This document shows, in pieces, positions 1-64,000 of a stretch of DNA of 64,000 bases. The notes beneath the pieces are model-generated. The model was not told where the DNA came from. It did not search any database and was given only the letters and a program-made list of their open reading frames with translations. The stretch lies in sequence record NC_048170.1; one strand, given 5' to 3'. Positions within the stretch are counted from its first letter, which is position 1. Each line of letters begins with the position of its first letter. Source of the DNA: Escherichia phage vB_EcoM_Goslar. The translations under genes were made by a program, and so were the position numbers.

Positions 1-406
1 CTGAATACCTGTAACTTTTTTACCATATCGAGCGAAAGCCGCTATCGCATACACTTCGTTGAAGGATTCAATATCCTCTATTTCACGCACGTCAAGACGC
101 AAGGTTTCACCCGTACCTTTCAGAGTTAGATTGCCATCGAACGCGCCTAACGGGATGGTCTTTGCCTTCACCATGAAGTTACCCAGTTTGTTGATTGCTG
201 AACCGAGAGCAGGGCAATAACCGGATACGAAGATTTCCGGCATTCCGTGTTCGGTTAGACCAACAGTATACATAAAGCCAGGCTCGTCGCTTCCCTCATC
301 AGGAGCGACACTGATAATAGCCCACTGCTTTTTCTCGATATATTCTTCGATAAAATCGTCCAGTTTTGAAAAATTGTTTTCATTAAGTTTAACTGTGTTA
401 CTCATG
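1..406 (-). CDS. hypothetical protein, 5' part only (gene runs off the window start)
   Basis: ATG at 406-404 on minus strand; frame stays open to position 1 (MSNTVKLNENNFSKLDDFIEEY...). Absent from ORF track because truncated. Confidence 0.35.
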
Positions 407-679
407 TTCTTTATCCTTTAATGCGTTTTCTAACCAGCGGACATAACTTTCACGATAAAGGTGAATATGTCTTTTACCGTCGCGAAAGTTAGGGTCAATA
501 AGATGAATCGCAGCATGGGTTGAGGTCGTCGCATGCTGTAAATGTTTTCGTGTTAATCGCCCAAGTTTTACCCAACGTTGAATATACCGTGCGTCTGCCG
601 CTAAACAGGTACGTTCATCGATGAAAGGTACCAATACCTGAACGATACTACCGTAATACACCATCGAACTGTTGAACAT
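398..679 (-). CDS. hypothetical protein
   Basis: 93-aa ORF in the minus-strand gene train; no recognisable motif. Confidence 0.35.
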   Translation of the reverse strand: MFNSSMVYYGSIVQVLVPFIDERTCLAADARYIQRWVKLGRLTRKHLQHATTSTHAAIHLIDPNFRDGKRHIHLYRESYVRWLENALKDKEHE

Positions 680-709
680 CTGCGTCTCCGTGCAAATGGA
701 TGGGGCGGA

Positions 710-1018
710 TTAGTGAAGAATTACCGTTTGCGATCCGTTCTCGTATTCGGTAAGTAACTCGTCGTACCGACGATCGACTGCCTTGATTGCATTATCAATC
801 TCCGACGTGTCTGATACAACAGATCGTTTCGCTTCCAGTCGATATACTAACGCATCACGCATACCCTCGGCTGCAGCGAGTTCACAGGTTGCTTGATGTT
901 TATTATCCGAAAAGACGAAGAATGGTTTGTTCTCTTCATCAGCCAAGAAGTAGTTACGAATCTCAACCAGCCTTTCATCTGGAACCAGGTTACAACTGTT
1001 TTCGTTCATTCTCATCAT
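710..1018 (-). CDS. hypothetical protein
   Basis: 102-aa ORF, co-directional tight packing. Confidence 0.4.
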   Translation of the reverse strand: MMRMNENSCNLVPDERLVEIRNYFLADEENKPFFVFSDNKHQATCELAAAEGMRDALVYRLEAKRSVVSDTSEIDNAIKAVDRRYDELLTEYENGSQTVILH

Positions 1019-1023
1019 CTCTC

Positions 1024-1356
1024 TTAAAGTTTTAACGTATTGACGCCGCTTATAAAGGCGTTGATTTCATTGTCGATGTTACCGGTTTGCTCGATAATCT
1101 TCTCCACCATCAATCTTGGTTTGTTATAAGCAATACTTACAGCATCGGGACCATTCCCATACATGCTCGCCACGTAAATTCGAAGTTCTTTTAAACGATC
1201 AAGTAACAACTGCGCGATTTCCAGAACTTCTTCTGTGGCGGTCTGTACATTGCATTCGCGTAACTTGTGCTCTAACAGCGATGTCGCGGCATCGAGCATG
1301 GATGTGTATTTACGGTAGTTATAAATATCAATTATAGCTGTCTGATTCATATACAC
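1024..1356 (-). CDS. hypothetical protein
   Basis: 110-aa ORF, 5-nt gap to neighbour. Confidence 0.4.
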   Translation of the reverse strand: MYMNQTAIIDIYNYRKYTSMLDAATSLLEHKLRECNVQTATEEVLEIAQLLLDRLKELRIYVASMYGNGPDAVSIAYNKPRLMVEKIIEQTGNIDNEINAFISGVNTLKL

Positions 1357-1361
1357 GTTAT

Positions 1362-1730
1362 TTATTTATCGGGGTCTGGAAAATAGTAAAATCGCCAATG
1401 TAACATAGAAATCGCATTTCTTATTCGATTCGCACGAACACGACGTCCGAGAAAGGACTTGTAGCAAGAATCGCAATCCATAAACAACTCATGGCTCGAT
1501 TTCATCAGAACCACGATGTCTCTTATATACGAATTGCAGTACTCGATAAACGGATCTGTATCGTACGTATATTTCCTCGCACTACCTATCCCCAACTCCC
1601 TATTTAACTCACGACAATTTATCATGAGCTTCACATAACGGATAAGCCGAACGAAGTCACGTAAATTACGATTAAACCAATATCGATACCAAAATGACCG
1701 TATATCCCAAACAGTTCTATTTAACTTCAT
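1362..1730 (-). CDS. hypothetical protein
   Basis: 122-aa ORF; start may be internal. Confidence 0.35.
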   Translation of the reverse strand: MKLNRTVWDIRSFWYRYWFNRNLRDFVRLIRYVKLMINCRELNRELGIGSARKYTYDTDPFIEYCNSYIRDIVVLMKSSHELFMDCDSCYKSFLGRRVRANRIRNAISMLHWRFYYFPDPDK

Positions 1731-2361
1731 TGATACCTTCTATTAGTTGTACAGCAACTTCTTTTTCGGTGCTATAAAAGAACTTGCGGTGGAACTGAAC
1801 AAGAAGCTTTTCGAATTTACATTGAACGATCTTTTTGCGTTCGATGTGACCCAGGGAGAGCAAAGCACCCATGCAGCGTACCGCTTGTTCGAGAACCTGT
1901 TTCGCGGTATCGTGATCGTCCGGTAACGGTAAATCTTCCTCGTCATCTTTAGCGATAAGACGTCTAATGATATTATCGATACGTATCTCATCACCGTTAA
2001 TGAAAGCGCCTTTCTCCCATTCATCAAATCGTTGATGGATTCGACGTTGTAAGTTGGCCCTGTCTTCCATTAACTCTTTCAACTGGCTTTCTAAGTTGAA
2101 TACGGTACGGCGGTCGGTATCAGTGAAGTTTTCCGATTCTTTGTACCACCAATCATTACGCGCTTGTAAGTCACTAATGCGAGAAATCGTCCGACGACAC
2201 TCGTTAACAAACGCATCACCGTTCGATAGCTCCGTACCGAAATAGCATTTGTATTTATAACGCATAACGCGGATTAGACGTTTCGCTAGAAAACCTTGCT
2301 TTTCCAGTTTCTTCTTCAATTGCGTGTATTTCTCTTCTTTTGTTTCCGCGATATCTTTCAT
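1717..2361 (-). CDS. hypothetical protein
   Basis: 214-aa ORF; 4-nt overlap with upstream gene suggests translational coupling. Confidence 0.45.
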   Translation of the reverse strand: MKDIAETKEEKYTQLKKKLEKQGFLAKRLIRVMRYKYKCYFGTELSNGDAFVNECRRTISRISDLQARNDWWYKESENFTDTDRRTVFNLESQLKELMEDRANLQRRIHQRFDEWEKGAFINGDEIRIDNIIRRLIAKDDEEDLPLPDDHDTAKQVLEQAVRCMGALLSLGHIERKKIVQCKFEKLLVQFHRKFFYSTEKEVAVQLIEGINEVK

Positions 2362-2708
2362 GCCATATTCTCCGTTATATGCTTTAAACTGTTACGTATA
2401 CTTTTCAATCGACGATTAAATCCGGAACGATAACATTTCCGTACAACCCTTGGCGCTCGCGCTTTATTCGCCTGGTGAAGCTGTTCATTCACCTGCGACG
2501 CTATACGTAAACGTTCTAATAAAGACCTCAACCGAACGACAACCAACGGTTGTTCTTTCACCTTCTCTAGTTTGAGTAAAGAGTCAATATGAAACTTTAT
2601 ATCGATAATCTGATTCCTGTTTTTGCGGTACTGATGAATATACCAGCATCGACGAAAATAGGTGATGCTAAGCATAGGGTGGATCCTCTTCAACGCTATC
2701 TCCAACAA
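2358..2708 (-). CDS. hypothetical protein
   Basis: 116-aa ORF, ATGA-type overlap with downstream gene. Confidence 0.4.
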   Translation of the reverse strand: MLEIALKRIHPMLSITYFRRCWYIHQYRKNRNQIIDIKFHIDSLLKLEKVKEQPLVVVRLRSLLERLRIASQVNEQLHQANKARAPRVVRKCYRSGFNRRLKSIRNSLKHITENMA

Positions 2709-2893
2709 TACATCGGATTAGGTGCTTTATGGCATTTATAAATACCTACTTTCTTCTGTCTACCTTTACCTGGGCCTCGTTTAACGCGTTTGTTATAAAC
2801 ACGATCCAAATATCGAGTGGCGATAAATCGGGATGAATACACCGGGTCGATATATTCTAGCGTACCTGCTTCTGTCACTTCGAGACATTGCAT
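2696..2893 (-). CDS. hypothetical small basic protein
   Basis: 65-aa ORF, lysine/arginine rich. Confidence 0.3.
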   Translation of the reverse strand: MQCLEVTEAGTLEYIDPVYSSRFIATRYLDRVYNKRVKRGPGKGRQKKVGIYKCHKAPNPMYCWR

Positions 2894-2919
2894 TCGTAAC
2901 CTCTCTTTCCTCTAAAAAG

Positions 2920-3126
2920 TCAGTCCAACATAAGCCACGGCATCGCTTTCGCGATAGAATCCACCGCAGCATTTGCGATCCTTCGTTCAGTCGTTGGTAC
3001 CACATGCGCAACAAACCGTTTCCCTTTATTGCAACCTTTCTTGTGTTTTCCTTTGACTAAACGAACACCGATCATGTCGCTGATAACATGATTTAGTATG
3101 TGGCGCTGTAGAGAATTAATCATCAC
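2920..3126 (-). CDS. hypothetical protein
   Basis: 68-aa ORF; start overlaps stop of a small upstream ORF. Confidence 0.3.
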   Translation of the reverse strand: MMINSLQRHILNHVISDMIGVRLVKGKHKKGCNKGKRFVAHVVPTTERRIANAAVDSIAKAMPWLMLD

Positions 3127-3262
3127 TTTTACTCCAGGCTGAGAAGATTCTCGGTTTTAGTTCTATCTGTCCACATATCCAGGTGTATCTCCATTTACCT
3201 TTACGAGGACCTTTCTTATTTTTAACACCTATCAGAATACGGTAGGGGTACGACCAAGTCAT
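3116..3262 (-). CDS. hypothetical small protein (below ORF-track size cutoff)
   Basis: ATG at 3262-3260 preceded by AGGAGG (plus strand cctcct at 3270-3275); about 48 codons, stop overlaps next start. Confidence 0.25.
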   Translation of the reverse strand: MTWSYPYRILIGVKNKKGPRKGKWRYTWICGQIELKPRIFSAWSKSDD

Positions 3263-3291
3263 TCTAACCTCCTAAATAAATCTCAATGTTC

Positions 3292-3618
3292 TTAATGCAG
3301 TTGCTTCTTAAAACCTAATTTAAGAAGCGTCATTCTCTTGTCGATGGTATCTAATGCTTCCAGCAAGGATTCACGCTGTTCTTTCGTAAGCATATCGACG
3401 CGTAGACGTTCGTTAATTTCTGCTTTAAGCTGTATAGGAAGGGTTTGTGTAAGTATGCTATCAGCCTCCATCTCGTAACTATTTTTCGGTATGGGTAATG
3501 CTTCAGTAACACCAGTGAGATAAAAACCGATAGTGGTTACTCGTTCATCCATTGCTTCTAACAGTTCAGAACTTACTTCATCCACGATAGTCCTCCGTAT
3601 TAGGGTGGGCGTACCCAC
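3292..3618 (-). CDS. hypothetical protein
   Basis: 108-aa ORF between a GC hairpin (3603-3620) and thyA. Confidence 0.4.
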   Translation of the reverse strand: MGTPTLIRRTIVDEVSSELLEAMDERVTTIGFYLTGVTEALPIPKNSYEMEADSILTQTLPIQLKAEINERLRVDMLTKEQRESLLEALDTIDKRMTLLKLGFKKQLH

Positions 3619-3632
3619 CCTCAGTTGTTAAT

Positions 3633-4652
3633 TTACACCGCCACCTTAGCCTTGATAGCGGGGTGTGATTGATATCCGACGAACACAAAGTCTTCGTAAC
3701 GGTAATCCGTAATACTTTCTGGTTTACGTACGATTGTTAGCTTCGGTAATGGATACGGCTCACGACTAAGTTGTTCTTTAACCTGTTCGAAGTGGTTGTG
3801 ATAGATGTGACAATCTCCACCCGTCCACACGAACTCACCAACGTCCATATTCAGCTGTTGGGCAAGCATGTGTGTCAGCAGTGAATATGATGCGATGTTA
3901 AAGGGAGTCCCTAAAACTGTGTCCTGTGATCTTGCGAGTAGCATGCATGATAAGGCGCGTGTCGGTACGTTGTGTGTATTCAACCAAAGTTCCGTTTCAC
4001 TGTGTCGTACATCATCCGTAACCCACTGGGTTCTTAATACGTCGTTGCGTTGAACATAATCAACACGTTCATCGATCGTGAGCTCGTGGGTATAGAACTG
4101 ATAGAAACTGTGGCATGCGGGAAGCGCCATATCGTCTAAATCACCTACGTTCCATGCGCTAACGATGATCCGTCGAGAATCAGGGTCTTCTTTAAGCTGA
4201 CGCATCACGTTTGCGATTTGGTCGTGGTGTTTAACATACAAGAGATGTTTGACCATACCGGCGTCAACAACACCGCAATACTCATAGCCGCGTTGCATCA
4301 ACTCACGAGTACGTTCTGTATCGTGCGGAACAACCACTTTGTAGTCGATCCATTCCCGCCATTGTTTGCCGTAAATCGGTCCTAGATTCCCTTCTTCGTC
4401 AGCCCATTCATTCCAGATACGAACACCGTTATCTTGAAGATAAGCAACGTTTGTGTCGCCGTTAAGAAACCAGAGCAGTTCGTGGATAACGCTCTTAAGG
4501 TGAATCTTCTTGGTGGTTACCAGCGGGAATCCTTTCTTCAAGTCAAAACGCATCTGACGCCCGAATACGGAACGGGTCCCGGTGCCTGTACGATCAGCTT
4601 TATCGCGACCGTTATCCATGATGTCTTGCAAAAGGTCCAAATACTGTTTCAT
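3633..4652 (-). CDS. thyA: thymidylate synthase
   Basis: Translation carries the ThyA core: [29 protein letters not shown] (catalytic Cys), [32 protein letters not shown]. Two insertions relative to bacterial ThyA. Confidence 0.9.
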
Positions 4653-4852
4653 TTTAATCCTCTAAGTGTTTCAAGTAGTTCCTGAAATTTATAACGATAT
4701 TTAGGATCGCTTAACGTGTAGCAGCAACCATGTAACACGTTATACGCGTAATCGGCTTGTAAACCACGAACCTTCGGATCCAATGATAGATTCAACGGTG
4801 CATCATCAAAAATCCACGCTTCAATGTTCTTCTTGGATTCCTTCGTTAACAT
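4649..4852 (-). CDS. hypothetical protein
   Basis: 67-aa ORF, 4-nt overlap with thyA start. Confidence 0.35.
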
Positions 4853-5017
4853 CGTTTTTCACCTCGTCGTAAAAGTAAATAGAGTTTTGTCGAGACGCCC
4901 TAATTACTTACAACGTCGGTTCTCCCGGCTTCAGAGAATTCTTAAAATCCGTTAGTTTTGATAGATAGGGTAAGACGGCATAAAAGCCTCCCATTACGGG
5001 AGGCTCTATTAATCAGC

Positions 5018-5566
5018 TTATTTCACAAGAACAGCGAATTCGAGAACATGAATAGCTTCATCGTCCATCGGATTTGTCGTGGTATAACCGACGAAGCAAT
5101 AGCCCATATCCACGATAAACTCTCTAAGTTTATCGATGACTGATGCCCCGATACGATCGTCAACAGACAGGCGACATTTACGGGTTATGTTTTGCCCGCG
5201 AGGAACGCCAGCTAACACGGATAGGAAATGTACGATCCGGTTATTGGTTGCGAACTGCTTGAAATCATCGTAGTGCTTAAGGTCTTTCATCGCAGACTCT
5301 ACCGTCATACGACGACCAGGCGACACATACTCAGAATAAGAATAAGCTGCAATCGTGCGGCGGTCTTCAGTGAGGTAAGTATTCCCTTCGGGATGATAGC
5401 TCTCGATTGTTCCGTCTTCATAAGCGACGGTCACAACAGGTGCGCCGTACTCGTCGCGACCGAAATCAATTTTACATTTATCCGAAAGCGGTAGAACCGT
5501 GCAAGGTTTTGCGTTGTTCTCATCAGGGAGATCGTAACCACTCATCATTTTCAAGAACATAGACAT
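5018..5566 (-). CDS. hypothetical protein, member of a tandem paralog family
   Basis: 182 aa; shares NNAKP, TIAAYSYS and a C-terminal ...VLVK with 5653-6186, and its C-terminal half with 6263-6562. Confidence 0.5.
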   Translation of the reverse strand: MSMFLKMMSGYDLPDENNAKPCTVLPLSDKCKIDFGRDEYGAPVVTVAYEDGTIESYHPEGNTYLTEDRRTIAAYSYSEYVSPGRRMTVESAMKDLKHYDDFKQFATNNRIVHFLSVLAGVPRGQNITRKCRLSVDDRIGASVIDKLREFIVDMGYCFVGYTTTNPMDDEAIHVLEFAVLVK

Positions 5567-5652
5567 AATAGAACCTCATGATAATAGATAATAGAAATGA
5601 TAGATAGTACAACAAATTGAGGGGGTATTATCCCACCCCCTCGTAGGGATTA

Positions 5653-6186
5653 CTACTTAACGATCACGATGATTTTTCCGCCCGCACCAGCGTAATATGC
5701 CGTTAAATTACCAGTAAACAACTCTTGTAAAAGACGATTTACGTGACTAACAAAGTTAGGATTGTCTGATTTTACAAACTCGATATTGCGCGTTTGTTTT
5801 ATATCACGATCGATTAAGCGTATTTCCAACAACGCACAAATAAGGCGATCGTCAAGTTTACCACTTGCATCCAGCACTTCTCCATACTTCGTAGCACGGA
5901 CGTCTGCATACATACGGTCAACATCATCCTTCCCAAAACCACAGGAATAGGCGTACGTTGCGATGGTATTACCATTGTCCATCACATAAACGTTACCGCC
6001 TGGGTAATCGATGAATCGTTGATCCTTATCACCATGAGCGACGAACTCCAGTGTCGGTCTACCTAGTGAATCGCGATTGAATTCGATTGTGGTCAAACGG
6101 TCAGGCACCACATGCAATGTAAACGGTTTCGCATTGTTACGATCGCTAGTATCGCAGTTAGCCATTACTTTTACAATAACACTCAT
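5653..6186 (-). CDS. hypothetical protein, member of a tandem paralog family
   Basis: 177 aa; NNAKP, TIATYAYS, C-terminal ...VIVK. Confidence 0.5.
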   Translation of the reverse strand: MSVIVKVMANCDTSDRNNAKPFTLHVVPDRLTTIEFNRDSLGRPTLEFVAHGDKDQRFIDYPGGNVYVMDNGNTIATYAYSCGFGKDDVDRMYADVRATKYGEVLDASGKLDDRLICALLEIRLIDRDIKQTRNIEFVKSDNPNFVSHVNRLLQELFTGNLTAYYAGAGGKIIVIVK

Positions 6187-6262
6187 GTTTATTCCTTAGT
6201 AGTCCTAGTAGTAGTAGTATTGAGGAATTTCACCTCATTAGATAATCAACTTTGGTAATGTT

Positions 6263-6562
6263 TTACTGAAACAAGACATTAAATTCGACGAGATACCCAT
6301 CGGATCTATCACCACGATATCTGTTGCAGAAAACACCGAATTTCATCAAGAACGCACATAACTCTTCGGCTTTGTATAGCGGAATACGATTTTCGTCGAG
6401 CAGAGGGCACTTATGGCTAACCCGCTCCGACGAATCAACGCAACACAAATAAAGAAGGAACCGAACGATAGCCCGGTTCTTAGTGAAGCTCTCGAATTCA
6501 CCTGCAGTTCTGAACTCATCGAGGAGCTTTGTCGTTTTCTTCAATCGTTCACGATCAAGCAT
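6263..6562 (-). CDS. hypothetical protein, resembles C-terminal half of the paralog family
   Basis: KNRAIVRFLLYL...RVSHKCPLLDENRI parallels NNRIVHFLSVL...ITRKCRLSVDDRI in 5018-5566. Start placed at the internal ATG because the longer ORF start overlaps a GC hairpin. Confidence 0.4.
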   Translation of the reverse strand: MLDRERLKKTTKLLDEFRTAGEFESFTKNRAIVRFLLYLCCVDSSERVSHKCPLLDENRIPLYKAEELCAFLMKFGVFCNRYRGDRSDGYLVEFNVLFQ

Positions 6563-6626
6563 GTTAACCTCAACACGAACATAACCCTCCTCCAACCCGT
6601 AAGGGAAGGAGGAGGTGATTATGCTG

Positions 6627-6941
6627 TTATTCTGTTTTAGGTGATGAGCCGTTCTTCTTGAAGTCGGATTCGTATTTCACGTTAGAATCGAGAACCTCAC
6701 GAACGGTTTTATCCGTACAGCCACGAGCGATGTATGCATTAAGATCATCACGTAATTTACGCATCGTTGTTTTATCCGCATCAGAAATATCTGACTTGGT
6801 AAGACGGAATGCGATTGCATCACGAATTTTATTCAACGTTGCTGGGTTATTACGCTGCTCTACAAATACCGCTTTGATGAATGTACCGCTATCTTTCGAA
6901 GCGATGGCTGCATCAAGAATCTCAATATGCTTTTCAGACAT
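6627..6941 (-). CDS. hypothetical protein
   Basis: 104-aa ORF. Confidence 0.4.
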   Translation of the reverse strand: MSEKHIEILDAAIASKDSGTFIKAVFVEQRNNPATLNKIRDAIAFRLTKSDISDADKTTMRKLRDDLNAYIARGCTDKTVREVLDSNVKYESDFKKNGSSPKTE

Positions 6942-6992
6942 CTTCTTTCCTTTAATAAACGATCATCGTCATATTCATTGCGCAGGACGCTA

Positions 6993-8246
6993 TCACTTCG
7001 GAAGCTTAGAGGCCGCCATGCTTCGCGCCTTCGCAACGTCATACGCATCCATGATTGCATCACCGATAGCGGTATGACGGATCAACGGAATACCCATATC
7101 TGGATACTCTTTGGTACCTAAGATGGATACCGGTTTGTCTTGATATGCGGCAATCATCGAACGGATATCCTGAACCTGGTTATAACGACAAACTGGCTTA
7201 AAGCCTGCTTTACGGAACCAATGCTCTAATTGAGGCCAATCTGTTTCACCGCGAGCAAGATAATAGAAGGTATCCTTACCGTAGTAATCAGTAAACACTT
7301 CACGAATTGTGTTAATAAACTCGTTTACTTCGGCGATGGCTTCTTTATAATCCATCACTTTACTATGTTGAAAACAATAGTCACGCGCTTCCTTCGGTGC
7401 TTTGGTTTGCCACCATTCTACCGTTGATTCACTGATACGACCACCGTCGGCGATTTGACCGTGAACGTCAGGGAAGATATCTATACGTGGACCGTTAGCG
7501 ATGGATTCCGGATTAGCTAGATCAAAGAACACAATACCGATTTCCAGCAGTACCCCGTTCTTTTCCAGACTGAGATTCTCAACATCCAGACAAAAAGCGG
7601 GTTTCTCTACCGTTGAAAGATCAAAACGTCCCTCATATCGTGGTGCTGGCTCGGCACCAAGGAACGTCTCTCGGATGAACTGGGAGAATGTTATATTCTC
7701 TGCTACTAAATCAATACCCAATTTACTTAACAAAGGTATAAGTTCACGATCGTTCTGCTGAATTAGCAACATTACTTGGTCGTTGACACAACAACTAATT
7801 GAGTAAAAGAGATGAACGATATCTAACGGTTTGTACGGAGCCTCAAAAATATGTGTCTGGAACGATTGGGCTAGCGCCTTATGCGTTTCTTCACGATGAT
7901 TCATCAGTTGGAAAATAGCACAGCGCAGATAATGTCGAAGTGTTATCTCGTGAAGATGCGACGTATCTTCTTGAAATAACGTCATGAAACCGTGATACGT
8001 ATAATACTCTCCTCTTTTAATTTCTTCGTGGAGTTCTTTGTTCCCCTTTATTTCTTCTGGCGTTATCGGGTCGATCTGATCACGGATAATGTTGAGTAGA
8101 TCATCGCCGTGTACCTTAAACAGTTTTTCAACGTCAAGATTAGGTAATGTCGCAATCGCCGCGTACATTAATGTTTCTGCGGGATTAAGTTCTTTATTGT
8201 CGATTGTGGTGGTTAAAGCCATTTTATTATACCTCATCGAAATCAA
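6993..8246 (-). CDS. hypothetical protein with C-terminal DnaQ-like 3'-5' exonuclease motifs
   Basis: FCLDVEN (Exo I D-x-E), LEIGIVFFD, HTAIGDAIMDAY (Exo III H-x4-D). Confidence 0.45.
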   Translation of the reverse strand: MISMRYNKMALTTTIDNKELNPAETLMYAAIATLPNLDVEKLFKVHGDDLLNIIRDQIDPITPEEIKGNKELHEEIKRGEYYTYHGFMTLFQEDTSHLHEITLRHYLRCAIFQLMNHREETHKALAQSFQTHIFEAPYKPLDIVHLFYSISCCVNDQVMLLIQQNDRELIPLLSKLGIDLVAENITFSQFIRETFLGAEPAPRYEGRFDLSTVEKPAFCLDVENLSLEKNGVLLEIGIVFFDLANPESIANGPRIDIFPDVHGQIADGGRISESTVEWWQTKAPKEARDYCFQHSKVMDYKEAIAEVNEFINTIREVFTDYYGKDTFYYLARGETDWPQLEHWFRKAGFKPVCRYNQVQDIRSMIAAYQDKPVSILGTKEYPDMGIPLIRHTAIGDAIMDAYDVAKARSMAASKLPK

Positions 8247-8266
8247 ATTAGTTCAGTTCTGGTTTA

Positions 8267-8602
8267 TCATTCCGGTCTATCAGCAGTCAGACCAAGTCCA
8301 GTCAACATCACGTAGTCGTACCAAGCTTTTACTTTTGCTTTCGCCTCATCTAAACTGAATGCGTTGATGTGTGGAAACTCATCGTTGACTGGGAAAGGTA
8401 AATCGCAGTCGTAGCTTGTATAATCCTTCCAACCTTTCCACTCGATAGTTAGAGAACCAAAAACGGTCTCAGCGACAACATGGTTATAGCGACATTCTTC
8501 ACATGGCGAGCGCTCTTCCGACCAAACAAGCTCATGCTGCGCTAAAAGTTGTTGTATGACCGATAACGGTTGCTCTTCATTAAGTTCGATGCTGTCTATC
8601 AT
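8267..8602 (-). CDS. hypothetical protein
   Basis: 111-aa ORF, 4-nt overlap with upstream gene. Confidence 0.4.
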   Translation of the reverse strand: MIDSIELNEEQPLSVIQQLLAQHELVWSEERSPCEECRYNHVVAETVFGSLTIEWKGWKDYTSYDCDLPFPVNDEFPHINAFSLDEAKAKVKAWYDYVMLTGLGLTADRPE

Positions 8603-9195
8603 CGCATACCCTCCTTTTCCTTATCGTAATCGCTGCAAATATTGACAAACGCAGTATTATCAGACAGCGTGGCGACCATCTGACGGATTGCGTCCAACGG
8701 TTCAAGTTTAGGATTGATTGATTCACCGGTCAACGCACTTATTGCTCGTGTGATCTCAACCAAATCGACGTTCGGGTCTTTGTCATCAATAATGAGTAAA
8801 CTCTTCGCCGGTTTCTGACGACGTTTGATAATTAACAGATACGTGATGAGATTCTCACGCCAAGCGTCAGAATCCAGATTGCGTATTACGGTTAACGCAC
8901 GACGTTCTTCCGCCCACGATGGTTTCTCACGGATAACAGGCATGTAAGATAACTGCTCAGCAAGCCCTTTCAAACTGACACGGTTGGTGCCACCGGGATG
9001 CTCACTAATCCGCAACATCTCGGCTAACAGACGGACATAGGCGGCTGTTGTCGAAACACCCCGCAGCGGCAGGAACACATTATGTCCTGGAACCCCATCG
9101 TGACTCAGCGGTGCGATATACGCCATGAATCGCCGAATATCATCATCGGTCTGTTCTCCAGCAACGAACTTAAACGCTTCACGTAAAACGCTCAC
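8599..9195 (-). CDS. hypothetical protein
   Basis: 198-aa ORF. Confidence 0.45.
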   Translation of the reverse strand: MSVLREAFKFVAGEQTDDDIRRFMAYIAPLSHDGVPGHNVFLPLRGVSTTAAYVRLLAEMLRISEHPGGTNRVSLKGLAEQLSYMPVIREKPSWAEERRALTVIRNLDSDAWRENLITYLLIIKRRQKPAKSLLIIDDKDPNVDLVEITRAISALTGESINPKLEPLDAIRQMVATLSDNTAFVNICSDYDKEKEGMR

Positions 9196-9481
9196 TATGA
9201 AGTCTCCTTAATGTTTCTTGCATACGTAGTCTCTTCGGCAGAAATAGACGTTTGTATAGATCAATTAACAGATAACGCATAACAGAAGCGACCACCAGGT
9301 ATTCACCTTCAGCTTCCGAATAACGTATCATGTTAATTGGGTAATTCAAATAAGAATAAGAAAAGAGATCATCGTTGGTAAGGTGATGATCTTCAAGATA
9401 CTGACGAAACAATTTTGCTAAGGCATCGTACTCCATTCCGTAGTAACACAACGACACCTGTCTTGCAGATAGTCGTTTCAT
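9179..9481 (-). CDS. hypothetical protein
   Basis: 100-aa ORF. Confidence 0.4.
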   Translation of the reverse strand: MKRLSARQVSLCYYGMEYDALAKLFRQYLEDHHLTNDDLFSYSYLNYPINMIRYSEAEGEYLVVASVMRYLLIDLYKRLFLPKRLRMQETLRRLHSERFT

Positions 9482-10320
9482 GCTGGGTTACCTTTTAGTT
9501 TTCCACGTATCATGTCGACAACGCGTGAGGGATCAGAAATAACACTGGCGATAAGATGATCGATAGGTAGGTCGAGAATGATATTCTTCAGCTGGAAAGC
9601 CGTATCTTTACGGCGCACGCCGTAGAACACGCCATCTTTAAACACAACCTCGTACGAAATGGGGAGCTGGCTAATAACCGTGTTAGCGTAATCACCCAAC
9701 CACATCGACCCCGCCATCAGATGCGCACAAACCGCATGACTAATACGCACATCTTTGTTCTTCCGGCTAACGTCTTTGGTTTTCGACATGGTAACCAGAA
9801 GCTCACCGATCTTACTCAGCATATCGTCGTATACCCCAAAGAACTTAATCAGTTGTCGGGCACCTAACGATATATATGTTTCTCGTGGTAAGACACAACA
9901 CACCTGCGGTAACGTTCCAACCCCATAGACACAACTGTGTGGTGATAATGGAAGCAAATCAGCAACCGCGTTCTTGATGTTGTTATACTCAACGATATCG
10001 TTGAACGGCGAAAGACCTTTCGTAATCGGTTTATCAATCGCCACATCGAACTCCGCGAACGTCCATGCTGCTTTACGTGGTTCCCCTTTCTGGTACGGTG
10101 GAGCCAGCACCGCGACAACACGAAGTCGATGTTCATGGGTATCACGTAGCTTAAGTTGGATACCCTCACCGTCACCCACACGCACAAGTGAGTAGCGGCT
10201 TGCGCAGTCATCACATACCACCGTTGGTTCGTGTTGACCGTATGCTGCAAGCATCGGTTTACTAAGATCTTTATCGCAGTGTTTACAGCGATGATCCTGT
10301 TCCTGATAACTGATTTTCAC
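9478..10320 (-). CDS. hypothetical zinc-ribbon protein
   Basis: N-terminal CKHCDK...CDDC cysteine pairs. Confidence 0.45.
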   Translation of the reverse strand: MKISYQEQDHRCKHCDKDLSKPMLAAYGQHEPTVVCDDCASRYSLVRVGDGEGIQLKLRDTHEHRLRVVAVLAPPYQKGEPRKAAWTFAEFDVAIDKPITKGLSPFNDIVEYNNIKNAVADLLPLSPHSCVYGVGTLPQVCCVLPRETYISLGARQLIKFFGVYDDMLSKIGELLVTMSKTKDVSRKNKDVRISHAVCAHLMAGSMWLGDYANTVISQLPISYEVVFKDGVFYGVRRKDTAFQLKNIILDLPIDHLIASVISDPSRVVDMIRGKLKGNPA

Positions 10321-10335
10321 ACCGAGACCCCTTTG

Positions 10336-11292
10336 TTAATGCAAGACACGATCTGCTGGAATTATCGAGGCATTGCTGTCGGACAGATTCGTCGCTTTAC
10401 GATCAGGACTGAATCGACGAGCGTTCTCTTCATGGTAGTTGACGGGGTTATCCTGTTTTAACAGTTCCATTGCCTCATCAAACGTTAGTTCCCGAAATCC
10501 TCTTGGATAGAGGAACAGGGGTTCATCAACATCCAACCCTTTAACAAACCCGTGCGACAACCAGACGCTACCATCAGCACTGTAAAGAACCGGCTCAACG
10601 TCATAATCCAAGACGTATTGATACCAATAATTAAACAGTTGGGCAATCCACCGATTACGTAATAAGTAATCGATCATAACCGCACTACGCACGCTGTGGC
10701 ACCAGCCGATCTTGCCATCAACTTTCTGCAACAACGTACCCTCATTTGCTTGATGAATAACCGCATTAAATAACCACGCGAGATCGGTTGCGAAAAGTGC
10801 GGCTTCTTGAATATCGCTAATGTAACGCACGGGTATCGTCAAATGTGTACGGTAATGCGACATCGCCTCTTCGTAGTTGTCTCCTTCGATGCAGAGAGTC
10901 CCGTTTGGTGACAGATGCCCCTGATTCAACGACTGACCAATATAAAGATCAGCGATCGCGTTAATATATTCGACGGTGCCCAAGGTTAACTCAGACATAA
11001 AACAATCGACATCAACAGCCATCGATGTACTGGAAACAAACGGATTGGTTGGGTGAGTTGTATTAGAGAAAATAATCGACCAAACCGCTTCATGTTTTTC
11101 ATCCGACGGCAAAAACGAAATATGGCGTTCTGCGCTATTATCGACAACAAATACCTTTACGGTTTTCAAACAGCTAGTACAAACATAGCACGTGTTCGGC
11201 AACGGCATATCCGAAAACATATCGTAACGAATCGATGCCAGCGAAATGTCATATCCGCAATGAGGGCATGTCGTATCAATAAGCGTTTTCAT
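10336..11292 (-). CDS. hypothetical zinc-ribbon protein
   Basis: CPHCGY...CYVCTSC cysteine pairs. Confidence 0.45.
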   Translation of the reverse strand: MKTLIDTTCPHCGYDISLASIRYDMFSDMPLPNTCYVCTSCLKTVKVFVVDNSAERHISFLPSDEKHEAVWSIIFSNTTHPTNPFVSSTSMAVDVDCFMSELTLGTVEYINAIADLYIGQSLNQGHLSPNGTLCIEGDNYEEAMSHYRTHLTIPVRYISDIQEAALFATDLAWLFNAVIHQANEGTLLQKVDGKIGWCHSVRSAVMIDYLLRNRWIAQLFNYWYQYVLDYDVEPVLYSADGSVWLSHGFVKGLDVDEPLFLYPRGFRELTFDEAMELLKQDNPVNYHEENARRFSPDRKATNLSDSNASIIPADRVLH

Positions 11293-11555
11293 TATTGAAT
11301 TCCTTTTGATAAGAATAACTGAATATCGGTAAACTGTTCTTCAGGAACATCGTCAGCGGCCGTTAGAACCTTAGGACCGTGTTCATTGAGGTAAGCTTCC
11401 CGTAGACAATGGTGACGTCGATTGGCCTCCTGGAACTCAGTGTCCGTCATGTAAACCAGCGTAAACTTCGAACGTTTATTCGGATTATATCTCTTATTAC
11501 GTTTCTTTGGTTTCTTCGCCATAATAGCCTCGTGAAGGTGGATGGATACACCCAT
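11292..11555 (-). CDS. hypothetical basic protein
   Basis: KKPKKRNKRYNPNKR tract; true start possibly the internal MAKK. Confidence 0.35.
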   Translation of the reverse strand: MGVSIHLHEAIMAKKPKKRNKRYNPNKRSKFTLVYMTDTEFQEANRRHHCLREAYLNEHGPKVLTAADDVPEEQFTDIQLFLSKGIQ

Positions 11556-11570
11556 CCACCTTCCTCCATG

Positions 11571-12092
11571 TTAAAGTGCGTTCAATTCTTCAGGTGTACG
11601 TACAGTACGCGTGTTGGGATCAACCATTGCTGGCACGCCCGCTGGGCATTTACGGACATCGATTCGCATCTCTGGTTCGATCGGACGAACGCGATAAGTT
11701 TTACCGTCGTCGGTTAACACCGAAATGGTCAACGCCTGATTCAATTCACTAACGAAGTTCACCAAACGCTGTTGTCCACCCTTCGACCAGAAGTTAAGAT
11801 CGGTTTCTCCATTGAAATAACTGATTCCATCAGCGGTTCCAATCGTGATTTTAACGATACCCGGATAGTCACGAAGAAGAGGTGCCTGATAACCTTCATC
11901 TTCCGTATCCAGTTTTACCCACGCGCCTCCCGTAGACAAACAGTTAACTTCCAGGGCGGTTGGTGCGCTGACTTCCGCCGATGACCAGGTATACATCGTG
12001 CCCAGTTTAGCGTGTCCGGTTTCCAGTTCGCTATAATCCCAAGCATGTGCTGATGCCGTAATAAATAAAGCCGCAAGAAACAACTTTTTCAT
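11571..12092 (-). CDS. hypothetical secreted protein
   Basis: N-terminal MKKLFLAALFITASAHA resembles a Sec signal peptide with AHA-W cleavage site. Confidence 0.5.
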   Translation of the reverse strand: MKKLFLAALFITASAHAWDYSELETGHAKLGTMYTWSSAEVSAPTALEVNCLSTGGAWVKLDTEDEGYQAPLLRDYPGIVKITIGTADGISYFNGETDLNFWSKGGQQRLVNFVSELNQALTISVLTDDGKTYRVRPIEPEMRIDVRKCPAGVPAMVDPNTRTVRTPEELNAL

Positions 12093-12147
12093 TCTTTTCG
12101 ATTCCTATTAAAAGTGACCGATTTCTGTGGTCGAGATTGCTAATAAA

Positions 12148-12609
12148 TTAATTCCGGTTTTGTTTCCGTATTGCACGGTTACGTTTACGTTCTTGGTCTT
12201 TGATGGCACCAAGAAACTTCTTTAATTCTGACGGTTCGAGCGTACCCTCACGTACCACACCGTTTTGTTCGATATGGTACGACCAATAACCAACTTCAGC
12301 CGTTAAGGATAACGTTGTCGGCTGCTCATCGGGTAACGATCTGGGTGAGAAAATAAAGAGTAATTCAAAAGGCGTTTCTCGGCTGATGGTGGGACGGATA
12401 CTAACGTCAAGCCCCTCCCATCGCTGAGGTTTAAATATTCCTCCAGCCGCGACGATTGTCTCCGAGCGTTGTTCTACAAGCTCGGCTAATTCACGATCGT
12501 CATTGAAATAAATATCGTGAAGGATATCCGTATCGATAAAAAACCCGCGATCCGAATCGTGACGAACAATGGAATTCTTCATTCTAACGCCTTTGTTGTT
12601 TGTTTTCAT
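12148..12609 (-). CDS. hypothetical protein
   Basis: 153-aa ORF. Confidence 0.45.
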   Translation of the reverse strand: MKTNNKGVRMKNSIVRHDSDRGFFIDTDILHDIYFNDDRELAELVEQRSETIVAAGGIFKPQRWEGLDVSIRPTISRETPFELLFIFSPRSLPDEQPTTLSLTAEVGYWSYHIEQNGVVREGTLEPSELKKFLGAIKDQERKRNRAIRKQNRN

Positions 12610-12656
12610 GTCCTATACGAACATGAAAAACCGTTAATTTTTACCATAGTCGTGTG

Positions 12657-12932
12657 TTAAAAATCCACACCGCGACCCGTCATCGACGAAGGAACCGCGC
12701 GATAATAGAAGTAGATGTAATGGTCACGATGGCTAAAATAGTTTTTGCAAGCATAGAACTCTCCAGATCCAATGAATGATTTAATACGTGTAACTTGAGG
12801 GTGTCGTGCGATTAACGCCCGTATAACGATTTCCATTTGGTGTGCGCTCAAGCCTGGTCGAGCGGCAACATGATAATGAAGCTCCCTAAGAAATTGTTTC
12901 CATGGGTCGGGGTGTGTCGATGATCGAGACAT
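12657..12932 (-). CDS. hypothetical protein
   Basis: 91-aa ORF. Confidence 0.4.
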   Translation of the reverse strand: MSRSSTHPDPWKQFLRELHYHVAARPGLSAHQMEIVIRALIARHPQVTRIKSFIGSGEFYACKNYFSHRDHYIYFYYRAVPSSMTGRGVDF

Positions 12933-12970
12933 CTTTATCTCCTTAACAGGTGCTGGTAACGCAGCATAAA

Positions 12971-12988
12971 CCCTCCCCGAAGGGAGGG
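12971..12988 (-). terminator. GC hairpin CCCTCCCC-GAA-GGGAGGG followed on the minus-sense RNA by UUUAUG
   Basis: Inverted repeat read directly; lies between two co-directional minus genes. Confidence 0.4.
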
Positions 12989-12998
12989 CGGTTGGCGA

Positions 12999-13556
12999 TT
13001 ACTCCATCCATACTTCTTCGTCGTAATGATTCTCTATCGCATTACGCCAAAAACGCACGGTGTCCAAACTAATCGGTGCGTAAAAATGTTGGTCAACGCC
13101 AACGTTAAGTCCGTTGGCCTTCGCTAACATACAGCGATGAATATGCCCGAATAGATTAAAGTAACCTGGGTTTCTTTCGCTGGGCTTATGGCATAGCCAG
13201 TAGGATTCGTCATTGCTAATCGGCAACACCAACGGGTGTTCATAAACAGCAGCAAACCCCATACCGAGCAGTTTATCACGCCACGCTTCGAAGCTTAATC
13301 CTGTCGCTTTGTATGCGTCTTCGTCCCAATTCCCCATTACCAATTGAACCTGGATATCAGAACGAATGGCTTCCACGAACTCAAACTTACCCCAATCACC
13401 TAAATGCCATAACACACTGTTCTTTGGAAGCTTGTTGATGGCTTTCAGCATATGCTGGTTCATATCGGCGACGCTTGCGAACGGACGGCGTGAATACGTC
13501 CATGTACGCTCGCTATCAAAATGGGTATCCGACATAAAGAAGATGGGTGGGGTCAT
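12999..13556 (-). CDS. calcineurin-like metallophosphoesterase
   Basis: FFMSDTHFD, HLGDWGK, MGNWDE, FGHIHR match metallophosphoesterase motifs I-V. Confidence 0.6.
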   Translation of the reverse strand: MTPPIFFMSDTHFDSERTWTYSRRPFASVADMNQHMLKAINKLPKNSVLWHLGDWGKFEFVEAIRSDIQVQLVMGNWDEDAYKATGLSFEAWRDKLLGMGFAAVYEHPLVLPISNDESYWLCHKPSERNPGYFNLFGHIHRCMLAKANGLNVGVDQHFYAPISLDTVRFWRNAIENHYDEEVWME

Positions 13557-14035
13557 TGATCTAATTGCTCCAGAAATGCACGACCCGATTTACTTGCTTT
13601 TAAATGCTGTTCTGCGGAAGTAAGCAGAAGATCGGTTGGCGTGTATGCAGCGCTACCTTTCCACTCTGTTTTCAGTTTACCCTCTTCGATACTGAACTGA
13701 ATCAGTTGTTGGGTGCCGAAGTTAAGCGTGTTCGTCGCAGCGCTAAATACACCACCCATCATGCTGTAACCAAAGACTTTCACGTCTTCCGTGTAGAAGT
13801 CATTGTCGATCAATTTGTTCTGGAGTTCGAGTTGGTCGGACGGCAGCAATCCCCCATCAAAGACGCTTAAAATACCCGCCAGGCGATACATACTCACCTT
13901 TCCTGAAACGCCCACCACGTAATTGCCGTACAGTGTCTCTTCCAGTTTAGCAACAACGGTGCGATCGTCGGAGGTTTTCATCGAAACCTCAATACCATCA
14001 CCAACTTCTGTTAACGTTAAATCAACGATACTCAT
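13553..14035 (-). CDS. hypothetical protein
   Basis: 160-aa ORF, 4-nt overlap with upstream gene. Confidence 0.45.
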   Translation of the reverse strand: MSIVDLTLTEVGDGIEVSMKTSDDRTVVAKLEETLYGNYVVGVSGKVSMYRLAGILSVFDGGLLPSDQLELQNKLIDNDFYTEDVKVFGYSMMGGVFSAATNTLNFGTQQLIQFSIEEGKLKTEWKGSAAYTPTDLLLTSAEQHLKASKSGRAFLEQLDQ

Positions 14036-14057
14036 TCATTATTCTCCGCTTTCATGA

Positions 14058-14744
14058 TTAACACATGATTTCACCATGTTTCTTTTCAACATACGTATAA
14101 ACGTCATCCAAATAAGCAATGAGTTTATCACGATCCGCACAGAGCGATTTAATCACCGCAATCTCTTTCATATAAAGCTGCTGACCTAACGCCGGATATG
14201 TAATCCACGCGTAGCCGTCAGGCGCAAATTTAGAAATAAGATAATCAGCGGTTTCCTGTAATGCGAACTCTTTACTCATCTGGCCGTAACGATGTTCGAT
14301 TGCGCGGATACCAAAACGTTCGCTATCGAGACGGCCCATATCTGCCAGACGAAGCACCTGAGAAGCAACCGAACTACGTGGACCAGAGTACGAGGCACGA
14401 TGTTCAGCAATAAGTACGCGTATCTCCTCGATGTCCTCCGGTGTGAAAATATGCTGCTCGTTACGAAGCAGGATAACCGACGCACGAATACCCCCGATAA
14501 GGTGGTGGTATGTTCTGTTTTCGTGGCAAGCGATATCATGCATAAAAGCAGCGGTTAATAGACGACGACGTTCCGTGGGTCTGATGATCCCAACCACATC
14601 AGCAAGTTCATTTGCCAGTTCAACAACAGCAAGCACATGTTCTTCTTGATGTGCAAGATCGTTCTTCCGAATATTTTCAATTACTTCGGTGCGTGTTTCC
14701 GGAGATAAGAAATTTAAACAATCCAACGAATATAAAGATTTCAT
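14058..14744 (-). CDS. putative HD-domain phosphohydrolase
   Basis: EEHVLAVVELA ... AAFMHDIA ... LRLADMGRLD gives an H...HD...D pattern. Confidence 0.45.
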   Translation of the reverse strand: MKSLYSLDCLNFLSPETRTEVIENIRKNDLAHQEEHVLAVVELANELADVVGIIRPTERRRLLTAAFMHDIACHENRTYHHLIGGIRASVILLRNEQHIFTPEDIEEIRVLIAEHRASYSGPRSSVASQVLRLADMGRLDSERFGIRAIEHRYGQMSKEFALQETADYLISKFAPDGYAWITYPALGQQLYMKEIAVIKSLCADRDKLIAYLDDVYTYVEKKHGEIMC

Positions 14745-14785
14745 CGCACGTACCTCTTTGAATCTATTAATAAATTTTCTTTACT

Positions 14786-14809
14786 CACGTAAGTAATATA
14801 GCCGTGAAA
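14786..14809 (-). promoter_or_regulatory. conserved promoter-like motif, copy 1
   Basis: Plus-strand cacgtaagtaatatagccgtgaaa, identical 24-mer at 38055-38078; minus-sense contains TATATTAC; 42 nt upstream of the minus gene start at 14744. Confidence 0.45.
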
Positions 14810-14888
14810 GGATTTGTGTTGGTCCGTCTCGATGCCCATCGTATTTTATGGATTGTCGAATGACGTCATTTTAAGGGACATCCCCGGC

Positions 14889-14922
14889 CTCCTCCCCAGG
14901 AAAGGTGTGGGGAGGAGTTTTT
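14889..14922 (+). terminator. intrinsic-terminator-like hairpin with U tract, plus orientation
   Basis: 10-bp stem ctcctcccca/tggggaggag, 9-nt loop, then TTTTTAT; sits 30 nt upstream of the helicase ATG with no plus-strand gene upstream. Confidence 0.4.
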
Positions 14923-14952
14923 ATCATACATTCTATTAAATCGAGCGCGATT

Positions 14953-17034
14953 ATGTTGGATAGAATCAATCGTTTAATGAACCGAATAACGGTTAAAAAT
15001 CAGAGTAACAATAGCGTGCATATCGGGGGTATCGATGCCTGGCGTCTTTCAGATGACATTCAGCGAATATGGGGTACCTCCCGATTTATGAAACATATGT
15101 TTCGTAATTTCTCTTCTAGTGGACTCAGTCTCCACAACTTTTACCTTCTCGATTTCGTTTATATTCTCGAAACGATCGTCGAAGCAAAGAATACCCGCAG
15201 TAATAAACGCATGCTGAAACACCTTATTGAGGTACTGCTGCAGGAAACCTGGTTGCAAAATACCACAATCGAGCAACCTGCAATCCTCGATAAAGCACGC
15301 ATGAACAAAATGCTAACGCTCTCCCTGTTCGATTATCAAGATGAGTTTATCGACATCTATAACCGTAACGTACCTAAATATCGACTGAAAGGATACGTGT
15401 GTGCGATGGGTGCGGGTGCTGGTAAAACAATCACCGCATTGGCTTTAAGCGCCGCAATGAACGTCGACGTATTTGTGGTCTGCTGTCCTAAGAACACCAT
15501 GCGTTCAGCATGGCAATCCGATGTAAACAAAGCCATCGTTGACCTCGCGACAGAAACCGCATTCTGGTCAGATACAATGCCACCATCACAGCTGCAGAAA
15601 AGCGATAAGTATTATTTTCTGCATTACGAGTCGATGGGTTTATTAAACGATGTAATGATCAAGCATAAACGCACCGCGAAGCGCGTGTTGATCGTGGTTG
15701 ATGAAAGCCATAACTTCAACGACAAGAACAGCCAACGTTCCCAACGACTGGTTGATCTCGTACAGACGATGCGTCAGACCATGAATGCGGATGTGCATGT
15801 CTTGTTTATGTCGGGTACGCCCGTTAAACAGATGGGTTCTGAGATGATCCCCTGTTTAGGTTGTATCGATCCGATGTTCCAAGGACAAGTGGTCGATAGC
15901 TTCAAAGCAATTTACGGTTTAACCAGCAGTCGCGCTAACGATATCCTCAGACATCGTCTTGGGTTCATGATGCATGTCGTACCTAAAGAGGCTTACCGTA
16001 AAACCCGTCCGGAAGTTCAGGATGTTTACGTGAAGCTTCCTAATGGTAGCGATTATACCATCTCGAGTATCCGCGACGACATGGCGATATTTGTACGCGA
16101 TCGGGCGAAGTATTACAAGGATAACTGGGGGCATTACAGAAAGATTTTTGATGACGCCTTGGACTACTATCGCAAGACTATTCGTACCGATGGTGAACGT
16201 AAAGAGCTATCTCGATACGAATCGATTGTTGCTCGTTTCCAGAAAGGTTACGACCCCGTCAGAGACAAAGAAGATGCGATGTTCTGCAACGTGTTTGAAA
16301 AACGAGCGATCATGCCGGTTCTTCCTTCTGATTTAAGGGTTGCTTTCAAAGACGCCAAGAGCGTCATCAAGTACGTTGGGTTGAAAATTCAGGGTGAAGC
16401 GTTGGCGCGTGTTCTAGGTGCAGCCCGCATTCGGTGTCATGTCGACATGGTGGAGTACATCGACTTCGAAGGGTACATCAACAACGCTGAAGCCAAGGTG
16501 TTGATCTTCACGTCGTACGTTCAGGTGGTTGAGCGCGTCGACAACATGCTTCGTGATGCGGGTTTCTTACCTGAACCCATTTACGGGAAGACCAACAAAA
16601 ACATCAACCAGATACTTGCTCGTCTACGCGATGATCCTGACAGCGGTCCCGCTATCGCAACATTTGATAGCTTAGCTGAAGGGGTTCCGATGCTGATGTG
16701 TAACGTCGGCCTTTTCCTGAACAATCCATGGCGCTCATCCGATGAAATCCAAGCCATCAGCCGTCTCGACCGTGTCGGGCAAACGCAGCCTGTTCGGATT
16801 TATCGTTTCATGTTGGATACAGGAAGCGAGGGTAACGTTTCTACACGTAGCCACGAAATCATGGAGTTAAGTCGACAGCTTGTTGAAGAAATCACGGGTG
16901 TCAAATATGTAGTGAACAAGCAAGACGATGTTAACTTGCAAGAAACGTTGGCGATGGAAGGATACGATCAATACGTTACCGTAAACACCACGGAATACGA
17001 TATTAAACCGCGACCTGCATTCTTGGAATGGTGA
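14953..17034 (+). CDS. SNF2-family (SF2) ATP-dependent helicase
   Basis: Walker A GAGAGKT, DExH box LIVVDESHNF, motif III MSGTP, motif VI QAISRLDRVGQ. Start set at ATG 14953 (ORF track begins at GTG 14905 inside the hairpin). Confidence 0.7.
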   Translation: MLDRINRLMNRITVKNQSNNSVHIGGIDAWRLSDDIQRIWGTSRFMKHMFRNFSSSGLSLHNFYLLDFVYILETIVEAKNTRSNKRMLKHLIEVLLQETWLQNTTIEQPAILDKARMNKMLTLSLFDYQDEFIDIYNRNVPKYRLKGYVCAMGAGAGKTITALALSAAMNVDVFVVCCPKNTMRSAWQSDVNKAIVDLATETAFWSDTMPPSQLQKSDKYYFLHYESMGLLNDVMIKHKRTAKRVLIVVDESHNFNDKNSQRSQRLVDLVQTMRQTMNADVHVLFMSGTPVKQMGSEMIPCLGCIDPMFQGQVVDSFKAIYGLTSSRANDILRHRLGFMMHVVPKEAYRKTRPEVQDVYVKLPNGSDYTISSIRDDMAIFVRDRAKYYKDNWGHYRKIFDDALDYYRKTIRTDGERKELSRYESIVARFQKGYDPVRDKEDAMFCNVFEKRAIMPVLPSDLRVAFKDAKSVIKYVGLKIQGEALARVLGAARIRCHVDMVEYIDFEGYINNAEAKVLIFTSYVQVVERVDNMLRDAGFLPEPIYGKTNKNINQILARLRDDPDSGPAIATFDSLAEGVPMLMCNVGLFLNNPWRSSDEIQAISRLDRVGQTQPVRIYRFMLDTGSEGNVSTRSHEIMELSRQLVEEITGVKYVVNKQDDVNLQETLAMEGYDQYVTVNTTEYDIKPRPAFLEW

Positions 17035-17038
17035 TTAA

Positions 17039-17068
17039 GAAGCTCTGCCTGACATCAGGCAGAGCTTC
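17039..17068 (+). terminator. intrinsic terminator of the helicase gene
   Basis: Long inverted repeat gaagctctgcctga/tcaggcagagcttc just after the stop, followed by a T-rich stretch. Confidence 0.55.
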
Positions 17069-17133
17069 ATGCTGTATTTGTTGCAAGATCGTATGACGTA
17101 TATGCGTCGTACTTATTTAATAGGACAGAATAA

Positions 17134-18585
17134 ATGAAACTCAAACAAAGCTGGAAAGACGAACTCCTTGCGCTAGTAAACAGCAAAAACAGCTTACAAC
17201 TGACGTTAGACGATGTAAAATTTGAACTGACGGCACCGGTAAGCGAAGTGCCTGGAACGGTTGTTGTTACGATCAAACCGAACGACGATAGCCGTTACTT
17301 TAACGAGCAATCTCTGACCTACGTTCGTCGAGACATCGCTAAAAACTTCACCGGGATCCCGTTACGGGTTATCGTTAAAAATGATACCGCCGTAAGGGAT
17401 ATCATCAATACGATCGCTGAACGTTACGGATTAGTATTTGACACAACCGTCGACTTCCTCGAATCCGAGCTGAATAAACAAATTACGTTCGCAGACACCG
17501 GTATTAAAGACATTACGGTTCCGGTTGCAAACACGTCTTATGTTTGGGCGGGTAATCTTCAGTTCAATATCGCTAACGATACGTTGAGCTTGATTACGAT
17601 CATCAAGCAAACCAATCTTACGAATCTGGTTTATCTGGATGGTGTTGAAGCTGACACATCGGGTTCGTTACTATTAGCAACAACCTCGGTTATCGGCGAA
17701 AACGGAAATGCCGAAACAACTGAAGGTGTCCTTGACGCCGCGTACTTCCAGAATATCCTGAACGTCATGGTTCGTTATGGTGATATTAACAGCGAACAAA
17801 TGCAACAAGCAATGCAGACAATTAACCAAAGCGAAGACGCTCGTAGAGTAGAAGTGCGGTCATACGGTGACGCCGAGTTACTGGTAACCACCAAGAAAGA
17901 TTGGGTTATCGGTAGCCTTAAGGGTGCTATGGTTGTTGGTCACGCTTCACCTAAACCGATCCAATACGTTCTTAAAACAAAAGGCGGCACCATTATATTG
18001 TCATTAGATGGTTGGACAAATGTCAATATCGATTGGGGTGATGGGAATAAGACGACGCAGGACTCAGGCGATAATGAATATCAGCACAATTATGCTGACA
18101 CTACAGAACGTACAATCGTCGCTACGGGTACCCCTACCAACACTGAAGATACAGACGTACAGCAAAGCTTCACCGGTGGTAACATCACTGAAATCGTTGA
18201 CTGGAACAACGGATTACCTAAGGCCCCATCATTCCTTGCGGCGAACAGTTTAATTAAGGTTCCCGATTATATCCCGGCATATTGGACGTCGTTAGAAAGT
18301 ATGTTTACGCGATGCAGCGCTATTAACGACGTGAGCATCACCAAATGGAACACCCGCAACGTTACTTCAATGAAGGACCTCTTCTACGGTTGCGCTACGT
18401 TCAACCAACCGATCGGTTCGTGGGATGTTTCGTCTGTTAAGAATGCAGACAATATGTTGTCTGGGTGCTTCGCGTTCAATCAGGATCTGAGTGGTTGGAC
18501 ATTCCCGGCAGGCACTTCACACATCAACTACGACGGCATGACCGCCGCATGGCAGCCTGATCACAAACCACGCTTCACCGAGTAA
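17134..18585 (+). CDS. hypothetical protein with C-terminal DUF285-like (BspA-type) repeats
   Basis: Repeats of the form F..C..FNQ.I..WDVS.V.N....LSGCFAFNQDLSGW near the C-terminus. Confidence 0.5.
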   Translation: MKLKQSWKDELLALVNSKNSLQLTLDDVKFELTAPVSEVPGTVVVTIKPNDDSRYFNEQSLTYVRRDIAKNFTGIPLRVIVKNDTAVRDIINTIAERYGLVFDTTVDFLESELNKQITFADTGIKDITVPVANTSYVWAGNLQFNIANDTLSLITIIKQTNLTNLVYLDGVEADTSGSLLLATTSVIGENGNAETTEGVLDAAYFQNILNVMVRYGDINSEQMQQAMQTINQSEDARRVEVRSYGDAELLVTTKKDWVIGSLKGAMVVGHASPKPIQYVLKTKGGTIILSLDGWTNVNIDWGDGNKTTQDSGDNEYQHNYADTTERTIVATGTPTNTEDTDVQQSFTGGNITEIVDWNNGLPKAPSFLAANSLIKVPDYIPAYWTSLESMFTRCSAINDVSITKWNTRNVTSMKDLFYGCATFNQPIGSWDVSSVKNADNMLSGCFAFNQDLSGWTFPAGTSHINYDGMTAAWQPDHKPRFTE

Positions 18586-18607
18586 AAAAAAAAATAGTTA
18601 GCATATC

Positions 18608-18639
18608 TTCCTCCCTACCCATAACGGGCGGGGAGGAAG
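18608..18639. terminator. GC hairpin between convergent genes
   Basis: cttcctccc ... gggaggaag inverted repeat followed by TTTAT; preceded by an A11 run. Confidence 0.45.
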
Positions 18640-18656
18640 GTTTATGACGATTTAAT

Positions 18657-18995
18657 TTAGAACCAGAGTTCTTTCATGAAGTAGGCTTCCACATCGTAGA
18701 TAAGCCATTCGTCAGGGATTTCTAAAGGATCGTCTTCGGTTAAGGTCAGCATGTGTAAGGCGAACGCACGCTTAATATCGTTCAGCAGTTTCTCGTCGTC
18801 GTAACCTTCTGGTAGTTTACGGTCTACCAGCTGGGTTTGTTTATAGACATCGCGGAACGCTTCAGGGTTGTGTTTATCCATCGGGAATTGTTCAGCAGCC
18901 TGAACCATCGAAAGCGTCCAGCTTACAACATTGTAACGCTCACCGTTAATTTCACTGAACTGATCATCGATTAAACAAATTTGTTGTACGTTCAT
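18657..18995 (-). CDS. hypothetical protein
   Basis: 112-aa ORF. Confidence 0.4.
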   Translation of the reverse strand: MNVQQICLIDDQFSEINGERYNVVSWTLSMVQAAEQFPMDKHNPEAFRDVYKQTQLVDRKLPEGYDDEKLLNDIKRAFALHMLTLTEDDPLEIPDEWLIYDVEAYFMKELWF

Positions 18996-19912
18996 TCATT
19001 TTCTCCATTCTTATCTTGGTCGCAATCACACTCTTCGACGTCTTTCTTACTTAAACGTAAGACACTGAGTGCAGCACGCTTAAGTTCTTGCAACGCGCTT
19101 TTCAGCTGACCTTCTTCATCGAAATCAAAATACTTCTCGTTGTAGCTTAATGCTGGAATCATATTTACGAGAGGTTCGATGGCGGGCATCAGCATTTCAA
19201 TGACGACCTTAGGATCAACAAAGCGTTCGAACCCTTCAGGAAGTTTGCTCGCTACAACCTTATCGTTTTTGATGTAGAATTTGTTCTTGAACAAATCGTC
19301 AAGAATAGCATTCTCTTCATCCGTACGTTTTGCGTGAGGACGATCGATCATCTGCACAAACACATCGCTCAACGCTTCAGGCAACGTCGGATTTTCACGA
19401 AGATAAGTTCCGGCCGGAATTTCAATATCGATCTTCGTCCACTCAACAACCTGGTGGTCTCGCGTATAGATGACGTCAACTTCCCATGCCAGGCCATCAG
19501 CGCTTTCTACGGTGTAACGTGTTTTCGCCTGGCCTTCAGGAGCCATGCGCTCGATCGCGTCAAACATCTCGACTGGGATTTCGACTTCGCTTTCCGTTGC
19601 ATCACCTGGACCACGATACACCTTCGTGGTCATGATGTATTTCGGCTCTTCGTTATCGATCTGTATCGCACGTGCGCGCACCTGACCTTTCACACCACCA
19701 ACGGCTGTGTTATCAAACAACCATTGATGTTGCACCATATGTTCGATTTTTGATGCGACTTGACGAAGACGTTCAACACCGTCTTCAGCCAGTTTACCAA
19801 AGAAGACCAGCTCACGTTCCTGCTGTGTCTCACCACTTAACATCATTAGATTGGCGATTTGTTTCACGCCTCTTACTTGTGACATACATGCTCCGGTTAT
19901 AAGGGCCTGCAT
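18992..19912 (-). CDS. hypothetical protein
   Basis: 306-aa ORF, 4-nt overlap with downstream gene. Confidence 0.45.
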   Translation of the reverse strand: MQALITGACMSQVRGVKQIANLMMLSGETQQERELVFFGKLAEDGVERLRQVASKIEHMVQHQWLFDNTAVGGVKGQVRARAIQIDNEEPKYIMTTKVYRGPGDATESEVEIPVEMFDAIERMAPEGQAKTRYTVESADGLAWEVDVIYTRDHQVVEWTKIDIEIPAGTYLRENPTLPEALSDVFVQMIDRPHAKRTDEENAILDDLFKNKFYIKNDKVVASKLPEGFERFVDPKVVIEMLMPAIEPLVNMIPALSYNEKYFDFDEEGQLKSALQELKRAALSVLRLSKKDVEECDCDQDKNGENE

Positions 19913-19953
19913 CTAGGCCCTTCATTGATTTTTGATTCCACCAAACGCTATCG

Positions 19954-21528
19954 TTACAATTCAAAATCTTCATCGATAACACGCTGGGTAAGCACCTTGT
20001 CGCTGAAGAACTCCACCTTGCGCTGATGGTATTTACGGTGCGCTTCGATAGATGTACATACCAGATACCAGAACGTTGGTGTCATTCCTTCGAACTTCCC
20101 TTTCAGCTGACGTAGGCGTCCCAATACCTGAATGTTACCGGTTCGTGACCCCATCGCTAACGTCATGAACGTCATCACCAAGTCAGGGAGGTCGATACCT
20201 GTACCTGCCGATTTCACCGTCGTAACGCTGATATCGTTATCCAACAAGACCATGAAATCTTCTTCAGCAGTATAAGGACCAATCTCTAACTCAGGAATAC
20301 GTTCACTGAGATAATGCGATAACGACTTACACATATCAACGGTTGCACAATACACCAGCATCTTCATGCCTTCCTGATACTGGTTCATGAAACCTTTGAT
20401 GATAACGGTATAGATAAAGTTGAAATAGGCGAGTTTGAGTTGCTTGTTCTTCATGATAGACTGTTCGAATATCGTGTGAGAATAAGAACCCCCAAAGCCT
20501 TTGTATCTGACTTTATCTGTACTGCGTAATCGATACGTTACCGCATTTACCGCAATGTATTTCTTGTATTCGCATTTCGCATAACGTGCTTCTTTCGGAT
20601 ACATCAAATACAACATCCGTTCGATGAACGGATCGTCGGACACTGCCGTTGCTGACAGATAGATGATTTCCGGAATATTCGCGTAACACTTCACTTTGAA
20701 CAAGAAATGCAATGCTTCGTGACATTCATCATGGATTAACAACCCAATGCCTGTTTTCTCCCAGAACTCGACAGGATGGAAAACATAAGGTGCGACACAG
20801 TTGTTCTTTTCATAATCGGTTATGTATCTCTGAAACATGTTCAGCGAGAATAACGCAATTTTGAAATCCAGCTCACCTTGTTCCACCAACGTCTGGAATT
20901 CCAGCATGCTGTAACGAGGAATGTCTGGATGTGGTGGGTCAGATTGAGCTGTGCCACGTATCTCGATAACATCGCCCGGTTCCATACCGAAGAAACTTAG
21001 CAGTGAGCTACGCCAACCAGGCATGTATCTCGGTGACAGGATAATACCCGTCCGTACACCGCGTCGGAAGGTGATCTCCTGCGACATGGCTGTTTTACCA
21101 GACCCCGTGCCTGCGGTGTTTAAGCTCATTCTGAAGGGGGTATCCTTACCCCCGTCCATGTACTCCAACCATTCTTGTTGATCTTCACGCCACGGAAACT
21201 TCCATTTCTTTACGAACTCCACTTCCTTACCTGGCACTGGATCGTGATAAACGATTTCCAACCACTCTTTTCGGATTCCTCGAGAGAAGATAAAATCCAA
21301 AAACGATTTCAACTGTTCGCGGAGTAAGTATACCTCGCTATAATCGCTTCTCGCTGCGGCATACGTGTTTATGGTATCGGTAACCATTCTCCGTGTACGA
21401 GGGTCACGCCGTTTCCTCAGATGCAAACAACGGTCTCGAAGGTAATGGCCGATAAGATGGGCAAATCGAAGTCCGTATCCGCTCAGCCTCATGCCATGCG
21501 AGAAGACGTCGATACGAGCTAACTTCAT
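19954..21528 (-). CDS. SF2 DExH-box helicase
   Basis: Walker A GTGSGKT, motif II LIHDECHEA, motif VI-like GSRTGNIQVLGRLRQ. Confidence 0.6.
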   Translation of the reverse strand: MKLARIDVFSHGMRLSGYGLRFAHLIGHYLRDRCLHLRKRRDPRTRRMVTDTINTYAAARSDYSEVYLLREQLKSFLDFIFSRGIRKEWLEIVYHDPVPGKEVEFVKKWKFPWREDQQEWLEYMDGGKDTPFRMSLNTAGTGSGKTAMSQEITFRRGVRTGIILSPRYMPGWRSSLLSFFGMEPGDVIEIRGTAQSDPPHPDIPRYSMLEFQTLVEQGELDFKIALFSLNMFQRYITDYEKNNCVAPYVFHPVEFWEKTGIGLLIHDECHEALHFLFKVKCYANIPEIIYLSATAVSDDPFIERMLYLMYPKEARYAKCEYKKYIAVNAVTYRLRSTDKVRYKGFGGSYSHTIFEQSIMKNKQLKLAYFNFIYTVIIKGFMNQYQEGMKMLVYCATVDMCKSLSHYLSERIPELEIGPYTAEEDFMVLLDNDISVTTVKSAGTGIDLPDLVMTFMTLAMGSRTGNIQVLGRLRQLKGKFEGMTPTFWYLVCTSIEAHRKYHQRKVEFFSDKVLTQRVIDEDFEL

Positions 21529-23531
21529 AACGTGATTACATCCTCCGGTTTAGGTTCTTTACGCGGTAAAAGCATGTAGTCGATCGGATGATCCGGCTTC
21601 ATGGTTGGGATATAACTGTTCGGGTTTTGGAACGCATCCAGTTGCTCTTGGTGAGCGAACTTCATACTCAAGGAGCGCATGTTCATGTTCTTCTTGAAGG
21701 TACTGAAGTATCGTGTTGTTCCCTGTTTCGGCATGCGATAATCTTTCGTGTGTGGTGAACGAATCATGCTGGCGTAGAGAATAACATCGAGATGCGAAAG
21801 GTTCATTCGCAGACGCTGGGCACACAGACGATGCCAATAGTACAGCACGTTTGCAACTTCTTCCGGTGTCGCTTCGTCTTCCGAAAGGAATCCGGCACTG
21901 AAAGAACCTTTCCCGAATTTGAATTCACGTTCGATTTCTTTTGCGTATTCCATCATGTTTTTGTGGATTAACGGCATCTGGAATAACGTACGTGAATTGT
22001 CCCAATGTTTCAAGTCGAAAATCACAATCCCGTCAGACGTCACTTCCCAGCTATGGCGTTTAAGATAACGGATAAACGCTTTACTCGGGACAACGGGACG
22101 TCCACAGAAATCGAAATTGACTTTGAGCTTACGGTAGCTTTCATCTTTCCTGTCGTAAATCTCCATATCACAAAGCGTCATGTTAAACAGGCGTTGCGGT
22201 ATCAGCGAACTGATTTCTTCCGCTTCCGCTACATCGTACAACATGTTCGCAAGACCTAACTTCATCTTAATCAGCACGTGTTTACCTTTCAGCTCACGTG
22301 CGAGTTTGATGTCGTTCATATTCTGGCTGTAGCGAAGGATATGTTGATATTCCGGTGGGATTGGTGCTGTGGATACCGTTGACGAACCATCATGGTGTTT
22401 GGTAGAAAGAATGTTCTGCGTTACCTGTTGCGAACAGGTACGCGCTGCGCCATCGCCGACATTATCGGTTAGTGCGAAGTTATGACTTAATTCACCGTAA
22501 CACGTCGTACATACCCCAGCAGGATCGGGATGATGACAATAGTTAACGGAGCGCATACGCACTGTGGTGCCGATCAATTCTTTCATGTGTGGTTGTATCG
22601 CTACCAACGAACCGTCATCGCGAATAATGAATCGACCGTGGAAGCCACGCAGGTCGGTCTCATCACGGATTGGCATCGGGATGGTCTCTTTACTACCACA
22701 ATCTCCAGGATGGAGTCGTTGTACAACCGCTGTCGCTATCTGAAGTTCACGACCGAAATATTCAGACTTCTTGATCTGCTCTTTGTTGAACAGCAACGAC
22801 TTCGCCGCAGAACGACTTTCTTTCAAGCTGTCGGGAAGAGAGATCAAACCTGCCGCGTACGACCGCATTACTGGATCACGGAATATCTCGGAGTTAATAT
22901 CGGTCAAGAATCCACGCATCCCAATACACTGCAGCACCTGCCCAATCGAAACGTGTTCGGTTCGTACCGCACGCGCAATAGGGTTTGCGTGTAACGTTTT
23001 ATCGGTGCTCAGTACCTTGGTCAGTTTCTTGTATGCGCTTTCGATACCTTCACGGGTGGGTTCCGCTTCGGCGATGATTTTCTTAACTTCAGGATGTACG
23101 GTAATCTGATAAAAATCATCCGCGCAAATAGTCGTTACGTATTCCTCCAGCGCATACGTAAAGAAGTTATATACATTGTTAAACATATCGAACAATGCTT
23201 TCCAGAGAACCTCACGATTCTCTTGTGGATAAGCATACATGCATTGACGATACGCGGCGCTTTGCAACGCAACCGACGAACCAGCAGTAAACTTGCGTTT
23301 ATCGACCAGGTTCTCTTTTGTCAATGGTGTCTCAGGATACATGCGATGCACAGACCAGTGCATGTAACTAAAGAAAATGCGTCGCGCACGCAATTCATGA
23401 ACGCCATCGTCCATCTCGATATATACACGGTCATTAGGCTGTGCCCACTCGAATACTTCATCAACCGGCCAGTGCATAAGCTCGCGTGCCCTCACACGAC
23501 GTTTCGTGGTGGTCGTCTGTGTTATAGTCAT
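21525..23531 (-). CDS. multisubunit RNA polymerase beta'-like subunit, C-terminal part
   Basis: MRSVNYCHHPDPAGVCTTCYGELS parallels bacterial beta' RSVVSCDTDFGVCAHCYG, followed by a degenerate bridge-helix region. Confidence 0.55.
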   Translation of the reverse strand: MTITQTTTTKRRVRARELMHWPVDEVFEWAQPNDRVYIEMDDGVHELRARRIFFSYMHWSVHRMYPETPLTKENLVDKRKFTAGSSVALQSAAYRQCMYAYPQENREVLWKALFDMFNNVYNFFTYALEEYVTTICADDFYQITVHPEVKKIIAEAEPTREGIESAYKKLTKVLSTDKTLHANPIARAVRTEHVSIGQVLQCIGMRGFLTDINSEIFRDPVMRSYAAGLISLPDSLKESRSAAKSLLFNKEQIKKSEYFGRELQIATAVVQRLHPGDCGSKETIPMPIRDETDLRGFHGRFIIRDDGSLVAIQPHMKELIGTTVRMRSVNYCHHPDPAGVCTTCYGELSHNFALTDNVGDGAARTCSQQVTQNILSTKHHDGSSTVSTAPIPPEYQHILRYSQNMNDIKLARELKGKHVLIKMKLGLANMLYDVAEAEEISSLIPQRLFNMTLCDMEIYDRKDESYRKLKVNFDFCGRPVVPSKAFIRYLKRHSWEVTSDGIVIFDLKHWDNSRTLFQMPLIHKNMMEYAKEIEREFKFGKGSFSAGFLSEDEATPEEVANVLYYWHRLCAQRLRMNLSHLDVILYASMIRSPHTKDYRMPKQGTTRYFSTFKKNMNMRSLSMKFAHQEQLDAFQNPNSYIPTMKPDHPIDYMLLPRKEPKPEDVITL

Positions 23532-23676
23532 TATTGCTTTCCGATTTAAATGGTTTTATCATACGGTTTACCAAATCCGTTGGACTTTACTATCGTTGTG
23601 ATAGCATTGGGAATCCCTTCCCTTAGGTTATGTAGGTGTTAATATATCTCCACTGCTGACCTTTATGTCGGCAGCA

Positions 23677-24162
23677 TTATCCAGCTTTCTGTTGTAAAGC
23701 GTATGGATCCATAGCGTCTGACATATCCGCAAAAACGGTGAGAATAAACCCCTTTATCTGTCTCACCTCGGTTACACGAAGCCCTTTATCATTGCGATAT
23801 ACGTTTTCTTCACCGACTAACTTTGGTCGAATAACATAAACTCCATCAACAAGCGGGAATGTCGGATACGGATAAATACCAATACGAATGATGTTTGGGC
23901 GATCGCCTAGAAGGTCACGTCCAAACTTATCGACTCGACCATAAATCGCCCCATCCGCACCTTCCACCTCAATGAGATCGTTTCGAATATCCTGAAATAG
24001 CTGCTCTAACGTGTCGGCGGGATACGCATATGCGACGCCTAACGCTGGATCCTCAATGGTTTTGACACTGAATCCGTTAAGCCAAACAATCCGTTCATCC
24101 GCCCATGTTTCTTCATATACCGTTAATCCATCGCCGTATATGTTGGCGTGTGCTATCTCCAT
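23677..24162 (-). CDS. hypothetical protein
   Basis: 161-aa ORF. Confidence 0.45.
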   Translation of the reverse strand: MEIAHANIYGDGLTVYEETWADERIVWLNGFSVKTIEDPALGVAYAYPADTLEQLFQDIRNDLIEVEGADGAIYGRVDKFGRDLLGDRPNIIRIGIYPYPTFPLVDGVYVIRPKLVGEENVYRNDKGLRVTEVRQIKGFILTVFADMSDAMDPYALQQKAG

Positions 24163-24319
24163 AATCTCATTTCCTCTTATACGTTAGGATAGATGACATG
24201 TTTGATATACGTTGCCTTTGCATATATTGCTTTATTTCCGTCAGAAATAACGGAAAATAAAAACAACGACATAGTTCCCTCCCACCTCCACATGGGAGAG
24301 GGAGGGCTATTCGTGTTTA

Positions 24320-24682
24320 TTACTCTATGCTGTCTTCTTCAGCACAATCCTCTTCTGAACCATCGAACGTTTTCTGCACTGCAGTGGTATCCCAGTTGGC
24401 AGCGTAATCAGCCATCGCTTCGCGCAGTGCTTCCTCACCAGCATCACCGGCCAGGTCAAGTACAACCAAACCTTGCGCGACGTTTTGAGCGACAGTATCA
24501 ATAACGGTCGCATCTTCTTCAAAACTACGTACCGGTTCAATGGTGCCTACATCAACAGCATAGTTCGTGGTCGCTGTAAGCACGGCGACTTGTAGCGCAT
24601 CACTATCTTCATCGTGCAATGCTGCTTCAATACCGATTGGACGGGCCAGTTCTTGTAGTGTTAATTTGCGAATTAAGTTCAT
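24320..24682 (-). CDS. hypothetical acidic protein
   Basis: 120-aa ORF, Asp/Glu rich. Confidence 0.4.
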   Translation of the reverse strand: MNLIRKLTLQELARPIGIEAALHDEDSDALQVAVLTATTNYAVDVGTIEPVRSFEEDATVIDTVAQNVAQGLVVLDLAGDAGEEALREAMADYAANWDTTAVQKTFDGSEEDCAEEDSIE

Positions 24683-24704
24683 TATGTTTTTCCTCAGGTG
24701 AATG

Positions 24705-25055
24705 TTAGCAATCGTTTAAAACTTTTTCGATACGATGGTTGACGAATTCATTGAACGACTCTTCGGCTTGTTCGATAATTTCATCAACATCGATATCTAA
24801 TTGTTGGGGTTGGATGACATGCTCTTTCATGGTTTCTAGCCAGTATTCGGCTTTAACCATAACGTTAGCGACTTGTTCGACCTGACTGCGTATGTCGACG
24901 ATCTGGCAATCAGGATTGTTAATATCGATGATGTGTCCGTGGTGTTTGATAAACCCTAACTTATTCGACGCCCTTACCGCATCGCGGGCAAGCTCTTGCA
25001 AGATTAAATTATTTACATAGTTCACTGCTATGGAACGACTTTCTTTATCACTCAT
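24705..25055 (-). CDS. hypothetical protein
   Basis: 116-aa ORF. Confidence 0.4.
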   Translation of the reverse strand: MSDKESRSIAVNYVNNLILQELARDAVRASNKLGFIKHHGHIIDINNPDCQIVDIRSQVEQVANVMVKAEYWLETMKEHVIQPQQLDIDVDEIIEQAEESFNEFVNHRIEKVLNDC

Positions 25056-25174
25056 ACCAGGGATCCTCTTTTAAGTGTTCACATTCTAGTGTTAAGCAGT
25101 TAAAATAAACCGTCCCTTTAATCAGCATAAACATCCTCCTCCCACCACATGGGCAGGAGGAGGCGTAATATGCA

Positions 25175-25585
25175 TCAGAAAGGAGGACGATCTTTAAATT
25201 CTAACAACGTGTCTTCGAAGCAAGCGATGAGTTCAGACTGTAATTCGGTACGGCCTTGTTCACCGAAGAGTTCCAGCAACATTAACCCCCGAGCGGTCTT
25301 CGTAGCAACCTCTTCGCAGATGCGGAGATCGTGAACTTCATCATCGTTGACATCTTTACGCAACTGTGCCGCAATGGGCTTAAGATTGCCGTTTTCATCG
25401 TGTTCGTCACGAAATGCATCATAAGCCGCATCGATGTTCGCGATCCGTGTCAATCCTTCAGAATCCCGCCAATCTCGATATAATCCAAGAAGACGATTAT
25501 GATTCTTCGTTTTGACGTTCGGTGCTGGAAGGTTGCGCAACAGATGTGGCGTAATCATTGCTATCACGCTATCCGAATGATTCAT
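25175..25585 (-). CDS. hypothetical protein
   Basis: 136-aa ORF. Confidence 0.4.
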   Translation of the reverse strand: MNHSDSVIAMITPHLLRNLPAPNVKTKNHNRLLGLYRDWRDSEGLTRIANIDAAYDAFRDEHDENGNLKPIAAQLRKDVNDDEVHDLRICEEVATKTARGLMLLELFGEQGRTELQSELIACFEDTLLEFKDRPPF

Positions 25586-25596
25586 CGTATACCTCG

Positions 25597-27765
25597 TTAG
25601 CTTTCGCAGTCATCTGCGTCGATGATTTGTCCGCCAGCAACGTTCAGCTGATGATACAGAATCCTCAACGCACGGTTGCCACCAATGGGATACTTCTCGA
25701 AGTTGGTTGCAATAGGAATCGCTGACGGCTTATCGGTCGCATAGATACTTTCAGTGATGCTATCCACCTGTTTTGGATTGTTCGCATAATCCATAAAGAC
25801 GCTTGCGAACCATCCGCCAGCAAAGGCGGTAACTTCGCGATGTTCAGATTCGCCACAGTAACGAGTTGGTTGCTCTTTACCCGGAGAACTGTATTTATCG
25901 CTATTACTGAGTTTCGACGGTAATCCATGCGCTTGCAATTTAGGAATACCCACAGCCGACCAATCGTTCGCCGTCTTCTCCAACATCATGATGTACGTGT
26001 CACCGATCGCAATATCGTTCTTGGTTGTCCGCCACTGCCCAGAACGCCCACGGTATCGTACAGGACCTTTCTTCAACGGGAACTCACGAATCAGATTCTC
26101 CATACGTTCTGAACCTGCTGCGATACTGTCCGTCGGGATATAAACTTCCGTACCGTGGCGTTGTACATACCGTAAATGATCCCATTTATCCTCATCCGTG
26201 ATACAGTATTTTTCAACAACCTGTTCCACGAATTCAGGACTGACGATATAGTAGTAACGCATTAGTGTGTTCCAAGCGGTCTCCAGATCGCCTGCATCCA
26301 TCACTGGTTTCAGTTCACGCATGATCTGATCGCCAACACCGTTGATGTAAGGTGCATTAACACGACTTAAACTCATCCTTTTGATTACCGTGCTATCGTC
26401 AAACATAAAGTCTGCAACGTTACCCCATTGGTCAACCGGCATCTCATCATCTTCCATGATGTCGGTTACGACGAATTTATCACCCGCCATACCAGTGAAT
26501 TTAAACCCGATACCTGGAACAACGTCGTACGTGTACGTGATGGTCACACGCCAATCATCGAGATTCTCTTTGCGGTAATCGCGGGTCGGTAACACATGAC
26601 GTAGCTGTCCATTAGGATTGCGGATATCAATACCATGTTCAGCATCAGCCAGGTTCAACCACCACATCACCGTTTGATGATGACGTATCGGCGTACCAAC
26701 GCGTTCACGTTCATACTTACGAACAGCATCCTGAATTCGGGTGTAAAGCAAACCGATTGCGTTCTCGTATTTCAGGAATTGACGATACGGAGGACGCATC
26801 TTCTCTTCCATCATAATCGCACGCTCGCGGGCTTGACGTCCAGAACGACGATGCCGGTCGCTGACAACATCGATATCCGTTACACGCGCATTCGGTTCAG
26901 CGTAAGTGAGGTCATCGTAAACATAATCCACACGCTGAAGATTACACGTCATCATGTCAACAACGCTGAGGATAGGATCTATTTCGCGTGTTGCTGCAAG
27001 TAACCCATCTTTACGAATACGCTCACCGTTCTCGGGTATTGCTTGATATACCTCATCATCGCCGTAGAGATTGATTGGGTATCGCGATTTACCTGATGTG
27101 ATTGTTCGCTTCTCAATGCCGGTACTGGTGAAATGTTTCAATACACCACGACGGGCAACACCACCATCCTCGATACACTGATAGAAGCTACCGAAACACA
27201 CTTTACAATCGCGACCGTAACCCCACTCGCGTGTTTCTTGATTGATCGCTGGGCTTTCCATCAAACGAGAATATCGCGGTACGATCTGGCCTCGACGGAG
27301 GGAATGGAACAAGTTGGTTGGTCGAAAACGGAAACCGTACTGCTGATGCATGATGTGATGCTCAGGCACTTCAAGCAAGCGTAGTTCGTGGCGGTTACCA
27401 TCCTCTTGGTTTTCATACAGCACGTAATGCATCGTGTTTGTTTTGATGCTGTTTGCTGTATGCCCCGGTTGGAAACGTGGGATGATATCTATGATGCGAG
27501 ATTCGACTGGAAACTCTACTGACCAAGTGTTCTGTCCGTACTGGTATTCAATCCCCGTCGTTAGTCGGGACGGTTTCGCATCTTTGATAACCAACGCTTG
27601 GCTAAGATGTCCACCAAACATCGCAGCGCGCTGTGCTGAGTTATAATGCAATAGCCCGTTAAGTCCAGTCCCTACGCCAGTATACTCCTGTTTAATGGGA
27701 ATGATTTTACCTTCAGCGATTGCCTGCTTCACAGATTCATAAAGAGGTTTTTCTTTATAATGCAT
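25597..27765 (-). CDS. multisubunit RNA polymerase beta-like subunit, C-terminal part
   Basis: GDKFVVTDIMEDDEMPVDQWGNVADFMF parallels beta GDKMAGRHGNKGV...EDMPYDENGTPVDIVLNP; YIMMLEK/GESEHREVTAF parallels YMYMLKL/GEMEVWALEAY. Start set at MHYKEK (ATG 27765, AGGAAG upstream) rather than the Ser/Arg-rich extension to 27930. Confidence 0.55.
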   Translation of the reverse strand: MHYKEKPLYESVKQAIAEGKIIPIKQEYTGVGTGLNGLLHYNSAQRAAMFGGHLSQALVIKDAKPSRLTTGIEYQYGQNTWSVEFPVESRIIDIIPRFQPGHTANSIKTNTMHYVLYENQEDGNRHELRLLEVPEHHIMHQQYGFRFRPTNLFHSLRRGQIVPRYSRLMESPAINQETREWGYGRDCKVCFGSFYQCIEDGGVARRGVLKHFTSTGIEKRTITSGKSRYPINLYGDDEVYQAIPENGERIRKDGLLAATREIDPILSVVDMMTCNLQRVDYVYDDLTYAEPNARVTDIDVVSDRHRRSGRQARERAIMMEEKMRPPYRQFLKYENAIGLLYTRIQDAVRKYERERVGTPIRHHQTVMWWLNLADAEHGIDIRNPNGQLRHVLPTRDYRKENLDDWRVTITYTYDVVPGIGFKFTGMAGDKFVVTDIMEDDEMPVDQWGNVADFMFDDSTVIKRMSLSRVNAPYINGVGDQIMRELKPVMDAGDLETAWNTLMRYYYIVSPEFVEQVVEKYCITDEDKWDHLRYVQRHGTEVYIPTDSIAAGSERMENLIREFPLKKGPVRYRGRSGQWRTTKNDIAIGDTYIMMLEKTANDWSAVGIPKLQAHGLPSKLSNSDKYSSPGKEQPTRYCGESEHREVTAFAGGWFASVFMDYANNPKQVDSITESIYATDKPSAIPIATNFEKYPIGGNRALRILYHQLNVAGGQIIDADDCES

Positions 27766-27796
27766 AGGACTTCCTATTATCGAATTGAGGTACGTC

Positions 27797-28150
27797 ATGT
27801 CTAACACGCCCCTGAACGACTTTCTTAAGACAAACCCCGATGACCTCATCCACGATCTTGATTTCAGGAACGTTGTTGAGATGCATCTGGAATATTTCAA
27901 AAATGCCGGACTGGTCTCTACGATAGACATACCACCCGAACGCGCCTACGAATTCGATGGTAACTTTTATGGATTGTGTCGTGTTCTGCTCGGCGAGGGT
28001 AGCGAACCAATGCACTGGATCACCCTGAGACTCAATGGTTATCGCGACCCTACGGAATACACCGCCGATGTTCTAACCATGAAGATTGTCGATACAAGCG
28101 CAATCAACACATTAAAACAACAGTACCGCACAATCCACTACAGCGCTTAA
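27797..28150 (+). CDS. hypothetical protein
   Basis: ATG 27797 with GAGGT 6 nt upstream; 117 aa; followed by GC hairpin. Confidence 0.4.
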   Translation: MSNTPLNDFLKTNPDDLIHDLDFRNVVEMHLEYFKNAGLVSTIDIPPERAYEFDGNFYGLCRVLLGEGSEPMHWITLRLNGYRDPTEYTADVLTMKIVDTSAINTLKQQYRTIHYSA

Positions 28151-28155
28151 GATAA

Positions 28156-28184
28156 CCCTCCCGCAACGTAAGGCGTAGGGAGGG
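28156..28184. terminator. GC hairpin between convergent genes
   Basis: ccctccc ... gggaggg inverted repeat followed by catttatg. Confidence 0.45.
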
Positions 28185-28215
28185 CATTTATGCCGTCGTT
28201 CGATGACTTAATACA

Positions 28216-29496
28216 TCAGAAACGATTTACAGTACGTCCTGTCCACGCGCTCAGGATGTTGTTACGTTCCATCTCAGCACGACGACGTAAACCGTTTGGC
28301 GACTGCGGTGCTGGCGGCATCCCCCATCCGGCAGGTTGCATGCCCATGCCCGGCCAAGCAGCATTATTGAACATCGTACCGTTACGTTCCGCAACACGGT
28401 TCATCAACGCATCAAACGTGCTATTACCTGCCGGTTGGTTACCACCACTTTCCCACTGATTAGGTTGGACAGGTGCGGTTTTACCTAACAGGTTATCGAT
28501 CACACTGCCTGTTGCAGCAGGACGCGGTTGCATACCTTCATGTGCGGCTGCCGATGGATTTGGCTTAACCGTCGGCTGTGGACGACTGTTCAGCGTTACA
28601 CCCATGTTGTATTTCGCTGGCGGAATCTGACCACGATGCTGATTAATCGGTTCAAAATCCTCGACCCAGGTAACATCGCAATAACCGTTCTCTTTACCGT
28701 CGTACTTATCACCAAACAGTTTGATGAGATTGTTCAGCGGTTCCATCAGCTTAGCGAAGCTGTGGATAAGACAGTCGAAATACGGAGCATGGGGATCGCT
28801 TGACCCAGCGTTGTACGTTTCGCTTACTTCACCCGCGTGCGGGATAACATACTCAACCAGGTTTCTCAGCATGTTAAGATCTTTCTTGGAAATCTCAACA
28901 CCACACCAATACGTTTTCTTATCTTTCGTGCTGATGTGTTCTTCTTCCATGAACGGGAAAGTAACGACCGCAACGCGGGTCATCTTCTTACCCATGTAGG
29001 TTGCACCAGTACGACGAAGATAAATTTTGGACAGCGTATACGGCGTATCACGTTTCAGCCAAACGGTGACCAGTTTGCCCAGGGTCGTTAGTGTTTTATC
29101 GCTGGCGTCCGCAAGGATGTTGAAGAACTCTTTTTGCTTCGGCCCGAAACGTTTTGCTTCTTTAGGATTGATTGCGGTTTCAACCATCCAAATCAGCATG
29201 GAGCATAGCGTGGCATTAAAACGAACAACCATCGCACGACGCAGGAACTGAAGGACTTCCGATTCGCCGTTCATCACGTCTTCACTTAGCGGATGGAACA
29301 ACACGCGTTCAGCTAACTGATTTCCGGTACGAACTTCAGAAACCGGCATCAACAACGGCATGCTTTCCACGGTAGCGGCAACTGCAACAACTTTACCATC
29401 CCCATCCGTAAAACGATATTCTAATTCGTGGGCGTCATTCTCAAAATAGTTAACGCTCTGTAGTGCTTTGCGATAAGCTTCGATAAGCTTCGACAT
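28216..29496 (-). CDS. hypothetical protein
   Basis: 426-aa ORF with Gly/Pro/Met-rich C-terminal region. Confidence 0.5.
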   Translation of the reverse strand: MSKLIEAYRKALQSVNYFENDAHELEYRFTDGDGKVVAVAATVESMPLLMPVSEVRTGNQLAERVLFHPLSEDVMNGESEVLQFLRRAMVVRFNATLCSMLIWMVETAINPKEAKRFGPKQKEFFNILADASDKTLTTLGKLVTVWLKRDTPYTLSKIYLRRTGATYMGKKMTRVAVVTFPFMEEEHISTKDKKTYWCGVEISKKDLNMLRNLVEYVIPHAGEVSETYNAGSSDPHAPYFDCLIHSFAKLMEPLNNLIKLFGDKYDGKENGYCDVTWVEDFEPINQHRGQIPPAKYNMGVTLNSRPQPTVKPNPSAAAHEGMQPRPAATGSVIDNLLGKTAPVQPNQWESGGNQPAGNSTFDALMNRVAERNGTMFNNAAWPGMGMQPAGWGMPPAPQSPNGLRRRAEMERNNILSAWTGRTVNRF

Positions 29497-29551
29497 ATTG
29501 TATTTCCTTTTCTTTACGTCAACGGTCCCCCTACAACAGGGGACCTATGGA

Positions 29552-31138
29552 TTAGAAGTTGCCTTTGGTAGTTACCGCATCCACCAGGTTAAACAAATCA
29601 ACACTCAGCTTATACACCTCCTGCTGGCTACGGTTGAGCAGCGGGCTGTATGCGGATGGGTTGATGTTCGGCATGGTGTACGGAATAGGTGCAGAGCCGT
29701 CAACGCTGATCTTGAACTGGCTGTCCAGGAACAGGTTAATCGCGCCGCTCACCATAACCGCATTCGGGTTGTTACCCAACATGGAGGGTAGGATATTGGT
29801 AATCATGTCAGAACGCATTTGTTCAGCAGCACGGTTACAATCGTATCCTTTAATGAACGGTACAGCGTCGGTAACCGCAACCGCCCACTGACCAGGCATG
29901 ATACCGAGTTCTGGGTGACCATGGTTGTCAGCAATGAAACGGAACGACTCCAACATGCGATACGTCATCGCAGCAGGCATCATCGCAGCAAGCGATGAGC
30001 AATACAGCGTTGGATAATCGATCACGTCCCAGCTCTGGCTGTCGGTCGGCATCCAACCAAACTCGGTGGTTGCTGATGTACCACGACGAGCTTCCACATA
30101 CGGGAATAACGTTAAGACGTCACGGATATGTTCACCGAACATCCGTTTCATGTCAGCCCAACTCAGGCTGCCGCTGAAAGCGAATCCTTCATCACGCATA
30201 ATCGCACCGAATACCGGATGTGCAACCAGCGGTTCTTCACGAACAGCTTGAGCGGCTTCTACGTAAATATCCTCGTTCTCTGCGCTACCTGGATGAGACC
30301 CGCTTTCGTACGTCTGACGAATAGCCCCAACATTATCGAAGGCTTTTCTCAGATAGATGGTTGGGATGTTCGTATCGGCACTAGCTGGTTTGATTTTCTC
30401 TGTTGCGAAACACATTGCTGCTTCCACACCACGGAAAACCGGTTCCGGTTGCGGTGGGTAGGATGTACGATGAACCACGTCAGCGTAGGCGGGATCGAAC
30501 TGCTGCATTACGTTCTGCATGGCTGGGTCCATGAACTGGTTATCAAAACCACCATTGCCCACCCAACGTGCTGTCGATGCATAAGTCAGCGTATCCTGAA
30601 CACGAGTACTGAACTGAACATCGCGATTAACAGGGTCGTACGCACCGGTCAAAAGGTTCGTTGCGTCCATCGGGGTCGCGCGAACGATTTGCTTACCGAA
30701 CATGTCCGTTGTGGTTGTTTCGGTTACCTGGATTACGTTCGTGAAGAAGAACACCAGTTCATTCGGCAGATCGATAGCACGCGTTGTAAACGCATCGAGG
30801 CTTACAGAATGGTCGGTGTATCCAGAAATGTAATGGACACGCTTGGTTCCTGGTGCAAGGGCCAAGGATTCTTCTACAGCCATCATGAAATGGAAACGAC
30901 GTGTGCCCCAACCATTCGCAATCTCCGAAACCCCCTCAGGTTCTGCAGACTGCTGCAACAAACCGGTTGCAAGCTTATTGATTGCTGATGGTGTTGTTGC
31001 CGTACCGAACCGCGTCGTGTTAATAAAGTCTTCGATGCTACGCATGCTATCTGCGTGGAATCGTAGTGGACGACGTTGTACGTTGTTGTACGGTGCGGTT
31101 TCAACCATCAGTATTTCACGAACATTCATCGGGATCAT
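29552..31138 (-). CDS. hypothetical protein
   Basis: 528-aa ORF. Confidence 0.5.
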   Translation of the reverse strand: MIPMNVREILMVETAPYNNVQRRPLRFHADSMRSIEDFINTTRFGTATTPSAINKLATGLLQQSAEPEGVSEIANGWGTRRFHFMMAVEESLALAPGTKRVHYISGYTDHSVSLDAFTTRAIDLPNELVFFFTNVIQVTETTTTDMFGKQIVRATPMDATNLLTGAYDPVNRDVQFSTRVQDTLTYASTARWVGNGGFDNQFMDPAMQNVMQQFDPAYADVVHRTSYPPQPEPVFRGVEAAMCFATEKIKPASADTNIPTIYLRKAFDNVGAIRQTYESGSHPGSAENEDIYVEAAQAVREEPLVAHPVFGAIMRDEGFAFSGSLSWADMKRMFGEHIRDVLTLFPYVEARRGTSATTEFGWMPTDSQSWDVIDYPTLYCSSLAAMMPAAMTYRMLESFRFIADNHGHPELGIMPGQWAVAVTDAVPFIKGYDCNRAAEQMRSDMITNILPSMLGNNPNAVMVSGAINLFLDSQFKISVDGSAPIPYTMPNINPSAYSPLLNRSQQEVYKLSVDLFNLVDAVTTKGNF

Positions 31139-31139
31139 T

Positions 31140-32726
31140 TTATTTTTTTCCTCTTAAATTTACTACGTGTTCATTTAATCGAACAACTAATTGCACAAGC
31201 TGCTGACGGATATCTGCTGGACAAAGCATCAATCCTTTACGGTCAGCTGGGACTTTCTCAAGGATTTCCGGGCCTGCTGCTGAAACATCCCAGTCCCATT
31301 CACAAAACGCATCGGCCACCATGTTAATACCGACAACCGGTAAAGTTGTACGTTCATCTTCATACATGGCGTGTGGATACAATTTATTGACAGTAATGAT
31401 CTCCTGTGGTTTTAATTGGTGGATAATCTGATAAACATCGTCGCGTTTAACCTGGATACCTACGGTCAGCGCTGCCAGTTGAGGAAAACCCCAATGGTCT
31501 AATAAGCAAGCTGCAATCGCTAACGCTTTTGCTTGATGCACGGCTTCAATCGGTGCCAGACTTCTCGCCGGAAGATGGCTATCAAGCAACCATTGTGCCA
31601 GTGCTCGGCATCCGCGGTTGATTGGTTTTAACTCAACGGTGTCATCATGTTTAGCGTACGTGTATCCGTCGTAACGTTTTGCGATACGCGCATACATGTC
31701 TTCAACTTTACCGTAAGGTGCTGTTTCGTCGACGTCGTGTAACACACGTTCCATCTGGGTAAGATACGCGATGTCAAGAATGAGTACACGCGGTGAACGT
31801 TTATCTTTCACCATCAACGCATCAATCACGCCTTGACTGTCTTCATCTTGCGCGTTCCCTCGTGGGGTTTTCTCACGAATCGGTCCGCTGAAACGTCGTT
31901 CCGTACAAAGGTTATTCACGTAGCTAAAGATCAGTGTTACCAGATGCGTACAACTCACCAACACCCCATCTTTAACGACAGGCTGTACGGCTTGGTCCAA
32001 ATCGCGTACGGCGAGACGGCGGACGATGGCTTGTGAACGCAACCAGCCGGGCACTTTCTCCGTCGACATGTAATCCACGGTCATCGACAGCGTGATCTTT
32101 TTATCACCCGTCTGTGCGCGGATATAGTCTTCCAGTCGGTCGTAAGCGGCGATATCATGAATGCATGTTTTATACATCAACGACATAGCCACTTCTTCTT
32201 TACGGACTGTCCCGTACGTTTTCCCTGCGTCAATCAGAAACTCCGCCCAAATCGGCACCATCAGACGGACGTAGATCGCTAACGCCGTTAACTCAACGTA
32301 ATCATTTCGTAAATAGGTTTTCTCAGGTATGTCATCCTCACCTAATGTTGTTTTCATGTCCGGTGGTAATTTTACCCAACCTGGGGTATTACACAACGCC
32401 AGAATCTCTTCATACACAACCGGTTTGTAAATTTCACCAACAGCGCGACTCAACTCCTCCATTTGTTGTTGTGGAGCAATGTAGTTATCCATCGCTTCAC
32501 GTGCTTTAACGAACCCTTCGAAGATGTCGTCAATTCGACGTGGGTTCTTTTGTTCTATCCAGGCGAGATACTTGTTAATCTCCCGCATCTGATTGCTAGC
32601 CATATCCCCATCAATCTTGATGTAACCCTGGCCTGAAAATTCCACAGTACGTCCATCACGATGTTTGATGAGATAGTGATCCAGCTTTTCTTTTCCTTGC
32701 GTCGTAATGACGGGCACTATGTGCAT
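31140..32726 (-). CDS. hypothetical protein
   Basis: Start set at ATG 32726 (MHIVPV...) preceded by AGAGG; the longer ORF to 32861 has an Arg-rich extension. Confidence 0.5.
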   Translation of the reverse strand: MHIVPVITTQGKEKLDHYLIKHRDGRTVEFSGQGYIKIDGDMASNQMREINKYLAWIEQKNPRRIDDIFEGFVKAREAMDNYIAPQQQMEELSRAVGEIYKPVVYEEILALCNTPGWVKLPPDMKTTLGEDDIPEKTYLRNDYVELTALAIYVRLMVPIWAEFLIDAGKTYGTVRKEEVAMSLMYKTCIHDIAAYDRLEDYIRAQTGDKKITLSMTVDYMSTEKVPGWLRSQAIVRRLAVRDLDQAVQPVVKDGVLVSCTHLVTLIFSYVNNLCTERRFSGPIREKTPRGNAQDEDSQGVIDALMVKDKRSPRVLILDIAYLTQMERVLHDVDETAPYGKVEDMYARIAKRYDGYTYAKHDDTVELKPINRGCRALAQWLLDSHLPARSLAPIEAVHQAKALAIAACLLDHWGFPQLAALTVGIQVKRDDVYQIIHQLKPQEIITVNKLYPHAMYEDERTTLPVVGINMVADAFCEWDWDVSAAGPEILEKVPADRKGLMLCPADIRQQLVQLVVRLNEHVVNLRGKK

Positions 32727-32930
32727 AACAACCTCTTTTCGCGGTTCCCTGTTAAAACGTCTTCTGTGACGTCTACCACAAAGGTAATATAAGCGTGAAT
32801 AATTTTGGATTCCGGCTGAGTTATCGCTCAGCATGCAAGGCATCCCGCCGAAGCGAGACACCTTGCACTAACGGAAAATATTCGCGTTACCTTCTGAATC
32901 GAAGACTCAGAATGCGATGCTAAAGCATTA

Positions 32931-33719
32931 TTAGAACGCTAAGCCATCAAAGGCTACGGACGGATCATCATCGTCGTTTGCGCTTGGCGCATCCCAACGG
33001 GTATCAGGGGCCGCTGAAGCCGAACTTGATGCGTTAGAGTTACCGTTGTACTGGCCGTTACCAGCATTACGGTTACCGCCGCCGTTGTTATTGTTACGGT
33101 TATAGCTATTGTTGCCATTACTTACGCTACGGCTTTCACCGTCGAAATTGGTTGCGAGGATGCTCGGCAACACCGCACGATGAATACGTACAAATTCCAA
33201 CGCACAAAGCGGAGAAACAACCCCGATCTGTAAAGGTTGCCCAGACTCATCAACCAGAGCGTGGAAGCGCGGTGGCTTGAATACGAATTGGATGTTCGGT
33301 TTTTGGTACGCCGTTACAGCGATATATACCGAACCATCATCGTTCTTACCAACCCATGTTGTACTTTCGGTAATCTGTTTCTTCTTACCTGGGTTATTGC
33401 GATCGTCGATAACCTTTTCGTTCTTCATCGCAAAACGTTGGCCTGGTTTACCCTTAGCAACCTGCTCGAGGATCGCAAGCAGGTTATAGAACGCGTATGA
33501 GCTCATGCGTGCCCAAATGCTTTCAGCGCGACCCTGCTGGTCTTTACGACCGGTGTAAACCGTGATACGCGGTTGATTCTTAGCAACGCTAATTTTCAAT
33601 GAGGGGATTGAATTACCGCCCTCAACCTTTTCGTCCGCCCACAGTTTCCAGTTGTTGTCGTCATACGCTGTAGGAATAATGTTTCCTTGTGGTTTACTGC
33701 CCGAATTCCAATTGCTCAT
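32931..33719 (-). CDS. putative single-stranded DNA-binding protein
   Basis: Asn/Gly-rich disordered C-terminal tail ending in an acidic tip (...SANDDDDPSVAFDGLAF), reminiscent of SSB tails; N-terminal domain not matched by eye. Confidence 0.4.
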   Translation of the reverse strand: MSNWNSGSKPQGNIIPTAYDDNNWKLWADEKVEGGNSIPSLKISVAKNQPRITVYTGRKDQQGRAESIWARMSSYAFYNLLAILEQVAKGKPGQRFAMKNEKVIDDRNNPGKKKQITESTTWVGKNDDGSVYIAVTAYQKPNIQFVFKPPRFHALVDESGQPLQIGVVSPLCALEFVRIHRAVLPSILATNFDGESRSVSNGNNSYNRNNNNGGGNRNAGNGQYNGNSNASSSASAAPDTRWDAPSANDDDDPSVAFDGLAF

Positions 33720-33791
33720 TTTCAGCCTCGTTACGTAGTTGAATCAATTTCTGGTTCAGATGATAGTTAATATTAGTTAAAAATTACAGCC

Positions 33792-34625
33792 TCAGCGGAA
33801 CATGTCCAACAGAAAACGTTTTGCAAAGGGGTCGCGTAACTGGTTGACACCGAAGCGTGTACGGTCTTCCGTTGTTAATGGATTCCACTGACTCTGTTTC
33901 GCAAGATCTAACAGCATCCTTTTTATTTTCACCGGCCCACTGTTAAACTGTACGGCTTGGTCACCGAACGTTCCCAAGGTCATCTTTGTAAATGGAAGAT
34001 TCGCAACCTCTGGACGATCCCCACCAGTAAGTTTAGTCGACCACTGATGTTTTCGTTTCAAGGTTCCGGTATGGCTCTCTACCAAAATAAGTTCACCAAA
34101 ACCGGTTCTTGCCAACAAGTCAGAAACATAGTGCGTGGTGATATACGATGTCTTGGTTATCGCGGGTAATTTACAATCCATCGATTCGATATTAGGGAGT
34201 CGATCTACAGACGCCATCAACCCACGATAAAGTGTAGCGAGTCCTTTTTGTTTTTCGGTGTGTGGCTCCTTATGTATAGCGTGCGGATAAACACGCTTTA
34301 TTGACGCATAGGTTGGCGCATATATCCGCAAGCGAATGTGGGGAACGAGTTCATTCACCAACTGTCTTAGCTGCAGTAACTCGTTTTGAAAATCCCCTGT
34401 TATCATCGATAACGGTAATTTATGTTGTTCAACGTCTTCAAAGCTTTCAACGAAATTGCGTGCTAAAGTACGCAGGTTGAACAACCAATCCATCGGTGTT
34501 TCTGGCTGTTGCTGTACTGCTGATAATGTTGCTGACGTCCCTACCGATAAAGGATAATCACCTAACGTGCGGGCGTACATATCGCTCATACCCCACAACT
34601 CCTTCTTATCATGGCAACGTATCAA
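33792..34625 (-). CDS. hypothetical protein
   Basis: 277-aa ORF overlapping the end of the Mre11-like gene. Confidence 0.45.
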   Translation of the reverse strand: MIRCHDKKELWGMSDMYARTLGDYPLSVGTSATLSAVQQQPETPMDWLFNLRTLARNFVESFEDVEQHKLPLSMITGDFQNELLQLRQLVNELVPHIRLRIYAPTYASIKRVYPHAIHKEPHTEKQKGLATLYRGLMASVDRLPNIESMDCKLPAITKTSYITTHYVSDLLARTGFGELILVESHTGTLKRKHQWSTKLTGGDRPEVANLPFTKMTLGTFGDQAVQFNSGPVKIKRMLLDLAKQSQWNPLTTEDRTRFGVNQLRDPFAKRFLLDMFR

Positions 34626-35751
34626 GCCAAGCAGAAACCTTTAAGGCATCAACGTTCGGGTATTTATTACGAATGCGTTCGACCAACAAACGCTTAACGT
34701 TGTCCTTTGTCAAGTCTCCACCTTTCTCGATAACGTTATTGACAAAACTGTTCTTTAATAGCGACTGGTTGTTCTTGGCATCCGTTTTAATTGACCAGAC
34801 AAAACCTGGATACAAAGAAGGAATAGAACGAAACGTTTTCGCCGCATCGTCTTCCTTATCGCAGCGTATTCGAATATGATCGCCCTTCTTCAGTGGAGCC
34901 AATTCCCGTTCCAACACACGGACAATTTCATCTCCAACAAGACCATGCAGTTTTATCGTCTTATAGACATCTGCTTTCTTGTTCTCAACAAATTCCCACT
35001 GGTCGTTAAACGATTCTGTTAACGTATAACGGAGATACCCCTTTGGACCTTCTTCGCCGTGCGCCAAGCGACCAAACGAACCGCCAACCATGATACGTCC
35101 TTTCTGGGATTGTAAGTGGATGTGCCCGCTCACAATCCATCCCTGGGTCTTCTCTACCATTGCGTTATACGCATCACTGCTATGAACACATGTTGCTTTT
35201 AACGCTTCTGGTGGAAGCTGATATTCGAACGCGCCATGCATCAGAATAAAGTCTGGCGATCCCTTCTCATCAATAAGTCGGTTCACGGCCGACAACGTCA
35301 CATCCGGATCGTGGCTGTAGTTATCTGGAAGATAAAGCACTTTTAAACCAAAGTCTTCATCAACCATGCAGAGGTCATCGTAATAACGAACTTTCGCTCC
35401 TATCTCCATGACCTCGTTCTGTTCAACGAACCACTGACTTTGCTTCTGGTCGTGTAAATTGGTACCCTCAAGAAAGATCAACGTAATATCGTGTTTTCTC
35501 GCATACCGTAACAACCAGGTACCCCAGGCACGAACAGCAACCACATCACTCGTCACAAATGTCGTAATACGATCGAAGACATCGCCACTGAACGTAATCA
35601 CATCAAGCAGCGCAGGATCTTCTTTTGTAATGTAATAACGCAGTTGGCTAATCAGGTTTACTGTCGGTGTTTGACGATGGATAAAGTGAATATCCGACAA
35701 ATTGATTCCACGTAATACCCCAGGCGTTTTATTTCGACTGAAGTCTCGCAT
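34609..35751 (-). CDS. Mre11/SbcD-like metallophosphoesterase nuclease
   Basis: INLSDIHF, FSGDVFD, GTNLHD, MHGAFE, SGHIH phosphoesterase motifs. Confidence 0.6.
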   Translation of the reverse strand: MRDFSRNKTPGVLRGINLSDIHFIHRQTPTVNLISQLRYYITKEDPALLDVITFSGDVFDRITTFVTSDVVAVRAWGTWLLRYARKHDITLIFLEGTNLHDQKQSQWFVEQNEVMEIGAKVRYYDDLCMVDEDFGLKVLYLPDNYSHDPDVTLSAVNRLIDEKGSPDFILMHGAFEYQLPPEALKATCVHSSDAYNAMVEKTQGWIVSGHIHLQSQKGRIMVGGSFGRLAHGEEGPKGYLRYTLTESFNDQWEFVENKKADVYKTIKLHGLVGDEIVRVLERELAPLKKGDHIRIRCDKEDDAAKTFRSIPSLYPGFVWSIKTDAKNNQSLLKNSFVNNVIEKGGDLTKDNVKRLLVERIRNKYPNVDALKVSAWLDTLP

Positions 35752-36533
35752 CAGAATTCCTCTAGGTTGCTGCTGCTAATAGTCCCCGTCGTAGACGGCA
35801 TGTTTCTACTGCTCGCTGACGCTGTTGTTGAAGAAGTTCTGGCTAGATTCAATCCATTTAATAACCCACGCTCTTTTACCGTACGACGTGAACCATCACG
35901 AACGTCGTAAAGGGGTACGTTATAATGGTCAAAAATCCGAAGCCATTGCACGTAATCAGCAACAACATGGTCTTTGCTTTCATTCGGGGCAAAGCGATCA
36001 AGCTGATGGTCGACGTAAGCTTTAGCGCTTTCAGGATTGAAGTTATACTGTCGACGTGCTTTGTCCACCATCGCGAGGAAACATGTGTTGGGGTCACGAT
36101 TGATGTATGAACGTGTCCGGATAAAGATAGCCGGTACCGTAAACAGAACCTTGTTGTTATTCCCATCAGCAACGATGTTAACCGCGCGATGTGGTTGGCC
36201 TGCTATCTTGCACCAATCGTGAACAATGGTACTATTACTCAGCATCTCCGCGTATTCAGGATCCTGTGAAAACATTCCTGCGAACGGATACAAGAAATGT
36301 TTAACAAACAGCGACTCAGGCAGGATGTTGGGACGCGTCATCTCTTGTAAACCTTTTCGTAGAAGCTCGCTGTTGTCTACCAGCTCCTGCCACATGTCTG
36401 GTCGTGTTTTCGGGATGGACGGATCCTGAGCGCGGCGAATGCGCTCTTCCTCATTTACAACCACTACCCCAGCCGGATACCCCAATAAATCCGTTCCTTC
36501 GCTAACGTTGCTGTTAGTTTGGCGCGCCTTCAT
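35751..36533 (-). CDS. hypothetical protein
   Basis: 260-aa ORF; stop/start overlap with the nuclease gene. Confidence 0.45.
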   Translation of the reverse strand: MKARQTNSNVSEGTDLLGYPAGVVVVNEEERIRRAQDPSIPKTRPDMWQELVDNSELLRKGLQEMTRPNILPESLFVKHFLYPFAGMFSQDPEYAEMLSNSTIVHDWCKIAGQPHRAVNIVADGNNNKVLFTVPAIFIRTRSYINRDPNTCFLAMVDKARRQYNFNPESAKAYVDHQLDRFAPNESKDHVVADYVQWLRIFDHYNVPLYDVRDGSRRTVKERGLLNGLNLARTSSTTASASSRNMPSTTGTISSSNLEEF

Positions 36534-36921
36534 TTACTTCCTCCTGCCACTTGATAAAATTACCACGCTCGGATCGCAGAACACCACCCAAATCGTACGA
36601 TATACCTTTCTCTGTGACAATCCCACCAATCTGGAGATCAACACGTTCCGTCGTCGGATCGATATACTTGACGCGGACTTTCAATTCCACGCGATCGTAA
36701 TAACGCATTAAATAATCATACAACATCCGGTATGTCGCATCTTCCAATTTGGGTGCGCTATACTGCGATGTTGCAATGAGGTACGGTAATGAAACGATAG
36801 AGCCTTGGTAGCAATACGACTGGGAATAATTCGATATTGCAAAATTGGTCATTAACCCATCCAGCTTTTTTCCCGACGCGGTTAAAAAGCTTGACAGCCC
36901 AGGTAATGGATTCGATGCCAT
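36514..36921 (-). CDS. hypothetical protein
   Basis: 135-aa ORF. Confidence 0.4.
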   Translation of the reverse strand: MASNPLPGLSSFLTASGKKLDGLMTNFAISNYSQSYCYQGSIVSLPYLIATSQYSAPKLEDATYRMLYDYLMRYYDRVELKVRVKYIDPTTERVDLQIGGIVTEKGISYDLGGVLRSERGNFIKWQEEVNEGAPN

Positions 36922-36934
36922 GAGGAACTCCTCT

Positions 36935-37408
36935 TTAAGCGTAATTCATTCCAACCAATCTATCGTAGTTAGGCATATGTCCTAACTCCAGTTCGACAGG
37001 CATGGATACATTGGTGCGCGGCGCGTAAAATGTTCGCGTATGCATATCGATATACCCACAGTCCAAATAAACAATATCGGACAACTCCGTCGGATGTTTA
37101 GGCGCGGGAATCTTTAATCGATTATAACACTCAAGCTGCCACCAGGCGTGAAAAAAGTTATTGTAGGCGTACGATTTACTGTTAGCAATTTTAAGACCGT
37201 AGATCACCCATAACGCCGCCATGAAGTTGGTCGCGTTAATTCGCATCGGTTGTTCATTATTGAGCATGTACGTGTAGGTAAATAACGGTGTGTTACCATC
37301 ACCGAAACGTCCGACCAGGGTATTGTTCGTGTGTTCGACCTCAAAGGAAAAATGCTGGCTGCTATTGCCATCAAAATGGATCATTCCGTTCTCCTCAAGC
37401 TTTTTCAT
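36935..37408 (-). CDS. hypothetical protein
   Basis: Start set at internal MKKLEE because the longer ORF overlaps the GC hairpin at 37464-37490. Confidence 0.4.
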   Translation of the reverse strand: MKKLEENGMIHFDGNSSQHFSFEVEHTNNTLVGRFGDGNTPLFTYTYMLNNEQPMRINATNFMAALWVIYGLKIANSKSYAYNNFFHAWWQLECYNRLKIPAPKHPTELSDIVYLDCGYIDMHTRTFYAPRTNVSMPVELELGHMPNYDRLVGMNYA

Positions 37409-37503
37409 TTCATAGAGTGGTGGAAATTCGTAGAAAGTTACAAAAATAAAAAAGAATGGGCAGCCCCTCCCCACCCGAAGGTAGGGAGGGACCGCAAATA
37501 TAC

Positions 37504-37989
37504 TTAAACCAAAGCTGCGATAACGTCGTTAACATTACGGCCTCGCAACTCTGCCGCTAAACGAATAACTTCATCCAGGGAACGGTTTGTACGAATCTTG
37601 GCCACTTTCCAATTTTCAGGATACTGTTCGAAGTTAAGCAACCAAGTCATTACCTTTGCTTGTTCCATACCGTTGAGTTTGATTGTCGTGCGCGGATTGG
37701 CTTTGAACCACTTCTTGCTCAGCTGTGCCATACGGCGAACAGGGTAAGCGTAAGCGCGAGTCCAGTCTTTGGACAGATTGTCGAGTAATTCACAGTAGCT
37801 GTTGTCGTAGTCTTTGTTGATACGACGTAATAACCAGTTGGCGGTCATCTGATAAAGTTTATCATCTTCACGTAACCGCATACCCGCTACTGCTAAATAA
37901 ACGATAAGACCTGCGCCCAGGATGAGAGACAGGATAAACAGAATTTGGGTTTCTTGTGCTAAAGTCATTTTACTATCCTCGGATTTCAT
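37504..37989 (-). CDS. hypothetical membrane protein
   Basis: Predicted transmembrane helix ILFILSLILGAGLIVYLAVAG near the N-terminus. Confidence 0.45.
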   Translation of the reverse strand: MKSEDSKMTLAQETQILFILSLILGAGLIVYLAVAGMRLREDDKLYQMTANWLLRRINKDYDNSYCELLDNLSKDWTRAYAYPVRRMAQLSKKWFKANPRTTIKLNGMEQAKVMTWLLNFEQYPENWKVAKIRTNRSLDEVIRLAAELRGRNVNDVIAALV

Positions 37990-38054
37990 TAGGATTTAAT
38001 TTCCAATATAAGGGCAATGTGATATGCCTTATACAGTCGATTGATGTTGTACAT

Positions 38055-38078
38055 CACGTAAGTAATATAGCCGTGAAA
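38055..38078 (-). promoter_or_regulatory. conserved promoter-like motif, copy 2
   Basis: Identical 24-mer to 14786-14809; 66 nt upstream of the minus gene start at 37989. Confidence 0.45.
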
Positions 38079-38087
38079 AATGTTGGA

Positions 38088-38924
38088 TTAACGTGTTCTC
38101 CTATCACGATGCGTATACGACTGAAGACCGATGTCCATATGCGGTAACGTCAGCGTCTGCCAGATCTGTCGTGCGTAACGATCGAGCGTATGATCATCAG
38201 TAACACAATCGACGGGTTCGATGAGGTGAGTCGTATACTGGCTTTTCTCAGAGAAAGGTTCGATGTTAGCTGTATCTCCTAATCCGCTTTTCACCGTGAA
38301 GACAAGACGTGTGACTACCATCGCCTTATGCTGCTGTTCATTATAGCGAAGGCTACGATATACCGCATAGCTCCCTCCTTTTAGGCTTCGGGTATAACGA
38401 AGGTCGGAGGTCGTCTCGGAAATCTGATACAGCATCCAGTCCAACGTATCACGCCAGTACGCATCATCCACATCAGGAACTGTAATACCATACCGCGTAG
38501 GCAGCAGTTCTAAAAGCAATTTATAAAGTCCGCGACGCAAGCCATGCTCTTCTGTTTCCGATAAACCGTTTCCAACATAACGTGAAATACGCGTACGTAA
38601 ATACGTACGGATGAACATATTCGCCATCAGTGTTTTCACTCTGCTACTGGTATCCTCAAAGCGATCAACGCTGAAACTCGTTTCAATCAGCCGTCCATTA
38701 AAATACAATGCGGCAACATACATCGCATTACTGCTATCACGTTCAATGTTTAAACGTCCGCAGATATTGGCTGCGTCGTTCATGGTAAATTCTAACTTAT
38801 CGTGTTCGATACGATAGATAATATCCTCTTGGGTTGCTAGGCTCGCAATACGACGATAGCCCGGAGAAGTACGTTTTACACTCATGATTGTCCTCGTTTT
38901 CAATTTTAAGATTGCATGCGGCAT
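38088..38924 (-). CDS. hypothetical protein
   Basis: 278-aa ORF. Confidence 0.45.
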   Translation of the reverse strand: MPHAILKLKTRTIMSVKRTSPGYRRIASLATQEDIIYRIEHDKLEFTMNDAANICGRLNIERDSSNAMYVAALYFNGRLIETSFSVDRFEDTSSRVKTLMANMFIRTYLRTRISRYVGNGLSETEEHGLRRGLYKLLLELLPTRYGITVPDVDDAYWRDTLDWMLYQISETTSDLRYTRSLKGGSYAVYRSLRYNEQQHKAMVVTRLVFTVKSGLGDTANIEPFSEKSQYTTHLIEPVDCVTDDHTLDRYARQIWQTLTLPHMDIGLQSYTHRDRRTR

Positions 38925-38967
38925 AAACCCTCCCCGCCTTATGCAGGGAGGGTAGCCATTAAATGGA

Positions 38968-39606
38968 TTAACCTAATTTACCACCGGCGATGTTGGTGAA
39001 ATCTTCGCCATCAGGAACTTGCAGTAGGATACGTGCCATGTCCCAGTTGGTTAATGTGATTGCTTTATCATCGATACTCAGTTCTGGTAGGTCGAGTTCA
39101 TGATCATCAAACTCGTAGGAAATACTCCACGTTTCGTCTGTTTTAGGATCGGTTATCAACACACCGTCTGTTACACGCATGTAGTCCGGATGCAGTTCAT
39201 TACTGAATGTGCTGAACGGATCGGTGTAACATTCAGCATACCCCTCGATCTGCTGACGCTGTGCCTTCGTACGTAATTCAGGGCATGCCATGATCAGTTG
39301 TCGAGATATGCCGTTTGCGGCACGGAAGTCTTCCACGGTGTTACATGGCATAACCACATCGTCATGGAAGATGTTCTCCGATTGTCTCAGCAAAGTCTTA
39401 CGGAGTTCAGCATAGTTTATCTGATTGAATGCATCGAACGTTGCTAACGATTCAGCGTAAAAATGCTTTACGTGTTCGCTTGCACCGCCGAGACTATTCA
39501 TCAACTTGTGACCGTACTCCATGAAACTTTTATCGAGACCGGAGGACATTTCTCCGAACCTCAGTGCACGATAACTGTCTCGTCCACCTGTAAATATTTG
39601 CGCCAT
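38968..39606 (-). CDS. hypothetical protein
   Basis: 212-aa ORF with AGGAGG RBS, directly downstream of beta'-N exon 3. Confidence 0.45.
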   Translation of the reverse strand: MAQIFTGGRDSYRALRFGEMSSGLDKSFMEYGHKLMNSLGGASEHVKHFYAESLATFDAFNQINYAELRKTLLRQSENIFHDDVVMPCNTVEDFRAANGISRQLIMACPELRTKAQRQQIEGYAECYTDPFSTFSNELHPDYMRVTDGVLITDPKTDETWSISYEFDDHELDLPELSIDDKAITLTNWDMARILLQVPDGEDFTNIAGGKLG

Positions 39607-39621
39607 TACAGGCGTCCTCCT

Positions 39622-39846
39622 TTAGCAATGGGTGTTAGTTGCTTCTATTTCGTCAAGATAAGGTTCTACGTCATCGCCCTCCACGAATTCGTTGAACCAG
39701 CAGTCAATGGTAGAAATAACCGGTGACTGGTGTTCACATTTCTTAGATACCTTAAAAGGTACGTTATTATCCATCATACCGAGTTCGGGTCGAAAACGCC
39801 CGAAATGTTTCGCAGTCCAAATGTCTGGGACGATATGGTTGTTCAT
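39622..39846 (-). CDS. RNA polymerase beta'-like N-terminal subunit, proposed exon 3
   Basis: Begins MNNHIVPD, aligning with beta' QMAVHVPL right after the catalytic DFDGD; in frame with proposed exons 1 and 2. The exact 3' splice site is uncertain. Confidence 0.45.
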   Translation of the reverse strand: MNNHIVPDIWTAKHFGRFRPELGMMDNNVPFKVSKKCEHQSPVISTIDCWFNEFVEGDDVEPYLDEIEATNTHC

Positions 39847-40201
39847 CGTGGTGTTCAGCATGAGTCGCTACCTCATACCCGCAGCTTTACCTGCAGCTTC
39901 CGGTGTTACCGGAATGTCCAGAATACATCTTATCCATATTCCAAATGGAACGTAGGACTTCCGCGCTGGATCTCGCTTGAGACCACGTATTCGTTGAACG
40001 TTCTCCTGAACGGAGCTTCGCTGCTGATCGAACATTGTCGCGTACGGTAGGCGTCCCCGAAGGGATTGTCATTGAAGCCGCGTACATCCGCTACCTTGTT
40101 TCTACCTTATCGGTTCCTCTTACGAGGCGTAGCGGCCTTAGCCCTTCCCAGCAATTCACGGAATCCAAGCTCTTCCTTTCGGAAGGCAGGGCCTATGATT
40201 A
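39847..40201 (-). ncRNA. putative group I intron 2 (ORF-less)
   Basis: Minus-sense elements in canonical order: P-like GAATTGCTGGGAAGGG (40157-40142), Q-like CAGCAGCGAAGC (40026-40015), R-like GTTCAACGAATACG (39999-39986), S-like AAGATGTATTCTGG (39931-39918). R/S pair as GAATAC/GTATTC. GAAA and UUCG tetraloop hairpins; ends in G at 39847. Confidence 0.5.
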
Positions 40202-40214
40202 AGCGTCACCGTCG
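40202..40214 (-). CDS. RNA polymerase beta'-like N-terminal subunit, proposed 13-nt mini-exon (encodes D-G-D-A)
   Basis: Minus-sense CGACGGTGACGCT supplies GAC GGT GAC; joined to exon 1 (...GAC TT) it restores NADFDGD. Confidence 0.4.
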
Positions 40215-41654
40215 CTTACGTGCACCGACGTTTATTAACTCATGGTTATCCACTGAAATACGGCGTTAGGGAAATAATCCTTCTTGCCGCGTTTTGAGAT
40301 TTGCAATGCCATATTACTCGGAGACAATCTGTAATGCCATGCTGCTTCATCGATAGAACTAAACTTCTTTGTTTCACCGTTATCAAAGATGATTTTCAAC
40401 GCCAGTTTAGGTAAATCGTCTTCCGTTTCTACTAATTCGAAAGAATCGATATTCTCTGCCAGCGTCAACGGATCAACTGGTAATATCAGCCAACCAGCAC
40501 GCTGCAATCCTCCACGTAGACTAATTTGTTTATTCAACGCAGGGGTAGCCATGCCAACTAACTTAGCAGCCAGCTTGCGGTCTTTAATATAAAGACGATA
40601 ATCTCCGGTATTATTAATAGCATACACACCAAAGTTATTGAACGATACCTTTCCAGCATCGGAACTAGTAAAGCCTACAAAGTCGTGGCTGTCGGTAGCC
40701 ACGTCGTATTTAAATGCTAATGGCTTGTTTCGACTGCCGCTAAGATACTTCTTGGCTGTAGATACCGATATGTTGAGATATCGTCCAATAGCATTCAAAC
40801 TTTCTAGTTCGATGATTTCTCCTGTCAATATGTCCTTTAACCGAACATTACCCATCGGTATTGGTGGTTTACCGACATAACCCAATTCACGATATGCGTG
40901 TTTCAAGTTATCTGAATCAGTAGCCCATTCCAAATTTTCTAGTCTGTTATCCCAACGCACCCCATTAAGATGATTAGGGACACGACGGATTATACCTGAC
41001 GTCGGATCTGGGTTAAATGTTTCAAGGACAATCTGATGATGGTATTTCACTTTATTGTTCCTAGTGAAAGCGCGATAGTTGTTTTTGCCCGACTTGGGTG
41101 GTTCAGTACGAAACAACACTGTCAGACTAGACACATCTACTATCGTACCGTTCTTATTAACAACGATACCATCAAAACCATTAACAGGACGATAATCAGA
41201 CAAACAATCTTCAGAAATTGCCTGTCCAACTAAAGGTTCACTCAATTTGACCTCCTTTATAAAAGAAGTCGGTGCACGTAATTATCGACTATATCTTCAT
41301 CCTCGTTGCGAGGAGTCTCCCGTTTTGGTCTGTGTTTAACAGAGCCTACTCTACTCGACATCGCGTCTTTCGATAGTCTGTGAGCACACATCTTAACGAA
41401 CATTCGTGGATTCCTAAACAGGTGAACGTTCTTGTTGAGATGCTTCGCTGCGGATTATTCCCGTCCTACCTCTTTTACCCTACCCAGTTCATTACGCTGG
41501 CCCTCATCTGTGTCACCACGATGAGTTGGTGTGTAGTCCGATTACAGAAACTTCCCGTCAATTAGAGAGTTTTAACTACGTTCCTGTTACCAGAAACCCG
41601 ACTCCGACGATATCAATAAATCAACGTAAGTTATTGATTTAATTGAAGAAACTG
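40215..41654 (-). mobile_element. putative group I intron 1 carrying an HNH homing endonuclease gene
   Basis: Minus-sense P AATTGACGGGAAG (41563-41551), Q AATCCGCAGC (41456-41447), R CTCACAGACTATCG (41384-41371), S AAGATATAGTCGA (41297-41285). Candidate internal guide GAGTCGG (41604-41598) pairs with the exon 1 end CCGACTT with G-U at the splice site. 14-bp inverted repeat (41268-41281 and 40216-40229) encloses the ORF; terminal G at 40215. Confidence 0.6.
40235..41245 (-). CDS. HNH homing endonuclease (intron-encoded)
   Basis: KYHHQIV...VPNHLNGVRWDNRLENLEWATDSDNLKH matches the HNH motif; C-terminal helix-turn-helix-like regions; TTG start 5 nt after AAAGGAGGT. Confidence 0.75.
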   Translation of the reverse strand: MSEPLVGQAISEDCLSDYRPVNGFDGIVVNKNGTIVDVSSLTVLFRTEPPKSGKNNYRAFTRNNKVKYHHQIVLETFNPDPTSGIIRRVPNHLNGVRWDNRLENLEWATDSDNLKHAYRELGYVGKPPIPMGNVRLKDILTGEIIELESLNAIGRYLNISVSTAKKYLSGSRNKPLAFKYDVATDSHDFVGFTSSDAGKVSFNNFGVYAINNTGDYRLYIKDRKLAAKLVGMATPALNKQISLRGGLQRAGWLILPVDPLTLAENIDSFELVETEDDLPKLALKIIFDNGETKKFSSIDEAAWHYRLSPSNMALQISKRGKKDYFPNAVFQWITMS

Positions 41655-42910
41655 AAGTCGGCATTATAACCTTTGAGGATCATCACGCTTAACCCGATGG
41701 TGTTATCCTGCGGATCGCGTTTAACCTTGGTGATTTCAAGACATTGGTTACTGCTTCGGTCAAGTGATGGGTTTCGAACAAAGCCACACACAATCCCATC
41801 GAACGGTGTATCAGCAATAAGCTCATCGTGCAGCTCGCTCATCATCGGATGATAATTACGGACATGTTCCGCAACGAACGCACGTGCTGCTCTCGGTGAA
41901 TAACCACGATGGAATAACTTGGATTGGATATGTTCTTTATTGGTTAAAGTAAATGGTGCGTATGGGAAATGCAGATGATAATAACGATGGTTCGCTGTTA
42001 TCGAACTGATTACAGTACGCGTGGTGAATGGATGTAATGTACCTAATATGTTTTTACGTGTAATACCTTTCTTCTTACCGATGAACTCATCGAAAATCGC
42101 CGCGTGGTATTGCAGCAGCTTCAATTGCACTTTCGCCATCCAGTTTTCTTTCTTTCTGGCGCTCAAAGGTGTTGTTGGATGATAGATACTATTCAACGTA
42201 CCGATAGCATCGATCGCACCTTCCATTTTGCTATCTGCATAACGACCGGTCGGCGTATTTTCGATAACGAACATCATGGCCGCAGGAAAGCTGATATACT
42301 GACTGAAGAACTTATCACGATGGATTCGGATGAATTCTCGTAGCGTGTCAACTTTCTCCGTGTTCTTCGGTCCACGTAACGTAGGTCCTTTATACAAGAT
42401 CTCCATGATGCGATCGAAGTTCTGTATAAAGCTATTTACGCCACGACGTATCCCGAATACATCGAATTGCTGCTCCAGATAGTTCTTGAGTTCGATGGGT
42501 CGTTTTACATTTGGACGGTAACTGGCATCAATGAGCCACGTCATCGTTTCAAAGCTTTTGATATTCAACTCGCTTGCCAGCACGAGATGGACCAACGGGT
42601 TAATGAACGCATCGATTCCTTCAGGAACACGCGCCCAAACCGTCGAACGAATCTCTTGTTCTGCTGGGTAGGTTACAACCGTTTTACAGTTTGGACACAC
42701 CGTGCCGAGTAGCTCACCACGATTGTAGAAACCACAACCACATTGTGGTGTGATATCCAACGTATCGCTGGAATAAACACGGGTGATAAAACTGTTTAAT
42801 TTCTTCTTCTCTTCGACGACTTTTGTATCGTAATCGTTCAACAAAATCGGCGTAAAAGGAAGTTCTGCGAGCTGTCTATCGAAACTCACGATATCGAGCA
42901 TGATGGCCAT
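41655..42910 (-). CDS. RNA polymerase beta'-like N-terminal subunit, exon 1
   Basis: Zinc ribbon CGCGFYN...CPNC; GITRKNILGTLHPFTTRTVI parallels [20 protein letters not shown]; ends ...LKGYNADF. The unspliced ORF then reads SFFN-stop. Confidence 0.7.
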
Positions 42911-42952
42911 GGGGTATCTCCTACAAATGAAAAAGAACGTTAGGACGTATAA

Positions 42953-42976
42953 GGGAGGGAGGTTGCCCTCCCTCCC
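42953..42976 (-). terminator. GC hairpin downstream of the 631-aa gene
   Basis: Perfect 10-bp inverted repeat gggagggagg/cctccctccc with 4-nt loop. Confidence 0.5.
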
Positions 42977-43002
42977 GTCAGATTACATCGAACGTTCTTC
43001 CA

Positions 43003-44898
43003 TTAGAACAGGTTGAATGCCCCACCCATGTTGTTAACGCCAACATTCGGACGATCGCTACGTGCGTAGATGTTACCGGAGATGTTACCCAGACCACGAG
43101 CACGTGCTGCCATGTTACCACGAACAGCGGTACCTGCCAGATGCTGGATGTTCTCAGGACGGATGGTGAAGCCAGCATCAGCAGCGGCTTCGATCAGCGC
43201 CTGCAGTGCTAACGGATCGAAGTCGTAACGCATTGCCCAGCCGGTTTGTTCCCAGCTACCAGACAGAACACGATCGATGATTTCGTGACGAGCGACAACA
43301 CGCTGAGACATCGTCATATCGGTACGGTCGAAGCTGTCTTCCCAAGCTTCTACGGTATCCGGGTTAGTGATGTTCATCATGTACAGATCGTCCATATCAC
43401 GAATATCGTGACGGTGACCATCCTGGTGGTTGTAGTGACCCAGCGGGATACGGTTACCGGTAGCGTAGACCAGCGGTAAGCCGTATTGATATTTCTTGCT
43501 GAAGCAACCCAGGGTAACATCATCGAACGCACGGTAAAGCGCTTTGTAACCTTCGGAGATTTCACGGACTTCACCTTCAACTTTGCCCGTATAGATCTTC
43601 TCAGCCGCCGGGATCATACGCAGCAGCCAGCTGTACTCACCTTCTTCCGGTACGTCGATAGAAATCAGCAGAGACGGATACAGTACCTGTTGCAGGAACT
43701 TGTAAATCTGCTCGTTGGTTTGAGTGGACAGATCCAGCGGTGCGGTAACTTCCGGATCCAGTACCATCGCCAGAGCACCCGGGTTATGCGGACCAATACC
43801 ACGGGCAGCGTTGCTGATTAAAGACTGTGCCCACGCCATACCGCTGTTCAGCGTAGCGATGGTGCCAATCAGCCCCAACACGAAAGTGTTCGGCGTGAAC
43901 GCATCCAGCTCCAGCGGGTAAGCGCTGGTCATCACGTAACGCGGCTGGTATTGTACAGTCGGCGGTACCGGATAACCGTTAACCAGAACAGGGCCTTGGT
44001 TGAAGGTCGGGTTCTGCGGGCTGTAGGTCAGGTCGATGTAACCGGTGGTGGCGACCAGACGCTGTTGACTATCGTAATCGCTCATCGCTTGACGGATACG
44101 GTTAGAGATAGTTACAGTGATGTCAGAACGCACAGGGTTACCAACAATATCGCTGTCCTGCATACCGCTGGTGTTATACTGAACGCTGCTGATTGGCTGA
44201 TCGCTTGCCATCATGCCCAGGTTGAACTGCGGCAGACCCAGTTTATCACCGAGACGGATTTCGATCGCGGTTTGGATTGCGTTATCTGCAGCAGACAGCA
44301 GGGTGGTTGCCAGATGCGCAGATTCAGCGGTGATTTCATTGGTCACCACAGCCAGACCAGCGATACGAGCAGTACCATTAGACTTACCGCCAATAGCTGC
44401 ATACATTGCCGCCATGACTTCGTTGATGAACGTACCGTTCAGGTTATCAACCCAGGTACGCGGTACCAGAATGTTACCATGCGGACCTTGTTCTTCACGA
44501 CGCGGCAGCGGAGCCAAACCGGCAACCAGCGGAAGCACATAACCAAAGAAGTGGTTATGGTCACCAACTTTTGCACCACTCATAACGACCAGGGTCGGAT
44601 ACGGTACGCTGTACTGGTTCGGGTCAACCGCAACAAAGATGAAGTCGTCTTTGAACCGGGTATCTTCCAGATATTTCTCCATCAGACGACGGAGATTCAG
44701 TACCTGCTCGGAGCCAGTATTACGGCTAATACGACGGCTCAGTGTACGGTTGATCGTACGCATCGTATGAGTTACTTTAGGCTGGCCAGCAAAATCTGCA
44801 GCGGTTTCCAGCGCCTCATCAGCACGTTGTGCGGTGCGGGTTTCAGCTGCACGAATTTCTACATTATCGTTACCGTTATTACGTACGTCTAAGCCCAT
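43003..44898 (-). CDS. abundant structural protein candidate: chimallin-like nuclear-shell protein (alternative: capsid or sheath protein)
   Basis: 631-aa ORF with codon usage that looks strongly biased; promoter-like motif 67 nt upstream; sits immediately upstream of the beta'-N gene, the arrangement I recall for the phiKZ shell-protein and RNAP genes. No diagnostic motif seen by eye. Confidence 0.45.
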   Translation of the reverse strand: MGLDVRNNGNDNVEIRAAETRTAQRADEALETAADFAGQPKVTHTMRTINRTLSRRISRNTGSEQVLNLRRLMEKYLEDTRFKDDFIFVAVDPNQYSVPYPTLVVMSGAKVGDHNHFFGYVLPLVAGLAPLPRREEQGPHGNILVPRTWVDNLNGTFINEVMAAMYAAIGGKSNGTARIAGLAVVTNEITAESAHLATTLLSAADNAIQTAIEIRLGDKLGLPQFNLGMMASDQPISSVQYNTSGMQDSDIVGNPVRSDITVTISNRIRQAMSDYDSQQRLVATTGYIDLTYSPQNPTFNQGPVLVNGYPVPPTVQYQPRYVMTSAYPLELDAFTPNTFVLGLIGTIATLNSGMAWAQSLISNAARGIGPHNPGALAMVLDPEVTAPLDLSTQTNEQIYKFLQQVLYPSLLISIDVPEEGEYSWLLRMIPAAEKIYTGKVEGEVREISEGYKALYRAFDDVTLGCFSKKYQYGLPLVYATGNRIPLGHYNHQDGHRHDIRDMDDLYMMNITNPDTVEAWEDSFDRTDMTMSQRVVARHEIIDRVLSGSWEQTGWAMRYDFDPLALQALIEAAADAGFTIRPENIQHLAGTAVRGNMAARARGLGNISGNIYARSDRPNVGVNNMGGAFNLF

Positions 44899-44964
44899 TT
44901 GGGATTCCTCTTTTCTTAAACTTTATTAAATGACGTCATTGAATCAGCTTCTACTCGCTCATTC

Positions 44965-44988
44965 ACCTAGGTAATATAACCCTGAAAT
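44965..44988 (-). promoter_or_regulatory. conserved promoter-like motif, copy 3
   Basis: cacctaggtaatataaccctgaaa, 20/24 identical to copies 1 and 2; 67 nt upstream of the gene start at 44898. Confidence 0.4.
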
Positions 44989-45152
44989 TTTTTTCAATAT
45001 TGGTGTAACCACATTGAACGATATAAACCCCTAGGCGAACGCTGCCGAGAAGCAACATTCTTTCTACATATAATCAGGATATGTCTGTAAACTTTTACTT
45101 CTCTTATTGAGAGTAATGTCATATCCGTTTACTACCTTCTTACGGAGTTCGT

Positions 45153-46247
45153 ATGTTTCGTGTTTTAAATAACCTCCCGCGAACATCATCGGGTGTGCAA
45201 CCCGTCCCTCAGAAAGACTATCTAATACGCGAAGTTCAAAGAAACCTACAGACAATCCAGAACCACTATCAAGGTTTTACCTTCGCGGTTCAGAGCGATC
45301 ACATCCTTGCGTTGCTGCTCGCACAGCTCCCTATGAGATACGACATCTCAGTACAAACTTACTACGACATGATTCTCGATCTTACCCCAGAATTGGGTAA
45401 TCGTGTCAAGTTGACAACATCAAGATACGCGGGTAAGTTATTCGACGGTGCTTTCTATCCGGGACTGCACGAAGCTATTATCGCAACCGGTGAAAGTCGT
45501 CTTATTTCACGTGATGTTCTTGACAACTGGCGTAATTGGTCACCAGTTAGAATCGTGACGCACCCATACGCAAATCTTCGTTACATTCCTCTTCACCAAA
45601 AGCAGGTTGAAGAAGGACGAGGTTTTGCGGTCATTATGGTTGATGTGCCTTTGTTAGCGCTACAGTATCGAATGTGGTCTTTGGTCATGGGTCATAACGT
45701 CGACGGTAAATGGGTGGTTAAAGAACCGGTTACAAGCTTCCTTGCGAGTTTTCCGTTGGTTAACGCATTATACTCACACAACGATGTTGTTATACGCAAT
45801 CGTTGTTTGTGGGTATCACCGGCTAAGAATCCACTCAAATCACCAATTTACGTTAACGACCTTGATAACGTATTCAGCCAAGTCGTTCTGTCCGTACAGC
45901 ATCATTTATTACGAAGAAGACGAAGCTACACCGATATGCTTAAACAGATACCGAGTTTATACGGGGATCAGTACCAAGCAACCCGAATGGGTTACACCGT
46001 CGATCTTCGACAAACACGATGGGCAAGGGATCTGGGTTGTCTGTCATTATGGCAACAACTCGTCACATTGCAAAACGTATCTGAAAGCGTCGGGTTCAGC
46101 AGTCAAATCGATAACGACCTGTACCGTGCTGCTGACCGTAGTCTAAAAGAAGGTAACTGGGAGTCCTCTCCGTTACCTGGCGATTTAAGACGTGAAGTTA
46201 TCGCACAGGTTGCCGACCTCTTAAAAATTCTTCCCGCCGGTGCATAA
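45153..46247 (+). CDS. hypothetical protein
   Basis: 364-aa plus-strand ORF followed by a GC hairpin (about 46256-46300). Confidence 0.5.
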   Translation: MFRVLNNLPRTSSGVQPVPQKDYLIREVQRNLQTIQNHYQGFTFAVQSDHILALLLAQLPMRYDISVQTYYDMILDLTPELGNRVKLTTSRYAGKLFDGAFYPGLHEAIIATGESRLISRDVLDNWRNWSPVRIVTHPYANLRYIPLHQKQVEEGRGFAVIMVDVPLLALQYRMWSLVMGHNVDGKWVVKEPVTSFLASFPLVNALYSHNDVVIRNRCLWVSPAKNPLKSPIYVNDLDNVFSQVVLSVQHHLLRRRRSYTDMLKQIPSLYGDQYQATRMGYTVDLRQTRWARDLGCLSLWQQLVTLQNVSESVGFSSQIDNDLYRAADRSLKEGNWESSPLPGDLRREVIAQVADLLKILPAGA

Positions 46248-46313
46248 TCACCCCCCTCTTCCCTTGCATCCTCCCAACCCGTAAGGGAAGGGAGGATGGG
46301 GTGGTGGGTTATG

Positions 46314-48467
46314 TTATTCTGCGGTTTCTTGCTTCGGTAAATAACTTGCTGCAATGTCTTGGGCTAACAATGTATTGTTTTTATTCGAGATGAAAATACC
46401 GTAACTTTCCATTAACGCGTAATACGAACGAACGAGCGTAGAGATCAATCGACGAATATCCATACCTTGAATAAAGATATCAGGAAGCCCGGAGGCTTCG
46501 ATCACCGGTAATGGTATCGTTAAGTTGCTTATCGTTTTCTTATCGTTACGTACAATCCAATCACGGAAACGTTGTTGTAACCCTTTATCCTCCCAGGAAT
46601 CAATCCAATCGTTAAGAAGCGTTTTGTTCTTCGTCGCCAACGGCACACGAACCCCAACATAGGGCGGTTCCTGGCAATGGCCGTACGATTGAGCAAACAC
46701 CTCTTCCCACATATCGTAAGACTGTTTCGTTACCGCAACATGTGGCTTCACTTTAACACGTGTTAAGAAATCGGGATCACCTCGTTTCATGGACTCAACG
46801 ATTTCGTTTTCTAACGAGATAATATCATCAAGAACCAATCGAATGCTGATCTTCTCGTTACGTAACAGCTTATCCATGATACCACACATCATGCGTTCAA
46901 CACGTTTGACGATCATTTTTGGTGCTGACGCGTCACGCATAACCGGACCTTTCAATTCCAGCTTCGGTGGGTTGATAGGAACCCCCTCACGCATGGTCAT
47001 GTAACCGTAATAGTTTTTACCCATCGAGGTTAACGACAGAATCAAGAACATATATTCGTTCTTCATTTCCATCACGTACATATGCTCTTTCGCTACACCG
47101 ATATTACCAGAACACATCGCCATCAGATGAACCGTAATCTGCGTAACCAGATAGATAAGCGTATTTGCTAAGCGCGTCGAAACTGGATTGATCTCCATAT
47201 TTCCAAATCGCCACTGCACCCACTCCTGGCAGGTAAACACCGTCGAGTCGGTATCAGACAACACACCCACTTCACGGATTGCTGATGGGAAAGCATAAAC
47301 GCCAGCCGGTTGGTTCTCGGTACGCCAGAATGCCATAATCAAATCTGCGTAGCTTTGAATACGCTGTAGCATTAATTTTGTCGTCGCCGCAGTAAGACGA
47401 TAACCAAGTTCATTTCCTTTTTCTAGCGCTACGTAAATCGCTTCCCCGTTCAAGAACTCCGTGCATTGTGCTGTAATCCAAGCGACCGTGTTGTTATCCA
47501 TGGAAGCAATAATGGCTTTAGCCTCTTCCATCGTTTCAACAGGTTCGGATGCCAGCTCACATAACGAGTCAAGAAAATCTCGAACAAATTCAGGATTAAG
47601 CTCACGTAACGAGTACAGGTTATTGCTGTACATGTAGCAGGCACGTTCCAACGGTGTTAAACCGGTAATTAACTCCCGGATAGTCAGTTCTTTCTCTGGG
47701 TCGAAAGTATATCGATGCAAGCATTTCGATACGTTAGCCCAAACCTCTTCCGGCGTAGGGTAATGTAGTTTGTATTTTACCATTACCTGCTCAATGGCTT
47801 TGCGATCGCTGTTACGAACAATACTTACGATGTTTTCAATTGCGATATCACAATCGTAATAATGGAAATTGCCCGCAAGGAAGCGTTCGTTGTTCGCATT
47901 GGCTGAACCTGAAGCACAGCGACATGTTGTCGTTAAACTTGGATGCGCGATCGGATTATAAAAAGGGTTAAACTTGGACGCCTGGGTTCCTGACAAACTG
48001 TTGTTGTCTAACTTGGTGTTGGTTTGTCGTTTATCGTGTAACTCAGCTTCGTCTTTACGTCCGTGTGCTTGCGCTATCGACATTTGTTTCTTTTGTTTCT
48101 TACGCAACTTACCGTTTTCAACCGCGAAGTCGCTTAGCACACTGGAACGTGTTTCACGTGGATAACAGTTAGCCCATACCGGCGTGATAATTAAATTATT
48201 TTCTTTAATATCATTGAAGTATTGGCTGAACTTGATGACTTCTTTTTCACGATTTCCTTCGGTACGCTGTGTTAATACAAGACAGTCGGGATCAACCATC
48301 CCGTATTTTCCACCGGGACGAACCGTATCAAGGACAAACTGCAACGCTTCCTGCTGTGATATCCCACGCATGCGCATTAAGAACAGGGTATAATCCTGTA
48401 CCGCTTCTTTGGTCATATCCAACGTACGACCATATCCGTTTTCATCGTAAAAGAACGGATTTTCCAT
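46314..48467 (-). CDS. hypothetical large protein
   Basis: 717-aa ORF; contains VLSDTDS, superficially like a polymerase motif C, but no other polymerase motifs confirmed. Confidence 0.5.
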   Translation of the reverse strand: MENPFFYDENGYGRTLDMTKEAVQDYTLFLMRMRGISQQEALQFVLDTVRPGGKYGMVDPDCLVLTQRTEGNREKEVIKFSQYFNDIKENNLIITPVWANCYPRETRSSVLSDFAVENGKLRKKQKKQMSIAQAHGRKDEAELHDKRQTNTKLDNNSLSGTQASKFNPFYNPIAHPSLTTTCRCASGSANANNERFLAGNFHYYDCDIAIENIVSIVRNSDRKAIEQVMVKYKLHYPTPEEVWANVSKCLHRYTFDPEKELTIRELITGLTPLERACYMYSNNLYSLRELNPEFVRDFLDSLCELASEPVETMEEAKAIIASMDNNTVAWITAQCTEFLNGEAIYVALEKGNELGYRLTAATTKLMLQRIQSYADLIMAFWRTENQPAGVYAFPSAIREVGVLSDTDSTVFTCQEWVQWRFGNMEINPVSTRLANTLIYLVTQITVHLMAMCSGNIGVAKEHMYVMEMKNEYMFLILSLTSMGKNYYGYMTMREGVPINPPKLELKGPVMRDASAPKMIVKRVERMMCGIMDKLLRNEKISIRLVLDDIISLENEIVESMKRGDPDFLTRVKVKPHVAVTKQSYDMWEEVFAQSYGHCQEPPYVGVRVPLATKNKTLLNDWIDSWEDKGLQQRFRDWIVRNDKKTISNLTIPLPVIEASGLPDIFIQGMDIRRLISTLVRSYYALMESYGIFISNKNNTLLAQDIAASYLPKQETAE

Positions 48468-48530
48468 AAATCCTCCAAAAGTTATTTAGTCTGTCTACAT
48501 CATCTCGTATATCTGTTAAAAAAGAAGGAC

Positions 48531-48570
48531 GGCATAAAAAAGAACCGATCCAGCCGAAGCCAGATCGGTT
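48531..48570 (-). terminator. rho-independent terminator, minus orientation
   Basis: Stem aaccgatc/gatcggtt; minus-sense RNA continues UCUUUUUUAUGCC. Confidence 0.55.
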
Positions 48571-48765
48571 AAAAAGGATAATAACTGACAGAAAGATATC
48601 GATGATGTTCGTGAAACAAGATCTTCTCTCGTGTACAATGATGCTAGATCAGAGGGAGGTTGTAACACGAGAGGTGGTTCGCCAAAGAAGGAATAAAAAC
48701 ACGAACCTATCTTATTTCACTGATGGCACTAACCACTCAAAATATATAGTACTGTATGTAAAAGT

Positions 48766-49179
48766 TTACTGATTAATCAAGTCGTTAGCAACAATCTTGG
48801 TGTAACCTGCCTGATTAAGAATCTGATTAATTTTCGTTACGTCGGTCGCATCCTCAATAACGATGCTGGGTTTATAGATCAGCGTCTTGGTAACGACGAT
48901 TGTACTCTCCTTAATCCAAGGAATCCCTAGAATCACATACTCGCCATCGGCTGTAATGACCTCGACGTAATTGTATTTCGTCGGATCGTTCGGTACACTA
49001 GACGGGAGCCGGGAATAAATCTGTTGGTGAATGGCGTCTACATCACGGCCGTTGCGCACAGCCGTACGATAGTTGTACACGGCGCTAATTTCTACTCCGT
49101 TGAAGTTAACCCCAAGTTCTGGGGCGTATACATCAAAACTCACAACAGAGCCAATCTTTTCTAAATCAGAAGCTGGCAT
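48766..49179 (-). CDS. hypothetical protein
   Basis: 137-aa ORF. Confidence 0.45.
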   Translation of the reverse strand: MPASDLEKIGSVVSFDVYAPELGVNFNGVEISAVYNYRTAVRNGRDVDAIHQQIYSRLPSSVPNDPTKYNYVEVITADGEYVILGIPWIKESTIVVTKTLIYKPSIVIEDATDVTKINQILNQAGYTKIVANDLINQ

Positions 49180-49190
49180 AATAGCATCCT

Positions 49191-49712
49191 TTATTTAAAA
49201 ATGTATTCGTATCCGAAGGTCGTCGCCGACCAGACCCGGATAGATGATAGTGTTCCGCCACGATAAAACGTTTTTGTGAATTCCATATCCTGGGCAACAC
49301 GATAATAAACACGTCCGATAATACGCACGATAAGGTTTCGTGATAACGATCTCTCCTCGCAGTATTCATCGATAAAGTCATCGTCGATATCCGATAAGAC
49401 AACATCCGCAATTTCTTGCAGTAGGTTCCTCATCAGCATCTGCCTTCCTTCGGTACCCCACCCAGACAAACAGTAATCGTCTTCTGCCTGACTATAGATG
49501 TCGTTAACCGCCTGTTCGAGCAGTTGCTCAAGATAGTAGTCATCGCGTTTTATAACGTGGCGACGGCGCTCAGTGGCGTATTTTTCCATCCTGTGTTTCT
49601 CTTGTTCGGCGTATGTATTAACGACGCCACAGTCTTTTCTGGATCGTCCCACAATGCACGACGAAAACTGGATACTACCATAACGGTAGGATAGATTTGT
49701 ACAACCTCCCAT
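49191..49712 (-). CDS. hypothetical protein (start uncertain)
   Basis: 173-aa ORF; overlaps the next ORF by about 160 nt, so the true start is probably internal. Confidence 0.4.
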   Translation of the reverse strand: MGGCTNLSYRYGSIQFSSCIVGRSRKDCGVVNTYAEQEKHRMEKYATERRRHVIKRDDYYLEQLLEQAVNDIYSQAEDDYCLSGWGTEGRQMLMRNLLQEIADVVLSDIDDDFIDEYCEERSLSRNLIVRIIGRVYYRVAQDMEFTKTFYRGGTLSSIRVWSATTFGYEYIFK

Positions 49713-50038
49713 CCGTAACGATGTGCGTTAGTCGTACGTCCGACATTGAACAGACATAGCTGATTTAAGAAACAGAGCTGCATCTTCGTAAACAACACCA
49801 TGTCTTCACGTTTAACGTATCCGAGGATATACGCATTCTCGAACGCCTCGCGTGACAAGACGGGACGATTAAGATACCGCAACGACAGTACCAACAACGT
49901 TGTTATGCGCAACGGATCTTCTGGGTCATTCATGGTGCTCAGCTCTGCTTGTAACCAGTCAGGGATAGTAACCGTCAGACGATAGGTATCTGTTCCACGA
50001 TCAACCACATTCAATGTTGAAAAAGGCAACATATCCAT
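49550..50038 (-). CDS. hypothetical protein
   Basis: 162-aa ORF. Confidence 0.4.
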   Translation of the reverse strand: MDMLPFSTLNVVDRGTDTYRLTVTIPDWLQAELSTMNDPEDPLRITTLLVLSLRYLNRPVLSREAFENAYILGYVKREDMVLFTKMQLCFLNQLCLFNVGRTTNAHRYGWEVVQIYPTVMVVSSFRRALWDDPEKTVASLIHTPNKRNTGWKNTPLSAVATL

Positions 50039-50576
50039 GAATTCCTTCTAGCTCGAGGTTGTTCTCGCCGGTCTTCGGTAATAACCCACTGGCCGTTAAC
50101 ATCTGCGTCATCGAGTAGTCAAAGCACGGAAATATCAGGTTAACGGTTTCCTGGATCGCGTCAACATAACTATAAATGGCTTCATAATACTCACCGTCAT
50201 GATCTACGCTAACCAGTTCCTGACACAGTTCTTCGCTTATCATTTCATATACCGGTGGATACCACGATTGAAATGGTCGCTGCATACGTAACGACCAATA
50301 CTCGTACGTCGTATACTGAAGCACGTCATAAGCCGATACGTTAATGCGGTCGAAGAAAGCATACTTGTCCATATGCTGATACAACATCGCCAGCACGGTT
50401 TCCAAGCACACCGATATCCGCACGCCGTCATCTTTCCCGTTAAGAAAATTAGGTTTCTGCCGATAACGCACAAATGCCGACGGCTTTGATTGCATTATTC
50501 CACCACCAACCATAACGTCATACTCGTATCTAACGTAAAATTGAAATGCCACCAATCTTCTACACGTGGAATCCAC
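50001..50576 (-). CDS. hypothetical protein
   Basis: 191-aa ORF. Confidence 0.4.
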   Translation of the reverse strand: MDSTCRRLVAFQFYVRYEYDVMVGGGIMQSKPSAFVRYRQKPNFLNGKDDGVRISVCLETVLAMLYQHMDKYAFFDRINVSAYDVLQYTTYEYWSLRMQRPFQSWYPPVYEMISEELCQELVSVDHDGEYYEAIYSYVDAIQETVNLIFPCFDYSMTQMLTASGLLPKTGENNLELEGIHGYVAFFNIECG

Positions 50577-51046
50577 GTACGAAGGATTTGGTTAACTTCG
50601 CTTCGCATCACCGATAAACGACAACGAAAATCGAACTTCTCATCATGACCGTAGTCTTCATGCATGAAAACTTCATCCAAAACGAACTCAAGTTGCATGT
50701 CGACATCACGGCCAGAGATATTCCGTTTGTACAAATACAACTCAATCGTGTCGTAAAGCAACGTATGAATATCATAATTTCCGTTCGGTGAGAAATAAGG
50801 TAATCGCTCATCGAGCATCGAAAACAGATATTCACTGTAGTTTAATAACGGGATGATGTACCGACGCCCTGTCTGTGGTGTGCGAATATGTATCGAAACC
50901 TGACTTGGGCGCGGAATAACCGACGGCTTAGAATCGTCTCTCTGAAATTGCTCTAAAGATCGCAACAAAGGTGGCCGCATTGTAACTCTCCAACGCCCAA
51001 TTGTAAGGCCCTTCCAACATGTGTTCCCATACGTGAATAAACTCAC
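50495..51046 (-). CDS. hypothetical protein (start probably internal, near MRPPLL at about 50980)
   Basis: 183-aa ORF. Confidence 0.4.
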   Translation of the reverse strand: MSLFTYGNTCWKGLTIGRWRVTMRPPLLRSLEQFQRDDSKPSVIPRPSQVSIHIRTPQTGRRYIIPLLNYSEYLFSMLDERLPYFSPNGNYDIHTLLYDTIELYLYKRNISGRDVDMQLEFVLDEVFMHEDYGHDEKFDFRCRLSVMRSEVNQILRTWIPRVEDWWHFNFTLDTSMTLWLVVE

Positions 51047-51557
51047 TACCGAAGACAGGCTCTAGTGCCATAGTGAGATTCGTAAGTTCTGACGCGGCCG
51101 CATGGTAAGCATCAACATGTCTTTCCATTGACGGATCGTCTTCATTGAAAATACGTTCTGTATCGCCAGCGCGCTCAATAAGTTCGGTAATGAGATCTGT
51201 CCATGTCTCGTGACACGTCATCATTTCCTGTTCTCGACTTAGTATGCCGATGTCTGCGTGGACGCTGGACTCGAACCGGTCTAAAAGGACCCGAAGAACG
51301 TGCACCTTGTCGATGTATTTCACCGTTATCCAGGAAAGCGGTTGCCACCGACTCAGCATCCATCCGGTACTCGGGAACCCCAAACTCATATAGTACGGGT
51401 TGCACCGGACCGAAGACGGAGCGACGTTGTTTAAATCGCTCCTTAAGGGCAAGGCCTTGTTTAATATAAACGGGTTCATTGGCGAGCTGTTCCGCTTTTC
51501 GTTTTGCGTGAGCCAATCGAAGTTCTTCCAATTGCCCAAGCCATTCAAATTGTTCAT
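50928..51557 (-). CDS. hypothetical protein (start uncertain)
   Basis: 209-aa ORF overlapping its upstream neighbour by about 380 nt in another frame. Confidence 0.35.
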   Translation of the reverse strand: MNNLNGLGNWKNFDWLTQNEKRNSSPMNPFILNKALPLRSDLNNVAPSSVRCNPYYMSLGFPSTGWMLSRWQPLSWITVKYIDKVHVLRVLLDRFESSVHADIGILSREQEMMTCHETWTDLITELIERAGDTERIFNEDDPSMERHVDAYHAAASELTNLTMALEPVFGSEFIHVWEHMLEGPYNWALESYNAATFVAIFRAISERRF

Positions 51558-52152
51558 CTGTTAGCTCCTGGGGACGTTCAACAATCGCGCCAGATGGGCA
51601 GACATTGATCGTGATGTTAATTGACGGCATCGCCATCACTCGAGGATTACTATTACGTACGCGGACAACGTGTTCGGTTGCTGATTTACGATCGACGCAA
51701 TACTCTGTTTCTTGGAACTCAAATGCTTTTAACGGTGTTGGTTTTGTTTGACGTTTAGGAACGCGGCCAAGATCGACAATATAGGCATAATCGCACACAC
51801 GTTCTATTCCGTAAATACGGTTATCCGACCAGTTCTTACCAAACAGCTTGTTGTGATGATAAGACAAATATTCGGTTACCATACCCTGGACAACATCGAA
51901 GTCTTCTCGAAATTCAGGTTGGTACCAAATCGGGCCGAGAATATCTGCGAACGATTCATGACGATATCGAGGATCATGTCGAGTCCAGGTCATTCTCTGA
52001 TTAAGATCGAAATCCACCAACAACTCGGTTAATTGCAATTTTTCCTTCGGAGAAAGCTGGCGTTGATGATGCAAACTCAGGCAATCGATAAGCGGTAATG
52101 AAACCCACGATGCTAATGTGTACAAATCGATCCTGGCTAATCTCTTGGTCAT
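51175..52152 (-). CDS. hypothetical protein
   Basis: 325-aa ORF; C-terminal about 40 residues Arg/Ser-rich and overlapping the next ORF. Confidence 0.4.
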   Translation of the reverse strand: MTKRLARIDLYTLASWVSLPLIDCLSLHHQRQLSPKEKLQLTELLVDFDLNQRMTWTRHDPRYRHESFADILGPIWYQPEFREDFDVVQGMVTEYLSYHHNKLFGKNWSDNRIYGIERVCDYAYIVDLGRVPKRQTKPTPLKAFEFQETEYCVDRKSATEHVVRVRNSNPRVMAMPSINITINVCPSGAIVERPQELTDEQFEWLGQLEELRLAHAKRKAEQLANEPVYIKQGLALKERFKQRRSVFGPVQPVLYEFGVPEYRMDAESVATAFLDNGEIHRQGARSSGPFRPVRVQRPRRHRHTKSRTGNDDVSRDMDRSHYRTY

Positions 52153-52243
52153 ACTCTTTTCCTAAGTCCCCATTGTTTATACACACGATATCTGGGAATA
52201 GTTAAAATATACGGCGTAAAACGAAGCAGGAGAGTTTCTGACG

Positions 52244-52564
52244 TCATTTTCTCCCTCTTCGAATACCACCGATACCTCTTTCGTCTAAGACGTCCCAAGC
52301 ACGCTTTATTTCATCCTCCGTTGCTCTGGTATCTGGAGGGACAACCATAACACAGTCGTGGAATGGCCAATGTGTAGGTCTGGGGTTAGCGAACAAATCA
52401 TCCCATTCAAATGTCCATTCTTTCTTTGAGCGATTGTAGTAGAGCGTAAGGTACGTGTTGGTATACGCCGGATAACCACGCATAACTTCAATATCCTTAC
52501 GATCTTGCCGTTCCTGATTCCAATCGTTAAACCGCTTTCTTATTTTCTCCCACCACTTTCCCAT
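52244..52564 (-). CDS. hypothetical protein
   Basis: 106-aa ORF. Confidence 0.4.
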   Translation of the reverse strand: MGKWWEKIRKRFNDWNQERQDRKDIEVMRGYPAYTNTYLTLYYNRSKKEWTFEWDDLFANPRPTHWPFHDCVMVVPPDTRATEDEIKRAWDVLDERGIGGIRRGRK

Positions 52565-52617
52565 GCTTTCTCCTACACGGCATAAAAGCCTGCCCCGAAG
52601 GACAGGCTCGATAGAAC

Positions 52618-52818
52618 TTAATAACCATCCAATTTCAATGAAGGATGGTTGACGATATGTGCGTGTTTTGCTGGGTCATATAGCTGATATGGAAAATAGC
52701 CATGCCATTGACGGCCTTGGCATTTCGTACACAGGAACTGACCAACACCTTGTCGATTCTCGTAAGCGAGTTCGGTACTATCAACATGTCCGCAACGTTC
52801 GCAGATAAACAGCGACAT
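52618..52818 (-). CDS. hypothetical zinc-ribbon protein
   Basis: CERCGH...CTKCQG cysteine pairs. Confidence 0.4.
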   Translation of the reverse strand: MSLFICERCGHVDSTELAYENRQGVGQFLCTKCQGRQWHGYFPYQLYDPAKHAHIVNHPSLKLDGY

Positions 52819-52855
52819 AGCGCATCCCCATTCACTTGAACCTTTTGGTTCGGCA

Positions 52856-53836
52856 TTAGAAAAGCAAGAAACCGCTATTCTTCGCTTCCGCTACAGTTTC
52901 GTCACCAACTTTCGGTGCTTGTTGACGTGCGTTACGATGTTCGATGTAACGTTTCGCTTCGTCAGCGATTTGTTTGATAATACCCCCTAAACGATCGGTA
53001 CTTAAAACAAACGACGTCGCTTCACGAATCGGGCTGCTTTCAGGCACAAAACCATCACAGCTATAAATAGCGCTAACACCCATGACTTTTGTCGCGTCTT
53101 TCGGATAAAGCGTACAGAAAGCAATCGGGCTATCGTTCTCTTTCGTCCATTCGTATCCCATGAACGTATTCAGTTCGGTGATCGTCGGTTCCAAACCGGT
53201 AACACGTGGATGGTTTAAGAAGTTTTCCAGGTCGGCGCTGTCAAGACGACGGTTCTCGCCAGAAAACAGAACACAAAGCTGGCTAATAACAACCTGCACG
53301 TCCAGGTTGACATCCTGCTCCGATTTCCCATTTTCGCCATTCATGTGATAGCTAACAATCACTGGACGTTTCAACCCTTCTGCAGCCGCCATCAGTCCTT
53401 TGAAGGTGCGATCGGCGTTGATCGTCTGGCGCTCATCATCGAACGAGGCAACGATACAACACACCACACGTTCACCGCGTTCCAGCAGGTTAGCAACCAA
53501 CGCAGGACCGGCAACAGAACCTGAACCACCGCTCAAACTAAAGACCACGATATTAAATTTACCTGGCGTATGCTTATTGAGAATACCTGGGATTTGTGAA
53601 CAGATCAGTTCAGCGTTCTCATCACGCTTCTTACCAGAACCGTCTAACTCACGACCAGCTGCATCTTTAAAGATGTAAATATGATCGTCGCCCAGTGTGC
53701 TATCGCGTAGGTTAGCGCGGCTGGTATCAACATACGTCATGCTGTGTAATCCTTTCGCGACTTCGCCTTCAAATGCTGAGCCGATTTCGCCACCACAACC
53801 ACCGACAGCCCAAATATGTACTTGGTTCTCTTGCAT
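52856..53836 (-). CDS. phuZ: tubulin/FtsZ-like GTPase, PhuZ-like
   Basis: N-terminal VHIWAVGGCGGEIG (FtsZ GVGGGGxN-like) and FSLSGGSGSVAGPALV (tubulin signature GGGTGSG-like); about 326 aa with an acidic C-terminal tail. Confidence 0.65.
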   Translation of the reverse strand: MQENQVHIWAVGGCGGEIGSAFEGEVAKGLHSMTYVDTSRANLRDSTLGDDHIYIFKDAAGRELDGSGKKRDENAELICSQIPGILNKHTPGKFNIVVFSLSGGSGSVAGPALVANLLERGERVVCCIVASFDDERQTINADRTFKGLMAAAEGLKRPVIVSYHMNGENGKSEQDVNLDVQVVISQLCVLFSGENRRLDSADLENFLNHPRVTGLEPTITELNTFMGYEWTKENDSPIAFCTLYPKDATKVMGVSAIYSCDGFVPESSPIREATSFVLSTDRLGGIIKQIADEAKRYIEHRNARQQAPKVGDETVAEAKNSGFLLF

Positions 53837-53900
53837 GTGAACTCCTAATTTAATATGTATTTAACGCACAATGAATCTTTCTTTGCTAAAGGGGTGACCC

Positions 53901-54743
53901 ATGGGTGCTATTGACTACAGTGTAGATCGTATCTGTCGTACAATACCGGCAGACATCCTACAGTATTGCTATATCGATCGCTACGACTGGCGTAATCGCT
54001 ATCCTCGTTCCGTAGAAGACATCATTACCGATTGGGTAATCCGTAAACGGGTTATCGGCGACATCGATATCTACGGGGGACTACAAACCGTTATTCCCCT
54101 TGATGATGCCGGTGTCACTATCGAAGAAGTCACCATCAACTGTTATGTTTTCCACATTCCGTTGGAAGCCACGCAGGGACGTTATATCACGTCTGCATTA
54201 TCCATTATCTCAGGGAGCGTGAACAACTACGGAATAAACTATAACGGGCAATGGGGCGCTTTCAACCAAACCCAATTTCAACGTCAGCTTTGTGGGTGGA
54301 ACCCCGCAAGCAACACGTTACAGCAAGGGATGAACGCGTTCGGTCCCATGAACGTTCTTAGTACAGCCAACGTTGATATCATCGCACCTAACACCATCAT
54401 GGTGAACAACGTCACGCCGGTACAATTTCCCCTGAGCCTACGCTGTTTCCTTGCCCACGATCCGGAACTTACCAACCTCAGCATGGAGGTTTGGAACGAC
54501 TTCTACAAACTCTGTTTATACGCCACACAAAGTGACATCTACAACAGAACCGTTATCCGTCTCGATAGAGGTGTTACAGCACAAGGACAAGAAGTCGGTG
54601 CATTCAAGGAATACATCGATCGCTTTGCCGATGCTGAAAACACATATCAGGAATTCCTGAACGAAACGTGGGCTGGCGTTGCTGCCTGGAACGATCCACA
54701 AACTAAACGTCGCGCCATTCGACTACAAACCGGTTACTTCTGA
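53901..54743 (+). CDS. hypothetical protein
   Basis: 280-aa plus-strand ORF followed by hairpin plus T tract. Confidence 0.45.
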   Translation: MGAIDYSVDRICRTIPADILQYCYIDRYDWRNRYPRSVEDIITDWVIRKRVIGDIDIYGGLQTVIPLDDAGVTIEEVTINCYVFHIPLEATQGRYITSALSIISGSVNNYGINYNGQWGAFNQTQFQRQLCGWNPASNTLQQGMNAFGPMNVLSTANVDIIAPNTIMVNNVTPVQFPLSLRCFLAHDPELTNLSMEVWNDFYKLCLYATQSDIYNRTVIRLDRGVTAQGQEVGAFKEYIDRFADAENTYQEFLNETWAGVAAWNDPQTKRRAIRLQTGYF

Positions 54744-55351
54744 TTAACGACAGCTTCCTCCCTCGGCGTTTTCGAGGGAGGTATTTGCCGTTTGAACACT
54801 TTCAGCATGTTCGCAAAATCAGCAGCAATAATACAGGCCGAGCTTGATAGCTTATTGCTGAAAATGAGATCGTCCGGTAAACAATCGAACTGAATACCGT
54901 ATTGCGTCTTTGTCTCATCAACGATCAATGATGGTGTCGATCTTGTCTTCGCGATGTCGGTGATATACAAACGTAAAAATAATTCACCGTCTTCGCTATC
55001 CATAAAACGATAAGCGTTACCAGAAAACGCAGCATGCGGCGTAACGATAAATTGAACACGATCGTCGGTCGGATGGATATTTAACCAACGTTCGATATCA
55101 TTACTACTCACATTTCGCATATTTACTACGGTAAAAGCAAATAGCGTATCGTGATGTTTGGAATAATGCAGCACATACGCCGCATCTTTCTTTCCGTGAA
55201 TCCCTTCAATGTATTCTATTGTCGTATAGCCGGATTTATATAGCTTTACTTGCGGTTTATCACTCATCATAACAACCCTTCCCGTTTCATCGCGGCACGC
55301 ATACTTGCGTAAAGCGCATTCTTCATTGCACCCGGACGCAACGGATAACAA
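54734..55351 (-). CDS. hypothetical protein
   Basis: 205-aa ORF. Confidence 0.4.
   Translation of the reverse strand: MLSVASGCNEECALRKYACRDETGRVVMMSDKPQVKLYKSGYTTIEYIEGIHGKKDAAYVLHYSKHHDTLFAFTVVNMRNVSSNDIERWLNIHPTDDRVQFIVTPHAAFSGNAYRFMDSEDGELFLRLYITDIAKTRSTPSLIVDETKTQYGIQFDCLPDDLIFSNKLSSSACIIAADFANMLKVFKRQIPPSKTPREEAVVNQK
54758..54781 (+). terminator. hairpin terminator of the plus-strand gene
   Basis: 9-bp stem cctccctcg/cgagggagg followed by TATTTG; overlaps the last codons of the convergent minus ORF. Confidence 0.45.
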
Positions 55352-55566
55352 ATCTCATATCGACGTCCTTGTTTTACAGCAATTTTCCTTCCGTTCAGAA
55401 ACAACGTGCCGTTATCCAGCAACAACTCACCTTGTAGTACCATGAGTCCTGCTTTAACATGACGTCCTTCTTCTTTAGTTAAGACCTTATAGCCGTGTTT
55501 ATCCAATAACCACAATTCGTAGATACCGTGCGCAGCCTTCGGCATTACTTTCTTCTTCGTCGTCAT
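55267..55566 (-). CDS. hypothetical protein
   Basis: 99-aa ORF. Confidence 0.35.
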   Translation of the reverse strand: MTTKKKVMPKAAHGIYELWLLDKHGYKVLTKEEGRHVKAGLMVLQGELLLDNGTLFLNGRKIAVKQGRRYEICYPLRPGAMKNALYASMRAAMKREGLL

Positions 55567-55578
55567 GGAAGATCCTCC

Positions 55579-55953
55579 TTAAACTCCTTGTCGGATCATC
55601 ACCAACCGGAGCATGTTGTATTCCAATGTAGCGCTTTCTAATTCGAATTCATATCGATACCAGAAATTCGGCTCTAATTGACCTACAACACATTTACGAA
55701 CATCTGTCTGCACCTTCCTCGACAACACCTGTAACAGTTGTGTTATCTCCGGCTTGAAGTAATACGCCAAACCTAACTGATCAGAATAAAACAGGCCACA
55801 ATCAAAGATGGCCTGTAAAATAACATATTCAACCATCAGGTGACGCGCATCGGGGTCAGGGAATGGCGAACGTAAAGCGAGGTCTAACACATCGACAATT
55901 GGGCCGACATAAATGGCGGCACGGTACTCACGAATAACACTGATGTTATCCAT
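55579..55953 (-). CDS. hypothetical protein
   Basis: 124-aa ORF. Confidence 0.4.
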   Translation of the reverse strand: MDNISVIREYRAAIYVGPIVDVLDLALRSPFPDPDARHLMVEYVILQAIFDCGLFYSDQLGLAYYFKPEITQLLQVLSRKVQTDVRKCVVGQLEPNFWYRYEFELESATLEYNMLRLVMIRQGV

Positions 55954-55966
55954 GATAACCTATTCG

Positions 55967-56791
55967 TTAACTGTCGCTTTCTGATGTATCGACGTAGTTG
56001 AAAATACGATCCCGTAAACACTCGTAACGAGGCAACGCACTAAGAATGATCATCTTCAGCTGCATCGCGATCGATACACGTTCTTCATCCGACGCATCGT
56101 CTCCCCATTTACCCGGCTTAACCTGAATGGGTTCGTGCGGATCCTGCGGGAATATAAAACTTAACAACAGATAATCCGTACGGAACTCCCATACTTCTCG
56201 ACCGTCGTTATCGGTTTCTTTACGCAACGTGAAGAGTTGGCGTTCGGTGGTTGGATCCAGCATCAGCGGTCGGCCACGAACAATCTCCAGTTTACGTGGG
56301 CTGACGAACGTCGTACGTTCAGGAAGGTATTTTTCAACATCATCCGTATCCAACAAGAACAAAATGATATCGTCGAAATACTTCGGTGCGTACGTGTGTA
56401 TCGGTTCGCCGTCGCTATACGAAGAGATCTCTTGAAGTATTGGTGTCTTACACGAAAAGTTCTGGCACGAACCACGGGTTATCGGTAAGGTGGTCCATTG
56501 ATGTTCTGTAGACAATTCAACAGGCACCAACGGATAATCATCGATGAAGACCACGCACGTTGTACTAATGGGTATTCTTCCATCATTACCTGGTTCAAAA
56601 ACCAAACGTATCTTACCGGTAATCAGCGCCATCTCATCTGGCATTAAATGGCTTGCTGAACGAGCAAGTCTGAAACCGCTCGCCTGTTTATAAGGTTCGG
56701 GTTTATAGCCACGGACAATAAGAGAGACATCCGCAAGTTCAACGCTCACGAATACATCTTTGGTGTCTTCATTGTTCGTCGTTAACGTCAT
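55967..56791 (-). CDS. hypothetical protein
   Basis: 274-aa ORF. Confidence 0.45.
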   Translation of the reverse strand: MTLTTNNEDTKDVFVSVELADVSLIVRGYKPEPYKQASGFRLARSASHLMPDEMALITGKIRLVFEPGNDGRIPISTTCVVFIDDYPLVPVELSTEHQWTTLPITRGSCQNFSCKTPILQEISSYSDGEPIHTYAPKYFDDIILFLLDTDDVEKYLPERTTFVSPRKLEIVRGRPLMLDPTTERQLFTLRKETDNDGREVWEFRTDYLLLSFIFPQDPHEPIQVKPGKWGDDASDEERVSIAMQLKMIILSALPRYECLRDRIFNYVDTSESDS

Positions 56792-57806
56792 TGTTCATTT
56801 TCTCCATTGCAACAAATCGTTCAAGCTCGCGTAATAAACGCTCTTTTAACGCAGTATCAACTTCCGGAGCATGTTTATCACGATACCACTCTGTCCCGTT
56901 GTATTGCAGGCTAACGTGCCATGTTCCTAACGGGCTTTCCTCTGCAGCAGCAATGAAATTCTTAACGCCGGTTTTGGTAGGATACTCCATGATAGGAACA
57001 GCCTGCTTCAGATCCATTACGGTAAGATCCTGGAAGTTATAATCCAGAAGCGTTAATGCACGTTTGTCGCGTAACAGTAACCCGCAATCTAAGATAGTGA
57101 AATCGATACCCCAAAATTGTAGCTTACCACCCGTACTGATAGGAATATGACCGCGATAGACCGCGAGATAGATCTCCCCTTTATCGGTTTCTTTATTGTA
57201 TCCTGCGATGAATGCTGCGGTAATTAACGGCTGATCGCCTTTCGCAAAGAAAACAGGATGCGTACGATAAAGCCAATCATTACGAATTAAATCTGATACT
57301 TGACCTAAACGTGCCGTAGGCACCATTGTCGATCCTAAGTCACCATTACTAACTTCGAATTGGTAATATTCAAACAGAACACCGTCGACTTCTTCTTTGG
57401 CGTATGGCTCACGAGCCGGGTTAGCGAGTAGGTAACGCAACTTGCTATCGATTTCGGTTACGCGTTCCTCATGGGTATCCATACGACTAGCGACGACGAA
57501 AGCGGCCAGATTACGTACGCTAAGGAACACGTCGTCTTTCTCTTGGTCAGTTAGCCCTTCTTCATCTGCTATCGTTGTCCAATGCAGTGGTCCCTCCACC
57601 ATCTTTAACCATTTGTCTTCACGTTCTGGGTAAACAAAGGGTTTATGTACAGGAACATTGGTATGCTGAACGCGCAATAGTAACGAACAAGGGGATTGCA
57701 TTATCGACTCCCATGGCACTATACCACTCGTGACAGCGATGACGTGACGATTAAGAACAAGAGAAGCTGAATAGGTGATGTTATCTAATCCTGGTAATTG
57801 ATCCAT
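56769..57806 (-). CDS. hypothetical protein
   Basis: 345-aa ORF preceded by a 300-bp AT-rich intergenic region. Confidence 0.45.
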   Translation of the reverse strand: MDQLPGLDNITYSASLVLNRHVIAVTSGIVPWESIMQSPCSLLLRVQHTNVPVHKPFVYPEREDKWLKMVEGPLHWTTIADEEGLTDQEKDDVFLSVRNLAAFVVASRMDTHEERVTEIDSKLRYLLANPAREPYAKEEVDGVLFEYYQFEVSNGDLGSTMVPTARLGQVSDLIRNDWLYRTHPVFFAKGDQPLITAAFIAGYNKETDKGEIYLAVYRGHIPISTGGKLQFWGIDFTILDCGLLLRDKRALTLLDYNFQDLTVMDLKQAVPIMEYPTKTGVKNFIAAAEESPLGTWHVSLQYNGTEWYRDKHAPEVDTALKERLLRELERFVAMEKMNNDVNDEQ

Positions 57807-58061
57807 GATAGGAATCCTTAGTATGTTTGATATGTTGTTTAATTGACATATTAAGTTTAAAAGAGGTTATGTTTTACGTAATGTTAATAACGTATTCTTA
57901 TCTCTATTAAGTTATGTTCTATCTAAAGATAGTAAACAGATATAATGCTCCCCACCTCCCCATTCTCCCAAGTAATACTGGCCTACCGGCCCTCTCCTTT
58001 TTAAGGGAGAGAGTAAGCATTCAGTATTGCTCAAATGAATAAGCAAAACAGTATAAACTTA

Positions 58062-58085
58062 CCGTCTCGAGACAACTCGAGACGG
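58062..58085. terminator. perfect 10-bp hairpin ccgtctcgag-acaa-ctcgagacgg
   Basis: Inverted repeat read directly, downstream of minus gene 58115-58468. Confidence 0.4.
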
Positions 58086-58114
58086 CGTAGTAGTATCTGT
58101 TTATCTCTTTTATG

Positions 58115-58468
58115 CTAACAGCCTATTTCTGCATGAACCTTTAACGATTCGAATACATCTTCCTTCTTTGTCATCGTCTTGTATAAACGCGATTGAGCGA
58201 TGATCTTTATCCATTGTTGGGGATCGTGTAAATTCACATTTTCAAAACGGGGTGGGGTATTATCTCCGTCGAGTCGGATATACCCTAAGAGCAATCCTTC
58301 ATGGTCTCCTCGACGGATTTCGATATGTGGTTTGAGGAAGACACGATTGTCTGGTGGATACCAGCTTACGGTGTAGTAATGGTTTCCTGAAACAACGAAT
58401 TCGTGAACGATTTTTGTCTCATCGTCAATGACCGCATTTACGCTGGGAATCATTAATTTTTGAAGCAT
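58115..58468 (-). CDS. hypothetical protein
   Basis: 117-aa ORF. Confidence 0.4.
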   Translation of the reverse strand: MLQKLMIPSVNAVIDDETKIVHEFVVSGNHYYTVSWYPPDNRVFLKPHIEIRRGDHEGLLLGYIRLDGDNTPPRFENVNLHDPQQWIKIIAQSRLYKTMTKKEDVFESLKVHAEIGC

Positions 58469-59052
58469 GGGACATAAACCTCCATCAACATCGCATAAAG
58501 CGCACCAAGCCCATGCAGGACTTGGTTAGGTGCAAAGGTCGGAGTGTAACATACTTGTTCGGTTGGTGCTTGTTGACGTAAGTCTAACGGATCTCCGTTG
58601 ATAAGCATCTGCAGGAGATCAGCATCATCTTGCAATGTGTCTTCATCGATATACGCATCAACACAAAGCAGTCGGTGTAACTGTTCGGGTTTAATTGAAA
58701 TACCTACAACCATGCAGTTGTTGTAGGTGGCGTTGTCCAGAAAGAAGTGGATGACGCCTGCTTGAGGATCGCCACCGTAGTGAAGCCAACGCGTAAAACC
58801 AGCCGACATCATCCATAGCGGGTTGTGTTGTAACGCACTGACGACACGGGTCTCGAAATCCAAACCAAACTTCTGGAAGATTGCACCCATCTGGAAACGA
58901 TCTTCATCGAGACGGTAGCGGAATATACAGGCATCCGATCCCGTTGAGTTATCGTACACCGAAAGATACCCACGATGGATTTCCACGGTAACATTGTTAT
59001 CGTCAAGCGTAGCGCTCGCAACGCCGTTAGAAAAGGTTGGAACAAAGCTCAT
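58453..59052 (-). CDS. hypothetical protein
   Basis: 199-aa ORF. Confidence 0.45.
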   Translation of the reverse strand: MSFVPTFSNGVASATLDDNNVTVEIHRGYLSVYDNSTGSDACIFRYRLDEDRFQMGAIFQKFGLDFETRVVSALQHNPLWMMSAGFTRWLHYGGDPQAGVIHFFLDNATYNNCMVVGISIKPEQLHRLLCVDAYIDEDTLQDDADLLQMLINGDPLDLRQQAPTEQVCYTPTFAPNQVLHGLGALYAMLMEVYVPCFKN

Positions 59053-59600
59053 CTTGTAATCCTTAATTTACCTGAATGAATTATCGTTGATGGGTCCACG
59101 ACGCGACCATATTTCGCGTTACGTAATACACGATGCCCAAAGAAGTCAGCGGTTTCCAAAACAACCGTATAACAACCCAGCTGATGTTGATGTCCCCAAA
59201 ACCGTTCAATGGGAATCCAGCAGGGCGACATGCCTTTGTGTCGCCAATCCGTAACACAGCCGAATTCAGCAAACTGTTCAGTAAACCACTCGTCAATGTC
59301 GGTATCCGTAAAGAGAAACACGTGGTTTTTAACCAGATAAGCGAACCCAGGATAAAAAAGCTGAGGGTCATCTGGGTCACGGAGATAAACACGAAGTTTG
59401 TCTAGCGTACCCTCGACAACGATCGTATCGGGTAATCCCGGCGGCGTGAACCGAAGTTGGAAGTTATCCTCGTTTGCCGAGGCGTTAACCAAATACCCCA
59501 ATTGAAGGGGCCGATGCAATTCGAAAAGGTTAAACGTTAATGCATATTCGATATACTCTAATCCTATATTCATGTCTGACCTATGTGGTATGGACGGCAT
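59049..59600 (-). CDS. hypothetical protein
   Basis: 183-aa ORF, 4-nt overlap with downstream gene. Confidence 0.45.
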   Translation of the reverse strand: MPSIPHRSDMNIGLEYIEYALTFNLFELHRPLQLGYLVNASANEDNFQLRFTPPGLPDTIVVEGTLDKLRVYLRDPDDPQLFYPGFAYLVKNHVFLFTDTDIDEWFTEQFAEFGCVTDWRHKGMSPCWIPIERFWGHQHQLGCYTVVLETADFFGHRVLRNAKYGRVVDPSTIIHSGKLRITR

Positions 59601-59705
59601 TGCATTGCCTTCCGCGAGTGTAATCAGGAAGGTAATGTAGGTTTATTTTAATCTCCATTTCGCGATGATATGACAGTCTTTATTACGTTTACCATCTGAG
59701 GGAGC

Positions 59706-60950
59706 ATGCTCATGTCTTCTATTTTACAGGTGTTTAATGCGCATGCGGAAGGCATTGACATCGACGAGTATTTTGTTAATCAGGTTATCCGTTACGCGAC
59801 ACGCTTCCGTACGCAAGACCAAGAACACATGCGTTTTTTCGGTGGGGTTCTGTTAGGTGTACAGAAAATCCGATTCACAACAAGACATAACGATACATGG
59901 TTTTCAGACGTCTTGATGATGGATGAAGAAAGCTTACGACGCGATTTGAGTAAACTACCCTTCTACAATACGCAGACCAACCGTGTTGCCTCAAACGCCT
60001 TTAACCTAAGTTGCTGTTGGTTGCTTTATGCGATCTTCCACAGCAAACAAATCAAAAAAGAAAAGGTTCGTGAAGCCGGGATGCTTGCAGCAATGCAAGT
60101 CCTCCATTATAAATTCATTTGCGGTCTGGTAGCACGACGTTATCCTTATAACGCTGATCCGGCTATCGCTATTAAAGCGTACGATGAGTTAACCCTCAAA
60201 TCAGGCATCAAGCGCATGAATAGCTGGAATGAGTACATCGACGAACGCTGTAATGCCATCATTGCGCGTAATAGTACACATTTCAGTCGTTGGTCAACCC
60301 TGGAACCTGATAGCGTCGCCGAACGTTTTGTGCGTGATGTGAATACCGGAATCCGTAAGGTTATCAACCGTATCACCGATACGTACTACGCGATGTACGA
60401 AGAAGGTAAGAAGATAGGCACGTCTTCTCAAACTGTAGAGTTAGACGATGGTCTCGCTGTCCGCGATATTAAACGCAACGAAACCACTTATCGTCAATAT
60501 CTGTTCGAAATCGCTTATGACCGAACGAGTTTCGTTAAACGCGAACTCATGGTCGTCATCCTTGACGTACACCATACTACCAATCTTTTATCCCTTGAGC
60601 GAGCGTTAAGCTATATCAGCGCTAACGTAGAACGACCGACAAGAGACGGAAAACAGGTCTCTCAGATGTTGCGGCTTGTAATGGAGCATGCTATCGAGTA
60701 TATCATCTTGAATAAGGTCGATATGCGCGATCTTACGTTCTTATTCTACATGCGTAACGTGTACACGTCTAACCGCACTAGCAACCCGAAACTGTTAGAA
60801 CTGCGTAAAATTGGCTCTGAAGTCATTAAGAAAGCAACCAATGCGAGAAATGACGCTGAGGCTGCGGCGACACGCACCGGTGTCTTTCTGTATATCCTGC
60901 TTCGTGTGTTTAGCCGTAACTATTACGTTCGACGTGCGATGTCACGTTAA
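59706..60950 (+). CDS. hypothetical protein
   Basis: 414-aa plus-strand ORF. Confidence 0.45.
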   Translation: MLMSSILQVFNAHAEGIDIDEYFVNQVIRYATRFRTQDQEHMRFFGGVLLGVQKIRFTTRHNDTWFSDVLMMDEESLRRDLSKLPFYNTQTNRVASNAFNLSCCWLLYAIFHSKQIKKEKVREAGMLAAMQVLHYKFICGLVARRYPYNADPAIAIKAYDELTLKSGIKRMNSWNEYIDERCNAIIARNSTHFSRWSTLEPDSVAERFVRDVNTGIRKVINRITDTYYAMYEEGKKIGTSSQTVELDDGLAVRDIKRNETTYRQYLFEIAYDRTSFVKRELMVVILDVHHTTNLLSLERALSYISANVERPTRDGKQVSQMLRLVMEHAIEYIILNKVDMRDLTFLFYMRNVYTSNRTSNPKLLELRKIGSEVIKKATNARNDAEAAATRTGVFLYILLRVFSRNYYVRRAMSR

Positions 60951-61143
60951 CAATGTAACGGTAAAACTTTACTGACGTTGGTTATTATTTGAAGCATAGG
61001 GCTTCACCCAGGAGTACCATCCCTTTAAGTCGTTTGTCCTCTCCTGGTTAACTGTCGTTCTCTCACAGTGCTCGACAGACCAAAAATGCTCAGGCCTCAT
61101 AGCCTCCTCTGGGAATGGAACCCAGAGGAGGACTATGTTTGCC

Positions 61144-61464
61144 TTAAAATTCAATGCGACCTTTTGTCGTAAACAATACACCTCTTTGCCAACAGAAAAG
61201 ATCCTCCGATTGAGCGCAAACACGAATACCCGCATCGAATAGATGTTTTGTTCTAGCGCTTAAACAATCAGGATCTTCTACATACAACAGAAGACGTTGG
61301 CATTTATTTTGAATGCGTTCGACAAGGATGTTCTTATCGCTTAAAATAAAATGCGCGTTATCTGTTAAGTTATCGTCGGTTTCCAGCTGCTTGACAAGTT
61401 TGATTAAAATACGTAATTGCTCAAGTGTGTCATGATCAAGTGAATCACCCATGGCGTACCTCAA
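61144..61464 (-). CDS. hypothetical protein
   Basis: 106-aa ORF immediately downstream of the terminase gene. Confidence 0.4.
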   Translation of the reverse strand: MRYAMGDSLDHDTLEQLRILIKLVKQLETDDNLTDNAHFILSDKNILVERIQNKCQRLLLYVEDPDCLSARTKHLFDAGIRVCAQSEDLFCWQRGVLFTTKGRIEF

Positions 61465-61537
61465 CGTTATACGTCGTTTGTATTATAATACGCTATCGTC
61501 TCCCCGCCTGTATTAACGGGGAGTCTGCAAACTACTC

Positions 61538-63769
61538 TTAGAAAAAACCGCCCGGACGGTATTGACCCATCGTCATCCACGCATTACGAGAAATATTCCG
61601 TTCATTCGAAGAGCGGCTTATTTGACGATAAGTATTCGCTCGTTCCTCCCTTGCTTTCGTGATCATCGCATCAATAGAAACAGCCGCTGAATCTTCCCCA
61701 CGTATTTTTCCTTTATACGTAAGAAGCTCTGCCTCCAATCGATCCAAGATAAGGCCGTTGGTTTCGGTCTTAAGCAACTCATAGATTTCAGCAACGCGTT
61801 GACGAAGCTTCGCCTGCTGTTGGTTAAGATAAGCTTCATACGGATCGATTTCACCCGTCACAGATGCCGGTAAACGACTCATGACTTTAAGCGGATCGAT
61901 ACCATAATGAATCTGTTTCTTAGCGCGCTTGATGAACCACATCGCTAACATCCAGGCGAACGTCATGTCGTCGTGCATTCCATCCTGGTGATCGACACGC
62001 CCATCTTTGATAACCAATCCAAGGATCTCGGAACACAACATCTTATCACGTAATTGCCCGCGGGTTTCTACAATACCTTCCATCAAGATGTCGGAATACA
62101 ACTCCATACGTTTGCGTGCATCCGTTGTGAAGCCCAAATGCCGTTTACGTTGAGCATACCAACTTTCATCACGCATGCTCAATGGTAATTTCAGGTCTTC
62201 GAACATCGCTGGGTTATCAGCATGTCTGTCCACAATTGTGTTGTATACGCGTTTGAATACGTCGATGCCCGCTTGTCTCAGGAACTCTTCAATTGCGTCT
62301 AACAACATGATTGCGCTGCTTTTACGTTCAGGAATCAACGTAACGTTCTTAAAACGCATCATGAAGTTGGCCATCCAACGAGCAAAAGAAAGCAAGCTCA
62401 GTTTATTAAAACGTCCTGTCGCAACAACTTCTGCTGTTTCTACATCCACCATCACCAAACCGATAGCGTCACGACCTATTGCATCGCTGGTGTCTAAACC
62501 AGCAACCACCTTATTGTTCTGCATGTATGTCTCGATTTGACCTCGAGGTATATACCAGTTAATGCAGTAGCCTTCAGGTGAGATCTCGATGTGGTCGATT
62601 TCACGTTGTCCTGCCATGATCATCTCAACCATCTCAGCGGTTAACGGGCTTTCTGCTGAACCGTTGGTCCAGATGTTCATGTAGTCGCGGTCTTTCTGAA
62701 GTTTATCACCTTCCGTTTCGTTCATGGTTTTTGCTAACCATTCATCACTGAATCCCAACTGAGCATGGTTCCATTGTGCCCCGATCCTGACGGTCGCTTT
62801 GCTGAGCTCGCACGGTACGTTGTTCAATACCGTCTGATGCAGATGCTTTTCGTTACGGCAGTCAAAGAAACTTTCAGAGAACGGCGCGGAACGCATGAAA
62901 ACTTCATAAGCCCATTTGCCTTCGCGTTTATCCAATTCACCTGCTGTTGTCGTATAGATGATACTTGTCAGGTCGCCGTTGCTTAATGCTTCATCGCGTG
63001 CCGCACCCATCGCACCGATACCAGCAGGAACAATAATTTCGATGTATTTCGTAAACGCGGTTTCGTCGCTATGGAATAGCGGGGTTGTTAGACCACGGCC
63101 GATGTTTGTTGCTTGTTTCTTATCCGAACGTGGAATCTTTACCGATAACTTGTTCTTGAAACGTGTGTAGGTTACGTTCTCTTTGTTCGATGAATCCCGA
63201 CTATCCAGCGTCCAGAGATACGCAGGTAACAGATCGCGTATACTACGCACGTCTTCTACCGTTTTCGTACGGGCGTCACCGTCTTTTGTTAATTGAATAA
63301 CCTCGGTGTTTCGACTACGAACATAGGTTAGATAACAGAACAGTCCTAACATGGTCATGGATTTACCGGTCTGACGTATCTGTATCTGATACCAGTTCGT
63401 TCGGGTAAATATCCCCCAGAGCATCGGAATGTTACCGCGGTTAGCACGGAATGAAATTTTGTTATCACCCGCTTTAGCCGGAACACGCATCACTTCACGG
63501 AAGAAGTACCATGGATTAAGATAGCATTCCGCACTGATCATCTGAATCTGTTCTGACGTCAAATTCGGTGCGTGGGGATCAACACCAATCAATCTTGGGT
63601 TTAATAACGCCATGAAAAACGCAGAGTTCCGGACACCGAATTCACGACGATACAAGATCGCTAAATCACGCCAACTTGTGTTTGTTGTTTCCCAGTGTGG
63701 AACAGCCTGAGGAAAATAATCCCAATCTTCCTCAAACAGGATGATTTTCTTCGGATCGACAATCGACAT
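61538..63769 (-). CDS. terminase large subunit
   Basis: Walker A-like IQIRQTGKS, Walker B-like LFHSDETAF, C-terminal acidic nuclease-type motifs (LVMVDVETAE, DHQDGMHDDMTFAW). Confidence 0.6.
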   Translation of the reverse strand: MSIVDPKKIILFEEDWDYFPQAVPHWETTNTSWRDLAILYRREFGVRNSAFFMALLNPRLIGVDPHAPNLTSEQIQMISAECYLNPWYFFREVMRVPAKAGDNKISFRANRGNIPMLWGIFTRTNWYQIQIRQTGKSMTMLGLFCYLTYVRSRNTEVIQLTKDGDARTKTVEDVRSIRDLLPAYLWTLDSRDSSNKENVTYTRFKNKLSVKIPRSDKKQATNIGRGLTTPLFHSDETAFTKYIEIIVPAGIGAMGAARDEALSNGDLTSIIYTTTAGELDKREGKWAYEVFMRSAPFSESFFDCRNEKHLHQTVLNNVPCELSKATVRIGAQWNHAQLGFSDEWLAKTMNETEGDKLQKDRDYMNIWTNGSAESPLTAEMVEMIMAGQREIDHIEISPEGYCINWYIPRGQIETYMQNNKVVAGLDTSDAIGRDAIGLVMVDVETAEVVATGRFNKLSLLSFARWMANFMMRFKNVTLIPERKSSAIMLLDAIEEFLRQAGIDVFKRVYNTIVDRHADNPAMFEDLKLPLSMRDESWYAQRKRHLGFTTDARKRMELYSDILMEGIVETRGQLRDKMLCSEILGLVIKDGRVDHQDGMHDDMTFAWMLAMWFIKRAKKQIHYGIDPLKVMSRLPASVTGEIDPYEAYLNQQQAKLRQRVAEIYELLKTETNGLILDRLEAELLTYKGKIRGEDSAAVSIDAMITKAREERANTYRQISRSSNERNISRNAWMTMGQYRPGGFF

Positions 63770-63780
63770 ATAAACTCCTC

Positions 63781-63808
63781 CGATGGAGGGTGCCGGGCAC
63801 CCTCCATC
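63781..63808 (-). other. 14-bp-stem GC hairpin immediately 5' of the terminase RBS
   Basis: cgatggagggtgcc/ggcaccctccatcg inverted repeat; minus-sense RNA continues GGAGGAGUUUAUAUG. Confidence 0.4.
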
Positions 63809-63819
63809 GTTGTATTACC

Positions 63820-64000
63820 TTATGCGACTTTACTAATAACGACTGCAGTGATACCAAGATGTAGGTCGACGCCATTCTGTACTTTAATCCAGCGGATATA
63901 CAGGTTAGCGTTATCCTGTCCCGTACCACCTGGGACGTTATTGTTCCTATTCCATTGCGAGATTTCGAAACGTTTCTGCACGTTAGGACCAACCATGATT
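63820..64000 (-). CDS. hypothetical protein, 3' part only (gene starts beyond the window end)
   Basis: Frame open from the window edge to TAA at 63822-63820 (...NANLYIRWIKVQNGVDLHLGITAVVISKVA). Confidence 0.35.
   Translation of the reverse strand, partial: IMVGPNVQKRFEISQWNRNNNVPGGTGQDNANLYIRWIKVQNGVDLHLGITAVVISKVA

Follow-up and report, generated by a model that had tools for sequence, protein, structure and literature searches.

Chimalliviruses are nucleus-forming jumbo phages whose genomes are transcribed by their own split multisubunit RNA polymerases. The ends of their transcripts have been mapped in phiKZ and 201phi2-1. For phiKZ, 3'-end sequencing gave 61 mapped terminators with the motif BCCYCCCCHWWDGGGRRGGBYTTATKYYGT (Putzeys et al. 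2024, PMC10914365), while in 201phi2-1, where RNA 3' ends have also been mapped, terminator motif A (n = 59) resembles the phiKZ motif and eight terminators were validated in vivo by lowered downstream reporter expression (PMC11512511). Both motifs join a C-rich 5' arm, a G-rich 3' arm and a short loop to the tail TTAT-K-Y-Y-G-T, and both are found between genes after stop codons, are bidirectional at convergent genes and have some antisense or 5'-UTR copies. In the phiKZ supplementary tables, a hairpin followed by TAT is present at 24 of 43 termination sites (T034-T076), and at these 24 the mapped 3' end lies -5 to +3 nt from the base after TAT, which is G in 18.

The window, by which we mean the whole 64,000-nucleotide stretch of DNA analyzed here, comes from a genome of the same kind, encoding chimallin and split multisubunit RNA polymerases of its own. 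These were identified by PHROG profile matches, which also cover DNA polymerase and terminase:

21525-23531: RNA polymerase beta-like (PHROG match)
25597-27930: RNA polymerase beta-like (PHROG match)
41639-42910: RNA polymerase beta-like (PHROG match)
43003-44898: nuclear shell protein, chimallin (PHROG match)

The window chimallin is at most 23-25% identical to that of any deposited phage. The window phage, known from its sequence alone, is a deep lineage of the chimalliviruses, very distant from phiKZ and 201phi2-1 (chimallin ~24% identical). Two close relatives used for comparison, L001 and L002 (95-98% identical to the window), keep all of its hairpins.

Intergenic hairpins of the window

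A sequence-only reading of this DNA had described a family of more than 15 intergenic hairpins of the CCCTCCC/GGGAGGG type, and at all 11 of its example sites the inverted repeat is present as described. Under relaxed criteria we counted ~15-18 CCTCC/GGAGG-type elements, including one at 42953 with reverse polarity (GGGAGG...CCTCCC), and found several unrelated stems in equivalent positions (48543, 52586, 58061 and 29524). The pattern CCCTCC-N3-30-GGAGGG has five exact matches against 0.01 expected, and perfect stems of at least 7 bp and at least 60% GC number 30, against 7.4 +/- 2.7 in dinucleotide shuffles; among them, 12 have a pyrimidine-rich, CCCTCC-type 5' arm (0.2 expected) and five a purine-rich one (0.13 expected). 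Intergenic gaps make up ~8% of the window, and all copies of AGGGAGGG (7/7), CCTCCTCC (5/5) and TTATGCCG (5/5) fall within them. Twelve elements have folding energies between -17 and -26 kcal/mol and z-scores between -2.3 and -5.6. Curated Rfam families gave no match above the gathering threshold anywhere in the window.

As in phiKZ, the GC-rich stem-loops have a CCYCCCC-type 5' arm and a GGGRRGG-type 3' arm, lie between genes shortly after stop codons and are bidirectional at convergent genes. The earlier statement that nearly every intergenic gap carries a hairpin was too strong, since of 42 gaps measuring 25 nt or more, 22 (about half) hold a listed hairpin; their occurrence at both co-directional and convergent genes was borne out, with all three convergent pairs included (18607, 46267 and 61103). 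Two divergent gaps also hold hairpins (14889 and 59608). Some intergenic hairpins have no tail, such as those at 3602, 5619, 19901 and 61500. The elements are as follows:

3602..3621, minus strand: intergenic GC hairpin AGGGTGGG-tacg-CCCACCCT, without TTATG tail
4975..5007, minus strand: hairpin AGAGCCTCCCG-taa-TGGGAGGCTTT with tail TATGCCGT, between co-directional genes 5018-5566 and 4649-4852; -17.6 kcal/mol, z -5.1; tail ATG opens a 9 aa ORF
5619-5642, 17039-17068 and 19901-19922: further tail-less hairpins
6575..6626, minus strand: two-tier hairpin CCTCCTCC..CCC-ttac-GGG..GGAGGAGG, TTATG on both sides (minus GTTATGTTCG, plus TGATTATGCTG); -23.5 kcal/mol, z -4.4
12959..12989, minus strand: hairpin GCCCTCCC-ttcg-GGGAGGGT with TTATGCTGCGT; 10 aa ORF from the tail ATG; the next gene has its real start at 12932 with its own AAGGAG
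14889..14929, plus strand: hairpin CTCCTCCCCA-9-TGGGGAGGAG with TTTTTATCATAC, in a divergent gap just upstream of a plus-strand helicase gene; possibly a 5'-UTR terminator or attenuator
18597..18651, unstranded: bidirectional hairpin CTTCCTCCC..GGGAGGAAG between convergent genes, tails plus GTTTATGACG and minus ATATGCTAAC; -26 kcal/mol, z -5.1
24267..24306, minus strand: hairpin CCCTCCCTCTCCCAT-gtgga-..GGTGGGAGGG with AACTATGTCG
25123..25176, minus strand: hairpin CCTCCTCCTGCC-catgt-GGTGGGAGGAGG with ATGTTTATGCTG, plus side CGTAATATGC; counting G.U, the transcribed strand alone forms 12 pairs
28145..28198, unstranded: hairpin CCCTCCC-15-GGGAGGG, minus (sense) tail TTATCTTAAG, full tail CATTTATGCCGTCG on the antisense (plus) side
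29524..29545, unstranded: intergenic hairpin GGTCCCC-8-GGGGACC, TATG directly next to it on the plus side
37441..37495, minus strand: 16-bp hairpin GCGGTCCCTCCCTACC-ttcg-GGTGGGGAGGGGCTGC, then CCATTCTTTTTTATTTTTG, a canonical-like T-run
38918..38953, minus strand: hairpin ACCCTCCCTGC-ataag-GCGGGGAGGGT with TTATGCCGC
42943..42976, minus strand: reverse-polarity hairpin GGGAGGGAGG-gcaa-CCTCCCTCCC with TTATACGTCC, directly after the chimallin gene; -23.8 kcal/mol, z -5.2
46239..46319, unstranded: bidirectional two-tier hairpin CATCCTCCC..CCC-gtaa-GGG..GGGAGGATG between convergent genes, TTATG on both sides; inner segment inverted in L001; the minus-strand gene of the pair is DNA polymerase
48527..48570, minus strand: unrelated-stem hairpin AACCGATCTGGC-ttcg-GCTGGATCGGTT with CTTTTTTATGCCGTCC; -18.3 kcal/mol, z -4.5
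52576..52609, minus strand: unrelated-stem hairpin GAGCCTGTCC-ttcg-GGGCAGGCTT with TTATGCCGTG; the gene after it has its real start at 52564 with its own AGGAG
54757..54794, plus strand: hairpin CCTCCCTCGG-cgttt-TCGAGGGAGG with TATTTGCCGTTTG, 14 nt past the stop of plus-strand gene 53901-54743, overlapping the 3' end of the converging minus-strand gene
58048..58086, minus strand: hairpin GCCGTCTCGAG-ttgt-CTCGAGACGGT with TAAGTTTATACTG; a weaker CTCTCC..GGAGAG hairpin lies in the same gap at 57992-58011
59600..59653, plus strand: hairpin TTGCATTGCCTTCC-13-GGAAGGTAATGTAG with GTTTATTTTAATC, in the divergent gap upstream of plus-strand gene 59706-60950
61093..61141, unstranded: bidirectional hairpin CCTCCTCTGGG-7-CCCAGAGGAGG between convergent genes, CTATG on both sides; -23.4 kcal/mol, z -5.6
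61500..61523, minus strand: hairpin CTCCCCGTT-aataca-GGCGGGGAG after the terminase gene, without TTAT tail and therefore a weaker family member
63781..63809, minus strand: 13-bp hairpin CGATGGAGGGTGC-ccg-GCACCCTCCATCG just before the terminase gene; GAGGAG-TTTAT-ATG, a separate element after it, is a genuine Shine-Dalgarno sequence and start (743 aa ORF)

Of 17 informative hairpins, 14 fold more stably on the transcribed strand (mean -2.1 kcal/mol, Wilcoxon p = 0.002), a difference that arises from G.U pairs lengthening the stems on that strand only; this points to action at the RNA level. For the hairpins at 25123..25176 and 37441..37495 the values are -21.6 against -16.9 and -29.2 against -18.9 kcal/mol for the transcribed and the other strand, respectively. 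At 37465, stem substitutions run from C-G through U.G to U-A across the window, L001 and L002, and all four substitutions between these close relatives keep the pairing; a covariation test on the three sequences was not significant, the observed value being reached in 328 of 500 shuffles.

A conserved tail

The TTTAT noted earlier after many hairpins is indeed present, but it is not a simple T-tail; it belongs to a longer conserved sequence, T(T)TATG-Y-Y-G. A hairpin followed by TATG occurs 17 times in the window against 1.6 expected, and one followed by TTATGYYG eight times against 0.05. The tail follows the stem after spacers of 0-5 nt, most window tails reading TTTATGCC, and the phiKZ form TTAT-K-Y-Y-G-T is found directly after the stem. 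Tabulated by position, base frequencies are identical between window and phiKZ tails (T-4, T-3, A, T, G+1, Y, Y, G+4, then T-rich). G comes after TAT in 17 of the 31 tails in the window and in 20 of the 38 in phiKZ. The window tail is GC-richer (TTATGCCG versus TTATGTTG in phiKZ), and loops in the window, which reach up to 16 nt, are in many cases longer and enclose a second inner stem. The fixed-loop 30-nt phiKZ consensus matches one window site, 4975-5004, with two mismatches (0 expected); because their loops are longer, most other members are unmatchable by a consensus with a fixed 4-nt loop.

Canonical Rho-independent terminators likewise have a GC-rich hairpin with U residues immediately after it, and in phiKZ, as at such terminators, RNA ends a few nucleotides past TAT, ~4-8 nt after the stem given the 0-5 nt spacers. 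Their U-run, however, is 7-9 nt long, whereas in the window elements two or three U precede an invariant A-U-G and G/C-rich bases, and sequence is conserved downstream of the release point. Most window tails lack five or more T within 8 nt of the stem, and few family members have a canonical hairpin and T-run. A generic scan for hairpins with T-runs over 60 kb showed no enrichment (64 against ~55 expected) and picked up only ~5 family members.

Across chimalliviruses the tail is invariant, whereas the sequence and polarity of the stem differ by lineage. A strong hairpin lies 20-50 nt past the chimallin stop codon in every sampled chimallivirus, the window and eight others. The window, Eowyn, Ea35-70 and Proteus phage 10 follow it with TTAT(G); FLC9, RSL2 and a Bacillus phage have a canonical T-run there.

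Intercistronic hairpins that sequester a Shine-Dalgarno (SD) sequence exist in, for example, RNA phages and T4, and the window elements resemble them in having an SD-like GGAGG paired in a stem near an AUG. Since GGGAGGG-TTT-ATG has ideal SD-spacer-start geometry, the 3' arm might serve the ATG of TTTATG and be sequestered for coupling or repression, and it had been suggested earlier that some 3' arms double as SD sequences. Tail ATGs, however, open ORFs of only 3-31 aa at nearly all sites, and real starts come 20-130 nt later and have SD sequences of their own. In the single long-ORF case (ATG 38924), a 1-nt deletion in L002 closes the frame after seven codons and keeps TATG. The SD idea is therefore rejected, and the tail ATG is ruled out as a start codon; 3' arms do not stand 5-10 nt upstream of a genuine one. 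The same tail also follows stems without SD-like sequence (48543, 52586) and the reversed-polarity stems of Eowyn and Ea35-70, and a full tail runs antisense to genes (28187, plus strand), all of which makes translational control highly improbable. The TTTAT of the tail is thus neither a plain T-run nor a spacer with a start codon.

Probable termination and its alternatives

We consider the hairpins and their tails to be, very probably, factor-independent transcription terminators of the phiKZ type, because stem type, tail and placement are shared with phiKZ and 201phi2-1 terminators that have mapped RNA 3' ends. As the transcript mapping comes from those two phages, we infer termination in the window phage by homology, and RNA 3' ends would be expected at its tails as well. 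The nascent RNA would fold into a GC-rich hairpin, usually with a C/U-rich 5' arm (CCCUCCC) and a G/A-rich 3' arm (GGGAGGG) in the window lineage, followed after 0-5 nt by U(U)UAUG-Y-Y-G, and the transcript would end at, or a few nucleotides from, UAU|G. Every convergent gene pair and some co-directional sites have the tail on each side, and termination there may work both ways. Within a U-tract that is poor, the invariant A-U-G-Y-Y-G may mean that the phage polymerase contributes in a sequence-specific way, so that hybrid weakness would not act alone. Elemental pauses of E. coli RNA polymerase have the consensus G-10 Y-1 G+1, the core recognition element, and the window and phiKZ share with them a 3'-end pyrimidine, an incoming G and a G-rich segment ~10 nt upstream. 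The polymerase is, however, a different one, and G-10 is not general in chimalliviruses because the 3' arm is C-rich in Eowyn and Ea35-70. Against this function count the two hairpins at 14889 and 59600, whose divergent gaps precede genes and where a plain end-of-gene terminator would be unexpected, as well as the tail-less hairpins and the small number of canonical T-runs.

The sequence-only reading had proposed a mix of terminators and RNA processing or stability elements; the terminator part agrees with the mapped homologs, and for the other part we found nothing beyond generic 3'-hairpin protection. It is well established that stable 3' hairpins generally block 3' exonucleases, the U-tract is poor, and long-read 3'-end mapping alone cannot show whether an end was terminated or trimmed back as far as a stable hairpin, so polymerases could read through and the ends be made by nuclease cleavage or by exonucleases halting at a protective hairpin. 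Yet the conserved G-Y-Y-G-T reaches past the mapped RNA end, where trimming would not need it, other lineages carry canonical terminators at the orthologous position, and eight such terminators of 201phi2-1 lower downstream reporter expression in vivo (PMC11512511); we regard processing as quite unlikely. A role in DNA, as cruciforms, protein-binding palindromes or mobile repeats, would fit the inverted repeats and the common inner segment of the copies at 6586 and 46267, inverted in L001. The extra G.U-dependent stability is nevertheless confined to the transcribed strand, the stems differ in sequence, flanks outside the tail are unrelated, and those examined show no evident terminal repeats or target duplications, which leaves such a role very improbable.

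Hairpin tail and promoter core

The tail TATG is the same tetranucleotide, in the same register to the active site, as the phiKZ late-promoter core (-3 to +1), which according to the literature is necessary and serves as a binding site for the beta-like subunit GP123; promoters use its G as the first base of the RNA, and at terminators the RNA ends at TAT|G. The elements could then be terminator-promoter cassettes for the non-virion polymerase, in which one transcript stops and the next starts at the same spot. The frequency of G after TAT in both genomes would suit this, as would two phiKZ transcription start sites (TSSs) 10-20 nt after terminators (TSS 145659/TTS 145649; TSS 101390/TTS 101370), but these use separate downstream sites. 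No primary 5' end was mapped at the G of 12 terminator-embedded TATGs checked in phiKZ, the 10-nt coordinate blocks around them holding no TSS. TATG also stands on both sides at 3/3 window convergent pairs, and the same holds for phiKZ 125/126 and 129/130; a promoter at such sites would yield antisense RNA only. The phiKZ promoter P119L has no upstream hairpin, and published late-promoter logos conserve nothing upstream of TATG. Cassettes thus appear unlikely.

As terminators, the window elements are a real but mostly ordinary finding, the hairpin-plus-TTATG design having already been mapped in phiKZ. The only new lead is that the terminator tail is the promoter core, in the same register.

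The phage and its intergenic hairpins

PHROG profiles assigned the following genes in the window, in which almost all genes lie on the minus strand.

Genes assigned by PHROG profiles
21525-23531: RNA polymerase beta-like split subunit
25597-27930: RNA polymerase beta-like split subunit
41639-42910: RNA polymerase beta-like split subunit
43003-44898, minus strand: nuclear shell protein (chimallin)
46314-48467: DNA polymerase
61538-63769: large terminase

Because there is no DNA-level match among deposited phages, including no near-identical DNA, because the chimallin reaches only 23-25% identity with those of deposited phages, and because the relatives are two IMG/VR contigs (L001 and L002, 95-98% nucleotide identity), this phage is, on sequence comparison, a deep lineage of the nucleus-forming jumbo phages (chimalliviruses). 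Sigma-70-like promoter matches are scarce at positions 1-60000 (21, 22, and 22 per 20-kb third vs 40, 34, and 37 expected), a depletion that fits a phage transcribed without the host polymerase. Scans of the window for Rfam families and tRNAs gave nothing.

Several other elements were observed. A motif of ~30 nt, TTTCACGGC-TATATTAC-YTABGTGA, occurs in four copies, each upstream of a minus-strand gene; these genes include chimallin and the ORF at 31140-32861, for which start-codon scoring suggests a start at 32726. TATATTAC alone is not enriched (4 vs 2.6), and the flanks align among the four copies, which look like candidate early (virion polymerase) promoters.

Copies of the ~30-nt motif
14793-14800, minus strand
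32784-32791, minus strand
38062-38069, minus strand
44971-44978, minus strand

The perfect palindrome AATGACGTCATT (2 copies vs 0.32 expected) lies at 14859-14870 and 44929-44940, in two divergent intergenic regions and each time near a copy of this motif; it is a possible operator or regulator site. Hairpins with T-rich tails at 14889-14929 and 59600-59653, both on the plus strand, occupy divergent gaps directly upstream of plus-strand genes. They resemble phiKZ 5'-UTR terminators that yield short RNAs, such as T102, and by analogy may act as attenuators or give rise to small RNAs. Two non-coding regions, 41246-41638 (393 nt, -110 kcal/mol) and 27931-28155 (about 225 nt, downstream of the 28156 hairpin), fold strongly on the transcribed strand, and neither has a listed ORF of at least 60 aa or an Rfam match.

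The hairpin family itself is genuine and well delimited. All example coordinates in the sequence-only reading hold inverted repeats as described, and CCCTCC-N3-30-GGAGGG occurs 5 times in the window (0.01 expected). The window has 30 perfect GC-rich stems of 7 bp or longer, where shuffles gave 7.4 +/- 2.7, and 12 stems have a 5' arm rich in pyrimidines (0.2 expected). Intergenic sequence, ~8% of the window, holds 7/7 copies of AGGGAGGG, 5/5 of CCTCCTCC, and 5/5 of TTATGCCG. The hairpins are frequent in gaps, but the claim that nearly every gap carries one was too broad, as a listed hairpin is present in 22 of the 42 gaps that measure 25 nt or more. The folding energies of twelve elements run from -17 to -26 kcal/mol (z-scores -2.3 to -5.6), with the tail left unpaired; this tail, T(T)TATG-Y-Y-G, begins 0-5 nt past the stem on the transcribed strand. 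The tail is TTTATGCCGT at 4978, 38921, 48532, and 52580 and TTTATGCTG at 12964 and 25125. A purpose-written descriptor scan, compared with shuffles, counted 17 hairpins with TATG (1.6 expected) and 8 with TTATGYYG (0.05 expected). Stem polarity is reversed in the hairpin at 42953, after the chimallin gene, and the stems of equivalent elements at 48543, 52586, 58061, and 29524 are unrelated.

Terminators, start codons, and promoters

Transcript ends have been mapped in phiKZ, where most intrinsic terminators carry 5'-BCCYCCCCHWWDGGGRRGGBYTTATKYYGT-3' (61 sites; Putzeys et al. 2024, PMC10914365). The same motif (n=59) is found in 201phi2-1, with eight terminators validated in vivo (PMC11512511). 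In the 50 kb of phiKZ that we examined, the design is the same, as in GCCCTCCC-ttcg-GGGAGGGC-TTTATGTTGT after the major head gene, and the window agrees with phiKZ in its table of tail positions. The published fixed-loop consensus matches window positions 4975-5004 with 2 mismatches (0 expected); most other window elements differ mainly in their longer, often two-tier loops. The earlier suggestion that such hairpins include terminators is thus supported by a design matching mapped phiKZ and 201phi2-1 terminators, and by analogy the elements are probably new members of this known phiKZ type of terminator.

We analyzed 43 (T034-T076) of the 133 listed transcript ends of phiKZ, taken with mapped starts, of which there are 149, from the supplement to the bioRxiv preprint. 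A hairpin followed by TAT is present at 24 of the 43, with mapped 3' ends -5 to +3 nt from the base after TAT, mostly at 0 or +1; this base is G in 18 of the 24.

Mapped phiKZ transcript ends and the predicted G
T046: mapped end 101370, predicted G 101369
T057: mapped end 120629, predicted G 120627
T059, minus strand: mapped end 133067, predicted G 133066
T060: mapped end 133099, predicted G 133097
T065: mapped end 147179, predicted G 147178

Since GGGAGGG-TTT-ATG resembles a Shine-Dalgarno (SD) sequence, spacer, and start codon, the proposal that some 3' arms double as SD sequences was examined through the length of the ORFs, the SD scores of other possible starts, and the reading frame in relatives, and it fails. 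The tail ATG opens ORFs of just 3-31 aa almost everywhere, and true starts with SD sequences of their own sit 20-130 nt downstream (AAGGAG...ATG at 12932; AGGAG...ATG at 52564). The sole long ORF, from 38924, loses its frame after 7 codons through a 1-nt deletion in L002, which keeps TATG. The complete tail is also present antisense to genes (28187, plus strand), and the identical tail follows stems with no SD-like sequence. In gene calling, an ATG directly 3' of a GGGAGGG hairpin should not be taken for a gene start.

TATG, with G as +1, is also the late-promoter core of the non-virion RNA polymerase and is bound by the beta-like subunit GP123, so we checked for transcript starts at the tail Gs. 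At the 12 phiKZ sites checked, none lies in the surrounding 10-nt coordinate block, and the nearest starts are separate sites 10-20 nt downstream, leaving the tail as a promoter unsupported by the phiKZ tables. Furthermore, TATG flanks both sides at 3/3 convergent pairs in the window and at phiKZ 125/126 and 129/130. The lack of starts at the tail Gs and the presence of TATG on both sides of convergent pairs make the tail a component of the terminator rather than the promoter of the next gene.

An inverted repeat reads the same on both strands and G.U pairs do not; the folding of the two strands was compared to ask whether the elements act as RNA or as DNA. Among 20 hairpins lying between co-directional genes, RNA of the transcribed strand was stabler in 14, less stable in three, and equal in three (mean difference -2.1 kcal/mol, Wilcoxon p = 0.002), which favors action as RNA. 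In the stem at 37465, one pair is C-G, U.G, or U-A among the three relatives and two other wobble changes occur, with pairing always kept on the transcribed strand. These four pairing-preserving changes are not significant as covariation and are anecdotal, as the available sequences are only the window, L001, and L002, with too little variation for statistics. The hairpins at 6586-6615 and 46267-46298 have an inner segment, AACCCGTAAGGGAA, in common, and in L001 (8561-8672) the 46267 copy carries its inner segment as the exact reverse complement, a change suggestive of loop inversion or template switching inside the hairpin.

Distribution among chimalliviruses

Beside the window and phiKZ, we scanned 24-42 kb pieces of six further chimalliviruses for the hairpin and tail.

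Hairpin flanks with TATG in six chimalliviruses
Klebsiella Eowyn: 11 (shuffles 0.1-0.6)
Erwinia Ea35-70: 9 (shuffles 0.1-0.6)
Proteus phage 10: 8 (shuffles about 0)
Burkholderia FLC9: 3 (shuffles about 0.2)
Ralstonia RSL2: 0 (shuffles about 0.2)
Bacillus phage AgentSmith: 0 (shuffles about 0.1)

The usual tail in Eowyn, Ea35-70, and Proteus phage 10 is T(T)TATGCCG; a looser scan of RSL2 found isolated CCTTATGCCGTC and TTTTTTGCCGTC. In Eowyn, 12 of the 5' arms are purine-rich vs one pyrimidine-rich. Since stem polarity flips among lineages, it is the tail that stays constant across the family, and CCCTCCC/GGGAGGG is a habit of lineage that the window phage and phiKZ have in common. The hairpin with T(T)TATGCCG is thus common to Pseudomonas, Klebsiella, Erwinia, and Proteus chimalliviruses and the window lineage; it is weakly represented or missing in the Ralstonia, Burkholderia, and Bacillus relatives that were sampled, and these use T-runs.

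A strong hairpin lies 20-50 nt past the chimallin stop codon in 9/9 genomes, a shared position that lends positional support to termination. Its tail is TTAT(G) in four genomes, a canonical T-run in FLC9, RSL2, and the Bacillus phage, and neither in phiKZ and PhiPA3. The canonical hairpin with T-run is at 4043-4092 in RSL2 and about 21280-21330 in AgentSmith, and the RSL2 T-run is still trailed by GCCGTC (TTCTTTTTTGCCGTC).

The hairpin tail and the late-promoter core

Hairpin-dependent, factor-independent termination with a short U segment is the best explanation of these elements. They are non-canonical, since a generic scan for a hairpin with T-run shows no enrichment (64 vs about 55 expected in 60 kb of the window). 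The conserved bases, G-Y-Y-G-T, reach past the RNA end. At late promoters, the beta-like lobe of the non-virion polymerase grips TATG on the non-template strand, and the tetranucleotide of the terminator tail is that of the promoter core, in identical register to the active site. One possibility, which we put forward tentatively, is that the elongating phage polymerase recognizes TATG in its own bubble: it would read the tetranucleotide via the same contact as at promoters and pause with the RNA 3' end at UAU/G, and the hairpin would then free the paused transcript.

Such a pause predicts that point changes in TATG (wild-type TTTATGCCG vs TTTTTTCCG, TTTACGCCG, TTTATACCG, and TTTATGAAA) would cut termination and abolish the pause at UAU/G, even with U content kept or raised. 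Alternatively, the tail would be merely a degenerate U-tract if a plain T-run terminates equally well or better. We found no paper linking a terminator tail to the promoter core; "TATG" is absent from both terminator papers (phiKZ and 201phi2-1), and the sole return of a literature search on the tail sequence was a PCR primer for the Klebsiella jumbo phage Miami.

The coincidence of promoter core and terminator tail, conserved over very distant lineages, is the sole lead worth following here, and it bears on the published question of what, beyond four bases, the non-virion polymerase relies on for recognition. For annotation, the hairpin elements probably mark transcription-unit ends in this chimallivirus lineage. 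If the polymerase does pause at TATG, a single protein-DNA contact would be used for both initiation and termination, compensating for the absent U-tract, and this would account for the conservation of the tail across phages with ~24%-identical chimallins despite changes in stem sequence and polarity.

What the first reader, a model, noticed from the sequence alone, without database searches (positions are those of the whole stretch)
5018..6595. Three tandem paralogous genes of unknown function next to thyA
5018-5566 and 5653-6186 share NNAKP, TIA(A/T)Y(S/A)YS and a ...V(L/I)VK C-terminus, and 6263-6562 matches the C-terminal half (NR.IV.FL...R.S.KC.L.D.RI). Local duplication and divergence is common for host-interaction or anti-defence genes.
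Basis: seen in the sequence. Interest (0 to 1): 0.45.

Follow-up and report, generated by a model that had tools for sequence, protein, structure and literature searches.

The report
Dispensable modular paralog array in phage Goslar
Three neighbouring genes of the E. coli jumbo phage Goslar (gp143, gp144, gp145) are real relatives built from shuffled protein modules, and close relatives of the phage carry from none to four of them, so they look like optional accessory genes whose function is still unknown.

Summary
On the minus strand, A (5018-5566, 182 aa) and B (5653-6186, 177 aa) share an N-terminal ~80-residue all-beta domain, "X" (BLASTP E=8e-14). C (6263-6562, 99 aa) is homologous to the C-terminal alpha/beta domain "Y" of A (profile-profile E=2e-9). 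B and C show no detectable similarity. B's C-terminal half ("Z") has the same predicted secondary-structure order as Y but no significant sequence similarity.

The window is Escherichia phage Goslar, a nucleus-forming chimallivirus. A=gp143, B=gp144, C=gp145. They lie between the capsid "latch" gene gp146 and gp142/thyA (gp141).

All three are under purifying selection (dN/dS 0.08-0.21). Peptides of gp143 and gp144 appear in published virion mass spectrometry.

In 19 Goslar-like contigs the array holds 0 to 4 genes: a clean deletion of C, a C/A chimera, extra paralogs, and one contig with no intact member.

X occurs alone or fused to unrelated C-termini in 68 phage records. It matches no Pfam, NCBIfam or PADLOC family and no solved fold.

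The best reading is a dispensable accessory array of non-enzymatic binding proteins. An anti-defence role is neither supported nor excluded. This is an ordinary kind of phage locus, documented in detail in a tractable model phage.

The parts
5018..5566 (-). Gene A = Goslar gp143 (YP_009820828.1), 182 aa, architecture X+Y
   Evidence: ORF. It is 100% identical to Goslar A0A482GHT7. The calculated mass of 20637.2 Da matches the 20637.5 Da listed for HOV27_gp143 in Table S4 of bioRxiv 10.64898/2026.04.21.720040. The peptide DLPDENNAKPCTVLPLSDK was detected. There are 36 orthologue clusters at 67-99% identity. dN/dS is 0.09-0.18. The AlphaFold model has pLDDT 88.2 and pTM 0.73.
5333..5566 (-). X domain of A (residues 1-78), seven predicted beta-strands
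   Evidence: Homologous to B residues 1-81. The X HMM hits only A and B in the six-frame translation of the window, E about 4e-34. Strands E3-8 to E70-75 are in the model.
5021..5320 (-). Y domain of A (residues 83-182), predicted order H-H-H-E-H-E-E
5653..6186 (-). Gene B = Goslar gp144 (YP_009820829.1), 177 aa, architecture X+Z
   Evidence: ORF. The calculated mass of 19832.3 Da matches the 19832.5 Da listed for HOV27_gp144. The peptide AYSCGFGKDDVDR was detected. dN/dS is 0.08-0.13. The model has pLDDT 86.8 and pTM 0.72, with the same element order as A. It matches phrog_10337 (1.8e-7) and phrog_10807 (5.4e-6).
5944..6186 (-). X domain of B (residues 1-81)
   Evidence: Strands E3-8 to E73-78 are in the model.
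5656..5931 (-). Z domain of B (residues 86-177), predicted order H-H-H-E-H-E-E, no significant sequence similarity to Y
6263..6562 (-). Gene C = Goslar gp145 (assigned by position), 99 aa, Y domain alone with a short N-terminal helix
   Evidence: ORF. The ATG start is supported by the 99-aa orthologues P0047 (98% identity, 120 member sequences) and P0048 (72%). dN/dS is 0.11-0.21. It was not found in the part of the virion mass-spectrometry table that is held.
6578..6625 (-). Strong stem-loop after gp146, followed by UUAUGUUCG and the C ribosome-binding site; probable terminator plus restart site
   Evidence: RNA fold -28.6 kcal/mol, z=-6.4. Sequence. The hairpin is present in inverted orientation in L002.
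5619..5642 (-). Terminator-like hairpin after B, followed by an AT-rich spacer upstream of A
   Evidence: Fold -18.0 kcal/mol, z=-2.1.
4984..5006 (-). Terminator-like hairpin after A, followed by UUUUAUGCCG
   Evidence: Sequence. Fold -18.3 kcal/mol, z=-3.65. TTATGCCG at 4976-4983 belongs to a recurrent hairpin+TTATGCYG motif.
6627..6941 (-). Upstream boundary of the array: gp146, capsid 'latch' protein (104 aa)
   Evidence: The calculated mass of 11669.0 Da matches 11669.2 Da for HOV27_gp146. Its role is described in bioRxiv 10.64898/2026.04.21.720040. It is conserved in all surveyed loci.
3633..4852 (-). Downstream boundary of the array: gp142 (67 aa, 4649-4852) and thyA = gp141 (339 aa, 3633-4652)
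   Evidence: PF00303 E=9e-114. Listed as YP_009820826.1 thymidylate synthase in Table S4. Conserved in the surveyed loci.

Best explanation
gp143, gp144 and gp145 of phage Goslar form a dispensable accessory array of old, modular paralogs.

Shown:
- Each protein is built from a conserved N-terminal beta-domain X (present in A and B) and/or a fast-diverging C-terminal alpha/beta domain (Y in A and C, Z in B).
- The genes are kept under purifying selection, and gp143 and gp144 are translated.
- The array varies from 0 to 4 members among near-identical phage backbones, through deletion, chimera formation, allele replacement and addition of further paralogs (B2, D).
- X also occurs as a stand-alone ~80-aa protein and fused to unrelated C-termini in many unrelated phages.

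Inferred:
- The proteins carry no recognisable catalytic motif, transmembrane segment or known fold.
- They most likely act stoichiometrically as binding proteins. X would engage a widely conserved partner and the variable C-terminal module would set specificity.
- They would serve a condition-dependent job in host, defence or competitor interaction rather than a core replication or assembly step.
- Expression is probably not from a canonical early promoter. The array follows the late capsid gene gp146, and a TATG-type motif follows the gp146 hairpin.
- Low-copy packaging of gp143 into virions is possible but not shown.
For: - Homology and modularity.
- Same predicted element order in A and B (seven strands, then H-H-H-E-H-E-E), both models confident.
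- Identity as Goslar gp143-145.
- Translation: peptides of gp143 and gp144.
- Purifying selection: dN/dS 0.08-0.21, against 0.02-0.11 for thyA.
- Dispensability and turnover:
  - C-B-A in the window, L005, L006, L022, L019, L020 and L027.
  - B-A with the C ORF removed from its start codon to just before its stop in L002 and L003.
  - A single 81-aa C/A chimera in L008.
  - No intact member in L021, a 238-kb contig.
  - C-D-B-A in L023, L024, L025 and L028.
  - C-D-deltaB-A in L012.
  - C-B2-B-A in L013 and L014.
  - Sources.
- Allele replacement: dS of C between the window and L005 is 1.1, against 0.2 for the adjacent gp146. dS of B in L013 is above 2, against 0.47 for thyA.
- Separate transcription signals: hairpins after gp146, B and A.
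- X is an autonomous, widespread module. It occurs as 78-107-aa stand-alone proteins and in 68 phage records, including Erwinia RAY gp198, 201phi2-1 gp34, phiCbK-like phages and 45-kb Acinetobacter phages. It is often a lone gene on the opposite strand to its neighbours.
- No TATATTAC early-promoter motif lies near the array, whereas chimallin has one.
Against: - There is no direct functional evidence of any kind.
- There is no match to any defence-related, anti-defence-related or other family, nor to any solved structure.
- Gene-wide dN/dS gives no sign of an arms race. Site-wise tests were not run.
- The 'binding adaptor' model is an argument from absence of catalytic features.
- gp143 is estimated at about 4.5-10.5 copies per virion, 10-50 times above DNA polymerase or nvRNAP carry-over. 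A virion-associated role therefore remains open.
Confidence: 0.4

Rival explanations
1. They are low-copy virion or assembly-associated proteins. Made late together with the capsid latch protein gp146, gp143 (and perhaps gp144) would be packaged in a few copies. They would act either in head assembly or, after injection, at the earliest stage of infection.
For: - The array lies directly downstream of the capsid latch gene gp146.
- A TATG-type motif follows the gp146 hairpin, and there is no early-promoter motif nearby.
- gp143 is estimated at 4.5-10.5 and gp144 at 1.1-2.6 copies per virion. DNA polymerase and nvRNAP are at 0.1-0.5, and the true virion RNA polymerase subunit gp078 is at 14-33.
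- The X-only gene of Acinetobacter phage WCHABP12 directly follows terminase, portal and head-morphogenesis genes.
- 201phi2-1 gp34 sits beside the tail tube and sheath genes.
Against: - thyA, a metabolic enzyme, scores 13-32 copies in the same table, and many E. coli proteins are present, so carry-over at this level is plausible.
- gp143-145 are not among the 28 modelled structural proteins or the high-copy proteins named in the paper.
- 201phi2-1 gp34 carries no 'identified by mass spectrometry' note, unlike its neighbours.
- A 238-kb relative lacks the whole array.
- There is no PF12699 or DUF7941 match.
Confidence: 0.2
2. They are auxiliary nucleic-acid or nucleotide-metabolism factors. 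These would be small RNA-, DNA- or nucleotide-binding proteins that work with the neighbouring thymidylate synthase and Rv2179c-like exonuclease.
For: - The genes lie between thyA and an Rv2179c-like 3'-5' exonuclease (PF16473 E=5e-17, phrog_255 E=3e-30).
- X has a conserved set of polar residues (K6, D15, K20, R38, G64-N65, Y67, T74 in B numbering), which could form a ligand pocket.
- In another chimallivirus the X gene lies next to the DNA polymerase.
Against: - The genomic context of X is not conserved across phages.
- Presence/absence variation among relatives that all keep thyA and the exonuclease argues against a coupled function.
Confidence: 0.12
3. They are decaying leftovers of duplication with no function of their own.
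For: The array is lost, truncated or chimeric in some relatives.
Against: - dN/dS is 0.08-0.21 across dS up to 1.1-3.
- ORFs are intact in most of the 19 loci.
- Peptides were detected for gp143 and gp144.
- Both structure models are confident.
- X is conserved across very distant phages.
Confidence: 0.03

Closest known systems
Phage accessory regions and 'moron'-like accessory genes (Silas et al., bioRxiv 10.1101/2023.04.06.535777; abstract seen)
   Same: Small, uncharacterised genes sit between conserved flanking genes. They vary in presence or absence among close relatives, carry their own hairpin and promoter-like signals, and are dispensable in some genomes.
   Different: No counter-defence or toxicity phenotype has been tested here. 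The genes form a paralog family with shuffled domains rather than a set of unrelated cargo genes.
Hyperplastic internal-protein (ip) locus of T4-type phages, with promoter/stem-loop cassettes (from my own knowledge of Comeau and Krisch and of Arbiol et al.; not checked here)
   Same: A tandem array of small genes differs in number and identity between close relatives. The proteins share a conserved N-terminal part and a variable body. Stem-loops lie between the genes. The products may be packaged and injected.
   Different: The conserved part here is an ~80-residue folded beta-domain, not a ~10-residue capsid-targeting peptide. The estimated virion copy number is 1-10, not hundreds. The intergenic hairpins differ in sequence, and the deletion endpoints do not map to them. 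No protease processing is shown.
PF12699 inner-body/injected-protein paralogs and DUF7941 paralogs of chimalliviruses (bioRxiv 10.1101/2024.03.24.586471; bioRxiv 10.64898/2026.04.21.720040)
   Same: These are paralogous gene families within chimallivirus genomes that share one domain and differ in the rest of the protein.
   Different: There is no sequence match to either family. Those families are high-copy virion proteins, whereas gp143 and gp144 are trace-level. The X domain is not restricted to chimalliviruses.
PHROG families phrog_10337 and phrog_10807 (unknown function)
   Same: B matches both (E=1.8e-7 and 5.4e-6) and A matches both weakly (3e-3 and 8e-3), over the X domain. The profile lengths of 99 and 379 fit the stand-alone and the RAY gp198/MadMel-type long forms.
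   Different: These families carry no annotation, so membership adds no functional information. The Y and Z domains are not covered by them.

Membership tests
X-domain family (phrog_10337 / phrog_10807; no Pfam entry) | Significant profile match over the ~80-residue N-terminal domain | tested here: met
   B matches at E=1.8e-7 and 5.4e-6; A is weaker at 3e-3 and 8e-3. An X HMM built here hits A and B at about 4e-34. A consensus X sequence finds 68 phage records by tblastn. An HMMER scan of 1.84 billion representatives finds stand-alone X proteins of 78-106 aa at E=3e-4 to 2e-5.
X-domain family | Conserved residues K6, M8, D15, K20, R38, G64-N65-x-Y67 and T74 (B numbering) | tested here: met
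   These columns are invariant or nearly invariant in alignments A1 and A4, and both A and B carry them.
Y-domain family (A C-terminus and C; Goslar-like phages only) | Profile-profile or HMM match over ~85-100 residues | tested here: met
   hhalign probability 96%, E=2e-9. The Y HMM hits only A and C in the window. P0055 is a more distant member. B does not match.
PF12699 phiKZ-like internal head proteins | Pfam PF12699 domain match | tested here: not met
   No Pfam hit for A, B or C at E<=0.1.
DUF7941 chimallivirus virion paralogs | Pfam DUF7941 match | tested here: not met
   No Pfam hit. gp143-145 are not in the paper's list of Goslar DUF7941 proteins.
Known anti-phage-defence system components (PADLOC-DB) | Match to any PADLOC model | tested here: not met
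   No hits at E<=0.5 for A, B, C or four X-domain relatives.
Known anti-defence proteins with solved structures (nucleotide sponges, anti-CRISPRs, Ocr-like mimics) | Fold or sequence similarity to a solved anti-defence protein | tested here: not met
Phage accessory region (operational definition) | Variable gene content between conserved flanking genes in closely related genomes | tested here: met
   There are 0-4 array genes between conserved gp146 and gp142/thyA in 19 loci whose flanks are 89-94% identical at the DNA level.
Phage accessory region (operational definition) | Counter-defence, toxicity or exclusion phenotype | not testable with these tools
   This requires experiments.

The most novel reading that the evidence does not exclude
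The X domain may define a new, widespread family of phage effectors. A conserved beta-module would dock onto a conserved cellular or viral target, and swappable C-terminal modules would redirect or tune it. In Goslar, gp143 would be packaged at a few copies per virion and injected. It would then act before the phage nucleus forms, for example against a host defence or a competing phage. That would explain why relatives carry different sets of paralogs.
Probability: 0.15. Interest if true: 0.65.

Novelty: new member of a known kind. Interest (0 to 1): 0.33.

Why it matters
Goslar is a genetically and structurally tractable E. coli model for nucleus-forming jumbo phages. Most of its genes, like these three, are annotated as hypothetical.

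This work turns three anonymous ORFs into a defined system: two domain families, confident structure models and a map of natural knock-outs, chimeras and expansions. Deletion, host-range and pull-down experiments can be designed directly from it.

The X domain is found in at least 68 sequenced phages of very different types and has no Pfam entry, so it is a candidate for a new domain family.

If the array proves to be a counter-defence or injected-effector module, it would add to the sparse list of accessory functions known for chimalliviruses. If not, it remains a well-documented but ordinary plastic locus.

Tried and rejected
- **Nearby sequenced relatives.** Megablast, blastn and tblastn of the region against the phage, plasmid and E. 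coli collections found nothing close. Goslar itself is absent from the phage collection. The only plasmid hit, a 222-kb Enterobacter ludwigii 'plasmid' that looks like a jumbo phage, shares thyA but has no A, B or C homologue next to it.
- **Family libraries.** Pfam, PHROGs, NCBIfam and PADLOC scans of A, B, C and of longer X-domain proteins (RAY gp198, 201phi2-1 gp34, Proteus phage 10 QMP24040, D and others) gave nothing informative.
- **Fold searches.**
  - Foldseek of model B against the PDB gave nothing.
  - BFVD returned only uncharacterised phage proteins.
  - The afdb50 library was unavailable.
- **Linking Y to Z.** I tried profiles and intermediate sequences (D, P0053, P0055, P0058, P0052). 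hhalign produced a colinear but non-significant alignment, E=0.69. I could not superpose the two models because their coordinates are not exposed.
- **A false lead.** The 1280-aa hit P0054 in the representative search is an ankyrin-repeat protein matched over five repeats. I discarded it as spurious.
- **Further paralogs in the window.** X, Y and Z HMMs run against all six-frame ORFs found none.
- **A PeSL-like shuffling mechanism.** The three intergenic hairpins differ in sequence, and the deletion endpoints in L002, L008 and L021 lie inside coding sequence or at start and stop codons, not in the hairpins. I did not adopt this idea.
- **Literature.** Searches for gp143-145, their accession numbers and 201phi2-1 gp34 found no functional study.
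- **Scans with gp146 as anchor.** The genome-contig scan found nothing. The IMG/VR scan gave one locus and the metagenome scan nine.
Full report
**What is at the coordinates**

The region carries three ORFs on the minus strand:
- A, 5018-5566, 182 aa.
- B, 5653-6186, 177 aa.
- C, 6263-6595 from a TTG start (110 aa), or 6263-6562 from the first ATG (99 aa).

Their neighbours on the same strand are thyA (3633-4652; PF00303 E=9e-114), a 67-aa ORF (4649-4852), a 104-aa ORF (6627-6941) and a 417-aa Rv2179c-like exonuclease (6993-8246).

**Is the similarity real?**

A and B align over their first ~80 residues at 36% identity (BLASTP E=8e-14). The Smith-Waterman score is 129, against 30.2 +/- 4.9 in 1000 shuffles.

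The C-terminal half of A aligns with C:
- Smith-Waterman scores 76 against 27.3 +/- 4.6, with 0 of 1000 shuffles reaching it.
- phmmer gives E=9e-8, and 1e-10 to the C orthologue P0048.
- BLASTP of A against three C orthologues gives 1.5e-8 to 1e-5.
- A profile of A-family C-termini against a profile of the C family gives hhalign probability 96%, E=2e-9 over 84 columns.

The single-pair BLASTP tool found nothing for A against the 110-aa version of C. That link is therefore weaker than A-B, but it is solid once orthologues are used.

B and C are not detectably similar (score 29 against 27 +/- 4.7). Neither are the C-terminal halves of A and B (score 22 against 25.6; hhalign E=0.2-0.7). The shared VLVK/VIVK ending is not evidence on its own.

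The family is modular: A=X+Y, B=X+Z, C=Y.

**Structure predictions**

Both models are confident: A has pLDDT 88.2 and pTM 0.73, and B has pLDDT 86.8 and pTM 0.72. They have the same order of elements, seven beta-strands (X) followed by H-H-H-E-H-E-E.

Neither model resembles a solved structure informatively:
- Foldseek against the PDB finds nothing below E=0.1.
- A profile search of PDB sequences gives a best E of 0.26.

**What the window is**

The large ORFs of the window include split multisubunit RNA polymerase beta subunits, a chimallin-type nuclear shell protein and a divergent DNA polymerase. The window therefore comes from a nucleus-forming jumbo phage.

The BFVD fold search returned a 182-aa protein of Escherichia phage vB_EcoM_Goslar that is 100% identical to A.

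I matched calculated masses to Table S4 of the 2026 Goslar structure preprint (bioRxiv 10.64898/2026.04.21.720040). This gives:
- A = gp143 (20637 Da).
- B = gp144 (19832 Da).
- The 104-aa protein = gp146 (11669 Da), the capsid 'latch' protein that stabilises the penton.
- thyA = gp141.
- C = gp145, by position.

Goslar is missing from the phage collection that was searched, which explains the empty DNA searches.

No paper in the library discusses Goslar gp143-145.

**Are they real genes?**

- *Conservation.* A has 36 orthologue clusters at 67-99% identity, many on 235-250-kb contigs. C has 99-aa orthologues. B has orthologues and more distant paralogs.
- *Selection.* Pairwise Nei-Gojobori dN/dS is 0.09-0.18 for A, 0.08-0.13 for B and 0.11-0.21 for C. 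The values are 0.03-0.17 for gp146 and 0.02-0.11 for thyA.
- *Peptides.* Peptides of gp143 (DLPDENNAKPCTVLPLSDK) and gp144 (AYSCGFGKDDVDR) are in the published virion mass-spectrometry data.

All three are therefore under purifying selection, and gp143 and gp144 are shown to be translated. They are not decaying duplicates.

**The array is highly plastic**

I collected 19 Goslar-like loci that span gp146 to thyA and classified their ORFs with X, Y and Z HMMs. The states found are:

| State | Loci | Source |
|---|---|---|
| C-B-A | window, L005, L006, L022 | |
| C-B-A plus a 293-327-aa gene after A (a DUF7448 protein in L013) | L019, L020, L027 | |
| B-A; the C ORF is removed from its start codon to about 10 nt before its stop, leaving its ribosome-binding site | L002, L003 | |
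| A single 81-aa C/A chimera (P0049), made by an out-of-register, microhomology-type deletion from codon ~34 of C to codon ~141 of A, with the reading frame restored | L008 | |
| No intact member; only the C-deletion scar and the last ~90 nt of A remain, on a 238-kb contig | L021 | |
| C-D-B-A, where D is a 198-201-aa X-domain paralog; the L012 copy aligns with A over its full length at 25% identity | L023, L024, L025, L028 | |
| C-B2-B-A, where B2 is 39% identical to B | L013, L014 | |

Synonymous divergence is also uneven along the locus. Between the window and L005, dS is 1.1 for C but 0.2 for the adjacent gp146. Between the window and L013, dS is above 2 for B but 0.47 for thyA. This indicates replacement by divergent alleles.

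The paralogs themselves are old (25-39% identity, with no DNA-level similarity). Today's variation is therefore loss, gain and recombination, not fresh duplication.

No further X, Y or Z member lies elsewhere in the 64-kb window.

**Distribution of the modules**

X is autonomous and widespread:
- *Stand-alone proteins.* It occurs as 78-107-aa proteins. One example sits next to the DNA polymerase and chimallin of another chimallivirus. Another is in a ~62-kb non-jumbo phage.
- *Fused to other C-termini.* These include Proteus phage 10 QMP24040 (239 aa), 201phi2-1 gp34 (228 aa), Erwinia RAY gp198 (379 aa), P0053, P0058 and P0061.
- *In sequenced phages.* A consensus X sequence finds 68 phage records by tblastn, one place per record. 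They include phiCbK-like Caulobacter phages and 45-kb Acinetobacter Obolenskvirus phages, and all are annotated as hypothetical.

The gene is often a lone gene on the opposite strand to its neighbours, and its context is not conserved.

B matches phrog_10337 and phrog_10807, and A matches them weakly. Both families have unknown function. There is no Pfam, NCBIfam or PADLOC match.

Y was found only in Goslar-like phages and one more distant protein, P0055.

**Transcription signals (sequence-based inference only)**

Strong stem-loops follow three genes:
- gp146: -28.6 kcal/mol, z=-6.4.
- B: -18.0 kcal/mol, z=-2.1.
- A: -18.3 kcal/mol, z=-3.65, followed by a U-run.

There is none after C. C and B may therefore form one transcription unit and A another.

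The phiKZ-type early motif TATATTAC occurs upstream of chimallin and two other genes, within a longer conserved box, but not near the array. A hairpin followed by TTATGCYG recurs at several intergenic sites, including just after A. A close variant, TTATGTTCG, follows the gp146 hairpin just upstream of C. From my own knowledge of phiKZ promoters (TATATTAC early, TATG late), this hints at non-early expression. It was not tested.

**What they most likely do**

There is no evidence for a specific activity. Four things are shown: dispensability in nature, purifying selection where the genes are present, translation of gp143 and gp144, and a modular build with an autonomous conserved domain and a fast-diverging partner domain.

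The best-supported reading (confidence about 0.4) is a condition-dependent accessory array of non-enzymatic binding proteins. X would bind a widely conserved partner and the C-terminal module would set specificity. The array would serve host, defence or competitor interactions.

The main rival (about 0.2) is a low-copy virion-associated or injected role:
- *For.* gp143 is estimated at 4.5-10.5 copies per virion and gp144 at 1.1-2.6. That is well above DNA polymerase and nvRNAP carry-over (0.1-0.5). The array also follows a capsid gene.
- *Against.* thyA scores 13-32 copies in the same preparation, and host proteins are present.

The two readings can be combined as a packaged early effector. 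That is the most novel reading I cannot exclude (probability about 0.15).

A nucleic-acid or nucleotide-metabolism helper role (about 0.12) rests only on neighbourhood and on weak fold resemblance. Non-functional remnants are essentially excluded.

**Comparison with what is known, and verdict**

The locus behaves like the accessory regions described for other phages. From my own knowledge, it also resembles the hyperplastic internal-protein locus of T4-type phages. It is not a member of the known chimallivirus paralog families PF12699 or DUF7941.

The genes are already annotated as hypothetical proteins in a published genome. What is new is their domain-level relationship, the natural series of array states and the breadth of the X domain.

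I rate it a new member of a known kind, with moderate-to-low interest (0.33). It is valuable mainly because Goslar is a tractable model and the experiments are now obvious.

Noticed in passing
whole window; P0003, P0021, P0028, P0035: The window is Escherichia phage Goslar, which is absent from the searched phage collection. Goslar-like contigs of 235-250 kb occur in NCBI isolate assemblies labelled Salmonella enterica (Anatum, Panama) and E. coli O157. This suggests carrier-state infection or contamination of sequenced cultures. The chimallin is only ~23% identical to that of any phage in the collection.
   Followed up: partly
window 14793-14800, 38062-38069, 44971-44978 (minus strand): A conserved box, C(A/G)GG(C/T)TATATTAC(T/C)TA(C/G)GTGA, lies upstream of chimallin and two other genes. 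Its core equals the phiKZ early-promoter motif as I recall it. It is probably the Goslar early (virion RNA polymerase) promoter.
   Followed up: partly
window 4976-4983, 12962-12969, 25123-25130, 38919-38926, 48530-48537, 52578-52585 (minus strand): A GC-rich hairpin immediately followed by TTTATGC(C/T)G recurs in intergenic regions. It looks like a combined terminator and TATG-type (middle/late) promoter cassette. TTATGYYG occurs 20 times, against 9.8 +/- 3.3 expected.
   Followed up: partly
window 3633-4652 (thyA, gp141): The thymidylate synthase is 339 aa against a 266-position Pfam profile, so it carries about 70 extra residues as insertions. It is estimated at 13-32 copies per virion in the published mass spectrometry, as high as a virion RNA polymerase subunit.
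   Followed up: no
window 6993-8246 (gp147 exonuclease); L002 3537-4862; L005 3341-4570: The Rv2179c-like exonuclease keeps its C-terminal nuclease domain but has different N-terminal regions and lengths (417, 441 and 409 aa) in close relatives. The plastic zone therefore extends beyond the array.
   Followed up: no
window 6578-6625 vs L002 5238-5268: The terminator hairpin after gp146 is present in reverse-complement orientation in the contig that lacks gene C (L002). L021 has the same C-deletion scar but keeps the window's orientation.
   Followed up: partly
L013 2325-3209; L019, L020, L023, L024, L027 between gene A and gp142: Several relatives carry an extra 287-327-aa gene between A and gp142. 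In L013 it is a DUF7448 protein. L027 has a 192-aa gp142 and L023 has an extra 109-aa ORF. This junction is a second insertion hotspot.
   Followed up: no
L001 (NZ_CP134650.1, Enterobacter ludwigii 'plasmid unnamed1', 222 kb): This record is annotated as a circular non-mobilisable plasmid. It encodes a giant SLT-domain protein (a 7.1-kb gene) and a phage-type thyA (68% DNA identity) among hypothetical genes. It is probably a jumbo phage genome deposited as a plasmid.
   Followed up: no
Table S4 peptides of gp143 and gp144: The one peptide retrieved for each protein begins right after a tyrosine (Y11|D12 in gp143, Y78|A79 in gp144), so both are semi-tryptic. The cause could be chymotryptic side activity or real processing.
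   Followed up: no

What the first reader, a model, noticed from the sequence alone, without database searches (positions are those of the whole stretch)
14745..14952. Terminator-like hairpin with U tract on the plus strand directly upstream of the SNF2 helicase gene
The 10-bp stem plus TTTTTAT at 14889-14922 is oriented to terminate plus-strand transcription, but no plus-strand gene lies upstream. It could end a short plus-strand RNA that is antisense to the promoter region of gene 14058-14744, or act as a 5' leader attenuator or stability element for the helicase mRNA.
Basis: seen in the sequence. Interest (0 to 1): 0.4.

Follow-up and report, generated by a model that had tools for sequence, protein, structure and literature searches.

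The report
Leader terminator before jumbo-phage helicase gene
The hairpin is real and is most likely a phiKZ-type transcription terminator in the untranslated leader of the helicase gene of an uncultured nucleus-forming jumbo phage, an arrangement already shown by experiment in phiKZ, so it is a well-supported example of a known kind, not a new one.

Summary
There is a perfect 10-bp stem at 14889-14898/14908-14917, a 9-nt loop and T5 at 14918-14922 (about -20 kcal/mol). It is the only hairpin of this quality in the window, and none appeared in 300 shuffles.

The window comes from a divergent chimallivirus: it has a chimallin gene, phiKZ-type early promoters and a PHIKZ203-like helicase. The hairpin matches the core of the conserved phiKZ terminator motif (CCYCCCC...GGGRRGG...TTAT). 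Other copies of that motif end genes elsewhere in the window.

An 85-nt block (14838-14922) is identical in a relative whose flanking genes are only 82-88% identical. Two more distant lineages (58-61% helicase identity) keep ATTTTATGG..TGTCGAATGA, followed by a different strong hairpin with a T-rich tail at the same distance.

Best reading: a leader terminator about 40 nt downstream of an inferred TATG-type start site (G14850). It would release a roughly 73-nt RNA, and read-through would give the helicase mRNA. This mirrors phiKZ T102.

The minus-strand promoter (TATATTAC, 14800-14793) lies outside this RNA, so the antisense idea fails. The start site and termination itself are inferred. This is a new member of a known kind, of modest interest.

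The parts
14784..14807 (-). Early (virion RNA polymerase type) promoter of the HD-domain gene cluster. The core TATATTAC is at 14800-14793, in the context TTTCACGGCTATATTACTTACGTG.
   Evidence: It is an exact match to the phiKZ early consensus TATATTAC and to the 201phi2-1 motif TTTRARR_BTATATTACDWHDGTG (PMC7058600 Table 2). All four copies in the window are on the minus strand, and three lie upstream of genes. It is conserved in all relatives, including the 58-61% lineages.
14842..14850 (+). Inferred late-type promoter element TATTTTATG, with TATG at 14847-14850 and the predicted start at G14850.
   Evidence: The phiKZ late promoter is T(-3)ATG(+1) (PMC7598289). Cross-lineage conservation begins exactly at ATTTTATGG, and the sequence upstream of it cannot be aligned between lineages. 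This is inferred, not shown: TATG alone is not enriched on the sense strand of intergenic regions.
14850..14922 (+). Predicted leader RNA of about 73 nt, the product of premature termination. The same sequence is the first 73 nt of the 103-nt helicase 5'UTR.
   Evidence: The block 14838-14922 is 100% identical in L006, where the flanking genes are 82-88% identical. The fold is given. It holds no conserved ORF.
14854..14863 (+). TGTCGAATGA, a locus-specific motif at +5 to +14 of the predicted leader.
   Evidence: It is invariant across all three lineages and unique in the window.
14859..14870 (.). 12-bp palindrome AATGACGTCATT.
   Evidence: A second exact copy at 44929-44940 lies in the chimallin 5'UTR. 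The palindrome is not kept in the 58-61% lineages.
14889..14917 (+). Terminator hairpin: 5' arm 14889-14898, loop 14899-14907, 3' arm 14908-14917.
   Evidence: It matches the core CCYCCCC...GGGRRGG...TTAT of the phiKZ terminator motif (PMC10914365; regex test). In L003 the top pair A14898-U14908 is replaced by G-C.
14918..14924 (+). T tract TTTTT followed by AT, which is the TTAT tail of the motif.
   Evidence: It is TGTTTT in L007.
14925..14952 (+). Variable spacer before the start codon. It contains a small hairpin, AATCG-AGCG-CGATT (14939-14952), that abuts the ATG, and the Shine-Dalgarno sequence is weak.
   Evidence: Indels and substitutions occur here in L003, L006 and L007. TATC is not conserved, so there is no TATG-type promoter after the hairpin in this lineage. 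The SD duplex energy is -2.5 kcal/mol, against -4 to -12 for most genes.
14953..17034 (+). SNF2/DEAD-like helicase gene, the orthologue of the phiKZ virion protein PHIKZ203.
   Evidence: Pfam hits ResIII, SNF2-rel_dom and Helicase_C. It is 30-39% identical to jumbo-phage helicases. phiKZ mapping is.
17134..18585 (+). Second gene of the plus-strand unit (DUF7941 + DUF285).
   Evidence: The synteny is kept in L019, L021 and L022.
18610..18645 (+). Canonical motif terminator that ends the plus-strand unit: CCTCCCTACCC-ATAAC-GGGCGGGGAGG..TTTATG.
   Evidence: Found by the regex scan. It lies 25 nt after the stop codon at 18585.

Best explanation
The hairpin is an intrinsic, phiKZ-type transcription terminator inside the 103-nt 5' untranslated leader of the helicase-DUF7941 transcription unit. 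Plus-strand transcription most likely starts at G14850 of a TATG-type (non-virion RNA polymerase, late-type) promoter. About 40 nt later the polymerase transcribes the 10-bp G+C-rich hairpin and U tract. A fraction of complexes terminate there and release a structured RNA of about 73 nt. The rest read through to make the helicase mRNA, which ends at the canonical terminator at 18610. The element would therefore set, and possibly time, the low expression of a virion-associated helicase, and it would yield a 5'UTR-derived short RNA as a by-product or as a regulator. What is shown: the structure, its statistical rarity, the match to the family's terminator motif, the extreme conservation of the 85-nt block, and the replacement of the hairpin by unrelated hairpins at the same position in two other lineages. 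What is inferred: the start site, actual termination, the read-through fraction, and any regulation.
For: 1. The hairpin with its T tract folds at -20.2 kcal/mol. It is unique in 64 kb and absent from 300 shuffles.

2. The host genome is a chimallivirus. It has a chimallin gene, phiKZ-type early promoters and a helicase orthologous to PHIKZ203.

3. phiKZ intrinsic terminators share the motif BCCYCCCCHWWDGGGRRGGBYTTATKYYGT (PMC10914365). The hairpin matches its core CCTCCCC...GGGGAGG...TTAT. The same regex finds bona fide gene-end terminators in the window and in 79 kb of phiKZ.

4. The block 14838-14922 has 0 differences in 85 nt in L006, although the flanking genes are 82-88% identical. The only changes in the stem arms and T tract among nine sequences are a compensatory A-U to G-C in L003 and one T-to-G in the T tract of L007; L003 also carries a 1-nt insertion in the A run upstream of the hairpin.

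5. Lineages with 58-61% identical helicases keep the synteny, the minus-strand early promoter and ATTTTATGG(N2-3)TGTCGAATGA. Each has a different hairpin with a T-rich tail starting at +39 to +47: -22.6 kcal/mol with the canonical tail TTTATGCCGT in L019, and -12.9 kcal/mol with T5 in L021.

6. The spacer after the T tract varies and carries indels. It lacks TATG in the window lineage and in L021, so helicase transcripts there must pass through the hairpin.

7. There is experimental precedent. Six Pseudomonas phages together have 42 terminators inside 5'UTRs, and phiKZ contributes 17 of the 29 curated 5'UTR-derived ncRNA candidates. T102 in the PHIKZ221 leader aborts more than 90% of transcripts and gives a 71-nt RNA confirmed by northern blot (PMC10914365). 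Its anatomy in the phiKZ sequence is TATG, about 35 nt, a -22 kcal/mol hairpin, then a U-rich TTAT tail. Eight of the eleven sRNAs in 201phi2-1 arise the same way (PMC11512511).
Against: No transcript data exist for this phage, so neither the start site nor termination is shown. The TATG 4-mer is not enriched on the sense strand of intergenic regions (4.5 versus 4.8 per kb). The start-site assignment therefore rests on analogy and on where cross-lineage conservation begins. Covariation within the close clade is minimal: one pair in one sequence, and 68 of 500 shuffles do as well. The loop (9 nt) and the tail after TTAT (CATAC) depart from the phiKZ consensus. In the L019 lineage the tail does contain TATG, so there the helicase could have its own promoter after the hairpin. 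The strict sequence invariance of the stem and loop in the close clade is more than a plain terminator needs, which hints at an additional sequence-specific role. Helicase orthologues in Proteus phage 10, Eowyn and RAY have no comparable leader hairpin, and phiKZ has only a weaker one.
Confidence: 0.6

Rival explanations
1. It is a stand-alone small RNA gene. The 73-nt RNA has its own promoter and a fully efficient terminator and acts in trans, while the helicase is transcribed from a separate promoter.
For: The 5' part of the RNA (UGUCGAAUGA) is invariant across three lineages, and the whole RNA is invariant in the close clade. That is more than a terminator needs. In L019 the hairpin tail TTTATGCCGT contains TATG, so a separate helicase promoter is possible in that lineage. 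The 12-nt self-complementary AAUGACGUCAUU also occurs in the chimallin leader.
Against: In the window lineage and in L021 the 30-40 nt between the T tract and the ATG is variable, carries indels and has no TATG or early motif. The complement of the conserved seed occurs nowhere else in the window. A duplex screen against all 5' regions of the window did not rank chimallin among the best eight. The palindrome is not kept in the other lineages.
Confidence: 0.12
2. It is a 5' stem-loop that protects the helicase mRNA from 5'-end-dependent decay, or that modulates its translation, with little real termination.
For: The hairpin is stable and lies near the 5' end of the leader. The helicase has an unusually weak Shine-Dalgarno sequence, and a small hairpin abuts its ATG. 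The 3' arm GGGGAGGAG is SD-like, and another gene in the window (38088-38924) uses a terminator 3' arm as its SD.
Against: The hairpin starts at +40, not at the 5' end. In all three lineages it is followed by a T-rich tail that a stabiliser does not need. It matches the terminator motif. No start codon lies at SD distance from GGAGGAG, and the frame there is not conserved.
Confidence: 0.1
3. It is an insulator terminator. It stops stray plus-strand (antisense) transcription that arises inside the upstream minus-strand early gene cluster, so that such transcription does not run into the late helicase unit.
For: About 9% of mapped phage terminators lie antisense to genes (PMC10914365). The hairpin is one-way and sits at a boundary between an early unit and a presumably late one.
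Against: This does not explain why conservation begins only 50 nt upstream, at a TATG element, and includes a locus-specific motif kept at fixed spacing across lineages. By contrast, the spacing to the minus-strand promoter varies between lineages because of lineage-specific insertions and deletions.
Confidence: 0.08
4. It is a DNA-level element, for example a cruciform or a binding site for a dimeric regulator at the palindrome and inverted repeat, that controls the two divergent promoters.
For: There is an exact 12-bp palindrome at 14859-14870 with a second copy in the chimallin leader. A different palindrome occupies the same chimallin-leader position in a 46% lineage. A compensatory change also preserves a DNA inverted repeat.
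Against: The T tract is on one side only, the hairpin matches the RNA terminator motif, and the stems are lineage-specific. These features fit an RNA signal better. The palindrome is absent from the helicase leader in the other lineages.
Confidence: 0.05

Closest known systems
phiKZ terminator T102 in the 5'UTR of PHIKZ221 (71-nt short RNA; Putzeys et al. 2024, PMC10914365)
   Same: The anatomy is the same: a TATG-type start, 35-40 nt, a hairpin of about -20 to -22 kcal/mol, a U-rich tail containing TTAT, then 20-30 nt to the start codon. The predicted product is 73 nt, against the 71 nt observed for T102.
   Different: There is no sequence homology, and the downstream gene is different. T102 has transcript and northern-blot evidence, whereas this element has none. 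Here the leader also carries a conserved 5' motif (TGTCGAATGA) and a palindrome.
Conserved phiKZ intrinsic terminator motif BCCYCCCCHWWDGGGRRGGBYTTATKYYGT (61 sites in phiKZ)
   Same: It has the C-rich 5' arm CCTCCCC, the G-rich 3' arm GGGGAGG and the TTAT tail. The same motif ends genes elsewhere in this window, at 5006, 12989, 38953, 52609 and 18610.
   Different: The loop is 9 nt, not about 4 nt. There is a longer T5 run before AT. The tail is CATAC where the consensus has KYYGT (the window's other copies have GCCGT). It sits in a divergent intergenic region with no upstream gene.
5'UTR-derived sRNAs and promoter-proximal terminators of phage 201phi2-1 (sRNA005; T055/T056 after the capsid promoters; PMC11512511)
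   Same: In both cases premature termination occurs immediately downstream of a start site in a chimallivirus, upstream of a virion-protein gene, and the element is conserved among related phages.
   Different: The genes and sequences are different. An antitermination factor is only hypothesised there, and nothing here points to one.
Classical bacterial leader attenuators (trp/his leader peptide; PyrR, T-box, riboswitches)
   Same: Each has a terminator inside a 5' leader that gates a downstream gene.
   Different: There is no conserved leader peptide, because the mini-ORF frames differ between lineages. I found no alternative antiterminator pairing. No Rfam family matched: the best hit was PyrR at 15.9 bits against a gathering score of 54.

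Membership tests
Canonical intrinsic (Rho-independent) terminator | G+C-rich stem of at least 5-6 bp with a short loop | tested here: met
   The stem is 10 perfect base pairs, 7 of them G-C, with a 9-nt loop. The fold is -20.2 kcal/mol.
Canonical intrinsic (Rho-independent) terminator | U tract immediately 3' of the stem | tested here: met
   TTTTT at 14918-14922 starts directly after the stem. It reads TGTTTT in L007.
Canonical intrinsic (Rho-independent) terminator | RNA 3' ends map in the U tract, or the element terminates in a reporter | not testable with these tools
   No transcriptome or assay exists for this phage.
phiKZ-type conserved terminator motif (Putzeys 2024) | 5' arm CCYCCCC and 3' arm GGGRRGG | tested here: met
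   CCTCCCC is at 14891-14897 and GGGGAGG at 14909-14915.
phiKZ-type conserved terminator motif (Putzeys 2024) | Tetraloop-size loop (HWWD) | tested here: not met
   The loop is GGAAAGGTG, 9 nt. Other terminators in the window have loops of 4-5 nt.
phiKZ-type conserved terminator motif (Putzeys 2024) | Tail YTTATKYYGT | tested here: inconclusive
   TTAT is present (TTTTTAT), but it is followed by CATAC and not KYYGT. The orthologous hairpin in L019 has the full TTTATGCCGT.
Chimallivirus 5'UTR premature-termination leader / 5'UTR-derived short RNA | A transcription start site lies less than 250 nt upstream of the terminator with no gene in between | tested here: inconclusive
   TATG is at 14847-14850, and cross-lineage conservation starts there. 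However, TATG alone carries no statistical signal, and no 5'-end data exist.
Chimallivirus 5'UTR premature-termination leader / 5'UTR-derived short RNA | The terminator lies between the start site and the start codon of the downstream gene | tested here: met
   The hairpin ends 30 nt before ATG 14953. The arrangement is the same in L019, L021 and L022.
Chimallivirus 5'UTR premature-termination leader / 5'UTR-derived short RNA | The short RNA has no ORF of 10 or more codons with a Shine-Dalgarno sequence | tested here: met
   There is only an 8-codon ORF (14848-14874) without an SD. Its frame relative to the conserved motif differs between lineages.
Chimallivirus 5'UTR premature-termination leader / 5'UTR-derived short RNA | Sequence conservation upstream of the equivalent gene in relatives | tested here: met
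   The 85-nt block is 96.5-100% identical in eight relatives. The position and the 5' motif are kept at 58-61% helicase identity.
Chimallivirus 5'UTR premature-termination leader / 5'UTR-derived short RNA | Both a short and a read-through transcript with a common 5' end are detected | not testable with these tools
   This needs RNA from infected cells.
Rfam cis-regulatory RNA or riboswitch families | Match at or above the gathering score | tested here: not met
   There are no matches at gathering score in the window. The best sub-threshold hits in 14740-14960 are 14-16 bits against thresholds of 54-71.
Leader-peptide attenuator | A translated leader ORF plus mutually exclusive antiterminator and terminator structures | tested here: not met
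   There is no SD and no conserved frame. No competing structure appears in the MFE or centroid folds.

The most novel reading that the evidence does not exclude
The 73-nt leader RNA is more than an attenuation by-product. It could be a sequence-specific regulator, or the target of one. Its invariant 5' motif UGUCGAAUGA and the self-complementary AAUGACGUCAUU would be recognised by a phage factor. That factor could be an RNA- or DNA-binding dimer, or the RNA itself pairing with the identical 12-mer in the chimallin mRNA leader. Either way, this would couple helicase-unit transcription to expression of the nuclear-shell gene.
Probability: 0.07. Interest if true: 0.65.

Novelty: new member of a known kind. 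Interest (0 to 1): 0.3.

Why it matters
The finding extends promoter-proximal (5'UTR) termination to a very divergent, uncultured chimallivirus lineage. That behaviour has been shown by experiment only in phiKZ and 201phi2-1. This lineage is found in Salmonella and E. coli assemblies, and its chimallin is only about 23% identical to any isolated phage. Here the leader terminator has been kept at one locus while its sequence was replaced twice, which argues that premature termination ahead of this core virion helicase is selected and is not incidental. It also gives a compact, testable regulatory part (promoter, 73-nt leader and terminator) and a first regulatory map (early promoters, terminator motif) for an unannotated phage. 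It does not change how these phages are understood.

Tried and rejected
1. Small proteins. The 41-codon plus ORF 14814-14939 is broken by indels in L003, L006 and L007. The 8-codon ORF 14848-14874 has no SD, and its frame relative to the conserved motif differs in L019 and L021. An 11-codon minus-strand ORF (14886-14851) lies behind the SD-like GGAGGAGG, but no promoter is evident for it and it is not conserved in the other lineages. All three were rejected.

2. An N-terminal extension of the helicase from GTG 14905 or ATC 14923 behind GGAGGAG was rejected. Relatives differ by 1-2 nt indels there, and the ATC is lost.

3. A repeated or mobile element was rejected. The stem sequence has no other good copy in the window. 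The exact hairpin occurs once in the 237.5-kb IMG/VR relative, and a 27-nt piece of the leader (14859-14885) has no match in 185,579 reference genomes.

4. No known RNA family matched, and no tRNA or tmRNA gene was found.

5. No sigma-70 promoter-like site was found in 14745-14952.

6. No promoter was found downstream of the hairpin. TATC is not TATG and is not conserved.

7. TATG as a statistical promoter marker showed no sense-strand enrichment, so the start site stays an inference.

8. Covariation within the close clade is too small to carry weight.

9. Experimental start- and end-site tables for PHIKZ203 could not be checked. The supplements of the phiKZ and 201phi2-1 papers are not held, and Ceyssens 2014 is not held.

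10. The trans-target screen of the leader's 5' half against all 5' regions was not specific, and chimallin was not among the top hits.

11. No close named relative was found by megablast in phages, plasmids or complete E. coli genomes.

Full report
**Observation.** The plus strand reads CTCCTCCCCA (14889-14898), GGAAAGGTG (14899-14907) and TGGGGAGGAG (14908-14917), then TTTTT (14918-14922) and ATCAT. That is a perfect 10-bp stem with seven G-C pairs. With its tail the hairpin folds at -20.2 kcal/mol, z = -3.6, and none of 200 shuffles folded as well. It dominates both the MFE and the centroid structure in every context folded. The built-in terminator scan missed it only because its loop limit is 8 nt. 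My own scan for a perfect stem of at least 10 bp with at least 7 G-C pairs, a loop of 10 nt or less and T4 found this site alone in 64 kb on both strands, and none in 300 dinucleotide-preserving shuffles. On the minus strand the hairpin is followed by GCCGGGG, so the signal is one-way.

**What genome this is.** The window has no near-identical match among 50,697 phage records, in PLSDB plasmids or in complete E. coli genomes. Its helicase is 30-39% identical to the 'DEAD-like / virion-associated SNF2 helicase' of phiKZ-like jumbo phages. The phiKZ orthologue is PHIKZ203, a virion protein. The gene at 43003-44898(-) is a chimallin, the phage-nucleus shell protein (Pfam PF25677), and is only about 23% identical to any isolated phage. 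The window therefore comes from a deeply divergent chimallivirus. Related contigs of 235-259 kb occur in metagenomes and in assemblies labelled Salmonella enterica and E. coli.

**Regulatory grammar of the phage.** The phiKZ early (virion RNA polymerase) promoter consensus is TATATTAC, and 201phi2-1 has TTTRARR_BTATATTACDWHDGTG (PMC7058600). The window has four exact TATATTAC copies, all on the minus strand, in the context TTCACGGCTATATTACTTACGTG. One lies at 14800-14793, upstream of the HD gene. So the minus-strand gene has a recognisable early promoter whose transcript runs leftward from about 14786.

phiKZ intrinsic terminators share the motif BCCYCCCCHWWDGGGRRGGBYTTATKYYGT (PMC10914365). 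The window has the same motif at the ends of co-directional genes. One example is GAGCCTCCC-GTAAT-GGGAGGCTT-TTATGCCGT at 5006-4984. Others lie at 12989, 38953, 42976, 48570 and 52609 on the minus strand, and at 18610 on the plus strand, 25 nt after the stop of the gene that follows the helicase. The hairpin under study matches the core of this motif (CCTCCCC...GGGGAGG...TTAT). It differs in having a 9-nt loop and a tail of CATAC where the other copies have GCCGT. It is the only copy that sits in a divergent intergenic region with no gene upstream on its strand.

**Comparative evidence, close clade.** Eight relatives with helicase genes 83-98% identical at the DNA level were aligned. In L006 the HD gene is 87.8% identical and the helicase 83.5%, yet the 85 nt from 14838 to 14922 show no difference at all. 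The intergenic flanks on either side do vary (88.6% and 85%). Across all sequences, the only changes in the stem arms and T tract are two. One is a double change in L003 that turns the top pair A14898-U14908 into G-C. The other is a T-to-G in the T tract of L007. L003 also has a 1-nt insertion in the A run upstream of the hairpin. Taken alone the covariation is weak, since nine pairs never vary and 68 of 500 shuffles do as well. The level of conservation is far above that of the neighbouring coding DNA. The 30 nt between the T tract and the ATG carry substitutions and 1-2 nt indels. This rules out an N-terminal extension of the helicase and shows that the TATC after the hairpin is not conserved.

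**Comparative evidence, distant lineages.** A protein search found helicases 58-61% identical, and their contigs keep the order HD(-), helicase(+), DUF7941(+). Their intergenic regions cannot be aligned with the window except for three things:

- the minus-strand early promoter;
- ATTTTATGG followed 2-3 nt later by TGTCGAATGA;
- a strong hairpin with a T-rich tail at the same distance, but with an unrelated sequence.

In L019 and L022 the hairpin is GCCTTCGGACGTG-ATCCTACC-CATGTCCGAAGGT. It folds at -22.6 kcal/mol (z = -7.0) and is followed by ATTTCTTTATGCCGT, the full canonical tail. In L021 it is GCCCCCT-13 nt-AGGGGGT, then C and TTTTT, at -12.9 kcal/mol. Counted from the G of TATG, the hairpins start at +40, +47 and +39, and the leaders are 103, 121-122 and 103 nt long. 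The spacing from this unit to the minus-strand promoter varies between lineages because of lineage-specific insertions and deletions. The conserved unit therefore belongs to the plus strand. Keeping a hairpin and U tract at one position while its sequence turns over is the strongest argument that the structure, and hence termination, is what selection maintains.

**Mechanism.** phiKZ late promoters are defined only by T(-3)ATG(+1), and all four bases are required in vitro (PMC7598289). The only plus-strand TATG in the intergenic region is at 14847-14850, exactly where cross-lineage conservation begins. I therefore place the start at G14850. This is an inference, because TATG alone is not enriched on the sense strand of intergenic regions (4.5 versus 4.8 per kb). 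From that start the polymerase would reach the hairpin after 39 nt and the U tract at +69 to +73, giving an RNA of about 73 nt (fold). In the window lineage and in L021 there is no TATG or early motif between the hairpin and the ATG, so helicase mRNA must arise by read-through. The unit would then end at the canonical terminator at 18610. The helicase has one of the weakest Shine-Dalgarno matches among confident genes (-2.5 kcal/mol against -4 to -12). A 5-bp hairpin (14939-14952) abuts its ATG. Both features fit a low-copy virion protein. I found no leader peptide and no alternative antiterminator pairing. Any regulation would have to come from a trans factor or from the intrinsic efficiency of the terminator.

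**Comparison with what is known.** ONT-cappable-seq of six Pseudomonas phages found 42 terminators inside 5'UTRs, and 81% of them give either a long transcript or a dominant short RNA under 250 nt. phiKZ contributes 17 of the 29 curated 5'UTR-derived ncRNA candidates. T102 in the PHIKZ221 leader aborts more than 90% of transcripts and yields a 71-nt RNA confirmed by northern blot (PMC10914365). In the phiKZ sequence that leader is TATG, about 35 nt, a -22 kcal/mol hairpin, then UGUUAUAAUG, then the SD and ATG. That is the same layout as here. In 201phi2-1, eight of eleven sRNAs arise by premature termination in 5'UTRs, and terminators sit directly after the capsid promoters (PMC11512511). The present element is thus a new member of a known kind. 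It has no sequence homology to those examples and no Rfam match. Helicase orthologues in Proteus phage 10, Eowyn and RAY show no comparable leader hairpin. phiKZ has only a weaker hairpin with TTTTTATTCG about 80 nt upstream of PHIKZ203, plus a canonical motif hairpin oriented towards PHIKZ204. The published phiKZ start- and end-site tables were not available to check.

The leader attenuator is supported. A stability element is not excluded. The RNA antisense to the promoter of 14058-14744 is not supported, because the early promoter (14800-14793) and its leftward transcript do not overlap an RNA spanning 14850-14922.

**What remains unexplained.** The stem, the loop and the 5' half of the leader are invariant in the close clade, which is more than a terminator needs. 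TGTCGAATGA is invariant across all lineages and unique in the window. The 12-bp palindrome AATGACGTCATT (14859-14870) has one other exact copy, at 44929-44940 in the chimallin 5'UTR. A 46%-identity chimallin lineage has a different palindrome (TTGTCGACAA or TGTCGACA) at the same leader position. This could mark a shared regulator site or an RNA-RNA contact. However, the palindrome is absent from the helicase leader in the other lineages, and a duplex screen did not single out chimallin. I rate such a reading at about 7%.

**Verdict.** The structure is real, non-random and under selection. It is most likely a promoter-proximal phiKZ-type terminator in the helicase leader (confidence 0.6), with start-site and termination data still needed. 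Interest is modest (0.3), because the phenomenon is already documented in model chimalliviruses.

Noticed in passing
window 44929-44940 (and 14859-14870); L029:1455-1470; L033:55-70: The exact 12-bp palindrome AATGACGTCATT from the helicase leader recurs once in the window, in the 5'UTR of the chimallin (nuclear shell) gene, downstream of its early promoter at 44978-44971. A chimallin lineage at 46% identity has a different palindrome (TTGTCGACAA or TGTCGACA) at the same leader position. This may be an operator or an RNA contact site.
   Followed up: partly
whole window; cluster of P0121: The phage is an uncultured, deeply divergent chimallivirus. Its chimallin is about 23% and its helicase at most 39% identical to isolated phages. 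Its 235-259 kb contigs turn up in NCBI assemblies labelled Salmonella enterica and E. coli as well as in metagenomes. It has no near match in INPHARED phages, PLSDB or complete E. coli genomes.
   Followed up: partly
window 38953-38922 (minus strand): The terminator ACCCTCCCTGC-ATAAG-GCGGGGAGGGT is followed by TTTATG. Its G-rich 3' arm serves as the Shine-Dalgarno sequence, and the ATG of its TTTATG tail is the start codon of gene 38088-38924. Terminator and translation start are fused.
   Followed up: no
window 14784-14807, 32775-32798, 38053-38076, 44962-44985 (minus strand): There are four phiKZ-type early promoters with the consensus TTCACGGCTATATTACYTWNGTG. They precede the HD-gene cluster, a 161-aa gene and chimallin. 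The copy at about 32791 lies inside the annotated GTG-start ORF 31140-32861, which suggests that ORF really starts further downstream.
   Followed up: partly
window 14939-14955: A small hairpin, AATCG-AGCG-CGATT, abuts the helicase ATG, and the helicase Shine-Dalgarno match is among the weakest in the window. In L006 the second pair changes from A-U to U.G with both sides altered. This may limit translation.
   Followed up: partly
L022:3001-6135 (protein P0012): One helicase homologue is 1044 aa long and carries a LAGLIDADG_3 domain. Several jumbo-phage orthologues align in two pieces and are annotated 'DarB-like'. An intein or homing endonuclease therefore seems to insert repeatedly into this helicase.
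   Followed up: no
L019:2910-2916 and the equivalent position in L020-L028: A G homopolymer in the helicase leader of the 58% lineage varies between 5 and 7 G among otherwise identical assemblies. This is either assembly noise or slippage.
   Followed up: no
L017:4769-5118 (phiKZ 212,768-213,117, PHIKZ203/204 intergenic region): The 350-bp divergent region upstream of the phiKZ helicase holds an early promoter for PHIKZ204. It also holds a canonical motif hairpin (AAAGGAGCCC-CTGGT-GGGCTCCTTT) that reads as a terminator towards PHIKZ204 (tail TTTATGCC), and a long G+C-rich stretch that looks structured. No annotation covers it.
   Followed up: no
window 6589-6626: A CCTCC...GGAGG hairpin matches the loose terminator pattern on both strands, with TTATG tails in both directions. 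It may be a bidirectional terminator between minus-strand genes.
   Followed up: no
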